Origin: Amoebophrya sp. A120
Lineage: Eukaryota; Protista; Dinoflagellata
Assembly: GCA_905178155.1 (NCBI GenBank)
Contig: CAJINV010000008.1
Span: 3,460,013-3,524,012, forward strand
Direction: 5' to 3'
DNA: 64,000 nucleotides
Position 1 is the first letter of the stretch. Every line of letters begins with the position of its first letter. Position numbers and translations under genes: made by a program. Positions 1 through 64,000 of the stretch are shown one piece after another. The notes under the pieces are model-generated. The model did no database searches. It was given only the letters and a program-made list of their open reading frames with translations, and was not told the DNA's origin.

Positions 1-3000
1 ACACCTGCCACAGCAGCGATCGCGGCAGACAGTCTGCTGAAACACCAGGTCAGCCAGGCGAGTCGCGCGTTGCGCGTGGCGCAGGCCATTTTGCGTTTGC
101 TGCACGAGGCGCAGGAGTTGAAGGTGATTCCCCAGGTCTCGCAACTCGAAGAGAACAGCAAGGAACAGCTGCACAACCTCTGCGCCAACATGTTCAGCGA
201 AGATAGTCTGTACTTCCTCGGCAGTGCCAAGGAGCCCCTCGCGGCCGTCAGCTTCGCCCTGACCATGCGGCCCGACTACCGTGGCGGCACGTCCTCCGCG
301 GCGACCGCGCGGGCGCGCGGGGGCCCGTTGCTGGGGGCGATGATCACGTCGACGGACTACTTTTCGCAGTTGCTCGAGGAGTTGGAGCAGCGAAAAGGCG
401 TCAACGCCGAGCAGAACTGCAGCTGGCAAGCCTGCATCGACGGGATTTTCGACCTCGTCCAGGAGCTCCGGATTCCCTTTCTGCTGCCCGCCTCCGCGCG
501 CGGGGAAAATTTCGAGCAGAAGCTGCTGCGGGCGTTGCAGAGCATGGAATTGCTGGAGGATTTCTATTCGACGAATATGCAAAACCAAGGAGATCATCAT
601 GATCCCGCTGAAATGATGAATCAGCTGCAGCCGGAGAGCATTTGGCGCCTGGTTCCGCCGGCGCGGTACTTGTTGGACAAACTGAACTCCTGTCCGTGGG
701 CGCAGGCGACCGACTACGGAATCATCCTAGACCGGCCCGACCAGTGGACCTTTCTGATCAACTATCCCACGAAAAAAGTGTTACAGTGACACATTTGTAA
801 TTCAATTCAGCAACACAAATTTCTCTGCATGAGAGAGAAAACTTGTAATGCATACAATCCTACGGGAAAACACCTATGAAACGAGGCTCCTATGCCGGCA
901 TGACAGAGCTTGTCTGTCTTGCTTGGCCTGCAGCACAATGTGTAACTGTAACACTTTTTTCTTCCCATATCAACGCGGAAAGCAGTTTCTCCGAACTGCA
1001 GAAGAACTCCGGCGTCGCGAAAGCGCAGGCGATCGAGAAGTATCAGCGGGCGTCCCTCAGCCAGCAGGACGACCGCGCGTTGCTTCTGGCGCTCCTACCG
1101 GAGGGCGCGGCGACGGTAGAGCGGCGGAACGTGTACAAGTACTTCCAGGAGAGGAAGCAAGTCCAGGTGTTCCAGAACAAAAGCTACTCCGAAATTCTGG
1201 AAATCTACGCGCGACTGCGAAACTTTTCGAAACTGCAGAAGGAGGCGATGTTTCTGTACCACGAGGTGGTCTTCGAGGGGAAGAATTTGTCGATCACGAA
1301 GAAGATATCAAGTGTAAAAATGTCTGGGTCTGGAAGATTTCGACATTTGTCATGCACATTTTGCATGACTCCTGATGTCTGTGATGCATGCCCTAGCATC
1401 AGAAATTTTTTGAGGGCTTTCTGATGCGTATCCTGCATGACAAATGCCCTCTCCGTGTAGCACAAAATCGAATCCTCTTGCTAGTCATGCAACACAGATT
1501 TTCCTAGAATCCGAAGACAGCATCAGAAGTTGCATCCTTCCAGACCCAGACATTTTTACAATCCATAGAAGAGGCAGATGTACGAAGAGTCCGTCAACCA
1601 GTGGTTCTGGACCGGCATCTATTGTGGAGAAAAATCCTCCCTCCCCATATTAAAGAGGTATGTTTCAACATCTAAAAAATTTGTGATGCTGATTTGTGGC
1701 CACAAATCCTGTCTCTCTTGCAAGAAGGCAAATCCAAAAAATCCGCCGCTTAATGGAGACGATTTGTAATGCTGTTGCACCTACATGGCAGGCCTCTGCT
1801 ATGCTAAGCGCCTACAACAAAACACCCCTACGCAGGCTGAGGCTTTGCCTGTGGTGCCTCACTGCAAGACAGGGCTGATTTGTGTACACAAATCGAGCAA
1901 CAGAAGTTTCCGCTTCAATATGTGGAGGGGAGATTTTTCACTTTGATAGCATCTTGACGCAATTGCGGTATCACAAGTACTGGAGCCTGAACAGATTACG
2001 GAGGAAGGTCGAGGAAGCGGAACGGGAACAGCAGACGAGAGCATCAACTGCAAAAAAGACCGGCAGAAATAATACCGACATTCTGAACAACTTCGCTGCT
2101 CCTGTGGAGGAAGTAAGCGCGAGGACCGTCTCTGTCCCACTTCCGCAGGAGTTGCAGGAGGAGTTCGGTACAACCGGTGCTGCCGCCGAGTTGGAGGAGT
2201 CTACGGACGAGGAAGCGGCACTGCACGAGGATTTTATGCAGGATTTCTTTCAGGAAGAAGACCCGGAGGAAGTGCGGCGGCGCGAGAGGAAGAAGCGAAA
2301 GAAAAGAAAACGACGCGAAAAAGAATTATTACTGCAGCGCCGGCGAGAACAAGAACTGGACGAGGTCTTTACGGGTGGCAATATGTTGTTCCCAACTTCT
2401 GCGGGCGGCCTAGGCGTCACCACCGCTGCGGCAGTGACCGCGACGGGACTCGTATCCTCCTCGGGACAGAACAGCACGAGAGGCGGAGTTCTTGGGTTTC
2501 AAGATGGCGATGATGATGTCGATATGCTGGCGGAACCAGGAAGAACCGAGGGCAATATGCTGTTGCCAGGAGAAGATAAAAATAAACAGATTTTATTGCA
2601 ACCGCATCAACCTGCTGACCTTCACGACGACGAGAGCGAGAAGCAGGAGCTCGCCGCTTTGCGCGACAAGATGCAAAAGTCCTTCGACGGGGTGGAGGAT
2701 GCGAAGCGCATGAAGCTCGCCGGGGCAGAAACAGCAGAAGTGAAAAATTTGCTGGTCGGCGGCGCGACTACTGGTACGGGTACCCACGTCGACTCAGTTG
2801 ACCGACAACTTCACGACCCGTCAGAGGATGTGGGTATGATGAATGCAGAAAAAGAGAACACCGATGCCCTCCCCGAGTTTTTGGAAGAGGAGTTGTCGAA
2901 GGAAAGGAGCAAACCCGGCGATCGCACGAACCGCTCCTCCACATCGTCCGCGTCCTCTACTTCGTCAGAAGAGATGAATTCTTCGCCCAGGAGCCAGGAG

Positions 3001-4860
3001 GATTCCTTCCCCGGCCAGGAGGGCGATTCATTCCCGAAGAAGCGGCGCGTGATGCGAGTGGTAACGCTGAAAGAGGGGTCGACGCTCGTCGACGACTATG
3101 ATAATCTGGAGGCGAACGACAGCGGCAAGAGGAAGAAGAAGGTGTTGGTGTCCTATCAGTACATCTTTGACGACAACATCGACAAATACCTCCAGCTCCG
3201 GGACATGGACCGCAAAAAGAAGTTCGAGCGGCCGTTTCTGGAACTCCAAAAATTGCCCATGTTCAAGGACCTGCATCTCCAGCAAGTTGGCAACGGAAAT
3301 TCTATGTATCCGCAGATGGCTACTGGTGAACAAGCGACTACACTGGCTCGTACAACTAGTGGCCCCGCCAACATGTCGTCGTCGCAGGCTGTACGATTTC
3401 CAAATCAGCAAACGCCAGGTACTATGACTAGTTCTTTCGCCGAGGGGGCCGCAGCAGCAGGGTCAACTACGGGGTTTGCACCGCAACCGCAAGGATCATC
3501 TCAGCAGCAATTTTTATCCGGAACAGCAGCAGCAGCAGAAGTTCCGTATCCAGACCCACTCGGAGGTACTTTCTCGTCCGAGACGACAGCTGCACTTCTA
3601 CGCGCAGCCGCGCTCCCGGCCGTGCGGGCACGGGAAAAGGCGGATTTCGAATGTGCGGAACGCATCGATGGCAGCAAGGCGGACGTGCCGCGGGACCAGC
3701 GGTACGTGAAACGCCGGGAGCGGGGGGAGGAGAAGCGGAAGCAAAAATTGGTCGAGAAGGAGGAGCAGCGAAAACGCGGGAACCACGCGTGGCAGCTGTC
3801 GCGGTACCAGAAGAAGACGTGGCTGAGAAATCTGCAGCTCAAGTTCCCGACCAACACGAAATGGCTGGGAAAGCCCGGCAAAGAAGCCCAGTGGCAGGAC
3901 GCGCGGGCGTTGCGCGCGGCCGCGGCGGCCGCAGCAGAGAAGGAAGATTTGCACAAAGCAGGTGGAGCTGGAGGTACGCGTAGTACGACAGGTCGAAAGA
4001 ATAGCACACATAATTTCATCGGAAAAGAAGTACCACCTGGACAAACAAGTAGCAGTGCATTACCCTTTGCAGTAGAACAACAAGCGATGTTGAACCGAGC
4101 AGCTGCGCGGACCGGCAGAACACGGACAGATTCGGGCTTGATCCAGTTGAAAAAGCATTACCAGGAGAGGTCCGACGTGGAAGATGAAATATCATTATCA
4201 GGACAGCATCTTCGACAAGAAACAGACGGAAAAGATGCAGAGAAACGCTTTGATCCTGGCTCGAGATTTGAGGGCGACGATAATCTAGCCATGGACGGTC
4301 CTTTTCACCATGCTGATTCCACGATGCAGCGCAAGTACAGCGAACGCAAGTACAGTTCCTCTTTCAATAACCTCGAAGAAGTATATGGGAATGAAGACCT
4401 GTTGACCGCTGGAGGTCATATCCAAGAAGGAGGCGAGCAAAATTATGGGTCGTTATTTCCGGCACACGGAGGTTTCGCTGGCGCTGGTGCTCCGGGACTT
4501 GTTCTTCCTCAACAAGAACTACAAGGTTCCTCTTCGCAGCAACAATTCTTCGGTTCTTCCTCCGCGTCCTCGGCAGATGTCCATCTTCGACAAGCCGGCG
4601 GAAATGTGGATTCCTTTGGTATTTTCGGTGCGCCGCAAACGCAAGTCCAAGTCAACAATCCCATGATGAACCTGGATGAAATTAATGCGGGACATCCACA
4701 AGCCGGGAGCTTTAACTTTTACAGTCGCGCGCCGGACGAGGTAGGTGACAAAATGGAGGACAACGAGGCGGAAAATTCCTCGGCCAGCAGCTCCGATGCC
4801 AAGGACCGAGCCTTCTACAAAGCAATGCGGGGTGCGGGCCGGGAAGGGGGCAGAAGATGA
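1..4860 (+). CDS. Large hypothetical protein, 5'-partial; exons joined across three introners (763-969, 1306-1567, 1620-1948)
   Basis: Frame is open from base 1. Removing each element plus one TSD joins the ORFs in frame: FLIN|AESSF, ITKK|RQMYEESV, TGI|LTQLRYHKYW. Long charged/low-complexity last exon ends at TGA 4858-4860. No family recognised. Confidence 0.8.
763..969. mobile_element. Introner, family C (TIR TAT..GAAAAAAGTGTTACAGT)
   Basis: TAT...ATA ends, inverted repeat, perfect TSD TCAAC (758-762, 970-974); excision restores frame. Confidence 0.92.
1306..1567. mobile_element. Introner, family A (TIR TGTAAAAATGTCTGGGTCTGGAAG)
   Basis: TAT...ATA ends, TSD GAAGA (1301-1305, 1568-1572); frame restored. 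Confidence 0.95.
1620..1948. mobile_element. Introner, family B (TIR GAAAAATC-C-rich)
   Basis: TAT...ATA ends, TSD GCATC (1615-1619, 1949-1953); frame restored. Confidence 0.92.
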
Positions 4861-5884
4861 AAAAGACGAGCTTCTAGAGTTAAAACATTAGTTATAGTGA
4901 CATGCTTGGACAACTTGCAGCATTCGCGACAAATGCGAGGACATCTTCAAACCTAAGAATCCACACGAAATCAAGAACGATGACACGCGACCATTAATAC
5001 TCCTGAGAATCAACACGTTAGTAGTTGTACAGATAAACTACAAGCGATTGCAGCATTAACAGAAAAGCTTAAGCTTCAACACATTTCTTTTGTCTTCGAT
5101 CGAAACCGTCTCTTCGCCAAGGACCGATCGAGCTTTTAGACATGTGTAGTGTGATCAAGCGGCCTGCCGTCGATATCTGCGGCGTTGATCATCAGAACTA
5201 AACGTCGTCTGGTGAAGATTTTTGCTACCATCATAATGGAAGAAGTTAGCGTCGGTCGTTCATCTTCACTACTTATTCTGTTCGGAAATCACCAGTGTTG
5301 TGGGTCGTTGCGAAAGCAGGTCTCGTCCGCTATATTAAAAACGGGGTAATTCTTCTTGTCCTTTCTGTCGTTTCAAAGGGGTGGGTGGTTGTGTGTATGA
5401 GGGAATTTGACTACTTGCACTTTTGCCACTTCGCAAGAAAACACGACAAAGGGCTGCTCTTCTCCGTATTCTTCGTTGCAAGGGCGACACGTATCGTAGA
5501 AGGGATTTTTGATACGTGTCTTTTTTCGCATTGGTTACAAAGAGGGCCAAGAATCAACTTAATCCGCCCACCTTGTCGCAACCTCTCTCAGCTGCGACCA
5601 TAGTGTTTTTTTTGAAGGAACAACGGGGTAGATCCCAACTAGAAGTAGAATTCAACTCGTCGCTTGTGAATAACTCTCATCTACTATAATTCTCGTATAC
5701 TCTCTCGAAGATCGTTGGGCGGACCGGGGGTCGTTACACGATAAAGAACGGTGAGAAGGAAACCTCGCTACACCAGCATCGTCACCCAAAGAAATCTTTT
5801 CAAGCGCCACTCATTGATTTCCAATCCGTATAATCGTACAGTAAACCACCTACCGAGACTGCAAAAATATCAAACAACAGCACG

Positions 5885-8800
5885 ATGGTTCGTTTTCGTC
5901 TGTTGCGTGTCTTTTCATCCGCCCTGGTGCCTCTTCATCATTGTGGTCGTTCTTCATGGCAGCTGCACCTCTTCTTCTGCTGCTCGAGGTTGGCGGCGCT
6001 TGGTACTACAGGAGGCAAGGAACAAGTTGCGGACGTGAAAAATATTGTGGGTAAGAAGACGAGCAACAGTGAGAAGGATCACGACCGCGGAGGAGGAGGA
6101 GGAGGTAGTAGATATGGAAAGCAGAAGGCAGAAATGGAAGTTGACGCGGAAGGAACAAATCACGCGGATGCGGATCCACCATCAGTTCAATATTTTACTG
6201 CGGATGAAGAACAAGACCAAGAGCAGGTGCAAGATCAACAAGAAGATCGTTCTTGGGACGAAGCGCGTCCCGCGAGAAAAATCGTGACGAAGCAAGCATC
6301 GACCGCAGCAGATTTTTTCCAACTGAAGACGCAGAACAGAAACACACAAACTGAAGGACAACTGCAGTTTCTCGCGAGAGAAAACGAAGGGAATAAATTG
6401 TTTTTGAACACGAGAACGGAAGAACACATCGCCAGTACTACAGCTACAGAGAAGAAGCGCCTGTTGTCGCAACAGGAGGAACTACATCATCAAGCAGAGA
6501 GCAGGAACAGTCTCAGTCAAGCTCAAGCTCGTGGTAGTGGCTTTTGGCGCGGTGGGGAGCAGAACACGACCAGCGACAGCTTGGCGACCGCCGATGGGGG
6601 AGACCAAAAAGAGAAGAAGTTGTCGGAGGGCGAGCCCGGATCGGCTTCATCTGCGGGAGCAGGACCGACTCGCAAAAATGAGCTGCAGCATCTGGTTCGT
6701 CAACCGGTGCCTGGCTCCCTGAGGAAGGAGTTTACCGTTGGACCCTTTGGCGTGGAGCAGGGCTTGGCAGCGTTCGCTACCTCGTGGACGCACCACACCC
6801 TGAAGATGAAAGCGGAGGTGGTCGACTGTGAGGAAAGTGAAAGTGGTGCCGATGTTGACAGCAGGAACACCGGCGGACCTTCTACTTCGAGCGCGGGAAC
6901 TTCTGCCAGTAGGGACATCCGCTTGGTTTACGTCTTCTCGGAAGAGCTCTCCTCCGCCGTGGTGGAGCATTGCAAACAGGCGGTCCCGGAGGACCATCGG
7001 CAGTTGGCCAGTGCGGATCGTGGCAGTGCTGCGGCCGCAAGACAGCTATGCAAAGAAAAAAATTTTACAGTAACACATTGTGATGCAAAACATGCAAAAC
7101 AGACGACCTCATTTATAATGCGCAAAATGCTTGCGAGTATGATCTCTGCATTAATATGCTGAATTCACTACAAATGTGTAACTGTTGTAACACTTTTTTC
7201 CTTGGATAACTGGCCGCGGGCGCATACAATTACCCACACGAAAAAATATTAAACGCCAACCCTGTACTAGGTCGTGACCACGTTGAACCAGATGCACAGC
7301 GGCCCCCACGTACGCTGGTCGTCAGGCTCTGGTTTCCCACGAAATTTGCGCGGGGTGCCTTTTTTTCTGGGGAGGACCGCACGGTGTACCGCCGGAAGTT
7401 CTACGCGCGCCGCCCCATCTATGGAAGTGTCAGAATCAAAATTGACAAAATCGAAAAATTTGTGATGCACAAAATCGATACCAGTTGAAGCCTCAGCTTT
7501 CAAGTGGCGCATGACAAATTTCGGGAGCACCAAAATCCAGTTTGTCATGCTGTTTGGGCAAAGAAGACTGCTCCTCTCATGCTACTCTGGCAGTACATGT
7601 TTAGGACTAAACTGGCGTGCAATCGGTCTCATTTGCCTCCTCTCCAACACAGGCCTTATGTGCTCTACGTTTTATGCATTACAAATTTTTCGATTTTGTC
7701 GATTTGGATCCTGACACTCCCATACCATCCCGGAGTACATCGAGGACATCTCTTATGCAAGAAAAAAACTGTGTAAGTGTAAATCTGTAATGCAGAACAC
7801 GCAACAGAGTTACCAGACAGACATGAAGTTCTCTTTTCCTGTGTGTTTTCCCTTACAAGCCACGCATGACAGGTTTTCTCTGTCATGTAGAGCAAATTTG
7901 TGATGCTGTCAGCCCAAGATAGTTACACCAACACAGTTTTTTTCTTGGATATCTCTCGTCCGGAAGGAGAAGCCCTGTCCTTCGCGACGACGTTTCTGCA
8001 GGTGATAGAGGCGGTTCGCCTTCAGCTCCACGACGGAAAGGATTTTCTCCTCAGGGAGGACAGCGTCGGCGCAAGTCCAGCCCGCCCGGGACCGAGAATC
8101 ATGCGGACGCTGGTCGGGAAGCGGCTGAGTGCCGTGACGGCGTGGCAGATTTTCGCGACGTCTCCGGTGCATTTATTTGACCAGCTTCTGCTGATTGATC
8201 CGGATTTCCCGACCTGCAGCACCCTAGGACAGTGCACAACTCTCCCTCGTCCCCCTCATTTTACGCCTTGGCCCTTGATGGCACTGTTTGCATGACAAGT
8301 AGTTCTGGCAGCCGAGTAAATAGCACTACACTCCTGGCCAAATTTGTCATGTAAAACGTGTATTCTTGCTGACGCTTGTATTGCTCCTGTTGATGCAATA
8401 CTACAAATGAGGGGGAGGGCGAGTTGTGCACTGTCATACACCCGGTATCTGCTGCAGAAGGTTGGCGTCAAGTACGCGGAGAGCTCCAAACTCGCCGGCA
8501 GTCCGGAAGCGCGCGCGAATCTCCGCTTCGGCTTGCAGCCGCGCGCGAATCCCGAGAATACGGAGGCGGCGAAGGCCGACAATCTGGCCGCAGAGGACCT
8601 GATTGCCGAACTGTCGGACGCCACGTACACGTCCCCGGCGGAGTATCTGAAGTTTCGGGACTACCTCGAATATTTGTACGACGACAGGAAAGACGGCCCC
8701 GTCACCCTCACGTCCGCCACCAACTCGGTCCAGGACCAGTTTCCTGGGGAGAGGGAGCTTGTGCTCCCAATCATCAACCAGTACATCTCGTCTACTCGGG

Positions 8801-10839
8801 AAGAGGAACAAGAAGCCAAGATGCGACATCAACTGTACCACGGTGCAGTGGACCTTGTTGAAAACGACGCTGCGGCGGAGGCGTGGGCGGTGCGACGGGC
8901 GGCCCGGGTGGCGTACCCCGTCACGCTGAGCGAGTTCGAGCACGAGAAGGAGTATTTCAATACCCACAATTTCCCCGTCTACCTGGGCGTCGCGAGCCTG
9001 GCCTCCGGCACGCCGACGAAAATTGCGATGGCGCAGAAGTTTTTCTTCCTCCAGGAGCAGCTGGACAAGCACTGCTACGGTGCCGCGGAAGACCCCACCT
9101 GCCCACAGGTGACGCCGGAGGAGATATCAACATGAAAAATCCCCCCTTCTCGTCGTCGTCGTGGTCCCCATATTCAAAAAAAAACTTGAACTTCTGATGC
9201 TGGATTTCTTTCCGTACACAAATAATAATAAGCTCCGTCTTGCACTTGCAAATGGGGACTGCAGGCACATCCCTAGCCTGTCTAGGAGCGGCATTCGGGT
9301 GTAGCTGCTGCTGTTCATGGCAAACGGCCCAAAATAAAGCATGTGAAATCACGACCTCCACAATAGGGCGCACAGACTAGACATGCCTTCCTGCAAAACA
9401 AAGCTGGTCTGTGGCGCCAAATCTGCAACACAAACTGTCCTTTTAAGTACGGGGAGGGAGGATTGTCGCTCACAATAGGAGACGCGTAATTTTCGCCGGA
9501 CAAAACTGCACCAGCGCAAACTTGACAGCACCAGAAACCGGCTGTTCCGGGAGCAGTGGCTGGACCGCCTGCAAGAAGAGTATGCGGACTTTATTTCGCG
9601 GTGGTGTCCTCTCACGACAGAGGAAGTGGAGGACGCCAAGAACAGTACGCTCGTGGAGGATCTGCCACTTCGGATAGCCTGATCAAAAACGTCCCCACCC
9701 CAGAGTTCGTTGTCATGCAGGTTTCTTTGCAATTAGTTGGCATGCGTGACTCCCAAAACTTCTGCATTTGTGATGCTAAGATCCCAAGAACTTGACTCTG
9801 GGTGGGGGACGTTTTTGCTCAGGATTTCAGGGGAGCGAGAAGACCTATCGCGGAGCGAGAAGACCTACCGCGCCGCGCATCGGAGGACGCCGCGCGGGGT
9901 CCCAAAGTCTTCGAGTACGGTCTCATCGGCAAAACCAGTTGACGGGGAACGAGGCTGCGGACGATATGAAACAGAGTCCAGGTGGACCACGACGAGATAT
10001 GACTACCCCACAGAACCTCAAAGCTTCTAGCAAGTGCGAGTCGACGTTTGCAGTTGCACCCCCACCACGGAAGATCGCTGTGCTGTACGGCATATCAAAT
10101 GTAAAAATGTCTGGGTCCTCTGGAAGGGTTGGAACTTGTGATGCAAACTCTGGAACACACAAAAATTTGTGTTGCATGAGCGCGAAAAGCTGTCCATTTC
10201 TTGGTACGCACGTAGGAAGTTTCTCATGCGGGACAGGCATCATGAGGCGTGCTCAAAACCTGTGATGCTTTTGCCTGCATCAGACGCCATTTGTGTGATC
10301 GGAAATATGCATGACACATCTCGCAATCTTCCAGACCCAGACATTGTTGCATTTGATACGGCAACGACCTGCCACGGCCCGCCGACGGGTCGATCACACC
10401 GAACATGTTCGATTGGATTCCTTTATCAAATGCAAACATGTCTAGGTCTGGAAACTTGTGATGCTAAAATGTGCATGATGAAAGCACTTCCGAATGCAGT
10501 CCGGCATGATAACTTCCCAAAACGCTTTCTCATAGGCAATTCGCATGAGAAACATGCAATGATGATGATGATAATGACAAAAGAGGCTGCGAGTTTTGTT
10601 GGTTATGCAATACAGATTCTCTAGGTATGGAAAGCTAGCATTACAAGTTGCAATCTTCCAGACCCAGACATTTTTACAATCCATATCCTTTCCAAGCCGC
10701 TTTGTTTGTGGACCACGTGAACCACTTGAACTTGCCGAACTTGCAAGTGAAACAGGACAAGTTTGTACAGGGAGAGGACGGCACAACGGACAGCCCGGCC
10801 ACCGTCGCGCTAGGCTTCAAGCTACTGGGGGGTTTGTAG
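5885..10839 (+). CDS. Hypothetical protein split by 8 introners
   Basis: In-frame joins after excision: RRPI|PEYIEDIS|RPEG, CST|RYLLQK, PEE|TRNF, LYG|NDLP, WIP|FQAAL; stop TAG 10837-10839. The junction at 9675-9826 is the least certain. Function unknown. Confidence 0.72.
7047..7208. mobile_element. Introner, family C, diverged TSD
   Basis: TAT...ATA ends, TIR like 763-969, flanks ACAGC/ACTGG; frame restored. Confidence 0.8.
7420..7724. mobile_element. Introner, family D (TIR TATGGAAGTGTCAG)
   Basis: Long TIR of about 50 bp, TSD CCATC (7415-7419, 7725-7729). Confidence 0.93.
7754..7951. mobile_element. Introner, family C-like
   Basis: TIR CAAGAAAAAAACTGTGT, TSD TCTCT (7749-7753, 7952-7956). 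Confidence 0.9.
8225..8438. mobile_element. Introner, family E (TIR GACAGTGCACAACTC)
   Basis: TAG...ATA ends, TSD CACCC (8220-8224, 8439-8443); frame restored. Confidence 0.9.
9125..9477. mobile_element. Introner, family B
   Basis: TAT...ATA ends, TSD GGAGA (9120-9124, 9478-9482); frame restored. Confidence 0.88.
9675..9826. mobile_element. Introner, family F (TIR AAAAACGTCCCCACCC), degenerate ends
   Basis: Clear TIR; ends are TAG/ATT and flanks TCGGA/TCAGG. Confidence 0.75.
9832..9871 (+). repeat. 20-bp tandem duplication GGAGCGAGAAGACCTAYCGC x2
   Basis: Two copies with one mismatch, just downstream of an introner. Confidence 0.85.
10093..10358. mobile_element. Introner, family A
   Basis: TSD CGGCA (10088-10092, 10359-10363); frame restored. 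Confidence 0.93.
10424..10685. mobile_element. Introner, family A
   Basis: TSD TCCTT (10419-10423, 10686-10690); frame restored. Confidence 0.93.
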
Positions 10840-11426
10840 CAGCGGGGATGAGAAGATGAAACTACAAGGCGTGATGTGAGCATGCAGCGATAAAACATGA
10901 CAAACATGAAGTGAATGTGAAGCACGTGATACCGGATTTAATGTTGAAAGAATGTCGGAGATCATCTTCCTTTTAGAAACCAACTTCGAGTGAGCGGCAC
11001 AGCAGCTCAGTTTCAGAAACGCAACTGTCTTTCTACGCTGCACGGAGCATTGACTCTTCTTCGTCGTAGAAGCGTCGCTGGAACAACGGTTGCCGGTCAT
11101 GCCTATGCCTGTGACACGTACAGCGGTGGAGCCTTCTAAAAACAAACTCGTCAATTTGTATGCGTATCTTTCACCTTTTATTGTACGTAGTGTGCATGTT
11201 CGTCCGTTTTTCTTTTTCGAGAGTCGACTACACGGAAGATAAGAAGAGCTGGGCATTACTTGCTGTTACTTCGACGTTCTTGGCAACAAAAATCAAAAAA
11301 GTAATATCTTTTTTTACATCTGGTATCGTTTATTTTCATTTGATACACGAGCTGCCATGGAATTATTCTGTTCTTCGGAGTCTGAAAAATCGCTTAAATT
11401 GACTAAGAAGTAAGAAACAGCTATCT

Positions 11427-13549
11427 ATGTCATCATCGTCGACTTCCCCATCCAGTGGGGTTTTTGTCCCAGCTTCTGCAGAAGCACTCGCATTAGCGCA
11501 AAACCGCATTCGGTTTCACTTGCTGATGCCAAGCCATGCGGGCGTCGCGGACCTCAGTTTCTCTCTTCGCGAAGAGGAGCCGCCTGGGACGCAGCAGAAC
11601 AATGCGACGGACTGGACCAACGCGCGCGTCGCTTGCGTTGTGGTGAGGGGAAAATTTGTATTGGAAAACAAAAACGAGAACAACATCTCGTCGTCGACGT
11701 CCACAGCTGGTGCTGATGTGAAGACAACTAGCTTCCGCTTGAAACAGTACCTCGCGAATGATTACTGCCCCGCTCCGTACCCGCACGCGGCACTCTGCCC
11801 CGGTTGGGGGGAGGTCAAAGAGACGTTTTTGTGTCATTCCTCTTCCGAAGTAGGTCCCAGTACCATAGCTGCCCCCGAGGTCGGAGCCTTTGCGGGGGTC
11901 GACTACGGGGGCCAAACGTGCGCCTGCGTCGCGCTCTTCGGCACCCTGGTCGAGATGCGGCTGTTGAGCAAGGGTCGTGGAGCAGCAGGCACTTGCAAGC
12001 AGCTCGTCGACGAAGTCTTCGAACCCGTCCTGAGCTCCCTCCGAGTAGCGGTTGCATCTGTGCATTGCAATAAACATGTCTGGGTCTGGAAGATGAAGCC
12101 GAGTTGTTCTGTGTGATGCTAGGTCCTCCTGCTCCCGGAGAGGAGGACACGAAGTTCTGTATTGCATGAGCAGGAAGTAGAGAACACACCCGATCATTTT
12201 GGTCGCGCTAAGGCGGTATCTATTTCAACATATGCAGGATAGGCACTGGGGATCTTATCCGTGTCAAAACTTGTGATGCTACAGCTCGCAGTCTAGAGCT
12301 TCTGAGGCATGCCAGAGCCAGACACGCTCACGCATGGCAAAAAGGAAAAACTGCATTCTTCCAGACCCAGAGGTGTTTCCACTTGATAGCATCTTCTTCG
12401 CTGCTACCTACAAGAACTATGCGGGAGGAGGAAAAATTATGCACCGATGCAGCCAAGAACACCGGTCAGTCAGGAAGCACAAGCTCTTCAGCCAGCGCCG
12501 CAACAGGTTGTAGAATCGCCATGATCATCCCCTATGCAAAGGCATGCTACTGGTCTCGGCACCCGGGTGCCACGCATGGGTACCGCGGACCCAGTTCGCT
12601 GTTTGACATTCCCTGGAACTATGGTCGGAAGGGCGTTGTCCCGGTGTGGAAAGTGGCTGGGGAAGCGGGAGACGACGTCGCCGCAGCGGCCCGTACGTTG
12701 GTGGTAGTCGGTGAAGGCCGCACACAGACTACACAATACCATCTCGACAGCGTCGGGGTGCTATATCGTGAAGAGGACAACGTGGTCCCTAAAGGTGCGC
12801 ACTCTCCTGCTTCGGGTCGTGCGCCCGGTCGTGAAAAGAGGAAAATTGTCGAAACGCTCTTGCTGTACCGCTGTGGGCCGCACCATTTTGTGTGGCTTCG
12901 CCGATATGCTAGATAAAATAGAGCGCACCTATTGCAGACAAAAAAAAGAATTTGTGTGGCTATTTTTCTGGCACAAAGAAATGTGGACACCAGGAGAGCG
13001 GCTATTTTCTGTCATGCAGAACGCGTTTTGTAATGGTACTGGTAGCTGGTGAAAACTAGAGAGGTCCCAAAAAAGTTTGTCATGTCGAGCAAACAGAAAG
13101 AGGATCGTCGTACGTAGATACAGCACTACAAGTTGACTTTTTTCTGGCACGGGTGGACTTTAAGTTTAACTTTTCTGTAGTATATCCAAACTTCGTCCTG
13201 CGCCCATTGGCCTCCCAAGAAGGGGCCGTTTCCGCTTGCGAATGGGGAGTACCCGAAGGAAATGACGGTTGGGGAAGAAGATGGTGGTGCTGCAAGTAAG
13301 ACCCAAACAGACGGCGCAGCGAAAAATTCCATCTACGTCGCTTGCTGTGACGAACGCATCGGAGCCTGGGATGCTGTATGGCGGTCGAAGCCAACACACG
13401 AAGGGGACAACGAAGGCACGGATCTTGATGCTGATTATGTGGTGCTCTTGCAAGCGTCACCGAGCGCGCAGATGGACAAGGACGGCTTTTTTAGGATGTT
13501 GGACGCGGCGATGAAACTAGCTGCGTCCTTGTGGTCATCTACTTCCTGA
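11427..13549 (+). CDS. Hypothetical protein, 3 exons
   Basis: ORFs 11427, 12383 and 13262 join in frame after removing elements 12059-12388 and 12905-13184. Confidence 0.65.
12059..12388. mobile_element. Introner, family A (diverged, TGT start)
   Basis: TIR GTCTGGGTCTGGAAG, TSD GCATC (12054-12058, 12389-12393). Confidence 0.88.
12905..13184. mobile_element. Decayed introner
   Basis: TAT...ATA ends, weak TIR, flanks GCCGA/TCCAA, internal TGTCATG motifs; frame restored. Confidence 0.55.
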
Positions 13550-14028
13550 GCTATTTATCATCATACTTACAGGAAAGTACACGACGACCCATTGTTGCAC
13601 CTTTACGCAACGAACTTTCATCACATTCGATAAATAAGATTTGGCGTGGTCTCGCCAATGCATTTTTCTGGCTGCATCGGGCGGCGCATTTTCGTTTTAT
13701 GTGACGCTAAGGTTTAAGATTCAATGAGGCCGGTGTTCTCTCTTCGCAAGTCAAAGAACGACCCTTCGACGGCGCTAGCCTCACTCGATGAGAGAAAAGC
13801 ACTAGTTCTAACTAGCAAAGCCAGAAAAAAGGAAATAATACTGAGCTACCTTCCAAGACACACGAGAAACTTTTGCACTCTAGATGGTAACGCCATGGTA
13901 TGAGCGAATTTTGACTTCGTATATAATAGCACTGATGATAGAACAAGTTCCAAGTGAAGACTTGCCAGTTGTTGCATCTCTAGCAGTAGTACATGAGCCA
14001 GCAGCTTGATATTCAGTCAAACAAATAG

Positions 14029-16656
14029 ATGAAAGACAGACCAGGAATCACGCACATGGAAATTATGACGAACGCCGTCGTTGCAATCTCTGAAACGCGT
14101 CGTCGCCCTACATTTGCGTCGCGGGAGAACTACAAATCGGCGAGAGGGGCGACGGTTCCTCAGTTCTCTTCGCGAGAACGCGTTCGGATCGCACAAGGAG
14201 AACGCGCAGCCTTGAACCTCTCAACCAAACGCCACTCTCTTGTTGCGGCTGGCAAAATGCTGTTGAGCGGGCTCCTATTTTCTGCCTTGTTGCTACTAGT
14301 AGCACTTCACCGCCGGAACGGAGACCACTTTTTCTTCGCCCTTGCCGATGTCCCGCTGGAGCAGATGGCGTGTGCGAGCTGTTTGGCGTACATAGAGACG
14401 AAAGAGGAACGGTTCGAACGAATTCTGAAGCGAGACGGGACCGAAATCGTCTTCGACGCTGGTAGTTGCGAGGAAATCTATTGCAAGCCTCCGACCAAGA
14501 TAATGAAGACGACGATGAAGAACCATCCAAGGGCAAACACAAACGGTAAGAAGCAGGAACTGCAAGAAGTAAACCAAGCAGCACAGCAGGAGCAGCCGTA
14601 CGTCGATTTCCGGGTCACGAAGGGCTACGGATCGAAGGACTACAATCAGGTGCGCATTTCCGTAATCACAAAGAAGGGACAGGTCGTACAGATCGAAGAG
14701 GGAAACAAAACAACTCCTTGTGGCAGCAGAAATATTAACGAAGTTGATGATGACAAGCAGAACCGGGTGGAACTTTCTTCAGCAGCCACATCTTGCGCAT
14801 CGTCTGCCGCAAGAACCTATTCCGCTCCTTTTCAGTGGGTCTGGAAGGACTTGCAGCTTAACACAAAAATGGTACGGACGGCGGAACCAGGCACGCTACA
14901 GACAGTGACGCTGACGAATGCAACTACGGTCGTGCGAGAACAACATGATCAGTCGGGTCAACATGCAGCCGCCACGGCCGGCAAAGATATTCAAGACAAA
15001 ATTTCAGCAGCAACACGGCCCACCTCTTCTTCGAGCAAGTTGGACAAGAGCAGAGCAGACGTGACGTCGAAAAGCAACACACGACCGGAGTTGCTCTCGA
15101 CGCACTTTCAGTACCTGCTGCCTCGGCAGGGCCAGCCGGTTTCGGGCGTTTTGATCGGTGATCCCTGCGTCCAGTCGGGTTCGGGCCGCGTCCAGCCGGT
15201 GCCCTGCGCCGAGGGCGGCGCCTGGGATCTGTGGAACCAGTTTCCGAAGCTGCTCGAGCTTTTCGTCGGCAACGACTTTAACGTGAATTTTTGGGGTTTG
15301 CTGGGGGACAATTTCTACGACAAGAGCGGGGAAATCACGCAAGAAATCTACCAGGAAATCCCGAGGTCGGTCAAGCAGAAGCTCTTCCTGTCCGTGTTGG
15401 GAAATCACGACTACTGGGTGCAGGGGGCGCCGGTTCGGGCCACCCCATCCGATCAGTGCGGGAACGGCTTCGTGCAGTTCTACGGACAGGACACGAAGAG
15501 TTCGCTAGGCCGGGTCGTGAAAAGTGAACATCAACATCAAGAAGCTCCGTATGACCTTTCCATCGACCCGAGCCAGTCACCAGAAGGCCAGCCGGGAAAG
15601 TGCTCGTACACCGCAAAGGAGAACACGTTTTTTTACAACCAGATCGGGAATATCGGCTTTATTGGCTACTCGGCGGTGCATTCGTGGGAGGACATGAAGC
15701 ACGACTTTGCAACCGCCTGCGACGCCTTCTGGGCGACCGACTCCGTCGACCTAGTTTTTGTGCTCGGCCACTGGAACAAGGAGGGTGCCGGGACCAGCGC
15801 TCAAATGGATTTGCTCAATGTCACGGCGAAGCTTATGGCCAGCGATAGCGACGAAGACGCGAACGCGAAGAACTCGGACTCGTCGCTGCTTGCATCCTGT
15901 GCGAAGTTTCACGCGGAGGGCCGCCTGACGTTCGCCATGGGTCACGAACACTGCAGCCACCCGGTAGTTAACAATTACGTGGCTACAAGAACAACTTCTA
16001 CCGAAGGTAGAACGACGGGCGGGACAAGAACTTCTTCTGCTAATGGGAGTGAAGACGATCATCCTCCCACCGTTGCGGACCGCACTGGTTTCCTGGTGGG
16101 CTCCTTCGGCATGGACGACTGGGTGTGCCCAGATCCCACCAAGATCGGAGTTGCTAGTACCGCCACACCTACTTTTGGCGCTGCAAGCAACTACAACATG
16201 AACAATCTGCTGCGAAGACGAGGACTACATCAAAGTGGAACAAACCACTCCAGTTCGGTGCCGGGTCTACAACTCGCTAGTACAACAACTTCGCAGGACG
16301 TTGATAGAAGCGGCGAGATACGTCGCACCTCGGACGGGGACAACGTGCACACCTACGGGATCCCCGTGTTCGATACTTCCAATAACATGTTCACTGTCTG
16401 GTACTTTCTGCTCAAGTCCGTCGACGTGGACCGGTACGACGTGGTAGAATCCTGTCTGCGCATGGAGCGCACCTGGAAACTGTGCACGCACCTGGCCACC
16501 TTGTGGCACCAGCGGCCGCTGTTGCCGCGGGCGAGGAAGACGGCGGACATGTCGCCACCGATGGTAGATGAACCTGGTCGTGTCACGGGGGCTGGGAATC
16601 GTAACCGCGCACGTGCCGACGGGCGACGCGAGGAGAACGAAGAAGTGTATGCCTGA
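14029..16656 (+). CDS. Calcineurin-like metallophosphoesterase (purple acid phosphatase-like), probably secreted; likely start ATG 14257
   Basis: Motifs LIGD, LGDNFYD, LGNHDY, GH and GHEH in order; hydrophobic signal-like MLLSGLLFSALLLLVAL; intronless. Confidence 0.85.
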   Translation: MKDRPGITHMEIMTNAVVAISETRRRPTFASRENYKSARGATVPQFSSRERVRIAQGERAALNLSTKRHSLVAAGKMLLSGLLFSALLLLVALHRRNGDHFFFALADVPLEQMACASCLAYIETKEERFERILKRDGTEIVFDAGSCEEIYCKPPTKIMKTTMKNHPRANTNGKKQELQEVNQAAQQEQPYVDFRVTKGYGSKDYNQVRISVITKKGQVVQIEEGNKTTPCGSRNINEVDDDKQNRVELSSAATSCASSAARTYSAPFQWVWKDLQLNTKMVRTAEPGTLQTVTLTNATTVVREQHDQSGQHAAATAGKDIQDKISAATRPTSSSSKLDKSRADVTSKSNTRPELLSTHFQYLLPRQGQPVSGVLIGDPCVQSGSGRVQPVPCAEGGAWDLWNQFPKLLELFVGNDFNVNFWGLLGDNFYDKSGEITQEIYQEIPRSVKQKLFLSVLGNHDYWVQGAPVRATPSDQCGNGFVQFYGQDTKSSLGRVVKSEHQHQEAPYDLSIDPSQSPEGQPGKCSYTAKENTFFYNQIGNIGFIGYSAVHSWEDMKHDFATACDAFWATDSVDLVFVLGHWNKEGAGTSAQMDLLNVTAKLMASDSDEDANAKNSDSSLLASCAKFHAEGRLTFAMGHEHCSHPVVNNYVATRTTSTEGRTTGGTRTSSANGSEDDHPPTVADRTGFLVGSFGMDDWVCPDPTKIGVASTATPTFGAASNYNMNNLLRRRGLHQSGTNHSSSVPGLQLASTTTSQDVDRSGEIRRTSDGDNVHTYGIPVFDTSNNMFTVWYFLLKSVDVDRYDVVESCLRMERTWKLCTHLATLWHQRPLLPRARKTADMSPPMVDEPGRVTGAGNRNRARADGRREENEEVYA

Positions 16657-18173
16657 GGACCATAGAAAGATACAGCACAAGGAAGAGTGGCTCAGTGCGA
16701 CGTGCATGTGCGTTTCTATTAACGAAGGGGTTCGCGTTTTTGTTTTATCTATCAGTATGTAGTGTATTACGTGGCGGAACTTGGTATTTTTGTATGTGCC
16801 ACGAACAAATGATGATGTTCCTAGCACTTTTCAACGTCCCACGCGCCGCCCGTCATTCCCGTGGTTTAACATGTGGCTTTGCAAAAAAGTGGCTCTCTAT
16901 CTCGTCGGGTTAACAAGAAGAACTCTTATTAATTTCGCTTTTTTTCCTCCCAGTCGTGCGCTGTGTGAAGTAGGTGTGCGTAAGACCCAAGCTGCATTCA
17001 TGTGTGCAGCGCCGGCTTTTTGTACCGGACAAACAGTCAGCTTCTTTTAATTATGGACGCACAAGACTTCCATTTGGAAAGTTACACCACGACTCGCAGT
17101 CGGTCTTATCGTGGAGGTACGTCAACCGAAAATTGTTTGCTCGAACAAGCGCTAGTTGTGCTCGATTTTTGGTTAGAATTGAAAAATTGTGATTGGCGTG
17201 AACAATCCGAGCGACAAACAACAGACGTGAGCGCTCATCTGCGGATCTGTCCACTACCCGTGCGGCACCGTCCATCTGTTCAGTGAAGCAGAAGCTGTAG
17301 TGCGGAAATTGTACTTGTGGGCTTCTACTTCGGCGGTTTTTTTTTTGTATACCGATGTGGTTTTTCTTTGAGAAGGGGTGGACATGGAGATGAATTTCCC
17401 GATGGCAAAACGAGAGCGACATCGCGCTTGTTCAAGTGAAATTCTGCTTCGAGCGCCAGACAAACAGACTGTGATGTATCTTCGAGCACTAGGTTCTTCA
17501 CACGCCGACTCTTGTTCGAGCATGAGCGTCTTTTTTTCTTTTGCCTCGAATTATTTATTTTTCCATAGTATGGATCGATGCAGACGCTGGGTCTAAGTGA
17601 TGTGGTGATCTTTATGCTCTGTCAGGGTGCGTTTTTTCCCGATACGATCAGTCGAGGTCCGGACGAAAGATTCCTCTGTTTGGTGCTCCGTCTTTTTTTC
17701 TGAGGGTTGCGAGAGGGAGACAGCAGCATAAGTATGCTTCCTATGCTGAAGAATTACGAGGCCTTTTGAGAAATGAATCAATGTTTTGTTCAGTGTGACA
17801 TTCCCGAAGTAGTAACTTTTGGGATTTGAATTTCGTACCCCCTCTCCTGGGTATGCATTCAAATATAGAAGGCACGGCATAGTTTTTCGTCTGGGTCGTT
17901 TGTCAATTACTCAAGGAATAATTGCAGCCCATCTACTACGGGCTTCGGACGCTCGACCCACTAGTTTTCCAAAGTGCATTATTAGAACACCACGAGTGTT
18001 GTTGAAAAAGCAGTTTAAGCTTGGAACGACTCAAAACGTCACAGTGTGTAGCATATTTGTGGCAAGCAGAGATCATTAGAAAAGGTACGTATCTAATATT
18101 CACATTTCAATTGCTTTTGCTATGGCATTGGCAGCGAGCTGCGCTCCAGGTGTAACAAGGAATTTACTCGCAT

Positions 18174-21100
18174 TTGCTTTTGCTCGTTCATCCGCTTGTC
18201 GGCTGTAAAAGCATGCAAACGAAGCGGGAACCGGACGACCACCCGATGCACGACTTACACCGGGTCGTCCCAACACACGGGGGCGATGAGGACAATCGTG
18301 TGCTGGCATTAGTTCCCGAGAACAAAAAGGACAGCAGGAGCTGCTCCACAGGTGGACAACTACGACCCACTCCCGCTTGTTCACCTCCAGAGTTAATACT
18401 ACAGCAACTCACCACGAGCACGACTGTCGGAGCTGGTCCGGTTGACTCGACGGTTGCAGCCAGTGAGGCAGGTGCATGTGGACCACCACGAGGCAACATC
18501 GGGTTTTCACCAGGAGACAGTCACAGTCAACGTTTGCCTGCAGTGGGAGATGCTGATGAAGTCCAGGAGATAAATTATGGGCACCTACTTCCCGGCAAAA
18601 TAAACACGCTGCTGGACGACGGGGTGGACCAACGACACGCGGGTAGTCGAAGCACAGGTGATCCTGTTCTTCCGCACGATGGTGTTTCCCAGTTGTTGCA
18701 AAAAAGCAAAGACGGAACAACGGAAAAAAGGACCACTACCAGGATTATGGAGAAAAACGGTTGCAGTATTTCGACCGAGGAACCACGAGTCGAAGACGGA
18801 GCAGGCTCAAAGTCTTCTTCTTCCAATATGGCACTCTCAAACGACGGTTACATGGATCGCTATAATTTCACGATTTGTTTATGTTTGTGACGCGAGTAGA
18901 TCATGACTAGGAAAGGCGAAAACGGGCGAGACCCTGTGCGCATGGCGATAATGGCTTGATGGCGCGGAAGAAGATTCTACTTTTATTTTAGTTTGATTTA
19001 TTGAGTGAGAGTGCGTCGAGAACTTGTCATGAGTTCTTGACGACCGTTTACAGGGTGGTGGTGGGTGTGCATGACAACAAGGAATAGACTTAAAGGGCTG
19101 CACACGACTGACAACGACCTATGCAACTAACGTTTGAGAAAAATGCCATATCCAAGCGAAATGCCGACGCCGCGGCGGAGATCGAGACGCAGAAGACCAG
19201 CACTGGGAACGAGCATCACACTACGGGCAGCACAACGAAAACACCAGCTGAAAATGATAGCGCTAAAAGTAAAAGTGTGCAGCAGGTGAAAACTGGACGG
19301 CCGGTGCTACAATTTGCGAAAACCTTGCGTTGGCGATTTAAGGCGCTCCTGGTTTTCTCGCTGTCTATGAGTATTTTTTGGCACCTGCTGTTTTTCCTTT
19401 TCGGGCGCAACCGGGAGAAGTTTTCCGCCCAAATTCCTGGCGGTGCTGAGGCTATCCTGCGCAAAAGTTGTTCCGTCAGGGCTCGTATAAATTGCAACTG
19501 CATCATCTTCACAGGGGCATAAAAGCAGATCCATGTGATCGTCGTTCTGGTTTCTTCTTACTGCGTGATTTGCTCTGAAAGTGCTGAGATGTATATTCAT
19601 ACAGGCAATTTATGCTAGCACGAGTATAATGACCATGCTTTTGCCATGGATAGCAGCTCTCCAAGCTGCTTGTGTACACCAGCAACAGTTTGCGGTTGGT
19701 GCTTACCGTCGAGTGCGGCCGGGTGCGCCAGCGCGATTTTCAGGATCTGCCACACTTCGTCGAGGGGGTGCCGCATGTGGTCCTTATGCCAGGGGGAGAT
19801 GACGGTGAAATGCTGCGATTGGATTACAGCAACTGGACCAGCAACTCCTCAACGTCGGGATTCACCCGCGAATTCATTGAGGGGGCGTTTCTGGACTATC
19901 GCAACGCCCGGGGAGCGGTAATGGGCTCGTATCCGGGGTTTCAGGACATGATGCTGGGGTCCGATTATACGACTCTGCTGCGTGTCGCATCGGCCGACTG
20001 CCTCTCCCTCGGGCCATTGTTGAGCCGGGCAGAGCACTGGTTTGTTGTGCTGCTCGGCCTGGGGGACGCGCCCGATCGCGAGCTGGATGGGGAGACCGGA
20101 CTGATACCGCTGGAAGAAGAAGAGGACCTGCAGAAGCTGCGTCAGATAAGGCTCGCGGTCATGACGCACTACACGGGGCTCTATCAAAGGCTCCATGCCT
20201 TGCACCACTCGAACGGACTCCAAAGCAACGTAACTGCAACAAGCTCGTTCTCCTCCTCACAACAACCTCAGCACATGAGCACAAGTAGTCAACATGGCCA
20301 TCATCAGCAGCGACGCAGCCTGTTCGGCGGCCACATGTCAGTTTCTTTTGTGCCGGACCCGCGAATTTCGAGTAACAACACATCAACCTCGACCTCGGGT
20401 GGAGCAACGGACACCGCGCTCAATTTTTGCGCGGAAGCGCGTCGCCTCGCGGAGTCGCCCGACGCCTCCTACCACATGTTTGGCTAGGGGAGCGGGTCTG
20501 CGGCGGTCCTGCAGAGCTTGCTCACGTCGCTCCGGGGCCAGGAAAAGAGCGCGCTCCTCGCCGTGAATGTTACCCATTGGATGTGGGCGGCGTTGGCGCT
20601 GCTGCTGTCTGCTGTGCTCCTGTTCAGGTTTGCGCAAATGTGGGAGCCCTACGTTGCTCTGTACCACGAGATTCTGGAAATGGGCCGCCAGTCTGACGTC
20701 ACGGTACACGAGTTGCGCGAGCAGCTGGAATTGCAAAGAGCCCGGAACGCAACCATCGAGGAGGAGCTGGTCGGCATTCAACAGGAATCTGCGGACCTCT
20801 TCGTGGCCTCGCTGGAGGTAGACGAGTTGCTGAAGGAAGAGTTGCTGAAGCAGCGCAGCCGGGGCCCGAGCCCGTGTAGAAATCCCGAGGTCGAGGCTGG
20901 TGTTGATGAGGACGCGTATTCAAACCGGGCGGCGGACCGCCGGCTCCAGGACGGCGAATCGTCGGACCGAACCTATTATCAATTGCAAAAATGTCTGGGT
21001 CTGGAAACTTGTAATGCTATGTTGGGAATAGTGAGTGCTCTGTAATGCACAGCCAAGCATGAGAAACATCTGCGCTATTTTGTGTTGCTTTGTTCGCATG

Positions 21101-22114
21101 AGAAACTGCGTTTTTGCATGACGGGCAAGAGGGTCTCTTCTTGGACACGCATCACAAACTTTTTTGTCATGCCAGGCAAGCATGACAAATCTCGCAATCT
21201 TCCAGACCCAGACATTTTTGCAATCCATACCTATGTGACACCAACTCCACCGTTGCCGCTCAGCGGTGTGTGGCTTTTGTCCGAAGAAGATCGGTATGCA
21301 TTGCAAATATGTCTGGGTCTGGAAGAGTGCGAAATTTGTCTTGCTCGGCTAGCAAGACTCTCAAGTCTGTCATGCACGTTACCCAAAAGCCCCATTTTTC
21401 TGTGATGCTGAAACGTAGTTTGTCATGCAGAATTGGCAACGCCTAGAAGCTCAGAAACTTGTGGTCATGCTGAGCCATCACCTGTGGCCTCCTCATGCTA
21501 CGCAACTCAGCATTACAAGTTTCCAGACCCAGACATATTTGCAATGCATAATCGGAACGGGGGCGGGCCGAAAATTTCCAAGCACCTGCTGAAATTGACC
21601 ATCAACAATGACTATGCATTGCAAAAATGTCTGGGTCTGGAAGATTCGAGACTTGTAATGCTGTCTCTGGATTCTCAAAAAATTTGTACTGCATGACCAG
21701 CAAGAGGACTCCAGTTTGTGCTACGCGGAAAGGGCATTTCTCATGCAGTAGAGGCATCAAAAAGTCCTCTAAAAATCTGTGATGCTAGGGCATGCATCAC
21801 CGACATCATGGATCATTCAAAATATGCATGACAAACGTGGCAATCTTCCAGACCCTGACATTTTTACATTTGATAATGACGGGATGTATCTGACCGATAA
21901 CAGTGGTGTGATGTCCCAGACGCGCGTCTTGTCGGGCATCTCGCTGATTTGGGAAGAACGCGAGCTCTGGATTGACGGGAGCAATCCAGATATCCTCTAC
22001 CGAGAGTCGGCCACTCGCGCGGGGGGGCCGCTACGCTACCACCGAAAGGTGGCCGCTCCGCACAACAGAGACGACCCCGTGCCGTACAATTGGGGAAACG
22101 TCGGTAGGACGTAG
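18174..22114 (+). CDS. Novel membrane protein, paralog 1 (2 TM segments + coiled coil + C-terminal domain); in-frame TAG at 20485-20487
   Basis: Similar to 23285-27329 (WEPYVALY/WGPYVQFY, QESADLFVASL/RESADTFVASL, LPLSGVWLL/LPLAGIWLL, SLIWEERELW/SLIWEDRELW). The 5' exon junction near 18850-19110 is unresolved. Confidence 0.6.
19453..19652. mobile_element. Decayed introner, probably now a GC-AG intron (19451-19653)
   Basis: TIR TATCC..GCAAAAG; GC..AG removal gives in-frame GAE|QLSKLL, aligning with the paralog. Confidence 0.5.
20977..21229. mobile_element. Introner, family A
   Basis: TSD CCTAT (20972-20976, 21230-21234). Confidence 0.93.
21295..21550. mobile_element. Introner, family A
   Basis: Near-perfect TIR, TSD ATCGG (21290-21294, 21551-21555). 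Confidence 0.94.
21613..21875. mobile_element. Introner, family A (opposite orientation to 1306-1567)
   Basis: TSD ATGAC (21608-21612, 21876-21880); interior aligns to the reverse complement of the 1306 copy. Confidence 0.94.
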
Positions 22115-23284
22115 GCTATTGCTGCGGGAAGGGTACCATGTGTGGAAGCGGCTAGTTCGTGTTTTGCACGTAGCAGCATTTTTTTTGGGACAAGATAAAG
22201 GTCATAAAAATCGTATAGTAGAGGGTGTAGTATTTCGTTGACGCTTGTTCAAGTAGCCTCTGCTGCAGTTCCAACTCCATAGTAAGTATAGTTCTATGAG
22301 CCCGTAGTCAAAGTCAGAGTTGTAAAATCTGTATAATCGGTTTTCTGACTCTTCATAAGCATAACAAGGGCAGCTTTCTGTCATTCCTTGTCAAGATGTG
22401 TCTGTATAGGATTTAGATGAACAGGAATACAAAGTGCATCGGAGTCGGTCTTTTTCGAAGACATTCCGATTATTCACTTCGTATTCTAGTAATCAAGACT
22501 CGCTCCTTGCTATTTTCAGGTCGTCGGTGGTGGAGGTGTGAATCTCCTCCGTCGTGCAAGAAAGAGCCGATTTGATTTCATCTACGCATATTTTATTTGG
22601 GCTAATTCGTACTACAGCAGTTTCTGCACGCGACAGCGGTGCTTTCTCCGTTTTGATATACAAAATGGTATTACTTGACACACCTTTGTCCTCCCAATTC
22701 AAAGTGTAATAAGTAGATTCTTTCTTCAAATAAATGCATCCTGTTGCAGTATAGTATGAGCAACTCGTCCACCATCGCTGAAGCACGAGTATCAGGAGGC
22801 TCGGGCATATAAAAAAGCGTGTGTAGGGCTAGAAGCAGGGGTCGGTAGACCAATAAGATTCCAGTTCTACCGGGTGAAATAAAGTTGAGTACTTGCATGC
22901 CTAGTTTCATCGTGGACGAGGAAAACGAATGAAATTGTCCCTGCAGCTGTATGATAAAATTACATCCGAATTAGGATAATTCGCAGAACAAATACAGGAA
23001 AAGCCGACGACGCAGTTGTCATGGCAAGAATAGTTCAGTCGAAGTGTGTCCCGTTTATGTGGCATCATTTCCACTCTTCCTGCAGGTCATGGTTCCGAAG
23101 TTTGTGTAGTTAACATTTTCCGCGTCGGTACGTTTTCTACGACTGGAACGCACGTTCTTTCTGTACGTTTTTTCTTTTCCTTCTCGGCGCGACAAGATCA
23201 GAAATCAAAATGAGGAAATCAAAATCACAATCTTCTGAGTGTCTTGTTTTCACAATCTCTGCCTGCTTTTCATGATAGATAGTT

Positions 23285-26200
23285 TTGATCCGCTGTATTT
23301 CTGTAGGGATGGACTCGCTCATCTTCACAACACGTGAAAGAACACATCCAGGCATTGACTCCGGAGGAGGTGCGTTTGGGTCGTCGGCAGGAGCTCTGGG
23401 GCCGGCGAGAAAGACAAATGGATCCGACACGACCAGGGTGGTACCGCTACCACCACAAGCCGGGCCTGAGGAGCTGCAGGAGGAACTACAAGGGTCCTCT
23501 TCTTCCGCACGACAGGCACTTGGTCGTCCCGCACAGGAACCCCGACGACCCAGCGACGACGCGACCAAGGCAGGGGCTGAAGACCTTTCAGCGATGAACG
23601 CGGCACGCAGTACTTTCGAAGAGACTTTGACGCCGTCTCTGGTGGAAGTAGATCATGCACGTACAGAGAACGCAGCAGGTGGACCACCATCAGGCGGATA
23701 CAACCAGGACGAGCGAGCCAATGGCACTGGCTCGATAATATCTTCGAGTGCGAGCTGCGAAGTAAGGCCCGGACCTCCTAGCGCTAGCACGCTTTTGGAA
23801 GATGAAGCAGGCCAGAGTCGGCGTGCAGCTGCACATAATGAGGGTCCTGAACGAGAACCGCAGGAGAGAGAAGCAACAACTTCATCCGAGATGCATGAAG
23901 ACGAGGCTCCATCTTTTCATAAAAAAGCTGCCCCGGTGTTTTCTCACCTCGCGGCCTCTGGGCAGCTCGGAAATTCTAGGGCCGTCAAAGCCAATCCCAC
24001 CGACAAGGAGGAAGTGCTTTTTGCGAAGGTTCTACCTGTTGGCCCCGCGCGTGAGTTCTCTCCGTGTGAGGACGTGGTCGTTGAGTCCGGTCGAAGTGGA
24101 GAAAATGGCTTCACTGATCAACATGTAGATGATCCTTCATGTGTAGAGCAGGAAATAAATGCTAGTGTTGATCAAGGGCAAAAGCGCAAGGCAACGCCGG
24201 ATCTTCAACAGCTTCAAAGCACGACGTGCACCGCCCCGGCTCTTTTCTCCCGTGTGGCACTGGTGGTGAAGCTGCTGGGCGCGTTTGAGTATCCGGTGCA
24301 AAAGAAGCGTACCGTAGTACAGCTCGCGCGAGAAGATGAAATTGCAGCACAGAAATATTACATGCAGCAATAGCACATCTGCTACGCTATTGCTACCTCG
24401 TATTAATTTTGCAGCATCACAAGAAATTATTTCATTTTTCTTCTCTAGTGCATTTTTTTGTCAGGCCATTTTTTCATGAACTTGCTTTTGCAATGCATAG
24501 TGAGATGAAGATGCGGCTGCTCATCTTGCTGGGCGTGCTTCTCACACTCGGTGGGTACGTGGCTATCGTGGTGTTTGGACAGGCGGTGGGAACGTACAAC
24601 GATCAGAAGTCCGCACTGATGGCGATCGGGAACTTGCTTTCCCTGATCAGCGAAAACTTGGTGGTTGTGTCGCTGATGGAGTGCAGCCTCCACCGGGTGG
24701 CGGTGATGCAGACTCACAATCCGCACGTTCCCTTCAGCAATTACTACACCTGGGGCGACATGTATGGAAGCGTCAGGTTTGAAATCGCCAAAGTTGAAAT
24801 AATTTGTGATGCATGAAATGCATGGCGCGAAATACGTGTGTTGCAGAGCAGGCAAGGGAGGCCGATTGTAAGCCTGTTTTGGGTTAGAGCTCGAGCTGCT
24901 AAAGTAGCATGAGAAAATCAGTCATCTTTGCCTAAACAGCATGACAAACTGGATTTAGGCATCTTCACCAAAAAGATTTAGGCATCACCGCCGGTTGGAA
25001 ACTGGGTTCCAACTGGCATCCATTTTATGCATCACAAACTATTTCAACTTTGACGATTTCAATCCTGACAGTTCCATAACATGCGCACGATCCACGAGGA
25101 GGCGATGCGGACGTCGCGGCACTTGGAAACCGTTCTGCGCGCGGCGGACACCTTTTTTCTGGCGCTGGTGGATGAGTCCGCCGCCGGGTCCCGGGAGTTG
25201 CTGGAGTTTGAGCCGTTGGACGATCCCGAGTTGCGGAATATCGTGCAGCGGGTTCACCAGCGCGTGATGCCCTTGTATTGGGACGCCTGGCACAAGGTCA
25301 TGCTGTCCGCGGATGTGGTCGGCGAAGATTTTGCGGCCTTTCTGGCCGAGGCCCTGCGCAACGCGACTCTGACCGCGAATTACACCACCTCGGTCGACCA
25401 AAATCCCTTCTGCCACAACTTTTCCGCCTCGGCCTTTTCTCTCCTTGTTCCGAGTGCGGCAAATAGTTCGAACACGACAGACGCTTCTTTATTTCCCGGA
25501 GCGGGAGGTGCAGCGCCGATGGTGCTTGCTGACGCATCCCTGCCCGGGCTCCCGGACTTTTGCGAGCTAGCCCAGTCGTTGCACCGGCAGGGGACCGTGA
25601 TCGCGCTCCCCACGGCCGTGCTGGACTTCGGCGCTACGGCCACCGGCGCGGCGGCTTTGTCGCGGATCGCGGATATCCGGGTTTTGATCGTGGAGGTACA
25701 GGACCGGATGAGTGAGGCGATGACGAGGCTGCTGGTCACCCACGTGCTCCGCCTGATTGTGGCCGTGTTGTTGTACGCGGCGGTCTTTTGGAAGTTCCAG
25801 AAGGCCTGGGGCCCCTACGTGCAGTTCTACCGGGATTTGAAGCACACCGCCGCCGACGCCGACCTTACCGTGGAGCAGCTGCGCGACGAACTCGAGCAGG
25901 AGCGGCGCAAGCGCGTCAAGGCCGAGCAGGACTTTGCGGGCCTGCAGCGCGAGTCTGCGGACACTTTTGTCGCTTCTCTCTCGCTGCTCCCGGATCAGTA
26001 CGCCACTACCACAACTTCCTCGAGAAGCAGTCGCGGACAGCACGCGTTTTTTCCTGCCCGAAGCAGCGCAACTTCTGGTGTTCCTCCAGAAAAACACAGT
26101 CTGCAGGTCGTGCTTCAGCTCTCGCCCGTGCTAGTGCAAGCGGCAGCTGGCGATCGTGGCGCGGTTTGTGCGGCGGAAAAAAACCGTAGCTCTGCACAGA

Positions 26201-27329
26201 AGCAGGGAGAAACGAAAGCAGATCAGCAACCTTCTTGTTCCGGAGCTAGTACAACAACTACGTCATACCCAAGTACTAGCAGTGGAGTACGAGAAAATGA
26301 GTCTCTTCTTCTTCAGCAAAAAGAGGCTCTACTTCTCGAGCAAGCGTCGCACTGGTCGTCCTGTGGGGGGTCTAGCGCAACAACGGTGGAAACGTACCAT
26401 ATTTCCTTACAACCTGCTCAGGTGTTTTAGCAATCTCAACTGGTCATGCAATAAAGAACCTTAGCTCGCTGCTGTATGGGGTCGCGCATGAACAGCATGA
26501 ATGAACAACATACAGAGATAGATTTGCGCTTGTCGCATCAATGCAAGTTTCGCCGGATTCTGTTCGGGTTCGGCACACCAGAACTTGTCATGCGCATTCC
26601 TGTCAGAGTACGTAGGCGTAGGCCAAATCCGGCGCACTGACTTTTTTTGCATCTTCGAATCGCCGGCATTCTTGGAACATCTGAGCCACCTATACTCCTC
26701 CCCCAGCGTTTTACCCCTGGCGGGCATCTGGCTACTCTGTGCCGAGGACCGAGGCGGCGCGCGGGTATCAAGATGAAAAATCTTTCCCCTCCCCCTATTC
26801 GAAACAAAAATGCTGATGCTGGATTTGAGTACTTACACAAATAATTCCAGTCTTGCACTAAGGGACCGCAGCCAGAGGCCCGGCTTCCTTGCTTGCGAGC
26901 ATTAGGGTCTGGCTTTTCAGCATGGCAAACGCCTGCCCCGTAGGACCAGCATCATGAAAAATCGCTTCTTTCATGCGGCGCGCATCTTCTCTGCCCTTGC
27001 CTTCTTGCACGACAAAGCTGATCGGTGGTCACAAATCTGCGACACATGTTGCCGTTTTGAGTTGTATGGGAAGGGGGGACTTTTCCTCGCAATATCGGAA
27101 AATCGCGGACCACTTGCAAAAGCTCGACATCTCGGACGACGGAAAGTTTCTCACAGACGGGACCGGCTACATGCAGAGAGTGCAGGTGATCTCTGACACA
27201 AGTCTGATCTGGGAGGATCGTGAACTTTGGCTGGACGCGGCGAACGCCAATTTTCTCTACCGCCAGTCGGCCTCCCGAGCTGCGCCGCTGAAATATTGCC
27301 GGTTTTTTAAGAAGCAGGGCATAAGGTAA
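23285..27329 (+). CDS. Novel membrane protein, paralog 2
   Basis: Exons in ORFs 23285, 24409, 25081, 26585 and 26973; homologous to 18174-22114. First junction (~24355-24500) is uncertain. Confidence 0.65.
24763..25078. mobile_element. Introner, family D
   Basis: About 50-bp TIR, TSD ACATG (24758-24762, 25079-25083); WGDM|RTIH in frame. Confidence 0.93.
26400..26620. mobile_element. Highly decayed introner-like intron
   Basis: Flanks TACCA/GGCCA, TGTCATGC motif, frame restored; TIR barely visible. Confidence 0.35.
26766..27094. mobile_element. Introner, family B
   Basis: TAT...ATA ends, flanks GCGGG/TCGGA, interior similar to 9125-9477; GAR|KIADH in frame. Confidence 0.85.
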
Positions 27330-28179
27330 TACGTAAGTGCCTGTGCGGTTTTTTTTCAAATGAGTAGTCACTGACTTAAGTAGGAACAAACAGTAATTTT
27401 TTTCAGTATGTAATAGAACCAATCAACGACGTCGATGAATGCGAAAACAAAAAACAAGTTGTGCAAAACACTAGTTTCGTAAACAGCATGAAGTTTCCGG
27501 GAAAATACATGAGGATATAGTATAAAGTGCACCACTTTTAATTATGCATTTGTTTCAGAGACAGACACTTTCTTTCGTTAGCATCAGACGCGACCTAGCG
27601 TCGACCTTCACGGGATAGCGATATTGATAAACATGACCAACGGGTCATCGAACCTCTTTCTCGACTTACTCGCTGCCTCGCGGCTCGTTTCATTGCAGTT
27701 TCGAAAATTGATAATTCTTCGTGACACTCTATCTGCTCGTGCTCGTCACTTGTAAAGCTCGTTTGTAGCACAGCCGAGAAGTATTACTGGAAGATGGAGG
27801 AAGGTGTTCGATTTTGAGGAAGTTTTAGATGGATCACGTTATTCATTCATTCTGCGGAGGAGCTGCACTCACACCGGTGCAATTCCTCCCGTCTCGTTTA
27901 TTATCTCGTAACGTAAGTATTTTGTATATTTGCGAAAATAAAAGAAAAAGTTTCTCTAAGCGACACGGTGTACTCGTCTTGGTACTGTTGACGAGCGACG
28001 GTCTGGTCAAATGCATGGTACAGACGATAGAAGTACTTGCAGTTCAATATAATTTCGTAGCGAAGAAGGAACTCGTCACTTGGGCCTGTTGAACAATAAA
28101 CTTGCAAATAATTAGAAGTGATCTAATTTCGAACGAGTTACATGTCAGTCTGATAGATTCACCATTTTCATCGACAGAG

Positions 28180-31100
28180 ATGTCGTTTTTCCACCCTACT
28201 TCTAACGGTTTGGGGCAGCAACACAAATACACCTCACCCCGTTCGATGTTGCAACTAGCACCAGGACTAGCACCAGCTGCGCCCACGGGTACGGCAGCAC
28301 CGGGTACGACAGCCGCTGTGCATCAGCCCGCTGCTGCCAGCTCCGCCAGGTTCGCGCTTCCAAACGGGAGTCCTGCGCTAGGAAGTAGTACGTCGCAACT
28401 GGTGAAGAGCTCGTACGCGCCGGCGAGTCTTCAGCAGCACTCAACCCCGGTGCCAAATTTTGTGCAGCAGGCTTCGCATCAGCCGATAGCCATGAATCCG
28501 CAGCTGGTGCAGCAATTCCTGGAGAATCCGGGCCAACCGCCAACCGCCGCTGCAGGAGGGACTGCTGGTGTGCCAACTGCGGCCGTCAAATTCAGCTACC
28601 GAAACCATGTTGCTGGTGCGGCGCCTGGTAGCGGGTTTGTGGTTCTTCCAGGTGCGTGTAGTTCAGGAGCTGACTCTGCGGCAATTATCCCTGCAGACGG
28701 CAGCCGACACCAGCCGGCGCGAATCACGCGGAGTGCATCCAGCAAGACAAGTATTTGTGTGTAGGATTCTGGAAGGCACAGCATGCGCCGTGAGTCAACA
28801 TTGCGTGTCTTTGGCTTTGACATTCATGAGACATGACTAATTTTGTGCAAACTTTTATTCTCATCTCAAAGTCTGACCGGTTCCTGTTTTCGTGCAAAAT
28901 TCATTTGCATGCAAAATCAAAAACAGATTTTATTCCCTAGGCGCTTGAAGGAGCAGGTAAAACCAAATTTCTGTTATTTCAGGTGGGAAAGAATATCGAA
29001 CTCGAAACATGACAAAAAAAAGCACATCCACCAAAACCTGCAGGCTCGACGTCGCAAGAGCCTCGGCACGCGCTAACGTCGGGCCGCAGCTCCGCTGGAA
29101 ATGCCAACGCGAGCACAGGAGCAACGGCGTCGCCAGCGAAGAAGATGAAACAAAAGCAGAGCTCACCTTTGAAGACGAAGAGTCAGAAGCACAGCGGAGG
29201 GAAGATGATCAATGTAGGCGAAGATGAGAAAAGAGAACACGAGGATGATGTGCAACATGTTGCCCCACCGGGAACTACTGGTAATCGAATACAACTACCT
29301 CCCCGTAGTTCCCCTGCTGGAGTAGAAAGGGGCGGCGCGGTTCCAGTTTCCGGGCCAGCAGCACGACTCGGGGGCAGCACCATAGGTAGTTCAAGCTCAG
29401 CGTCCACCTCGTCCGCGCAGCAGCAGAATCTGAGCACCCGTCCGCGACGCCCGCCCGTGCGTCGGAACAGCGTCCCCGGACGCCCGACCGCGGAACAGGC
29501 ACAGCTGCTGGTGGCGGGAAACGCGGGCGGAGCGGCGTTTGCAGTGCACCAGCCGATGCAGCCGCAGCACGCACCGCAAGGAGGTGAAGATGAACCCAGT
29601 AACGCCTCTGCTGGTCCACGAGCAGGAGCGCCGTTGCTGTTATACCACCAGCAGCAAAATTCGAACGCGTTCGTGCCCGCCGCTCGCACGACCGGTATCG
29701 TGGGTCACAATCTTAATCTTGGAGCTGGTCCCGGTCAATTACACCAGCTGCACAGCGGACAGGCTTCCTCTGCTGTGGCACCAGGTCAACGTACTTCTTC
29801 CACAGTGCTTGCAGGAGGGGGACCAACGTCTTCGAGCAGCAGTCGGGGAGATTACAGTGTGAACAACGGTAGTGGTGGTCGTGGGGCTGGGGCGGGGGCC
29901 GCGTCGAATATCACGTCGGCACCTTCTGGTACAAATTTTGGAGCAGGAGGTTCTTATATGAGTGGTCATAACTTTCAATACAATCAGTACCAGCACCTGG
30001 CGCCGATGGGACCGCTCCCTCGCCGCTCGGAGAGCAAGCCCGAGCACGTTGTCAGCTTGGAGGAGCACGAGCCGGAAGTGTATGATTTCCGACAGTCCAC
30101 GGGCCGCATCGTGAACAAAACGAACCGAATGCAAAACGACAAAGATGGTGAACCTCGTAGCAGCGACAGTTCCGCAGTGAAGCGCTTCTCCTCCGCGCAG
30201 CCCGCCGTAAGAACGGGGGGAAGCAAGATGAATCGGCATAGCAAGACACCGTACAACTGTGGAGGTACAAGTGTTCTTACAACCGTTCTTACGACGAGCA
30301 GCAGCAGCGGCCGCGGCATGGATCAAGCTGCACTAGGAAATAACGGGTCTGCGCTGATGCCCAGCATGTCTACCCAAGGAGTAAATACTGTAATGTGCTC
30401 CTCTCTGTCCCCTACCACACGACGCACCAGCGACTTCAAAGACTCTGCCATGCTGCACAGTAACCGCGCCAAGAACCACAACTCGTCTACAACTCCGAAC
30501 GGCCAACAGGTACAGCATGCGGGCGGAGGACCAGCGAGCAGCACCAGCAAGACCAATTCGAAATCCAGTGCCAGCCCTGGCGCAGCAGGCGCTACGCGTA
30601 GCTCATCTTCGAGTGGCGCTTCCGCAGCGGCGAGTCACGGAAAGAACCAGAAGGGTGCAAATGCGAACGCGTCGGCGAAGGAGCAAGGGGAGCAGCAGCG
30701 TCAACACAGCAGCGGCTTTTATGTGAACGAAAAAGAGCGAAAGCTTGAGAACGCGCTGCTAAATAAGGAAACGCAGCGGCGGCAGGAGAGGGAGATTGCA
30801 CACCAAAGAATCAACACGCTGCAAATGGAAAACGAAGTCCTGAAGGAAAAACTAGACTGGTACGAGAAAAATTTGCCTCCAGAATACCACCACTTAACAG
30901 CTCAGGTAGCAGCTGTGAGTCAAGTAGGGGATGAGGCTTATTTTCAAGAAGCAGGAGACCACGACCGGCACCAGATCTTGAGCTCAGATTACCAAGGCGG
31001 TGTCTCGTCGCAAGGTGGTTCTGGTTCAGCGCCGTCTTCGAACCAACGGGAGAAGCCTCGGCCCCCGGTGTATCAGGTGTTGAATACCGGTCGGGGCGGC

Positions 31101-33415
31101 AGCGTCGAGCAGAATCAGACACACTCCGCGTCATCTGTACCGTCGAAGAGCAGTAGCAATTCGTCCAGCTCGATGCAACTCCGACCCGCGGAGCAGCGGC
31201 TGCAGGCTGAGTTGCAAGAAGCGTACGGGCAGATTAAGGACTTGGAAGAGAAGTTGCTCATCCAGGCCCGCGAACTGACGATAAAACAGAAGGACTTGGA
31301 GGATCTGCAAGGGAACGTCGCACTGCGGGAGCACCAATCGAGTCAACAGCAGGTAAGAAAAAATCCAGGTGCAGAAGTAGACCACCGAGCTCCATCTTCG
31401 CAAATAAAGCTGTCGAACCAGCTTCGGTTGTTGCAGCGAAAGGTGCAGGTGATGCGCAAGAGCCACGAGCTCTTCAAGGAGGAGATGGTACTGGTGCTGG
31501 CCCAGTTGAAGCCACGACTGAGCATGGCCGCAAGTGGGGTCTCCTCTTCGTCCTCTTCTAGAGGTACTCGAAATACTAGTGCCAACAACATGAACCACGC
31601 AATGGTGACTATGGACCCCGTGGCGAAGTTGGCGCACTTGCTGCAGGACTACCGTCGGCGCTTGCTGAAGGAGCAGAAGGATCGGCGGCGGTTGCACAAT
31701 CTCGTGCAGGAGTTGCGGGGCAATATCCGCGTGTTCTGCCGCGTGCGCCCGTTTCTAGAGTCCGACAGGACCACGCCGGGGACAGTCGGAATAAACGGTG
31801 GCTCTTCATCTTGGCAAGCGACCACGACCATCAATGCGGGTGCTGGCTCTACTTATGCGAGTTCGACGTCTTCGGTGCTCTCCGCCCGCAGCGGCGGTGC
31901 GAACGCCGGCGCGAACTCCAGTATCTACTTGCCCGAGGACTCCATTGACGAGATTCAGCTCTACAACGACTACACACTCACCACGAAAACGTGGCAGTTT
32001 GACCGCGTGTTCAAACCGCAAACGTCCAACGAAGAGGTTTTTGACAACGGTGTTCGAGATCTGGTCACCTCCTGCCTCGACGGCTTCAACATCTGCATTT
32101 TCGCCTACGGACCCACGGGGTCGGGGAAAACGTACTCGATGGCAGGCACGAAGCAGGATCCCGGGATATTCCTGCGCAGCTTCCAGCAGCTCTTCGCCGA
32201 AATTGAGGCGAGGAAGCCGCCGAAGGGAAATTGGAAGTACTGATCAGATAGTGCTTTTTCGCTACAACGCGTACTCCTTTTCCAGCAATTACAATTTGTT
32301 ATCATCTCAGCTGCACGACCCGATTGGATCCTGAGAATCCTACATGCGTTTTGTTTCATATCCTGTATGTAACCTTTTGTGACAAAAGTTTTTGTGCGGT
32401 TCCGCTACTTTTTGTTTTGCAACAAATGATGCGAAAAAATCTTCAAGCTACGGAGGTGTAGTGTTTCTTTGAAACGTGCGTCTGCGGATTGGCTCCCACA
32501 GCCGAAGGGGGCAGAAGAGTGGTCGCAATTTCATCATTCACGCAAAACTTAAACTACAGATATCGGGTGAGCGTGGGCATTTTGGAAGTGTACAATGAGG
32601 AGCTGCGCGACTTGTTGTGCGACAACCCGGCCGACCGCAAGCGGTCCATCAAGATCGATACGTCCTCCGTGTCGAGTGGTGCGGGTCCCTCCTCATCGCA
32701 GCAGCAGCAAACCATGGTGCCGAACCTGACCACGTACGAACTGTCGAACATGCAGGAGGTGTCCCAGGTGCTGGAGATTGGGGAGCAGCAGCGCAAGACG
32801 GGCTGCACCAATCTGAACGAACACTCGTCGCGGTCGCACTACGTCATCCAGGTCTTCGTCGAGGGTTGGGACGTGCTGGCTGGCGGTGTGGAGAAGCAAG
32901 AATTGTTGAAAACTTCTAACACGGGGGCACCATCGTTCACAGCCTCGAGCAGCTCTTCGAACAACCAACGAGCAGCGAACAATGCGCCGTCCAACAGCAA
33001 AGGAACTACCTCTGGTGGTTTATCAACAACCGCCGGCGGGGCGTATTATAACAAGAAGTCGTATTTTTTGTCGAAAATGTGTCTGATCGATTTGGCCGGC
33101 AGCGAGCGGCTGAGCAAGTCCGGCGCCACCGGCGCGCTGCAAAAGGAGACTAAGCTAATCAATAAGTCACTCTCCGCCTTGGGCGACGTTATCTCCGCGC
33201 GGCTGCTGAAAAACACCCACATTCCCTTCCGCAACTCGACACTGACCTACCTGCTGCAAAACTGCCTGTCGGGCGACGCCAAGACCCTGATGCTGCTCCA
33301 GGTGTCCCCCGCGGATGTCGCGGAAACGGCCTGCTCCCTCGCGTTTGGCGCCCGGGTCAACGCGGTGGAAAATAACCATCAGGTCGTGGCGGGAGCGCCG
33401 GCGGTAGACAGATAA
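28180..33415 (+). CDS. Kinesin-14 family C-terminal motor protein (KIFC-like)
   Basis: Coiled coil, then ELRGNIRVFCRVRP, FDRVF, P-loop GPTGSGKT, NEHSSRSH, DLAGSER, INKSL, HIPFRNS. GT-AG intron at 32237-32559. The 5' exon structure (28180-29145) is uncertain. Confidence 0.9.
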
Positions 33416-34326
33416 ATCCTACTTTAGGATAAACCCTTTTGGAGATTTCAACCTTGCCGTGTTTGCGAATAAGGAATCGGATGCTGCTGCACCGTGAGGC
33501 CTCGATTAATATGTTGCGAGGAAGCACAACTTTTCACACTCGATTTGGAGGAAGATCGTATTCTGTTTAGATGAAGACCACTCGTCTATTTGTTCACCCG
33601 TGAGAAATGCTTACCGTGCAGCTCCAGGCAGTGCGAAGGATGAAATTACAGATGGATCCGAATGTAAGTTGAAAAATGACGATCTCAAGGACTCATATGG
33701 ATCATGTGGAAGACGCATAAGAGCGCGATCACGGCGGTTTTTATGGAGCGGTCAGCAGCGTACACGTACTTCTCAGGTCATGGCTCTTGACCTGCGAATG
33801 CGATCGAAATGTTGATCGAGCTTTTGTCAGCGGCACGACAAACGTGAGGAGGTCCTAGATCCTAGAAAGATCCCAAACTCTTCTCTCGTACACGATCGCA
33901 TTCTTTCATAATTTCTCGTGCTGGGTTCGCGTGATAACGTGCACCCTACTTTTATCGCACGTCATTGTCTACTACTACGCTTCTGTGCTCAAAAAGGTGA
34001 TACCTAAATGCCAACCATCAATAACAAATGACAGCGGCACCTTCAGATTGAGCTAGAGATTTACATTTCCGATATAGAAAGAAAATCATGACTCAGCTTC
34101 GACTTTGTAGTCGTGTACGTAGATGGACGCAGTTTCATCTACTTTTGTAGTCGTGTAAAGTTGAAGACGAAAATTTCAATCCCCATAATGCGCTTGCCAC
34201 GGTCCCCAGTGGTCCCCAGTTGTAGTCCCGCAGCGCCGTTTCCTGTCCACGTCCCACAAGGCCACGTGCTGCTTAGCTTGAAATAGGAGAAACGCCAAGC
34301 GGGGAGCGCGTTGTGGAAGAAAAGTC

Positions 34327-37300
34327 GTGGAGCTCTACCATTGCACACCAGATAAAATGCAGAGCAGAATGAACAACAACCGGGCACCACTACACGCCCG
34401 CAACCATGCGGCACAGGAACCGTCCTGGCCGCCACGGTATTCGACTGTCGGCGCCTTTCCCAGCGGGACGACGAGTGAAAGTTTACGCGCACCAAGTGCA
34501 GGCGGTGGCGGAGGCGGGAGAGCAGTAAATGCAGCGACTTCATCTGAAAACTCTGCAGCGGCGGCGTATCCGAGCAGCACGAACTTCGGAAACTATGCCT
34601 CAAATGCTGGCGCACTCGCACCTGAACATCAAGAGAATTTCCAGTGGCCCGACTTCCATACCTTGACACGGCTTCCGAACAAGCAGGCCTCGCCTCACCA
34701 AACAGCAGGTATGAACCAGCAGCTGTTTGTAGACGATATTTCGTCGCGAGGAGCATCAGCGACCGTGCAAGCAGGCATCCCGACTGCTGGGGGGCGTCAG
34801 CCCTATCAATCTTTGCACAGAGCAGGGGCAAATGTAACCCAGCCAAACCCGCAAAAGCGAGACGTGAAACATGTTCTCGCAGCCGCAGCGGCTTCGTTCT
34901 TGGAAACATCATTCCGGGACAGAAACTGTTCAGATGCAACTAACAGTGCTGCTGGTTGCTTTGTCCATTCGAGCCCGAGCAATTATCACGTGGATGGCAG
35001 CGAGCAAGCACAGGCGGGCGTCCTCAACAATTGTAGAGATGGCGCGGGGATGCAGAACTACGAATTTAACCAGGTCCAGAATGTTGTAAACCAACACGGC
35101 CAGCAACTGGATACACCTATGTTCGATCAAAGAGTGTCGACGTGTTCCCGGAATGTACAAGCGGTTTCCGCTATGGCACAGGGTACTAGTTCTGAGCTGA
35201 TGCGGACGAGACCCGAAGCACAATTTCCGCAGGCACACTTGCCTTTGCCGCAGGAGCAAAGCTTGGGCAACCCCCGGCGCAGTGGATTTACAAGCGACTT
35301 CGACATGCTCCGTCGAAGAGAAGATACCAATCCGGACCATATGTTTTTACCGGAGGTTACGAAAAGACATGAAATGCACCGACGGACCCCGAGCGGTCGG
35401 GACAATATTTTTAATGCTGACGATCGTCTAGTGCAAACAAATATCACGGCGAAAAAAGACGACAGATCTCGGTCTCCTGACCCTGGCCGCACGTCTGCTC
35501 GGAATTATCGTCGAGGAAGTAGAAGTCCGCACCGAAGCGGCGGGCGACATGGTCGAGGAAGAACGCCACGGAGCAGATTTATTCGGCGGGGTAGCCGACG
35601 GCACCAGAACAACAGCCGCAGCCGCTCGCGACGTAAACAGAGGCGGGACTCGCGGCGGGGGGGCGAAAGAACACCGTCTACAAGGAAGCCGCAACGCGAC
35701 CGGCGGCGAGGCGACTCTCGGTCTGGGCGTGTCCTCGCCAAGGATCCTCGCAGAGATCATGATGCAGTTGACCGGCGAGGAGCGCGAGGATCTTCCAGAT
35801 CGCCCCTGCATCGATCTCACCGAAACGACCGGACTCCCGGTTCGCAACACTGGCGAGGACGGCATGAAGCAGAGGAACACGACCGGAAGCGCCGCCGCGA
35901 GAGCAGGTGCACCATCAGAGCGGGCCGGCCGGGGGACGACGGAGGTGAAGTACGAAGGAGAGCGGTAGTGTCACATTCGTCGATGTCTGCTCGTCAACGA
36001 GCACACGTCGCCTCCGATCACGAAATGAAACGCAGCGAGCCTTTGGAAGAAGTACCACGAAGGGCGGAGGACTACCACCACGGCGAGAAGAGTTCTGCAA
36101 GTTCTGGTTTCGTCACGAACAATAATGCAACTACCCGAAATCATCATCATGTTGAAAGGAACCCAAACTTGATTCCGCTCGGGAGCAGGAAAAAGGACGC
36201 TGGAGAAGGCCAAGAAGTACAGCCAGTAGATAGCAGCAACGCGACGCTCGGCTCCACCAGGCCTGCACCAGATGTGTCGTGCAAAGAGCGAACAAACGGA
36301 GCACCGACTGAGGATGAACAAGACTGGCAAACCAGCCGGCCCCAGCACTTCGGAGGGGGGAAGGAAAACCATAGTGGCGCAGCAACCACGACATCGGCCC
36401 AAGCACAACGAGATGAAACTCAGCGGCCGACTTCAGCTGTCTCGGCGGAAACGAAGAATCCCAATCTCATTCCACTCGGCAAGAAGCCAAGGCGCCCGCT
36501 TTCCTCCGCGGAAGAAACACAGAATCCCAATCTCATTCCACTCGGCAAGAAGACAATCAACTGCCCAGGAGCTCAGGATCATCTCTTGGGAAAGGACAGA
36601 GAGGCGCAGGGCGGGGGTGTGGGTCCTACTTCTATAGGCGCAGCTTCTACCGCGTCAAAACTAACAAAAAGACCCGAAGCAGCACTATCCGCGACGACGC
36701 GGCGGCCAGCGACGACCGCAGCGAAAAAACACAAAGCTGCAGTTGCAGTGCCGAAAGTTGCAAAGGACATGACGAAATCGAAACAGAAACAAGAAAAAGA
36801 GGGGAGCCAGAAGATGAATCAATCTCTTCTCGGGGCTCCTTCTACCTGTTGTACCACCTCCGCCCCTTCCAAGCCGCAGAAAGCCAACCCCTCTGCTCGT
36901 AATGCTTCTGCCGATAAGATTTTTGTCCAGAGCTCGAAAACTACGGCAACTACGAAGAACGCATCAAAGACGAAGAGTACAACTGCAGCTGTTCCAGGAG
37001 CAGGTATAGCTAAGGCTGTAGCCCCGGCAAAAGATAATTGCAGTGGTGTAGCACCATCTTCATCATCATCTTCCGACGTCGAAGCCGGTGGGGAAGATTC
37101 TTCTTCAGAGGACAGTAAAGTCGAGTCCTCTTCGGGTGAGACGATTGTCAGCTCCTCGGAGGAAGAACAGGACCAGCGAAAGAACATCGGTGTAGGCGTG
37201 GGCACAGGGGCCGCCTCCTCGGCGTCTGCTGGGCGTCAAACTGGTGCAGCTGGTGCAGGAGCCGCGAAGGTGGTCAATACTAGCAACAAGCGACAGAATT

Positions 37301-37971
37301 GTGCTAGTAAAGCTACTACTTCGAAGATGAAGATGAGCAAGCAAGCGAATTTGCGAGGGTCATCAACATCCTCCACCTCCTCCTCCACCTCGGACGAAGA
37401 AGACGAATTTGCCTACAATGGTCGAACTTTTCAGCAGAAGAAGAAGACGGGTAAAATCGTGGAAATTGAGGAGGAAAATTTGAAGGAGGCGAACTACCGC
37501 GCTGTGACGAAGGGAGCGACTACACTTCCGTCAGCCACGGGAAATAGACAGAACGAAAATAACAAGACGAAAAAACAAAAAATGATCAAGACGGACCCGA
37601 AGAGCATGGACGAGGACACGGAGCATTATTACAAGGTGAACTGCAAAAAGTGCGGCTCGTGCGTGTGCGAGTTTTTCAACCGGCGCCGAACCGCGAAGGG
37701 GAAGCAGGTGGGGCGGAAAATGTTTCTTCAGTGGTGTCCGGGCTACGGGTCCACGTCCAAAACGCGAAACCCGCAGTGCCAACTCCCGGAAACCTGGACC
37801 AAGCAGAACGAAGTGGCGACCATGACCTTGATTTTGAAGCAGCACTGGCGGAGTGCGCACTACCGGGAGTGTTTGTCCAAAAAGGACTGGGAGGGGGAGG
37901 ACAACTGTTGGGAAATTGAGGAGGACGCGACTTGGCAGCGCCCGGGCCGTGGCGGAAAGAGAAATGGGTGA
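34327..37971 (+). CDS. Large low-complexity protein with RS/R-rich tract and C-terminal Cys/His-rich domain; first ATG 34357
   Basis: 1214-codon ORF; RSRS-rich region, three NPNLIPLG motifs, CKKC...C...C...HWRSAH at the C-terminus. Confidence 0.75.
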   Translation: MELYHCTPDKMQSRMNNNRAPLHARNHAAQEPSWPPRYSTVGAFPSGTTSESLRAPSAGGGGGGRAVNAATSSENSAAAAYPSSTNFGNYASNAGALAPEHQENFQWPDFHTLTRLPNKQASPHQTAGMNQQLFVDDISSRGASATVQAGIPTAGGRQPYQSLHRAGANVTQPNPQKRDVKHVLAAAAASFLETSFRDRNCSDATNSAAGCFVHSSPSNYHVDGSEQAQAGVLNNCRDGAGMQNYEFNQVQNVVNQHGQQLDTPMFDQRVSTCSRNVQAVSAMAQGTSSELMRTRPEAQFPQAHLPLPQEQSLGNPRRSGFTSDFDMLRRREDTNPDHMFLPEVTKRHEMHRRTPSGRDNIFNADDRLVQTNITAKKDDRSRSPDPGRTSARNYRRGSRSPHRSGGRHGRGRTPRSRFIRRGSRRHQNNSRSRSRRKQRRDSRRGGERTPSTRKPQRDRRRGDSRSGRVLAKDPRRDHDAVDRRGARGSSRSPLHRSHRNDRTPGSQHWRGRHEAEEHDRKRRRESRCTIRAGRPGDDGGEVRRRAVVSHSSMSARQRAHVASDHEMKRSEPLEEVPRRAEDYHHGEKSSASSGFVTNNNATTRNHHHVERNPNLIPLGSRKKDAGEGQEVQPVDSSNATLGSTRPAPDVSCKERTNGAPTEDEQDWQTSRPQHFGGGKENHSGAATTTSAQAQRDETQRPTSAVSAETKNPNLIPLGKKPRRPLSSAEETQNPNLIPLGKKTINCPGAQDHLLGKDREAQGGGVGPTSIGAASTASKLTKRPEAALSATTRRPATTAAKKHKAAVAVPKVAKDMTKSKQKQEKEGSQKMNQSLLGAPSTCCTTSAPSKPQKANPSARNASADKIFVQSSKTTATTKNASKTKSTTAAVPGAGIAKAVAPAKDNCSGVAPSSSSSSDVEAGGEDSSSEDSKVESSSGETIVSSSEEEQDQRKNIGVGVGTGAASSASAGRQTGAAGAGAAKVVNTSNKRQNCASKATTSKMKMSKQANLRGSSTSSTSSSTSDEEDEFAYNGRTFQQKKKTGKIVEIEEENLKEANYRAVTKGATTLPSATGNRQNENNKTKKQKMIKTDPKSMDEDTEHYYKVNCKKCGSCVCEFFNRRRTAKGKQVGRKMFLQWCPGYGSTSKTRNPQCQLPETWTKQNEVATMTLILKQHWRSAHYRECLSKKDWEGEDNCWEIEEDATWQRPGRGGKRNG

Positions 37972-38611
37972 AGTCTCGTTCGTCCTCAATTGTAGCGAAT
38001 TTTTATCCTGCTACAAGAACAAAACCTGGAAAAGGCTGCTGCGGCTAGGTTTCGAACACGACGGCCACGACGACCTGCTTGTGGATCATCATTTCTACAC
38101 TGTTCAACGATCACAGCTACTATTGATTCCCGAAAAATGATGAAAATCGATATCGAATGACAAAATAAAACTTAACTTCGAGCGACTCAGCGAATCCACT
38201 TTGAATTTGGCGCAGTATTAGATTTCAAATATATTTGCGATGCTGAAATTCCATTCATGGTTGGACAAAATAAGGCTGCAGGTGCTGGGCAGGTTCTCCT
38301 GCAGTGGCCTGACGTGTTCCCTCACATGTGACAGACGCCGTCCCATCGTTCAAAAAGTTGTCGTATGTCTCGCTGTCTACAGTGATACAGCACCATGCGA
38401 ACATGCTCATGGTCGTAAGAATTGTTGTGAAAGGCATTGCCCACCCTTTATTTTGATGTCGTAATTATCATTGTTATGGTGTAGCAAGACAAGCGGTAAA
38501 CGAGCGTATCCTAAGAGACTAAGTACTGCTTCTGCAACGAGTTTCATCTTGTTCCCGTTCACATACGACATCGTGCATTTTTTCATCTTGCCTTCATCTT
38601 GTTGTCCTCGT

Positions 38612-39706
38612 ATGATGGCCGCTACGGCTCATCCTGCGGCACTCCAAGAATGTTCTGCCACCGGTGAAGATGCGGAGGAGCCCCACATTCGTGTGGCGAC
38701 AGTGGCAGACGCGAGTGCGATTACGGAAGTGGTCAATGCGGCGTTTTTGTCCGATGCCTTTTTCAAGTGGGGGGAACACGTCTTGCGCCTCTCGCCCGAC
38801 GGGGAGGACGCAAAAAACATGCTGCAGCGCGGGGAGCTGTTCTTCGTGTACTGCGAGCGCCTGGTACTAGATTCTGGCCCGGAAGGCGCAGCTGCGGAGG
38901 ATGTCGAAGCTTCTAATACGTTTGACGCGGAAAAAATGAATGCACCCGAAAGTGGTCGGAAGACTCACGAGAACAAAAGCGCAAAGTTAGTAGCCAGCTG
39001 CACGAACAAGGAACAGCAGAGTACTTCTAGGGTTCTCGGTTGCATCCGCGCACAAGACATGGGACTATGGGAGGTGCCGATGCAGAAACAAGAGGATTCG
39101 ACCTCGGTGCTCCCCGCCGACGGGCAAAGTAAACAAACATCAAATTCTCCGTGTTCTTACGACGTGCAGCGTCTAATTACTAACATCGAAGAGCACTCGG
39201 CGCTTTCGGCGGCAGAAAAAGAAAACCGCACGCCGCAGGAGGGGGAGCTCGATCACAATGAGCAAAATTTTCCCCCCGGAACCAATCAAGTAGAAACGAA
39301 AACACCTCCCGCATTCCTGCACGTGACCACACTTGGGTTTTTGGCGGTCTCGCCCAAAGCCGCAGGGAGGGGGATCGGGTCCAAACTGGTGGCGGCGGTA
39401 GAGCGCTGGACGAAAAGGCGGCGGCGGGGGATCGGGGAAGAAGGAAAATCAGCAGGTCGTGCAGATCCAGAGGTCGAAAAAGGGTTCCTGCCTGTGGCCA
39501 GCGAAAAAGCCAGCGTGTTTTTACAACCTGGCTCCGTTTTAATTTTTCCCACGATGTCAGTCAGACCAGACATTGGCGAGTTTTACCGCAAGCGCGGGTA
39601 TGAGTTCGTGTTTGAAAAAAAGCTGCCGAAGGAAGTAGCCTACATCGTGGCGCCAGACTACAAGGAAAAGGTCGTTTTTCATTGGATGAAGAAGGACGTG
39701 GTTTAG
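38612..39706 (+). CDS. GNAT family N-acetyltransferase
   Basis: IRVATVADASAI..VNAAF; acetyl-CoA motif LAVSPKAAGRGIGSKLV; FYRKRGY. Confidence 0.85.
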   Translation: MMAATAHPAALQECSATGEDAEEPHIRVATVADASAITEVVNAAFLSDAFFKWGEHVLRLSPDGEDAKNMLQRGELFFVYCERLVLDSGPEGAAAEDVEASNTFDAEKMNAPESGRKTHENKSAKLVASCTNKEQQSTSRVLGCIRAQDMGLWEVPMQKQEDSTSVLPADGQSKQTSNSPCSYDVQRLITNIEEHSALSAAEKENRTPQEGELDHNEQNFPPGTNQVETKTPPAFLHVTTLGFLAVSPKAAGRGIGSKLVAAVERWTKRRRRGIGEEGKSAGRADPEVEKGFLPVASEKASVFLQPGSVLIFPTMSVRPDIGEFYRKRGYEFVFEKKLPKEVAYIVAPDYKEKVVFHWMKKDVV

Positions 39707-40529
39707 AAAAAGTTCTACGGTGATAGCTATGTGCTTTGAGACGTATTTATAGAGGTTTGTTCTCGGCATCGTTTCTCACCGAGTCACAGGCAATGCATTT
39801 ATGTGCGTAACAACGTATAAATGTTCGTCCGAAACTTGATGGGCAACGAATGCCGTCCGGTATCAGTACTTTTTTTCTATAGCTTCAGCTTGTTCTCATC
39901 GCCTCTTAACATTAGTTCTAGCAACGACATTCTAAGAAGTTTCAGTTCCATGTTGGCACTACAACGAAATCGAACGCCACAAGAGTCGGTCATGTGACTC
40001 CTTGCTTCGGTACTTGTTGTGGCCGATTCTATTCACTTCGGATATCTATCGTGATGTACGTGTACTTCGGTGTTGACGTACTTACTATGATACCGAGAAC
40101 TCGGTCGTGTCAGTTTAGAAAAGATCGGAACATAAAGCGACGACTTCGACAGTTCCGTCGTCGGTGCTCATGACGGGCTAAGCTAGAACACTAGACTGTG
40201 TCCGTTCTCGTGCACAGAGATGATATAATTTTCCACCAGCAGACTCAGACGTCAGCTTTCTTATATATGCTCAGGTTAGAACAAGGGTATGAAGCGCTAA
40301 TATGTAAGTAGACCTTGTGTGAAATAACTCCAACAGGATGAAACTCGAACTCCAATGGATGTCACAAATAGATGACCACGAGCAACCAGTGGATGTGACT
40401 TGTTTGAGATCGGTGTCGCCCGGAGCGGCTAGCTTTTGAATCACTTGAGTGATCTAAATCTTCCACGAACACGGCGAGACGGGCTATCCGCCTGTTTCCT
40501 GCCGGACCAGAAGAAATCAAACAGAGAAA

Positions 40530-42380
40530 ATGTCGTCCCGCACCTGTTGCACGGGGGGGCTATTTTGCGCTCCCGACGACCTCGAGGAGGAACACACACC
40601 GGCGAACTTTTCGTATGCCTCTGGCAAGCGGCGCAATGCCGCAGCCGCCCGGGAGAAACTAATCAACTACAACGCCCCTGCGTCTATGCAGAGCAGCGGA
40701 CAGCACGACGACGCGCAGACTTTTGGCTCTTCTGCGTCGACTTCTACATGCGAAAGGAATGAAGTAGATTCTTCGCCTACTCGTCGTAAAAAGAAGACGA
40801 ACAACCCCGCACAGGAAAACAAAACGCTTCCGGCTCCCTACAACGCCATTCCCCCGACCAGCAGCGGAATTTTTGCGGACCGCATGTACGAAATGGTGAT
40901 CCGCTCGTCGCAGACGGGTGGTCATGGTACAACAACTGCAGGTCCCGACGGGAAGATGAAAATAACAAGCCACCTTACGCGTTCCTACATCAGCTCCGTC
41001 CACCCGAGCGAATTCGAGAACCTGTTGGAAGAAAGAGCCGTGCTGGAAGTGCCGATCTTGAGGGGAAACGAAAGTCTGTTCCGGAAGAGAGGCGTAGTTG
41101 CGAATACCATGGCAAGTAGAACTGGAAGCGGCTCGTCTTCCACAAGGGATCATTTCAAGCTGACTTTACCGAAAATTGTCAGCGTGGACGCCCGAACCGA
41201 CCCGACGGTGTTTTACCGCGTGCCGCTGGGCTTCGGGCTCTGGGACGCGGCGGTGGCCCTCATGTTTGCCCTGGGGACCGAGGAAAACTGCCAGGACCTC
41301 TTCCGAAGGGTGGACGTCCAGAAAATTTTGGACAGCCGCCCCGACCACCGCCCGGTGAACCCGAAAAATTTTATCCAGCACTGCCGCGTTCTGGAGCTCG
41401 GTTGTGGTGCCGCGCCCTTGCCCTCCATGATCTGTGCCGAAAAATGGGAGCCCGCGGAAGTTATGCATCGGGGAAGTACCATTGTATTTGTACTATTACC
41501 TCCATAACGTCACCGTCAGGGTCCTGAGGGTCCTCCACCACATATTGAGTTGAGCACAGTGGTGGTGGAATAGTAGTGTTCGTGATAGTTGCACTTGCTG
41601 AGATGAGATAAATTTGTGCTTTTTTTCCAGGGCGTCACGGGGAAGCTTCGTCTTGTCAGGAACAAAGAAAAAGAAGACGGGACCACAGCTTCTATGCATG
41701 AAGTAAAAGTTATTTCACGCACTGTACTGGAGAGCTCAAGCTCAGTTTGTGCACCAAGATTACATCTGAAAGAAACTGGTGCAGTCATGCAGCACCTCCT
41801 GAGCCTCCTGACCTTGACGTTCAAAGACAAATAGTACAACTTCTTGCAATGCATAGCCATCGTGTGCACCGACTTTCTTCCCGCACTTCTGGATTGGGCA
41901 CAGGAGAACGTGAATGCGAATTTTCAGCAAAACCTGCAGCAGATTCATTCGAATAGAGAAGACCCAGGAACTTCTTCGTCTCCTCTTCTCCGGGCGGAAC
42001 CGCTGCCCTGGGGCTCGGGGCCGGACATGGACCGGCTTTTGCAGGGGGGCCACAAGTTTGATCTGATCCTGGGTGCGGACATCCTCGCCGGGGACCACGC
42101 TGGTGAGGCGGAACACCGGCACTGTTTGCAGCTGCTCGCCACCACGATCGACTACATGACGGATGTCGGCGCGGTGCTGGTCTTGTCCCACTCCACGAGG
42201 CAGCAGCACGTGGAAGAGTGGGTGGTGAATTCCGTCCTGGGCGAGAAATGGGACCTGCTCGCGGAAAAGAACGACGACATGCAGGCGCGGTGGCGCCAGT
42301 ACGGAAAGCTCGCGCACAACAGCGACTTCCGAACCAACCCGGAGCTGAAAATTCTGATGCTGCAAAAGCGGGTAAGGTGA
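40530..42380 (+). CDS. Family-16 (METTL21/EEF-type) SAM-dependent protein methyltransferase
   Basis: GFGLWDAA, VLELGCG, VCTD, LPWG, FDLILGADI; split by element 41462-41855. The 3' end might splice further. Confidence 0.85.
41462..41855. mobile_element. Decayed introner
   Basis: TATGCAT...ATGCATA ends, flanks GAAGT/GCCAT; removal of element + 5 nt restores frame. Confidence 0.65.
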
Positions 42381-43522
42381 GTGCTAATGTGGTGCAGGGA
42401 CGGATCATCTTCACGCCCACAAAAGCGTCGTCGATAGTATGACCCGGAGCGCAGGGCTTACGCTTTTTCGCACACTAGGAGGGAAGAACTGGAGGTGCCA
42501 ACAAGAGGACGCAAAGAGTGTGTCCATATCGAGGACGAGGAGTACTGAAAAACCGCCTTATGATCATGAACAATCATGAACAATCACGATCCAGTGTGAA
42601 AGACACAATAGAAGCTCACAATGAAAAATATCCATTCATCGGCACTGTTCTTGTTGCACAAAGAACATACTTTCTTGCTACTCATTCACGTGAACGTTCA
42701 TCGAATTGGATTTTGCTATATCAGGCCTTTTCTTCTGTTTTCCGGTCCGTATGTCCTGGCTGACGTACGGCATTCATAGATGTTTGACAACTTCGCATGA
42801 CTCATGTCTTGTCTCATAACGACGAATCTTCACCTGTACTTCTTGTGTCAGAGGGTACATACAGTGTGCAACTGCTGGTTTGAAAAACCTTCGAGAACGG
42901 TGGTGGACCTCACAGAAAGTCTCGTCCGCGAGAGTTCGGATGACGAGCTGTCACTGGTTCGTGTTTTCCTGCAATTCCAGTAGAAAAGATTAGTTAGAGT
43001 ACTTACATTCAATAGGTAGGACGCTCCCATGGAGGTATTTAGATCGGCGCTGATGTCGAAGAAGAAAACTGTCTTGTGGTCCTGCTCTCTTCCTCGGTCC
43101 AACTGTCAACGTCTTCTCGATCGATAATCGTGATTGTGCAAACCGCGAAATTTCAAGTGGAATGTTGACAAGTTTTGCTGGTTCTTCTGTTGCGTTACAA
43201 TTTCGGTTTGCGTTTTGGTTTCTCGTTACTAGTGTTGTCTCCTGCGTTTTATTGTCGTTCAGGTACTAGTATCGCGGTCCTTCTCTAGATCTAGTCGTAG
43301 GTAGAGAGCAGAAGCCTACCAACGTGCCAGTTGTAACTTTGCAGAGCCACAAGCACAACTCCGAAATATGACTAGTCTTCACAGCCACAGATAAACGAAA
43401 AGTGCAGCTCAATTCCGGACGGCGTAACGAGAAGGGGCTGCTTCAAAATTGTCTTTTCATACGATAAGTAACAGAGCTTCAGCTTTAATAAACATCAACG
43501 TACAAGACAACCAGAGAAAAAA

Positions 43523-46247
43523 ATGGAAGACGCCGCCGAGGGCGACAACAAGAACTCAACAATAACACCTCCGGTCGATTTCTCGACGCTGCCCGCGACG
43601 CCGACAGCCGTCCGCATTCGCATTCTCGTCCGGGAACTGCGCATCGCGCACGAGGGCGGCCGCGAACAGCTGCAGATTCGCGTGTCGTTCCACGTGCTGT
43701 GGCAGGACCACCGGCTCCATGACTACCCGGCGGAAAAGTCGTCCCAACTACCGGCAAACATCTGGCGCCCGGAGTTCAACTTCCACCTATTGGAAATGGT
43801 TGAAAAAAAGCAGGCGCACCATCTACTTCCGCCGCAGTCCTCTTCTCATCTGCTCGAACAGCAACCTATCCCCCCCGGGCCCCAGCCGATGTTTTTCAGT
43901 AAGGACCGCAAAGTGCGTATCCTGTGTAAAAACGTACCCACCCCAGAGTTGTCATGCAGATTTGCAATGACAGAAACACTTGTGATGCGCTTCCCCATGA
44001 AAGGCATTTCCAATCGTGTTTCGGCATTTGTAATGCTGTGACCAGGATGAGCAGATGGATTTCTGATGCAGCTGGCCTTGCGAACCTGCACTACACTAAG
44101 GACTGCAACTTGTGATGCGTGACCCCCAAAAGCTCTAGGTTTGTGTTGCAAAGTCCCCATGTCGACTCTGGTGTGGGGACGTTTTTACACAGCATAGTGC
44201 GGGATCTGATTCATATGACTGTGGACTGCAAGCTCCTGTCCATCGACTTGCTCGACGGCAACGCGCGGAATCGAGAGGCCCTGCGGAACTTCCCCTTCGA
44301 CTCCTTCAAATTTGACTTTGTCGTATCTATGAACGGGGCCGTCCGGCTGGAAAGCAGCGACCTCGTGGACGCGCAGCTCGAGAATATGGAAATCAAGGGC
44401 GAATACTTGCGTTGGCGCCAAGCGGAGCGGGAAGCGGATGTGGCGGCGGGCAAGGGCGTGGCGGAGGAAATTGTCACTCATATTGTTCAAGAACACGGTT
44501 CTGGAACTGAAAATAAGAAACCTGTCGGTAGAACGACCACAGGGAATGAAGACATCAGAATGGATGTCCAAGTCGTGCAACAAGAAGCGGCCCCAGCTGC
44601 CACCGCGTCCCATGCGCGATATGCGGACAAGGGGATCTCGGCCGCCACGGGCGCGGGCGAGCATTTCCGGTTCGAGGCACCGCTTCTCTCGGGGGAGTTT
44701 GCGGTGACGCGGTTCGTCTTATCGAAAGGAAAAATCCCCCCTCAACAAAACTTGTGTTGCTGTATTTGAGTACACAAATCGACTTGTATTGCTAGAAGGC
44801 CAAGAGACGCAGCTGCTCCCTCGTTTGGAGGCAATTTGTCACGCTGTTTCCCGTTTCCAGTTGCTTTCTGTCATGCTGAAGGCGCAAGGCGTTCCTGCGC
44901 CAGCCAGCACTACAGTCCGCATCTCTTCCCTTCTAGCATCACAAAGCTGATTTGCGACCACAAATCTGCATCACAGATTTCCGCTTTGATATGGGGAGGG
45001 GGCATTTTTCATTGTAATACGTCTACGGCATGGGCGAAAACCGTTCCCCCCTTTCCGGAATGTTTTTTCGTCAGTTGTTTTTTCGGGTGGAAATCAAGCG
45101 CGACCCCACATACTATCTCTACAAGGGCGTGCTGCCCATGCTGCTGGTCTTCTGTGTCAGTCTCATCGGCACGGTGGGCCTCAACTCGAAGGACTTTGCG
45201 GGTGACAAACTCAGCGGGCTGCTGGCAGCCATTCTCACCCTGTTCGCCATCCAGTGGACCATTGCGGACCGCCTGCCCCGGCTGCCGTTTCTCACCGAGC
45301 TGGACCGGGTGTCAATGAGCTGCGGCACCGGGCTTTTGTTGCTCGTGCTTGGCGTTGCGGTCTCGCATCAGGTGGCGTTGAATTTTGACGACGAGGCTGA
45401 TCCCGATAGCGAAAGCGACTCGAGGACGATCGCTGGGACTTCCGCGACAAATTCCCCTGCAACGACGAGTACAACCAGCATAAAATCTTCTTCCGCCAGC
45501 GAGCGACTTCTGGCACCCTCTTCGCTGATCAGTTTCGGATGTGGCGCGGTTTCCCTCCTGTGGGTCGGCCTGGGGCTGCTCAGGAGCTGGCGCGCGGCCG
45601 TACGGGCCAGGAGGTCCTCTGGTAGTACCACAACCTCAGCCGCGACGAGCGCAGGTGACCGTGCTGGGGAGTCAAGCAGGCATACGCAAACAGGGCCAAG
45701 CGATGTTGTTCCCAGAACATTAGAGGATGTTGATCAAGTTCAAGCCGACTACGTTGTCAACGCGAACTGCAAGTCAGACCGCTGGAAGAAGCCGCCGTTC
45801 ATGCAGGGCAAGCTTGTTATCACACACAAAATTTTCAATATTGTTGTATGCAGCGTGGATAAATTGTAACGTTTACGTTTTCCAATTCCAATGTCTCAAC
45901 ATCTGTCATGCAAAAACAGACGGGCAACAAATTCTCTCCTCCGCGAGCCGATGAATTCTCATCTAGTGGCATTTTCATTGCGCCATCAATAGTCATGATC
46001 GAGATTCCACTATGAAATGATCGCGCACGACGCACGCGCACCAGCAATGTTTGTTTATTGTGCGATACTCGTGCGGGCACTGAAGTACGACGTGGTTCTT
46101 CCAGGGATCGGCCCTATCACTTTTCTCAGTCGCCCGCTGGCGCTGTACGAAGCGACTTCCGAGGAGGATTTCGAACGCAAGGTCGGCCGCGAAATTGAGC
46201 TCGAGGAGTTCGATCCGGCGGGGAAAATTATGGGCATAGAGTGGTGA
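43523..46247 (+). CDS. Pentameric ligand-gated ion channel, Cys-less (Pro-loop, GLIC/ELIC-like)
   Basis: WQDHRL, IWRPEF, NFPFD Pro-loop, IKRDPTYYL pre-M1, four hydrophobic helices with LPRLPFLTELD M2-M3 loop; three introners. Confidence 0.85.
43918..44196. mobile_element. Introner, family F
   Basis: TSD GTGCG (43913-43917, 44197-44201); RKVR|DLIH in frame. Confidence 0.93.
44720..45019. mobile_element. Introner, family B
   Basis: TSD CGTCT (44715-44719, 45020-45024); RFV|YGMG in frame. Confidence 0.92.
45818..46067. mobile_element. Decayed introner
   Basis: TATCACACA...TGTGCGATA ends, flanks CTTGT/CTCGT; KLV|RALK in frame. Confidence 0.72.
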
Positions 46248-47032
46248 CAGTAGAACAGCTGGCGGAAAGCAGCTCTCCATGTTGAGGTGTGAGCATCATT
46301 ATCTATCACCCAAAGAAAGTAGAGTGCGCTGAAAGCACCGGCTCGTCTACCCACATTGATTCTGCTGCGCATGAAAATTGATGATGTCAGTTTTCACTTG
46401 ATGATTTTGATTCCGCTGGCTTCTTGGCAACGAGGATCTTGATTGGCTCGAACAGATCAACGGCAATAGCAGAGCTGTTTTCTAGTAAGTATCTTTCATT
46501 CTCGAGATTGCAAGAATGTTCAAACAGCACTTGCTTTCGTGCGAGCGTTGCTTCCTATGCAAAGAGGCCGCGACGACCGAGACCGTCGTGAGTCGTTTGA
46601 TTCTCTCATCCAACTACATGTCTTATCCGACATGTTGCGCCTTGTCTAGTGCACTTCCTCGCTTCAGAACTACGGAGCAAGTGCTAGACTCCAAGTTCAT
46701 CTAGTAGAAAGAAGTGTCTGCTTTATTTTTTGTTTATCTCGACTGTCACTGTTCCTGTTGCAATCTCTCTTGCAAGTGCAACGCTGGCGCTGCACAAAGT
46801 GGCCGGAACCCGAAGTAAATAAAGTGAAGAGCTGCGAGATAATTACAATCGAATCGTCTTTAACTTCATCGACTCGTCATGTGGGTCGAGTTTCAGTTTG
46901 GAGGTCAGCTTACATGTCTGGACGTGGTCCGCCCGACGTAGCACGACAAAAAAGCGCCAGTTTTTGATCAGATAGGAAGTTTTTGTTTCATGCCATGTTG
47001 AAATAGACATCATCATCATTACTACGAAAAGC

Positions 47033-50000
47033 ATGGGAATCAAAGGGCTCCTTCCGCTTTTGCACTCGGTCCAGGAGGACAAGCACATCCGGGAGTTCGA
47101 AGGGCAAACCGCGGGCATCGACGGCTATGTGTGGCTCCACCGGGCAGCCTACAGCTTTGCCACGGAATTGGCGCTGGTGGAGCAGGAAGAAAAGGATCTT
47201 GGGGACGAGCCGCAAGAAGAACCAGGAGTCTGTCAACAACATTTTGTCTCTTCCTCCTCCACGTCGGAACAGGAAAATGAGCAAAAAAACCCCGCGACGA
47301 GGACCGCAGATGAATCTGAGAAGTGTGCCAGTAGCACCAGCGCCGTGTCGGTGTCGCCTACTGTCTTGTCGCCACGGAAGATGCGGATCTACGAAAAGAT
47401 GGCACAGTTTGTGGTGAAGAACTACTGCCAAAAGTTGATGGCCCACGGCGTGCAGTGCCACGTGGTGTTTGACGGTGGCTTTCTCCCGATGAAAGAGAAG
47501 GAGGAGAAACAGCGCGACGCGGGGCGGCGGAAGAATCTGGAGAAGGGCTTGGAATTGTACTTCCAGAAAAACGACAAGGAGGGCGCCTTCAAGGCCTTCG
47601 CTTCGGCCTACGACATCGTGCCGGAAATGGCCTCCGTGTGCTGCAAGCTCTTTCAGGTGTACGGCATCGCCTACACGGTGGCGCCCTACGAGGCGGACGC
47701 GCAGCTCAGCTGGTTGATGGAAAACAAACGCGTGGACTTTCTGATCACCGAGGACAGCGACCTGCTCGCGTTCCACCCGCGGAACCGCGTCTTGTACAAG
47801 TTGGACTTCTCCTCCATGACCGGAAAATTCGTCGCGCTGCAATCAGCGGAGGACTTCGAAAAAAGGATTAAGGATTCCGCGTTGGAAAAACTGTTCGTGG
47901 TTCCAGACCAGCACGCTAAGCTTAGTACTTCTACGCGCGGGGGCCAACAGCACCCCGGTTCTTTATCGGAGAATTCGGAGACGGAGACACGGTTCGAATT
48001 TTACCGGAGGCTGTTCCTTGCGGCCTGCATCCTCTTGGGCTGCGACTACGGGGACACGACCATCCCCAAGGCCGGCCCGAAGAAGGTCTGTGACCTGGTG
48101 GCCAAGGCGGGCTACGATCCCGAGAAGATCGCGAAGTGCGCGCGCTTCGACGGCCTGGATGTGGGCAAAGATTTTGTGAAGAATTTTGCCAAGGCCTGGC
48201 TCTGTTTCCACCACCAGACCATTTTCGCGACCGGGCCGGACCCGGCGCAGGAGAACCGGCTCACGGCTCTGCGCGAGGTCGCGGACTGTAGTACTTCTAA
48301 AGCAGGAGCTTTTGCGCACTATGCGAAGGGGAGCCGGAAAATTTTCGAGAATTTGGCTCACCCGGAGGAGATGCTGGTTTCCTTCTGTGGGCGGCGGTAC
48401 GACGCGGAAACGGCGCGCGAAGTGGCAAAGGGCAAAATGCATCCGGTCACCTTTCGAAAAATTCACCTCGTGTCCACGGCGGCGGCGAGCGGTTCTGGTT
48501 CTGGTGCGGTTCTCTCCTCTGCGGGAGGTTCGACGAGGAATGATACTTCGAGTGCTAGTAGCTCTTTCACCGCGTCCCGCCCCGCGCTGCCGGCCCGCAT
48601 TATCGCGACAAAAGTGCGGAAGAACAACAATAGCGCGAGAGGTGGTGGGAAGAAAAAAGACGAAACAAATCCGGATCCCAACCAGATCAGTATTCTGTCC
48701 TTTTTCAAGCCGGTGGCGTTGACAAACCGGACCGAGAAGCAGCAAAAGGAGTTAAGTTTGCAGAAGAAAAGGACGGCCGGTGGTACGTCTGCATCGGTCG
48801 GTAATGGGAAGAAAGATGAAGTAGGTCCTTCTACGAAGCGACGGAAGCTTGATGTCGGCACGACCGGTGAAGAAGAGAACCAATCCTCATCCGAGCCGTA
48901 CGTGCCCCGCCGTTTTCGCGGCCGGCAAGAAGAGGAACTGCGCACCTATCTCGCAGAGGAGGGGGGAGGGACGGACGCCGGACTGCACGCCTTCGAAGCA
49001 CAATTTGCTAACCAGAACGACGAGGTGGACGATCAGGCACACCATCACAGAGGGGAAGACCTGCGTGACACTGTTGGACCCCCCAAAGAACAAGTGGAAC
49101 TGTCTAACCGCAGCGGTCCAAGTCGGAATAGACAACCACAGCAGGAAAAGAATATACCTGGGCGAACTTCATCGGTGGTGGCCGGGAAAAACGTGGCTCG
49201 CGAACAGGTGGACGAGATTGGCAGTCCTGGCGAACAAGGGCAGCCTGAGCCCGGTGACGAAAGCCAGCACCTTCCTGACGGGGGGGCACCAGTGGTCGAC
49301 ACGGATATTCTTGTGGGAACAGACGGAAAAGAAAACGATCAAAAGACCGTTAATACGGCACAACGAGAACAAGGCAGCCTTTCATCTTGTGCGCGTGGGC
49401 AGGATCATGTTGAGGCGGGCGATGGGGGTTCTAAGAATGATATCCATGAGACAACGAGCGAGGTCGTCGGCGCGGCTGTCCCGTCTCCGGAATCAGCGGG
49501 TTATCTACGCGACGATGATGATCCAGGTGAAAAGGAAGAAGAGCAGCTTCCTATAGCAAGCGAACCGAACAGAAACATTTTGAAGAAGCCCGGTGCGAAG
49601 AAGAAGCAAGGCGGTCCACGACCCGGAGGCATTTCCTCCGATGGAAATAACCAGATCGACGACTTTTTTTCCGCTTTCGCATTTAACTCGCAGCAGTCTT
49701 CGCAGGGCACCCCTTTACGGGGAGGCAATAAAGTCTTGAAGGCTTCGAATAAACTGAGGCAAGGCAAGATGAACATGGTGAGCAATAGGTCCACCTCGAA
49801 TTTCCAGCAGGGCATGACATCTGCAACCACTGGAGACGTCGACGGCGGACAAAAAGCGAAGCAGAAGGCACACATCAAGCAAGACAAGACCACGGGTAAG
49901 GAACAACAAGTAGAAGCAGGTCATGATTCTCCACCACCACCTTCTGCAGCGAAGAAAAAAATGGGCAAAGCCGGTGGGCGTGGCGGTGCGACGACGGCAA

Positions 50001-50200
50001 GCAAGAACAAAATGATGAACGCTGCTGGATCCTCGCCCGCCGCGGCCGCGAGTGCGACGGAACTAGGAAAGCCAGCTTGCAGTCGGCCTTCACCACCAGG
50101 AACAGGACAAGCATCTTCGGCTCCTGGCGTCGGATTATCCGCTTCGAGCCTTCAGTTCCTCGAATCTCTGGGCTGGAGCAAGCCGAAACCCTCGCAGTGA
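47033..50200 (+). CDS. EXO1: Exonuclease 1 (XPG/Rad2 family)
   Basis: MGIKGLLPLL, GIDGYVWLHR, VFDG, APYEADAQL, ITEDSDLL, LGCDY; PIP-box-like QISILSFF at ~48683-48706; intronless. Confidence 0.92.
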   Translation: MGIKGLLPLLHSVQEDKHIREFEGQTAGIDGYVWLHRAAYSFATELALVEQEEKDLGDEPQEEPGVCQQHFVSSSSTSEQENEQKNPATRTADESEKCASSTSAVSVSPTVLSPRKMRIYEKMAQFVVKNYCQKLMAHGVQCHVVFDGGFLPMKEKEEKQRDAGRRKNLEKGLELYFQKNDKEGAFKAFASAYDIVPEMASVCCKLFQVYGIAYTVAPYEADAQLSWLMENKRVDFLITEDSDLLAFHPRNRVLYKLDFSSMTGKFVALQSAEDFEKRIKDSALEKLFVVPDQHAKLSTSTRGGQQHPGSLSENSETETRFEFYRRLFLAACILLGCDYGDTTIPKAGPKKVCDLVAKAGYDPEKIAKCARFDGLDVGKDFVKNFAKAWLCFHHQTIFATGPDPAQENRLTALREVADCSTSKAGAFAHYAKGSRKIFENLAHPEEMLVSFCGRRYDAETAREVAKGKMHPVTFRKIHLVSTAAASGSGSGAVLSSAGGSTRNDTSSASSSFTASRPALPARIIATKVRKNNNSARGGGKKKDETNPDPNQISILSFFKPVALTNRTEKQQKELSLQKKRTAGGTSASVGNGKKDEVGPSTKRRKLDVGTTGEEENQSSSEPYVPRRFRGRQEEELRTYLAEEGGGTDAGLHAFEAQFANQNDEVDDQAHHHRGEDLRDTVGPPKEQVELSNRSGPSRNRQPQQEKNIPGRTSSVVAGKNVAREQVDEIGSPGEQGQPEPGDESQHLPDGGAPVVDTDILVGTDGKENDQKTVNTAQREQGSLSSCARGQDHVEAGDGGSKNDIHETTSEVVGAAVPSPESAGYLRDDDDPGEKEEEQLPIASEPNRNILKKPGAKKKQGGPRPGGISSDGNNQIDDFFSAFAFNSQQSSQGTPLRGGNKVLKASNKLRQGKMNMVSNRSTSNFQQGMTSATTGDVDGGQKAKQKAHIKQDKTTGKEQQVEAGHDSPPPPSAAKKKMGKAGGRGGATTASKNKMMNAAGSSPAAAASATELGKPACSRPSPPGTGQASSAPGVGLSASSLQFLESLGWSKPKPSQ

Positions 50201-50853
50201 GGAAGGTCGACGAGAAAAACCACTGAAAAGTTCTCGAGGACTAGTTGTTGTTCTTGAGCGGTATTGCACCATGAGAGAAAAGGCAATTTCACCGGGGCTG
50301 CAGAACTAGCAGTAGAAGTTGCATTACCAGAACAACTGCACTCATTCTATCGGCTCTTGACGAATTTGGGTTGTGCAAATGAAAAGAAGAAATCCTTCCC
50401 GAACGCCGTCTGCCGTCGCGACACCAGTAGAACAAGGGTAGTTTAGTGTTCGTCACGCTCGGGCACGAGGAGCTCGCAAGTCCTGAAGAAGGTTGTACCA
50501 GAGGCATGCGCTGGCTCCTGAGTGACCCGCCTCGTGCGGCTGCGTCAGGTGAGCGAGCTTTCACAGCAGAAGCACCCCGCGTGTAGGTTGAGCAGTGGAG
50601 AGATGATGATGCAAGTTGGGCAGCGCGACGGTGACCCTCCCGTTGTTCTCTTTCACGATGAATGTCTGTGAGGATAATTTTGATTTCGCTCCGCCGTCAG
50701 CGAGCACATATGCATATCCAAGCATTTTGCTTTTTGAAGCAAAGTGAAGTCGACGGATAAAGTGAAGTCGACTGATGTCCTCGTCGTTCACATGAGTTTC
50801 AGTTTCACCGAAAAACCTATTTCCGAGCCGTGAACGGAATACTACAGAAAATT

Positions 50854-53358
50854 ATGCCACTGGACCTCGGCGACGTGTTTATCCTGCGGTTCAAGGACCT
50901 GCGTCTGGACCGCATTCACTCCAAATGCCTGGTCCACGCCAAAGTTGTCGACAACTGGGTACCGGCGGGCGGCAAAGAGATTTTTGCCACCCTGCTGGAG
51001 GACGACAACGGCGACCGGCTGCGCCTGGTAGTGCTGCAGGGCAGGAACGTCGAAAAGTGCGTCATAGGTGGAAACAAGCAGGAGGAGGGAGCAAGATTGC
51101 CGGAGGAAGTGGAGGGGGGAGGACGAGCGCAGGAAATAAAGAACGAAGGGACGCAGGAAAAGAAGGTTCAGGACAGCAGCGGAGATACATCTCCAACACC
51201 TGCAGTCGACAATACAGAAGAAAGAGAGCAGGCCTCAAGTTCTACTACAAGAACATCTTCGGGCGGTAGTACTTCTAGTACGGATGTGGTGGCAGAGAAA
51301 AAAGCGCAGGAAAGGATTAGCACGGAGGCACAATCGGTTTGTTCGGCAAAAACTGCATCGGCGTTCACCGCGGCAGATCGGGTCCAAGGACAAGATCGCA
51401 ATGTCCGGTTCACGCTGGCGGACATGCAGGGGCAGTTTCCGCCGGGATCCCGTATCACCCTGCAGGAGCCGTGGTTCAAGATTTTGTACGACGGGACGCA
51501 CGGGCTGCGTGTGGAAAACCTGAACCTCATGCGGGGGATCCAGATCGTTGGCCTGATAAACGACGAGAACAAGAAGTCTGCAGCAGTTCCCGCGGCTGCT
51601 AGTGCTGGTGCTGGCCGCCAACAGGCGAGCGCGTCCTCGTCTGTTCGATCTACACCTGAAGACGAGGTCACATTATGAACAATAACTGAACATCAATCAT
51701 TCCAATTGTAGTGACGGAGATCATGTTGTTGCTGTTCCTGTTGAGTAACAGAAATTTCAAAGTGATGTGCATCTGCATGGTGCATGATGGTCGTGCAGTT
51801 CTCACAGTAGAGTCTAACTACATTCGACGAAGAGACCGGTGGCTGTTCAAAAAGCGTTTCCAATCTCCACACAGGTTGCAGACCGTGTTTCGAAGCTGCA
51901 GGAGCAGGGCAAAATTTGCGTCCAGCGGATGGACTTCGATCAGGCGCTTCAACTGTACGACCTCGGTCTGCAGGTGATGACGTCCAACGAAACATTGTCT
52001 CGTTTGCGGAAGGAAAAAGCGCCGCTGTTCCACAGCAACCGGAGCCTGTGCTTCTTGAAAAAGAAAATGTTCAAAAGCGCGGCAGAAGAAGCAGAAAAAG
52101 CCGTGAAAACGGATCCGGGGTTTCTGAAAGGCTACCTGCGCGCCAGCGAAGCCTGGGAAAAACTGGGAAAGCACGTACTACGCCTGATATGATTTCTGTA
52201 ACTGTGGTCTTTCTTGTTCGAATCCAAGGAGTGGAGTAGCATCCAGTTGCTCCCGCTTTGAATCGCGAACAAATTTTGAACTACGCGAGGGAGCAACGCT
52301 TGGGTTTTTTATTGTTTGATTCCTTCTACTACAGCTAGAGAGCTAGCAGGGAATTTCTTTTTCGAAGCGACGCACTCCTGGGACCCCGTTTTTTCATTCA
52401 GATTCAATCGTTTCCCCACGGTTAAAGTCAAATGTAAATCTGTTTCATTCCGCAGGGCCGCGCCGTGGAGGTACTGCTGCAGATCCCGACGCTGGTGGAC
52501 CGTCCGAGCGTGGCGAGCGGCGCGCAGCAGGACCAGCTTCGGCCACACATCCAGCTGACCAAAGCGGACCAGGACTTGCTGTACACTCTGTTCAAGCAGT
52601 CGTGTGTGCTGCCGACCACCCCCAGTGCGGTCCTGCGGGTGCTGCAGGAAACGGACGACAAGTTGTGGACCCTGTCCCCCAAGTACTTTCTGGAGGTGTG
52701 CGACTTCGCGGTGAAGACCTTTCTGCTGACGAAATTTCAGTCCGCCCAGCGGAAGTCCATCGACATGCCCGACGAGGAGCTGGACGACGCCATCGCGGAG
52801 AACCCGGCACTGCAAGCGGAACTGCGCGACGACTTGGAGAAGCGCCAGCGCGTGAAGGAAAAAATCCAGGAAACCGCCCTGAAACAGGAGGAGGAGGTCG
52901 TGCGCTTGGTGCCGGTGTTCCTCACGAAACTCGAACGCTACCACGCGCTCGCGGTCCTGTTTGACGCCAAGGAGATCGACATTGCCTGCAAAAATAAAGC
53001 CGACGTTGGAACGACGACGAGGAGTACAACGAGTGCGAGTACTAGCGATGTCAAGAACCCTTCTTCGTCCACGAGGAAGGACAGCAAAAAAAGTGGTGCA
53101 CAACAGGAGCAGCCGGTGGTAAAAGTCTCTTTGGTGGCCCGCTTTGAGCGGATGCGGAAGGATTTGCTGTCCATTCTGCCGCAAAAGGAAGAATCTGCTG
53201 CTGAAGTAGCTGAAAATAAACTAGCTAAAACCTCCCACGAACAACAAAAAGAAGAAACAGGGACGATGAAAACTGACAGGGAACAAGATGATGCGAAAAG
53301 AACTACAGTAGATGGGATGGAAAACAAGAGAATTTCTGACGCATTAAGCGGCGGCTGA
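50854..53358 (+). CDS. TPR-repeat protein
   Basis: TPR helices (LFHSNRSLCFLK..AAEEAEKAVKTDPGFLKGYLRA); GT-AG intron 52175-52455. First junction (~51670-51820) is unresolved, so the 5' ORF might be a separate gene. Confidence 0.65.
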
Positions 53359-54510
53359 AAAGCATAAAAGTTATTGAACAGTGTGTGAAAAAGAAAAGCG
53401 ACGTGGACGTGCACCTTGCGACCGGTCGATGACCGGTTGCAGATGCACAGATCAGCTCCAGATGAGCTGCTGAAGTCACTGTCACTGCGTTCTCGATTTT
53501 ATTTTTGCGCTGATGCATGAAGTTAAAGTGGATGAACTTTGGTTCTTCGAGACGATCCTTTGTTCTCTCAACGTCCACATAATTTGCGTGAAGATTCTTA
53601 GATTGATCTGCTACAATGATATCTCCACATCACACGATGAATTTGTTCCGTTTTCATACAACATGGTCTAATACCTTTCAGCCACGCACTGCCACACAAT
53701 TCGAATGCGATGAACAAGAACGTCGCCAGCGATTTCTCTACTTTTCGCCGCGATCATATCAATCTAATTTTGAGGACGATCTGCCCTTTGGCTATGGAGA
53801 ACGATCTACTTATCATTTTTCTGGTGATAATGTCGATGATCTTCGACCCTGTTGTCGGAGTCGGCCGCAGCGACCGGCAACGAGACCAACACTTTTTACA
53901 CACGTAGAAATTGGTATTGATATTAGGCACAGAAGAAGGCTTTTCCATTTTTGTTTATCGAAAAAGAAGTTCCGATGCAAATGTCTTGAAATTTTTATCT
54001 TTTTCACCGATCTTTCTATACTCTCTCTTCAGGCGACAGTTTGTTTAGTTTGATGGCGACAGTTTAGTTTCACCAAAATCGCGAAGTCTCACTTGTTGTG
54101 TAGCAAGCTCGTTCCTCCAATCTCGTTCTTTCCTTTATCATATACATAACCACGACAGTTGTACACTTTTTTCGCGAAATACAAACCTGCGCAGAGCTGC
54201 TTCTAGAGTGGTCTATAGTCTATTTATTCAGATAACACGTAGCGACAGAGCGTTCAAGTTATTGATTTGAATGTCGTAAACGAAGGAGAACGAAATGGAA
54301 ATGCGCAGCGAATCAATAATTGATTCGTAGGAGGAACCAGTGCTGCACACCAGGAGCTGCCCCGACTCCGTGGCGCCGCCGCAACTACCAGTACACCTAC
54401 AGCAGCAGCAGCAGTCTGGTGAAGAGGATTCTCGTCCTCATAGCCTCAACATAAAGTAACTACTTACGGCTCGTCCGGGCGACGCACCACAAGCACATTT
54501 ACCATCCGAC

Positions 54511-57500
54511 ATGAACAACATGGAGGGTGGTGGCTCTTCTTCATCGCACCTGCACTATGGTGCGGCCATGGCCCTCGACGTGAAGGAGGATGTCGTCCCT
54601 GAGGGCCACACGGTCGAGCTCCGCGCTGACCACATGGCCGCGAAGCGGGAGCTTTTTAATCGGGAGAGGTCCATGATCACGGCGGACATCCAGGGCAGGC
54701 GGACACTGCAGCTGCCCACCCGCGATGAGGCGGTCCGGGCGAAATTGCGCGACTACGGCGTGCCCATCACGCTCTTCGGCGAAGGACCGTATTTTTTCTT
54801 TGATTTTTTGCAATCCGAGTCGCTCGTCATGTTGCAGTGTGTGAAGAGCGATACTTGATGTCCTCGTAAGTACTGTCTTCTACAACAACTTTCGTCACTG
54901 TTTTGTTTCTTGCATCAAGATCATGTGTGAGAAAAAAAAAATAGATCTTCGATTTCACTGCAGGTATGAGAGGCGCGAGCGTCTGCGCGGCATAATGACC
55001 GGGAGCCGGGACACCACGGAGTCTGGCAAAGTAGATGCGGACGGCGGCGCGCCGCAGGACGACGAGCAGCGAGAACTATTTCTTACCGTCGGCAGCGACC
55101 TCTTGAGGGAGCGAAGAAAAGGAATAGCAAAGTATGATATTATGATAATGATTTTTACGACCAAAAAAAAAACAAGCCGAGTAAAGGGAATTCTTTATCG
55201 AGCATTTTATTTCTACTCCTAAAGTATCTTTACAAGGAAAAATCGCATCAAAATGAAAACCCTGTACTCTAGGTTTTCCTTCGCAGCCGCGCAAGCGCGG
55301 TTGGATCAGGAGCGCGAGGACGAAAAGATTCGCGCCGCGCGGGAAGAGGAGAACGAGAAATTTTGCCAGCACGTCACGGACACCGTCTCCATTGAGCTGT
55401 CGCAGGTCGGCGACACGCGGCCGCTGACGCAAGGCCGTTTTTCAAAGGACGGAAACGTCTTCGCCACGAGTAGCTGGACCGGCCACATAAAACTGTGGAA
55501 CAGCCCGCAGGGCACGCATTTTCGCACCCTGCACTCCGGCGTGGAGACCCGTGCGCACGGGGTCTGTTTCGCCAATCTGGACAACAACACCGCGTTGATG
55601 GATACAGCTGCTGCTGCGTCAACTACAAGCGACAATTCTGCTGGTCCACCGCAGCGACTGCATCACTTGGCGGGCGCCATGGCCAATGGCTCGGTGTGCG
55701 TCTGGCGCAGCGACCAGGAGCTGCCGCTTTGCACACTGAAGGGCCATATGCATTGCAATTATGTCTGGGTCTGGGAGGATGCGAACTTGTCATGCTAAGT
55801 CTGGATCGTACAAAAATTTGTGTTGCATGACTGCCAACAGCTGTCCAGTTTTGAACAAGTTTAGAGGCAGTTTGTCATGCAGGATAGGCATGCTAGGGAC
55901 GTCGCAGAACCTGTCATGCTAGGTCCTGCATTCCAAACCTCATGCGGCATGGAAAATATGCATGAGAAGTTTGCATTCTTCCAGACCCAGACATTTTTAC
56001 ATTTGATAGGCCACGAGGACCGCGTGAACCGGGTCGCCTTCCACCCGTCGGGCGCAAACTTAGTCGCTTCCACCAGTCACGACCAGACCTGGCGGCTTTG
56101 GGACGTGGAACGGCAAACAGAGCTGCTTTGTCAGGAGGGCCATTCCAGTGGTACAGTTTTTTTTGGCAGCATACTGAGAAGTTTTCTTTGCAACCTTTTC
56201 TCGTCTCTGCGCAAAAATCACAAAATGTTTGCATGCTCGTTCACGTTGTAGTTGTTGGTCTAGTTGTCGCGCAAGTGCATAGAAGTTGAGGGTGTGTTGT
56301 AGTTGCAACGAACACCAAAATGATGTTGACTTGATTGCAACATCATTTTTCCGAATCGCACTTCTGCAGGTGTTTACGGACTCGCAATACATCCGGATGG
56401 CAGTCTGCTGTGCACCACCGATCTGGGCGGCATCTGTCGCGTTTGGGACCTCCGAACAGGGCGCACCGTGCTGCCACTGCAGGTAAGGGCGAGATCCTGT
56501 TTTCTTTTCATTTCAATTCACGCTATTGAATTACAATTCAATTCACAATCGAGTTTGCATTTGGTAGTATCCAAATTGGAAGTAGTAGAAATCTCTCATC
56601 GATGGCTGATCTCCACTCCTAATCGGTTTATTTCATCACAGGGCCACTACGAGCAAGTCCTCGCTTGCGACTTTAACCAGCGCGGCTTTCTGCTCGCGAC
56701 AGTACGAAGTGCGAATTTGAACTGGATCATTTCGGGATCTGGAAAGTTGTAAGACCATTCGTGGCCTGTTGTAGTTTGTGCCACTACGTTGCTTGTAGTT
56801 TCTGACTCTGCATGAGGGCGACTACTGAAGCTGAAGGATCCTGGTCGTTGTATATGTAAGTACGCTACTACCTAGTGCTATTCCAGACCCGCGAGCATAA
56901 AGTTCGTTTTTGCACTGGATACTCGGCGAGTGACGACAACACCGTGCGTTTTTGGGACCTGCGGAAGCGCAAGTGCGCCAACACGCTGCAGGCGCTATCA
57001 ACTGTAAAAATGTCTGGGTCTGGAAGATTCTGAAACTTGTCATGTACGTTTTGCATGAGTCATGATGTCTGTGATCCATACCCTAGCAATACAGATTTTT
57101 TGAGGGCTTCTTGATGCCTATTACGCATGACAAATGCCTTCCCAGCGTAGCAAAAATGCCAGCACGTGTACAGATGCGACAGGAGTCTGCTTGCGGACAA
57201 AATAAAACAAGGGGGGAAAGGCAAGAAAGGGCAAAGTGACTGCATGACGAAAATATGGGTAAAACACACGGAAAAGGAAGAGGCCACGACGGTAACAGTA
57301 GAGGAATGGAAAGGGAAAGAAGAGCACATGGCAACAATTGAAACGAGGCAGGATCACCTAAAGACAGAAGTTAGGACAGAAGAACGAAAATTCGTAGCGT
57401 ATTGCAATAACGCCATGAGAGCGATAGAGATGGTGAAGAAGCAGCAACGCGAAGGGAGTGGAGGTGTGTGCGTGTGCTTGCTGGATTACGACGAGATGAA

Positions 57501-60129
57501 AGAGAAAACGCGGGGGCTCCTGCGGAAAGAACAAGGGATAGCGCTAGAGCTGCAGGAGGAAATAGAAAAAGCAGAGGAACAGATCCCGGGATTAATAGTA
57601 GCCAGGCGCTGGGGGAAGCAGAACGCGCCCAAAACCCTCGCAAAGAGAGAAGCACAAGGGGGCTATACAGAAGTGATACCCTTGAAGGTGGCAAACGTAT
57701 CGAAGCACGACGACGAATATGCCGAATGGGTTCAGTACGATTTCGGGGCAAAAAATGTGCCGACAAAACCGGTCTGGGAATGGCCGGAAATGTCAAAAAT
57801 AGAAAGACAAGTGTACATCTACCGGAAGATTATAGGAGATGAAAAGAAAGAAGGGCAGAAAACGGAGAAGGGAAGCGGTGAAGGCGGGGACGGCAGAAAG
57901 AAAGGCAGCGCAGGAGAGAGGAAGGGGAAGGGGGCAGGCAGCAGTGCGAAGGAAAACGCTCGCTGCGGAAAAGGCCCCAAGGGGAACACTGCGCCGATGG
58001 ACACGAGCAGGGAGATAGGCAACGGGTCATTAGCAGAAACAATCAGAAAAATGGTAGAAGGGGAAAAGATAAGAGCACAAAAAGAAGGAAGTGAAATGCT
58101 GCAGAGGGCGCTGGATATAATAGGAAGAGCCACAGACCTACTAGAAACAGCCGAAGACGTTCCACTAGAATCCCGCGCGACGCCGAGCAGCAGCACCAGG
58201 AGAGACGTGCCGGAAATAACAGAAGGGCGAAATGAATCAAAAAAAGAAGAAAAGGACGAAACAGAGGAAGATGCGTATTTCTACCCGGCGCAGGAGTATC
58301 AGGGAAGCCGCCCAGGATACGTGTACAAACTTGGGCATTTTGGCATGGGGTATTATAAGGATCAAGGACCGGAGGAGGCAACGCGGGAGATGTTTCAAAA
58401 AATTACGATAGGGGGGCCAGGAGGCAAACTGCCCAAGAGGGAAGTTTCGAAAGAACAGAAAACAGCGAGCAAAGAAGTTGCAGGAGATGCGACGCGACAT
58501 GAGAAGAACACGCAGCAAGTGCGCCAAGTGCCGGAAAAGGAGGACGAAACAGAAGCGACAGCACGAGAAGCAGCAGAACCAGGTGGAGAAGGGGGATTTG
58601 GAGGACTGAAGAAGAAAATCGCTAAAGATATAAGCGAAACAGAGATGGCAAAACAAAGAAGATAAAAAGGAAGAAAAAAGATTCCCAACGCTGGAGGAGC
58701 TGAACGAGAGGGACCGGAAGCGGGACCGCGAAGAGGCAGCGGAGCGGGAAGAGGAGCGCAAGCGGCAGGAAGAATGGAGATCTATGAAAAGACTGAAGTA
58801 TGGAAATCCATTACAAGATGAGTTAGCCCAGAGGTATAGGAACATGCGCTGAGAAATAATGATGAAGGAAATGTCCAAAAATGATGAAAGAAAGAGAACA
58901 GAGAACGAAACATAAGGACGCATAATGGGGGCACAGTGTTCTGGGCGTCGGCGGAGGGGAGAGGAAGCAGAGGAAAGAAAAAGAAAGAGAAGAAAGAAAG
59001 TGGCTCCCTTGGTCGTCACAGCTAGCCTGCAAGGGCTCCGTTTCCGCCAGCTAAAAGGCACGGCGCTGCTAATCATTTCGTCCTCGCCAGCCGGTAGGCA
59101 CGGCGCTGCTATCCCGTCGTCGTCATTGCGTCCCTTTTACTAGTAGGTGGCAACAGGGTTGCTAAGTTAAAGACTGCGCTAAGGCAGCGCCCCCCTTCCC
59201 CAAGGGGCCCCCCGGGGCGGGCGCGGTGGCGGCTCTGCTAACGCGGAGCTTCAAAGTCCGATTCTACCTATGCGCATAAAAAGGGTGCGCGGAAGCAGGT
59301 CGGTAAAGTGCTTGAAAGGGGCATGCTTTGGGGTTGCCCGGCATCGTGATAGGGTCAACGTGTGTGACCAATAGACCCCCTGTATATCATAGCGCGCAAC
59401 CGACCACAAAAGCAGTAGCGTTTTACGTTTGTAAGAATAACCCCGCAAGGCAACACTGGAGCTCCACCTTGCTCGCGGGCTTGGATGGTAAATCAGGTCA
59501 GCCACATCTAACGCCCACAGGCCGTATACACGCGTAAGAAATCGGAAACGGTTCAGCGGATGCGGTCGGGTGGTACCTGTAGGACGTGGAACGGGTGTCC
59601 ACCTAGGGGTATTGGCAGAGGCTGAATCTGTTCTAACGCCACGGCTTTGGCAGAGGCTAAATCTGTTCTAACGCCACCCTGACAGGAGTCAAATGTCAAA
59701 GCGATACGATACGAGCGTAGCAAAAATGGCACTTCCTTTGGTACTCATGCAATATATACAGATTTTTTTGGAATCCAAACGCAGCATCACAAGTTGCATT
59801 CTTCCAGACCCAGACATTTTTGCATTTGATAGGCGCACAGCAAGTGCATCTCCGAGGTCCAGTTCGACGACACGGGGCGGTACTTTCTCACCTCCAGCTA
59901 CGACAAGACGGTCAAGCTGTGGAACGTGGACGACCGGCACTGCGTGAAGGTCCTGGTTGGCCACGAGGCCCGCGTGATGGGCGCGGCAATCTGTCCCGCG
60001 GTCGGACAGAATTTGAGCAGCAAGGGCCGGGCCTTGTCCGCGCTCGTCGCCTCCGTGGCCTTTGACCGGACGTTCAAGTTTTGGGCGACCAACGGAGGAT
60101 ACATCGAGGACGGGATGGACGTGGATTGA
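54511..60129 (+). CDS. PRPF4: U4/U6 snRNP WD40 protein Prp4
   Basis: Prp4 motif [19 protein letters not shown]|[16 protein letters not shown], then WD40 repeats (GHEDRV..FHPSG, WDLRTG, WDLRKR, GHEARV). GT-AG introns 54790-54963, 55132-55272, 56151-56369, 56483-56641, plus three introners. Confidence 0.93.
55747..56008. mobile_element. Introner, family A
   Basis: TSD GGCCA (55742-55746, 56009-56013); KGH|EDRV in frame. Confidence 0.94.
56703..56921. mobile_element. Decayed family-A-like introner
   Basis: TAC...ATA ends, TCTGGAA/TTCCAGA remnants, flanks GACAG/CTCGG; LAT|ASDDNT in frame. Confidence 0.65.
57166..58852 (+). pseudogene. Purine-rich charged/coiled-coil ORF of the nested element, frameshifted near 58635-58660
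   Basis: 499-codon ORF to 58665; a +1 frame continues [20 protein letters not shown]...RYRNMR* to 58852; strong A/G bias unlike host genes. Confidence 0.6.
59045..59123 (+). repeat. Imperfect 40-bp tandem repeat x2
   Basis: CGCCAGC and AGGCACGGCGCTGCTA each recur at a 40-bp period. Confidence 0.8.
59612..59677 (+). repeat. 31-bp direct repeat x2 (TTGGCAGAGGCTRAATCTGTTCTAACGCCAC)
   Basis: Copies at 59612-59642 and 59647-59677, one mismatch. Confidence 0.9.
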
Positions 60130-61385
60130 GGAAAGAAGTAGACACGGAACTGCAAGCACTTTAGTATTTGCAGTCCTGTTGTCTGTTTGAATGGGATGAA
60201 AATTGACATACATGAAGCTCCTCATACCGCATGCTCCTCCATCCGGAGCGGAACAAGAAAAGGAGCGCGCCCGCCCTGTGACTTCTTACCTCGTTTTCCA
60301 CTAGACGCACAGAAGTAGAGAACGCAAGTAAAAACGAACGCGGTACGGGAAACCAGTCTGGAGGCTGGAACACCGTATAGAGAGAACCGAATATTAAGCG
60401 ACACTAATATTACTTTCGCCATTTTTTCCATCACAGTTGTAAGACGACAACTTGGTGGTGGTGACCGATTTCTTTTGCCTAGAGGACTCTCTGCGAGAAA
60501 AGCGGGATCAAAGGTTTTTCTCGACTCTGTTCTTGTTCGAAAGTTGTTTCAAACATTCACAGTTGGGAAGGTACAAAAAAAACATCGGCGTCGTCATAAA
60601 TCACCACAATGATTAAATCGCGCAAATAAAGAACTGCCATTTTTACCTCGGTCGGACCACAAGAAAGTATGTTGCTCAGGTTAAGTCAAGTTCTTGAAAA
60701 CAGTCGTGGACGAATGTCGACAAACAAGCTGCTCGCTGCGTTTCGCGCGAAAGCGCCCTCGGTACGAAAACAAAAGAAGGAGGAACCCTCTCTGTCTCAG
60801 CGAGGGAACGCGAACTTCCTGGGCGTCGAAGTTGAAGCTGATGCTTTTCATGGTCGGTAACTTGCTGCCTTTAAGGCACTGCACTTGCTCGGTACCAAAA
60901 ATGTTGACATTTGCAGCTGCGGACTCTCGTCTCGCAAAGGAAACTCCAAAAGCCGAGAGAGCGCTCGAAATTCGTCGTCGTTTGTTTGGCGCACCTGGCT
61001 GCTATAAGTAGAGTGAGAGGAACTACACTCCATCCTCTACGAAGACGACCTATTTCTATCGATTGCAACTTCGACAGAAAAAGACGACGTCCATTTCCCT
61101 GACGCTAGTAGTGGCAGGGAGCTATCGTTCGATTCCGAAGATACAGTCGAGCTTTTTGTTTTGTTTTCTCGGCTGAGTCATTTTCTTGCCGTTTGAAGCA
61201 GGAAAAGTTTAAGTAGCATTTCACTTACTATTAACACTTTTGAGCGGGTATTCCGTAGTGGTATTTGCAGAAGTCTTTCGAACAAGATCGTAAGAAAATA
61301 CGAATTTCCAGCTTCTGTCGCGGTTTTCGCTTTTCATCTCAGGCTCCTCAACTAGCGGCAGTAAGTGGTCATCCCTGATCAGAAA

Positions 61386-63187
61386 ATGAAAGCCGCATTT
61401 TCATGCTGCTGCTCGGGCAAGGAGTCCTTGAAATTAAACGAGCAGAAGCTGAGTCCGATTCATCAGGACGAAGCGGACAAGTACTCCATTTTCGGCAAGA
61501 AGTATGTGACCAGCGGCGCAAAGAATTCCGTGCTGAAGGTCAAGCAAAAGTTCTGGTCCATGACGGGAAACGACTATGACGTAATGGACATGAACGACGA
61601 CAAGGAGGAAAAGATCGCTTTCAAGGTGAAGGGAGAGAAGTGGTCCCTGCGGAAGCAGAAGAAAAAGATTTTTGACAGCGACGGGAAGCCGGTGTTTTCC
61701 ATTTTCGGCACGGGCTGGTTCCACCACAAGCAAGCGGTCAAAAAGCTTGACGCGAAGGAGGAAGAGGGGGAGCAGGACATCTGCACTGTATATTATGCCA
61801 TAGATTTTTTGACGATATTGGATACATCGTAATTTTCGTGCACTTGTTTTCAGCTCATGATCAGGATATTTTCGTGGCGTTTTGATTTTTCGCGATACAC
61901 AAATGAAAATATGTTTAAAACGACATCTTTCACAGATCAATTCCAACTGCCCCAACACGGTCCAGTACACGGAAGACGGCATTTCCGGGAAAAACAAGTT
62001 TTACCTGAAGTATATCCAGTGTGAAAGAGCGGCTCCCTCCCCAAAGTCAACATGGGCCTTTTTCTACACCAAGAACTCACCGCTTTTGGTTGTCGCTCAT
62101 GACTACAAGTTTGGGCTCAAAGCGTCATGGTGTTTAGCCAGTTGTGTAGCTGCACCAGAAAAAATCGATCGCGTCATTCGGAATCATCTAGCGTGTGAAA
62201 AAAATTTGCAGCCAACGAAAATTCGAATATTGAAAATGCTGATCATGGTGAGGTTGCACATGAGAAGCGCTGTAGTCTTCCTTGCAGACTTGCATAAAAC
62301 AAGTCTGGGGAGGTGTTGACGATGTTTTTTCACAGGATAAAGTCGCACATGTCCTACTGCGCCTACAGCGGAGGCACTATCTGGCTGCTGAAGAACCCCG
62401 ACACAACGTCCAGCCCGCTGGAGACCTCCGGTAAAGAGGGAGCCAGCCCAGCGGACACCGGGGCCATTTGCATCGCCAAGATGTACTCGCCTGTGACTGC
62501 GAAGAGCTTTGCCCTTTTATCGCCCGAGAAAACTGTAGTCGAACTTCGTTAAGAGACATCGATTTGATGACTTTAGAAATTATACAAGCGAGCTTATTTC
62601 TTGCGGCCTACAATAAACAAAAACATTAAACAAGAAGGTTTGTCTGCCTCGTTCGTGTCTGTGCATGGGCGGAAGGAATGTGGGACTCGCTCTTGCATAT
62701 CTTCTTGCAAGAAGACCAGAGCTACTTTCTGCGTTGCACCGGTTACAATGACACTTGTTGATAGGCTGCAGTTTTTTCGTGCGATAACTCCCGGGAAAGT
62801 GGACCCCGCAGGACTACGTGGTGGAGATCGCGCCCGGCGTGGATCAGGCGCTGATTCTATCCTGTTCAAAACCTTCAGTCCCACGATGTGGTGTCTGTTA
62901 CTTTTCATGTATGTTTGCGGACATGGTGTTAGTGTTCAAAAGAAAAAGGTTCAACAACTCCCACCACTTGCATGTTTTTCACGCGGAAATGGTATGATGA
63001 CTTGTAGCAGCGAGGACGTTGGATAATACTAGTTAGTAGAGTACAGTCCTTTCCCATGGTGCATGAAGATTATGCTTCTGGGAGTTCTGGGAACTACGAG
63101 CACACGGGAACCAACCGTCTTTGCACAGGATAGGATCTGGCGTGGATTCTGGCTTACGCTGAGATGGATGACGCGGACAATCACTAA
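61386..63187 (+). CDS. LURP-one-related / tubby C-terminal-like protein
   Basis: LKVKQKFWSMTGNDYDV..FKVKG..IFDSDGKPV and C-terminal DYVVEIAPGVDQALIL; GT-AG introns 61788-61935 and 62010-62335, two introners; stop TAA 63185-63187. Confidence 0.8.
62518..62786. mobile_element. Introner, family C-like, diverged TSD
   Basis: TIR TATCGC.CGA.AAAACTG.AG, flanks CCTTT/ACTCC; frame restored. Confidence 0.8.
62858..63132. mobile_element. Introner, family F-like, diverged TSD
   Basis: TIR TATCCTGT.CAAA, flanks GATTC/GGATC; ALI|LAWIL in frame. Confidence 0.75.
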
Positions 63188-64000
63188 GTAAGGTCGCTGT
63201 GCTGGTGGTCGTAGTTTTTCAACAAACGCAGACAACCGAATTCAAACAGTGAAGTAGACTCCGTGCATAAAGCATACTAGGGACAACCAAAACTTCCTCT
63301 TTCTCCGGTCCAATGTAAGGTTGCGTTTCACACATGTTGACGGAGGAGACATTATTATATTTGATATCTACAGGTTTTTTTACGCTGCTTCTTGATTTGC
63401 TGTGCTGCGGGTACGTCCGCTATTACAGCGACAATATTGGAAAAGAGAATAGAAATTCAAATAGTTAAGAGCAGAGCTACTCACTTGAACTTACGAAGTA
63501 CACTCTTTGTAAAATCCAGATCCGCCTGCGCTCAATAATTGTCTTTTATTTTCACGATTTCTGAACAGACACAACAGGTTTCATCATGACCCCTGGTTAC
63601 TTCGCAACGTGAACGCAAAGCAATTTCTAGTATCTACCACAGTCAGAAGAAGGTAAGAACAAGAGAATCAAGAGGCGGAAACAAGCAATTTGAGCACCGT
63701 TTTTAGCCGAAATTTTCATTGCAGAAAAAAATGTATCATTCTGATATTTTTGTTATGGTTTTTTCGAAAAACGCGTAGTACATCTTCGAGAGACAATTTC
63801 GTTGAACCCATCAACGACATAGAGCGTGAAAGTGACAAAACGAGAGCAAAAGAAAGGACAAAGTGCGACGAAAAGTAGAGAGACGAGGTACAGAGAGGAA
63901 CGGCCTGCCCTGCAAGCAGTGCCTTCTCAATACACTTTATCGGTTATGAATGGAAATCGATTTATTTTGTGAAAGTCGCCGCATGTTGTATGTGAAAATT

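What the first reader, a model, noticed from the sequence alone, without database searches (positions are those of the whole stretch)
763..63132. Multi-family TAT...ATA / 5-bp-TSD introner system that is removed precisely without GT-AG signals
Seen: about 29 elements from at least 6 distinct TIR families share TAT...ATA-type termini and a 5-bp flanking repeat (18 perfect). Deleting element + 5 nt restores the frame, including inside conserved PRP4 and ion-channel motifs. Six TSDs (TCAAC, CCATC, TCTCT, CACCC, TCCTT, CCTAT) contain no G, so no register of precise excision yields GT-AG. Known: TIR/direct-repeat introner elements and abundant non-canonical introns are reported in Amoebophrya, with the removal mechanism unresolved to my knowledge. 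Inference: removal is guided by the end-pairing hairpin plus the TAT/ATA ends, by a modified spliceosome, a non-spliceosomal nuclease/ligase, or DNA-level excision resembling ciliate IES removal.
Basis: partly seen in the sequence, partly recalled or inferred. Interest (0 to 1): 0.85.

Follow-up and report, generated by a model that had tools for sequence, protein, structure and literature searches.

The report
Amoebophrya introners cut at fixed register
These are the already published hairpin-ended transposon introns of the marine parasite Amoebophrya A120: they are missing to the base from transcript-like contigs although they lack GT-AG ends, and the informative junctions point to one likely cut position (one base before, four bases after the element), probably made by a loosened spliceosome rather than by deletion from the DNA.

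Summary
Observation confirmed. I count 32 TAT...ATA elements of 152-394 bp (one is 2,836 bp with a nested insert); 19 have a perfect 5-bp target duplication. Two window genes match proteins named Amoebophrya sp. A120 at 100%, and the ends fit the introners of Farhat et al. 2021, so the system is published. In RNA-like contigs (one sample), 12 of 15 elements in the stretch tested are removed as element+5 nt, including 4 with G-less duplications; nearby in-frame GT/GC-AG pairs are not used. Three decayed duplications fix the cut, if it is one fixed register: N-TAT...ATA-NNNN. The element then supplies +2..+4 of this organism's own GTAY donor, while G+1 and the final AG are dispensable. DNA-level excision is not supported. 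Best reading: a relaxed U2 spliceosome guided by the end-pairing hairpin (0.6); a Euglena-like non-spliceosomal route remains open (0.25). One element (19453) restores its frame only as GC-AG. I found no paper stating the fixed register, but this scan reported it on at least seven other pieces of the genome.

The parts
763..969 (+). Introner, family 3, TSD TCAAC (perfect, G-less)
   Evidence: frame opens with +5; no RNA joint listed
1306..1567 (+). Introner, family 1, TSD GAAGA
   Evidence: RNA joint skips 267 = 262+5
1620..1948 (+). Introner, family 2, TSD GCATC
   Evidence: RNA joint skips 334 = 329+5
7047..7208 (+). Introner, family 3, decayed TSD ACAGC/ACTGG; register-informative (cut after TSD base 3 or 4)
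   Evidence: joint 7044>7212, 167 nt, in 3 of 4 runs
7420..7724 (+). Introner, family 4, TSD CCATC (G-less)
   Evidence: removed together with 7754 around a micro-exon
7754..7951 (+). Introner, family 3, TSD TCTCT (G-less)
8225..8438 (+). Introner with TAG left end, TSD CACCC (G-less); removed in X1-X3, retained in an X4 contig
   Evidence: joint skips 219; X4 piece 7947-9118 unbroken; retention gives a stop
9125..9477 (+). Introner, family 2, TSD GGAGA
   Evidence: joint skips 358 in 4 of 4 runs
9675..9826 (+). Introner, family 5, TAG...ATT ends, decayed TSD TCGGA/TCAGG; register 3 or 4; right copy reads CAG at the inferred 3' splice site
   Evidence: joint 9672>9830, 157 nt, 4 of 4 runs
10093..10358 (+). 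Introner, family 1, TSD CGGCA
   Evidence: joint skips 271
10424..10685 (+). Introner, family 1, TSD TCCTT (G-less)
   Evidence: joint skips 267
12059..12388 (+). Introner, family 1, TGT left end, TSD GCATC; a GT(12060)-AG(12389) pair is at hand but not used
   Evidence: joint skips 335, not 330; the GT-AG form gives a stop at aa 256
12905..13184 (+). Introner, decayed TSD GCCGA/TCCAA; register 4 or 5; weak end pairing; retained in an X2 contig
   Evidence: joint 12903>13189, 285 nt, in 3 of 4 runs
18827..19150 (+). Introner, TSD TCCAA (perfect, G-less)
   Evidence: no RNA joint listed
19453..19652 (+). Introner, TSD GAGGC/GCAGC; likely exception, frame restored only as GC-AG intron 19451-19656 (206 nt)
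   Evidence: no RNA joint
20977..21229 (+). Introner, family 1, TSD CCTAT (G-less)
21295..21550 (+). Introner, family 1, TSD ATCGG
21613..21875 (+). Introner, family 1, TSD ATGAC
24290..24499 (+). Introner, TSD TTGAG/GTGAG
   Evidence: frame
24763..25078 (+). Introner, family 4, TSD ACATG
26408..26694 (+). Introner with TAC left end, TSD TTCCT/CTCCT
   Evidence: frame opens with +5
26766..27094 (+). Introner, family 2, TSD GCGGG/TCGGA
41462..41855 (+). Introner, TSD GAAGT/GCCAT, in a 483-aa ORF (methyltransferase-like by recalled motif)
   Evidence: frame
43918..44196 (+). Introner, family 5, TSD GTGCG, in Cys-loop channel-like gene
44720..45019 (+). Introner, family 2, TSD CGTCT, same gene
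45818..46067 (+). Introner, TSD CTTGT/CTCGT, same gene
55747..56008 (+). Introner, family 1, TSD GGCCA, in PRP4
   Evidence: model identical to P0001
56703..56921 (+). Introner with TAC left end, TSD GACAG/CTCGG, in PRP4 (GT...CG at the inferred register)
   Evidence: model identical to P0001
56996..59831 (+). Family-1 introner enlarged to 2,836 bp by a nested insert, TSD GGCGC, in PRP4
57159..59713 (.). Nested 2.56-kb insert between 15-bp direct repeats (57144, 59714), with a + strand stop-free frame of 504 codons that has no Pfam family above cut-off
62013..62339 (+). Introner, TSD AAGTA/AAGTC, in LURP-one-related gene; register 5 would give a stop
62518..62786 (+). Introner, TSD CCTTT/ACTCC, same gene
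62858..63132 (+). Introner, TSD GATTC/GGATC, same gene

Best explanation
The elements are non-autonomous, hairpin-ended mobile elements of Amoebophrya A120 that duplicate 5 bp on insertion and are missing from transcript-like contigs as element+5 nt, likely cut at one fixed register (5' N-TAT ... ATA-NNNN 3') and probably by a U2-type spliceosome that no longer needs G+1 or the final AG. Shown: identity, 5-bp TSD, removal length, non-use of nearby GT-AG. Inferred: (1) one register, after TSD base 4 on both sides; (2) TAT stands in for +2..+4 of the host's GTAY donor and is read by U6; (3) the terminal hairpin brings the ends together and the 3' site is set by distance, 4 nt past ATA; (4) because both ends read TAT, a copy is removable in either orientation and restores the original coding sequence, which lets the elements spread through exons. 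Untested: that A(-7) is the branch point.
For: 12 of 15 elements removed as element+5. Three decayed TSDs allow registers {3,4}, {3,4} and {4,5}; the only common one is 4, and all ten single joints are compatible with it. Register 5 makes a stop at 62013. All nine 'predominant' non-canonical end classes for A120 in Farhat's Table S4 begin N-T, and all nine for A25 begin TT. The window's 8 canonical introns all begin GTA, 7 of 8 GTAY; element variants include TAC twice. snRNP27 was not detected in A120 (Table S6), and loss of SNRNP27K goes with a +4 U preference (abstract of PMC10581693). Two decayed right TSD copies (9675, 19453) read CAG exactly at the inferred 3' site. One outside copy with +2 C has +1 G, a GC donor (L130; no RNA). 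Nearly all spliceosomal proteins and U2, U4, U5, U6 are reported for A120. Tunicates show that a U2 spliceosome can handle 95% non-GT/AG introns (abstract of PMC13326754). Family-1 copies removed in RNA lie in both orientations by summed BLAST scores (1306, 10424 against 10093, 12059).
Against: No direct evidence on the machinery: no lariat, circle or knock-down data. The register rests on three junctions from one sample and assumes a single register. The RNA status of X1-X4 is the tool's guess, though they leave 17375-18041 uncovered where DNA run X5 is continuous. U1 snRNA was not detected. There is no AG and no U2-like branch motif upstream of A(-7). A(-7) is kept in 32 of 32 window elements, but the search favoured ATA ends; only 4 of 8 canonical introns have it; and among 8 end variants in outside copies 2 change it (one clear, one with weak orientation). 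The TAT/ATA stem would have to be opened for snRNA pairing. Element 19453 needs +6. Two decayed TSDs (7047, 9675) have G in the exonic copy and non-G at intron +1, so G+1 shows no gain there. NCBI's model of the LURP gene (P0003) reads into element 62013 instead of removing it.
Confidence: 0.6

Rival explanations
1. A second, non-spliceosomal RNA pathway (structure-guided nuclease plus ligase, or an unknown machine as in Euglena) cuts at fixed distances from the terminal stem.
For: The geometry resembles the Euglena code, a paired triplet with a shorter 5' and longer 3' spacer: N3CDG / CH'GN5-6 (abstract of PMC12501133) against N1-TAT / ATA-N4 here. 29 of 32 elements have complementary ends and 0 of 8 canonical introns do. 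Neither G+1 nor AG is needed. U1 was not found. Farhat et al. conclude that the mechanism should be distinct.
Against: The 5' end matches +2..+4 of the host's canonical donor. CAG appears at the inferred acceptor in two aged copies, and one copy seems to have become GC-AG. Element 12905 is removed precisely with little end pairing. TAT/ATA conservation can be explained by transposition alone.
Confidence: 0.25
2. Removal is RNA splicing, but the cut can slide within the duplicated 5 bp, or differs by family; the single register is a small-sample effect.
For: Nine of 12 junctions are ambiguous over 6-8 positions. Farhat's Fig. 3 legend calls the splice sites variable relative to the hairpin. Element 19453 needs a donor one base further upstream.
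Against: Three elements from different families share only register 4. Table S4's top classes all have T at +2. The frame excludes register 5 at 62013.
Confidence: 0.08
3. The elements are excised from DNA in some life stage, as ciliate IESs are.
For: Precise loss of the element plus one repeat copy is what clean DNA excision would leave. X1-X4 are only guessed to be RNA.
Against: DNA contigs 8413-9772 and 10669-21004 run unbroken through five elements (contigs drop rare alleles, X5 may be the assembly's source, and 608 joints were not shown). RNA-like contigs carry retained copies of 8225 and 12905 beside removed neighbours. A haploid cell with one nucleus and no germline copy would lose the elements for good (own knowledge).
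Confidence: 0.03
4. The junctions are reverse-transcriptase template switches across a hairpin between direct repeats, or assembly artefacts.
For: Hairpin plus direct repeat is the known recipe for such artefacts (recalled). Only contigs of one sample were seen.
Against: Junctions with a single base of ambiguity still give element+5. Eight genes, PRP4 among them, have an open frame only after removal, and the PRP4 product aligns with its intact A25 orthologue.
Confidence: 0.02

Closest known systems
Introner elements / non-canonical introns of Amoebophrya sp. A120 (Farhat et al. 2021, PMC7789003; seen: abstract, sections 10-12 and 16, passages, supplement part 3 and figure legends; figures not seen)
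   Same: Same organism by protein identity. Inverted repeats start TAT + 7 nt + at least three A; direct repeats of 3-5 nt; many families; about 240 nt; RNA-supported removal without GT-AG.
   Different: The paper leaves the border position variable or unknown and reports no clear dinucleotide signature. Here the repeat is strictly 5 bp and the informative junctions fit one register with T at +2. Its text on repeat positions and the Fig. S23 legend ('1-5') may already hint at this asymmetry; I could not see the figures.
TIR introners of A120 in Gozashti et al. 2025 (PMC12130899; passages seen)
   Same: Diverse TIR DNA-transposon-derived introners driving intron gain in A120.
   Different: The four passages seen deal with origin and mobilisation, not with the cut position.
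Non-conventional introns of Euglena (Nomura et al. 2025, PMC12501133, abstract and introduction; review PMC11282704, passages)
   Same: No GT-AG, end-pairing stem, TSD-like repeats, fixed spacers that are longer on the 3' side, coexistence with canonical introns, machinery unknown.
   Different: The paired triplet is CAG/CTG at +4..+6 with a purine after the 3' site; here it is TAT/ATA at +2..+4 and -7..-5, with no purine rule (18 of 32 pyrimidine).
Non-canonical introns of Fritillaria borealis (Soo et al. 2026, PMC13326754; abstract and three passages)
   Same: MITE-derived introns outside the GT/AG rule, handled by a conserved U2 spliceosome with altered recognition.
   Different: Those introns have preferred ends (AG-AC, AG-AT), a conserved U1 and duplicated U2AF; A120 has free +1 and -1/-2 bases, and U1 was not found.
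Micromonas and Aureococcus MITE introners (via PMC9860276 and PMC11282704 passages)
   Same: TIR + TSD elements whose splicing restores the coding sequence.
   Different: They carry or co-opt canonical splice dinucleotides; these need neither.

Membership tests
Amoebophrya A120 introner elements | Host is Amoebophrya sp. A120 | tested here: met
   two window exons are 100% identical to proteins so named
Amoebophrya A120 introner elements | Terminal inverted repeat starting TAT, seven variable bases, then an A run | tested here: met
   TAT in 27 of 32; A in 22-29 of 32 at element positions 11-15; end duplex z <= -2 in 29 of 32
Amoebophrya A120 introner elements | Direct repeat of 3-5 nt at the exon/intron borders | tested here: met
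   5 bp, perfect in 19 of 32
Amoebophrya A120 introner elements | Repeated in the genome (families) | tested here: met
   five multi-copy groups in the window; TIR depth far above single copy in DNA run X5; 12 singletons not tested one by one
Amoebophrya A120 introner elements | Removed from transcripts without GT-AG | tested here: met
   12 of 15 in RNA-like contigs of one sample
U2-type spliceosomal intron | GT/GC at the 5' end and AG at the 3' end | tested here: not met
   0 of 32 GT-AG at the inferred register; 19453 may be GC-AG at +6
U2-type spliceosomal intron | Donor positions +2..+4 like the host's canonical introns | tested here: met
   T 32 of 32, A 31 of 32, T/C 30 of 32; canonical introns GTAY in 7 of 8; partly circular, because elements were sought by TAT
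U2-type spliceosomal intron | Branch adenosine and lariat intermediate | tested here: inconclusive
   A(-7) in 32 of 32 window elements and 4 of 8 canonical introns, but changed in 2 of 8 outside variants; lariats cannot be seen in contigs
U2-type spliceosomal intron | Removal depends on snRNPs | not testable with these tools
   needs depletion or inhibition
Euglenid non-conventional intron | N3CDG / CH'GN5-6 | R signature | tested here: not met
   ends are N-TAT / ATA-N4 with no purine rule
Euglenid non-conventional intron | Excised as circles without lariat | not testable with these tools
   no intron-derived reads available
Ciliate IES (DNA excision) | Element-free DNA alleles, TA boundary with one TA retained | tested here: not met
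   DNA contigs unbroken through five elements (rare alleles would be missed); what is retained is one 5-bp repeat of variable sequence, not TA (IES rule recalled)
MITE / TIR DNA transposon | TIRs, fixed-length TSD, no coding capacity | tested here: met
   108 of 127 outside family-1 copies have a perfect 5-bp TSD
MITE / TIR DNA transposon | Cognate autonomous transposase | not tested
   no genome held; Farhat et al. found none in A120

The most novel reading that the evidence does not exclude
Amoebophrya runs a second, GT/AG-free intron-removal machine that measures from a terminal RNA stem (one base before, four after), convergent with the Euglena non-conventional pathway, so that any TAT...ATA transposon in either orientation is a harmless intron.
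Probability: 0.25. Interest if true: 0.8.

Novelty: already known. Interest (0 to 1): 0.42.

Why it matters
The elements and their non-canonical removal are published, but the mechanism is open and the paper left the borders undefined. A fixed register turns this into tests: it names the exact 5' and 3' cut, predicts where to look for a lariat branch, predicts pairing of U6 with the TAT, and gives a rule for correcting gene models (NCBI's model of the LURP-one-related gene here reads into an element). If the spliceosome does it, A120 shows how far GT-AG can be relaxed; if not, it is a second case of Euglena-like splicing.

Tried and rejected
No whole genome was held, so there is no genome-wide count and no search for U1, U6, METTL16 or transposases. 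No listed holder was on record as RNA. Raw RNA reads X8 and X9 lay only on element fragments (669 and 7 reads, all partial) and gave no junction. Including the DNA run swamped the joint table, so elements at 20977-26766 and beyond 41 kb have no RNA test. One joint (10478>10597) lies inside an element and was left out as probably coming from another copy. My first ends for the element near 26400 and for several canonical introns were wrong and were corrected from the frame. No longer annotated protein was found for gene 18.2-22.1 kb, so the 19453 junction stays open. Amino-acid homology rarely separates registers. The idea that A(-7) is kept for its own sake is not robust in outside copies (orientation right in 189 of 200 leave-one-out pieces, no RNA for those loci). 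MFE folding of whole elements does not always pair TAT with ATA. Five paper searches showed no paper on the A120 cut register or lariats; only 40 of 472 rows were listed, and Roy et al. 2023 (Curr Biol) was not read.
Full report
What is in the window. A scan for TAT...ATA pairs with complementary ends and a flanking repeat, completed by building gene models, gives 32 elements on the + strand, all inside reading frames, and 8 ordinary GT-AG introns. The elements are 152-394 bp; one is enlarged to 2,836 bp. The flanking repeat is exactly 5 bp and perfect in 19. Fifteen pairs have both a perfect repeat and complementary ends, against none in 100 shuffles. BLAST groups them into five multi-copy families and 12 singletons.

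What organism and system. A PRP4 exon and a LURP-one-related exon are 100% identical to proteins named Amoebophrya sp. A120. Farhat et al. 2021 describe, for this strain, introner elements whose inverted repeats start with TAT, seven variable bases and an A run, with 3-5-nt direct repeats; 65% of RNA-supported introns are non-canonical. The window's elements fit that description, so the system is known. A scan of the metagenome collection with a family-1 motif returned 151 loci holding 127 complete copies, 108 with a perfect 5-bp repeat; I did not trace their origin.

Are they removed, and how exactly? Contigs of four runs of one sample, guessed by the tool to be RNA, were laid on 700-20699. 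They leave an intergenic stretch uncovered that the DNA run covers, as RNA should. Of the 15 elements in the stretch, 12 show a joint and each skips the element length plus 5; 763, 18827 and 19453 have no joint listed. Four of the 12 have G-less repeats. For 6 of the 12 an in-frame GT/GC-AG pair lies within 15 nt and is not the junction seen. At 12059 a GT and an AG sit at the element's ends, yet the contigs skip 335, not 330; the GT-AG form would give a stop at residue 256. Contigs show presence, not absence, so minor forms are not excluded. Outside the stretch, element+5 gives a PRP4 protein identical to NCBI's and opens the frame for 27 of 32 elements in 8 genes.

The register. With a perfect repeat the cut can lie anywhere in it. 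Three removed elements have decayed repeats: 7047 allows a cut after repeat base 3 or 4, 9675 after 3 or 4, and 12905 after 4 or 5. If there is one register, it is 4: the intron is N-TAT...ATA-NNNN. I derived this (note 1) before reading the scan's earlier notes, at least seven of which report a fixed register on other pieces of the genome; those notes are not independent support. Further support: register 5 makes a stop at 62013, and all nine leading non-canonical end classes for A120 in Farhat's Table S4 begin N-T, although that table depends on how the aligner placed ambiguous junctions. The paper's Fig. 3 legend calls the border variable or unknown; I could not see the figures, and the legend of Fig. 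S23 ('1-5') may hint at the same asymmetry.

How it likely works. At register 4 the element supplies T+2, A+3 and T+4, while +1 and the last four bases come from the target and are free. The host's canonical introns all start GTA, 7 of 8 GTAY, so TAT (and the TAC variants) reads as the host donor without its G. snRNP27 was not detected in A120, and its loss is associated with a +4 U preference (abstract), which fits recognition by U6. Two aged copies read CAG at exactly the inferred acceptor. One of them (19453) restores its frame only as a GC-AG intron of 206 nt, which is an exception to element+5 but keeps the same 3' position; its gene also has an in-frame TAG and may be decaying. The ends of 29 of 32 elements pair well and those of canonical introns do not, so the hairpin likely replaces the missing G and AG by holding the sites together. 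Because both ends read TAT, orientation should not matter, and family-1 copies of both orientations are removed. Removing one repeat length restores the pre-insertion sequence, which explains tolerance in conserved genes. I put this at 0.6. The machinery itself was not observed.

Results against. U1 was not found in A120. There is no U2-like branch motif. A(-7) is invariant in the window, but the search favoured ATA; only 4 of 8 canonical introns share it; and 2 of 8 outside end variants change it. The branch-point idea therefore stays a guess. Element 12905 is removed precisely with little predicted end pairing, so the hairpin is not the whole code. The geometry also resembles the Euglena code of fixed spacers around a paired triplet, whose machinery is unknown; that rival gets 0.25.

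DNA excision. DNA contigs run unbroken through 9125, 12059, 12905, 18827 and 19453, with the caveats that contigs drop rare alleles and that this run may be the assembly's source. RNA-like contigs of X4 retain 8225 while neighbouring elements are gone, and an X2 contig retains 12905; both retained forms carry stops and look like incompletely spliced RNA. A single-nucleus haploid cell could not keep elements that it deletes from its DNA (own knowledge). This option gets 0.03.

Verdict. A real feature, already described as a system. The useful addition is the fixed, asymmetric register and its match to the host donor, which I did not find in print in five searches but which this scan has noted repeatedly. 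Novelty: already known. Interest 0.42.

Noticed in passing
window 57144-59728: A 2.56-kb insert between 15-bp direct repeats sits inside the family-1 introner in PRP4. It holds a stop-free frame of 504 codons with no Pfam family above cut-off, two 31-bp tandem repeats and a short repeat tail. The enlarged 2,841-nt intron is absent from NCBI's PRP4 protein.
   Followed up: partly
window 18204-22114: Paralogue of the gene at 23309-27330, with an in-frame TAG at codon 581 and a frame that needs a 206-nt GC-AG cut at element 19453; little RNA-like cover. Pseudogene, read-through or a hidden intron.
   Followed up: partly
window 61386-63187: NCBI's A120 protein P0003 reads into element 62013 and ends there; removing three elements gives a 255-aa ORF instead, so the public model is probably wrong.
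   Followed up: partly
window 10636-10678 and 24790-24821: Raw RNA reads of another isolate (X8) match only short element stretches, in more than 500 reads at 24790-24821 and with other flanks. The same element families seem to occur in that isolate, and some copies are abundant in its RNA.
   Followed up: no
window 7725-7753: A micro-exon of about 24 nt after splicing lies between two adjacent elements and is kept precisely in three runs.
   Followed up: yes
window 54511-60130: The splicing factor PRP4 itself carries three introners and four canonical introns, so its expression depends on both kinds of removal.
   Followed up: yes
L001-L151: 150 or so loci from one assembly in the metagenome collection carry 127 complete family-1 copies about 70-82% identical to the window's; none of their flanks gave an extended match to the window's exons.
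   Followed up: partly
window 28180-33415, 47033-50200, 51926-53358: A kinesin-like gene with two canonical introns, an intronless XPG/Exo1-like gene and a TPR-like gene with one canonical intron (names from recalled motifs, not from a call).
   Followed up: no
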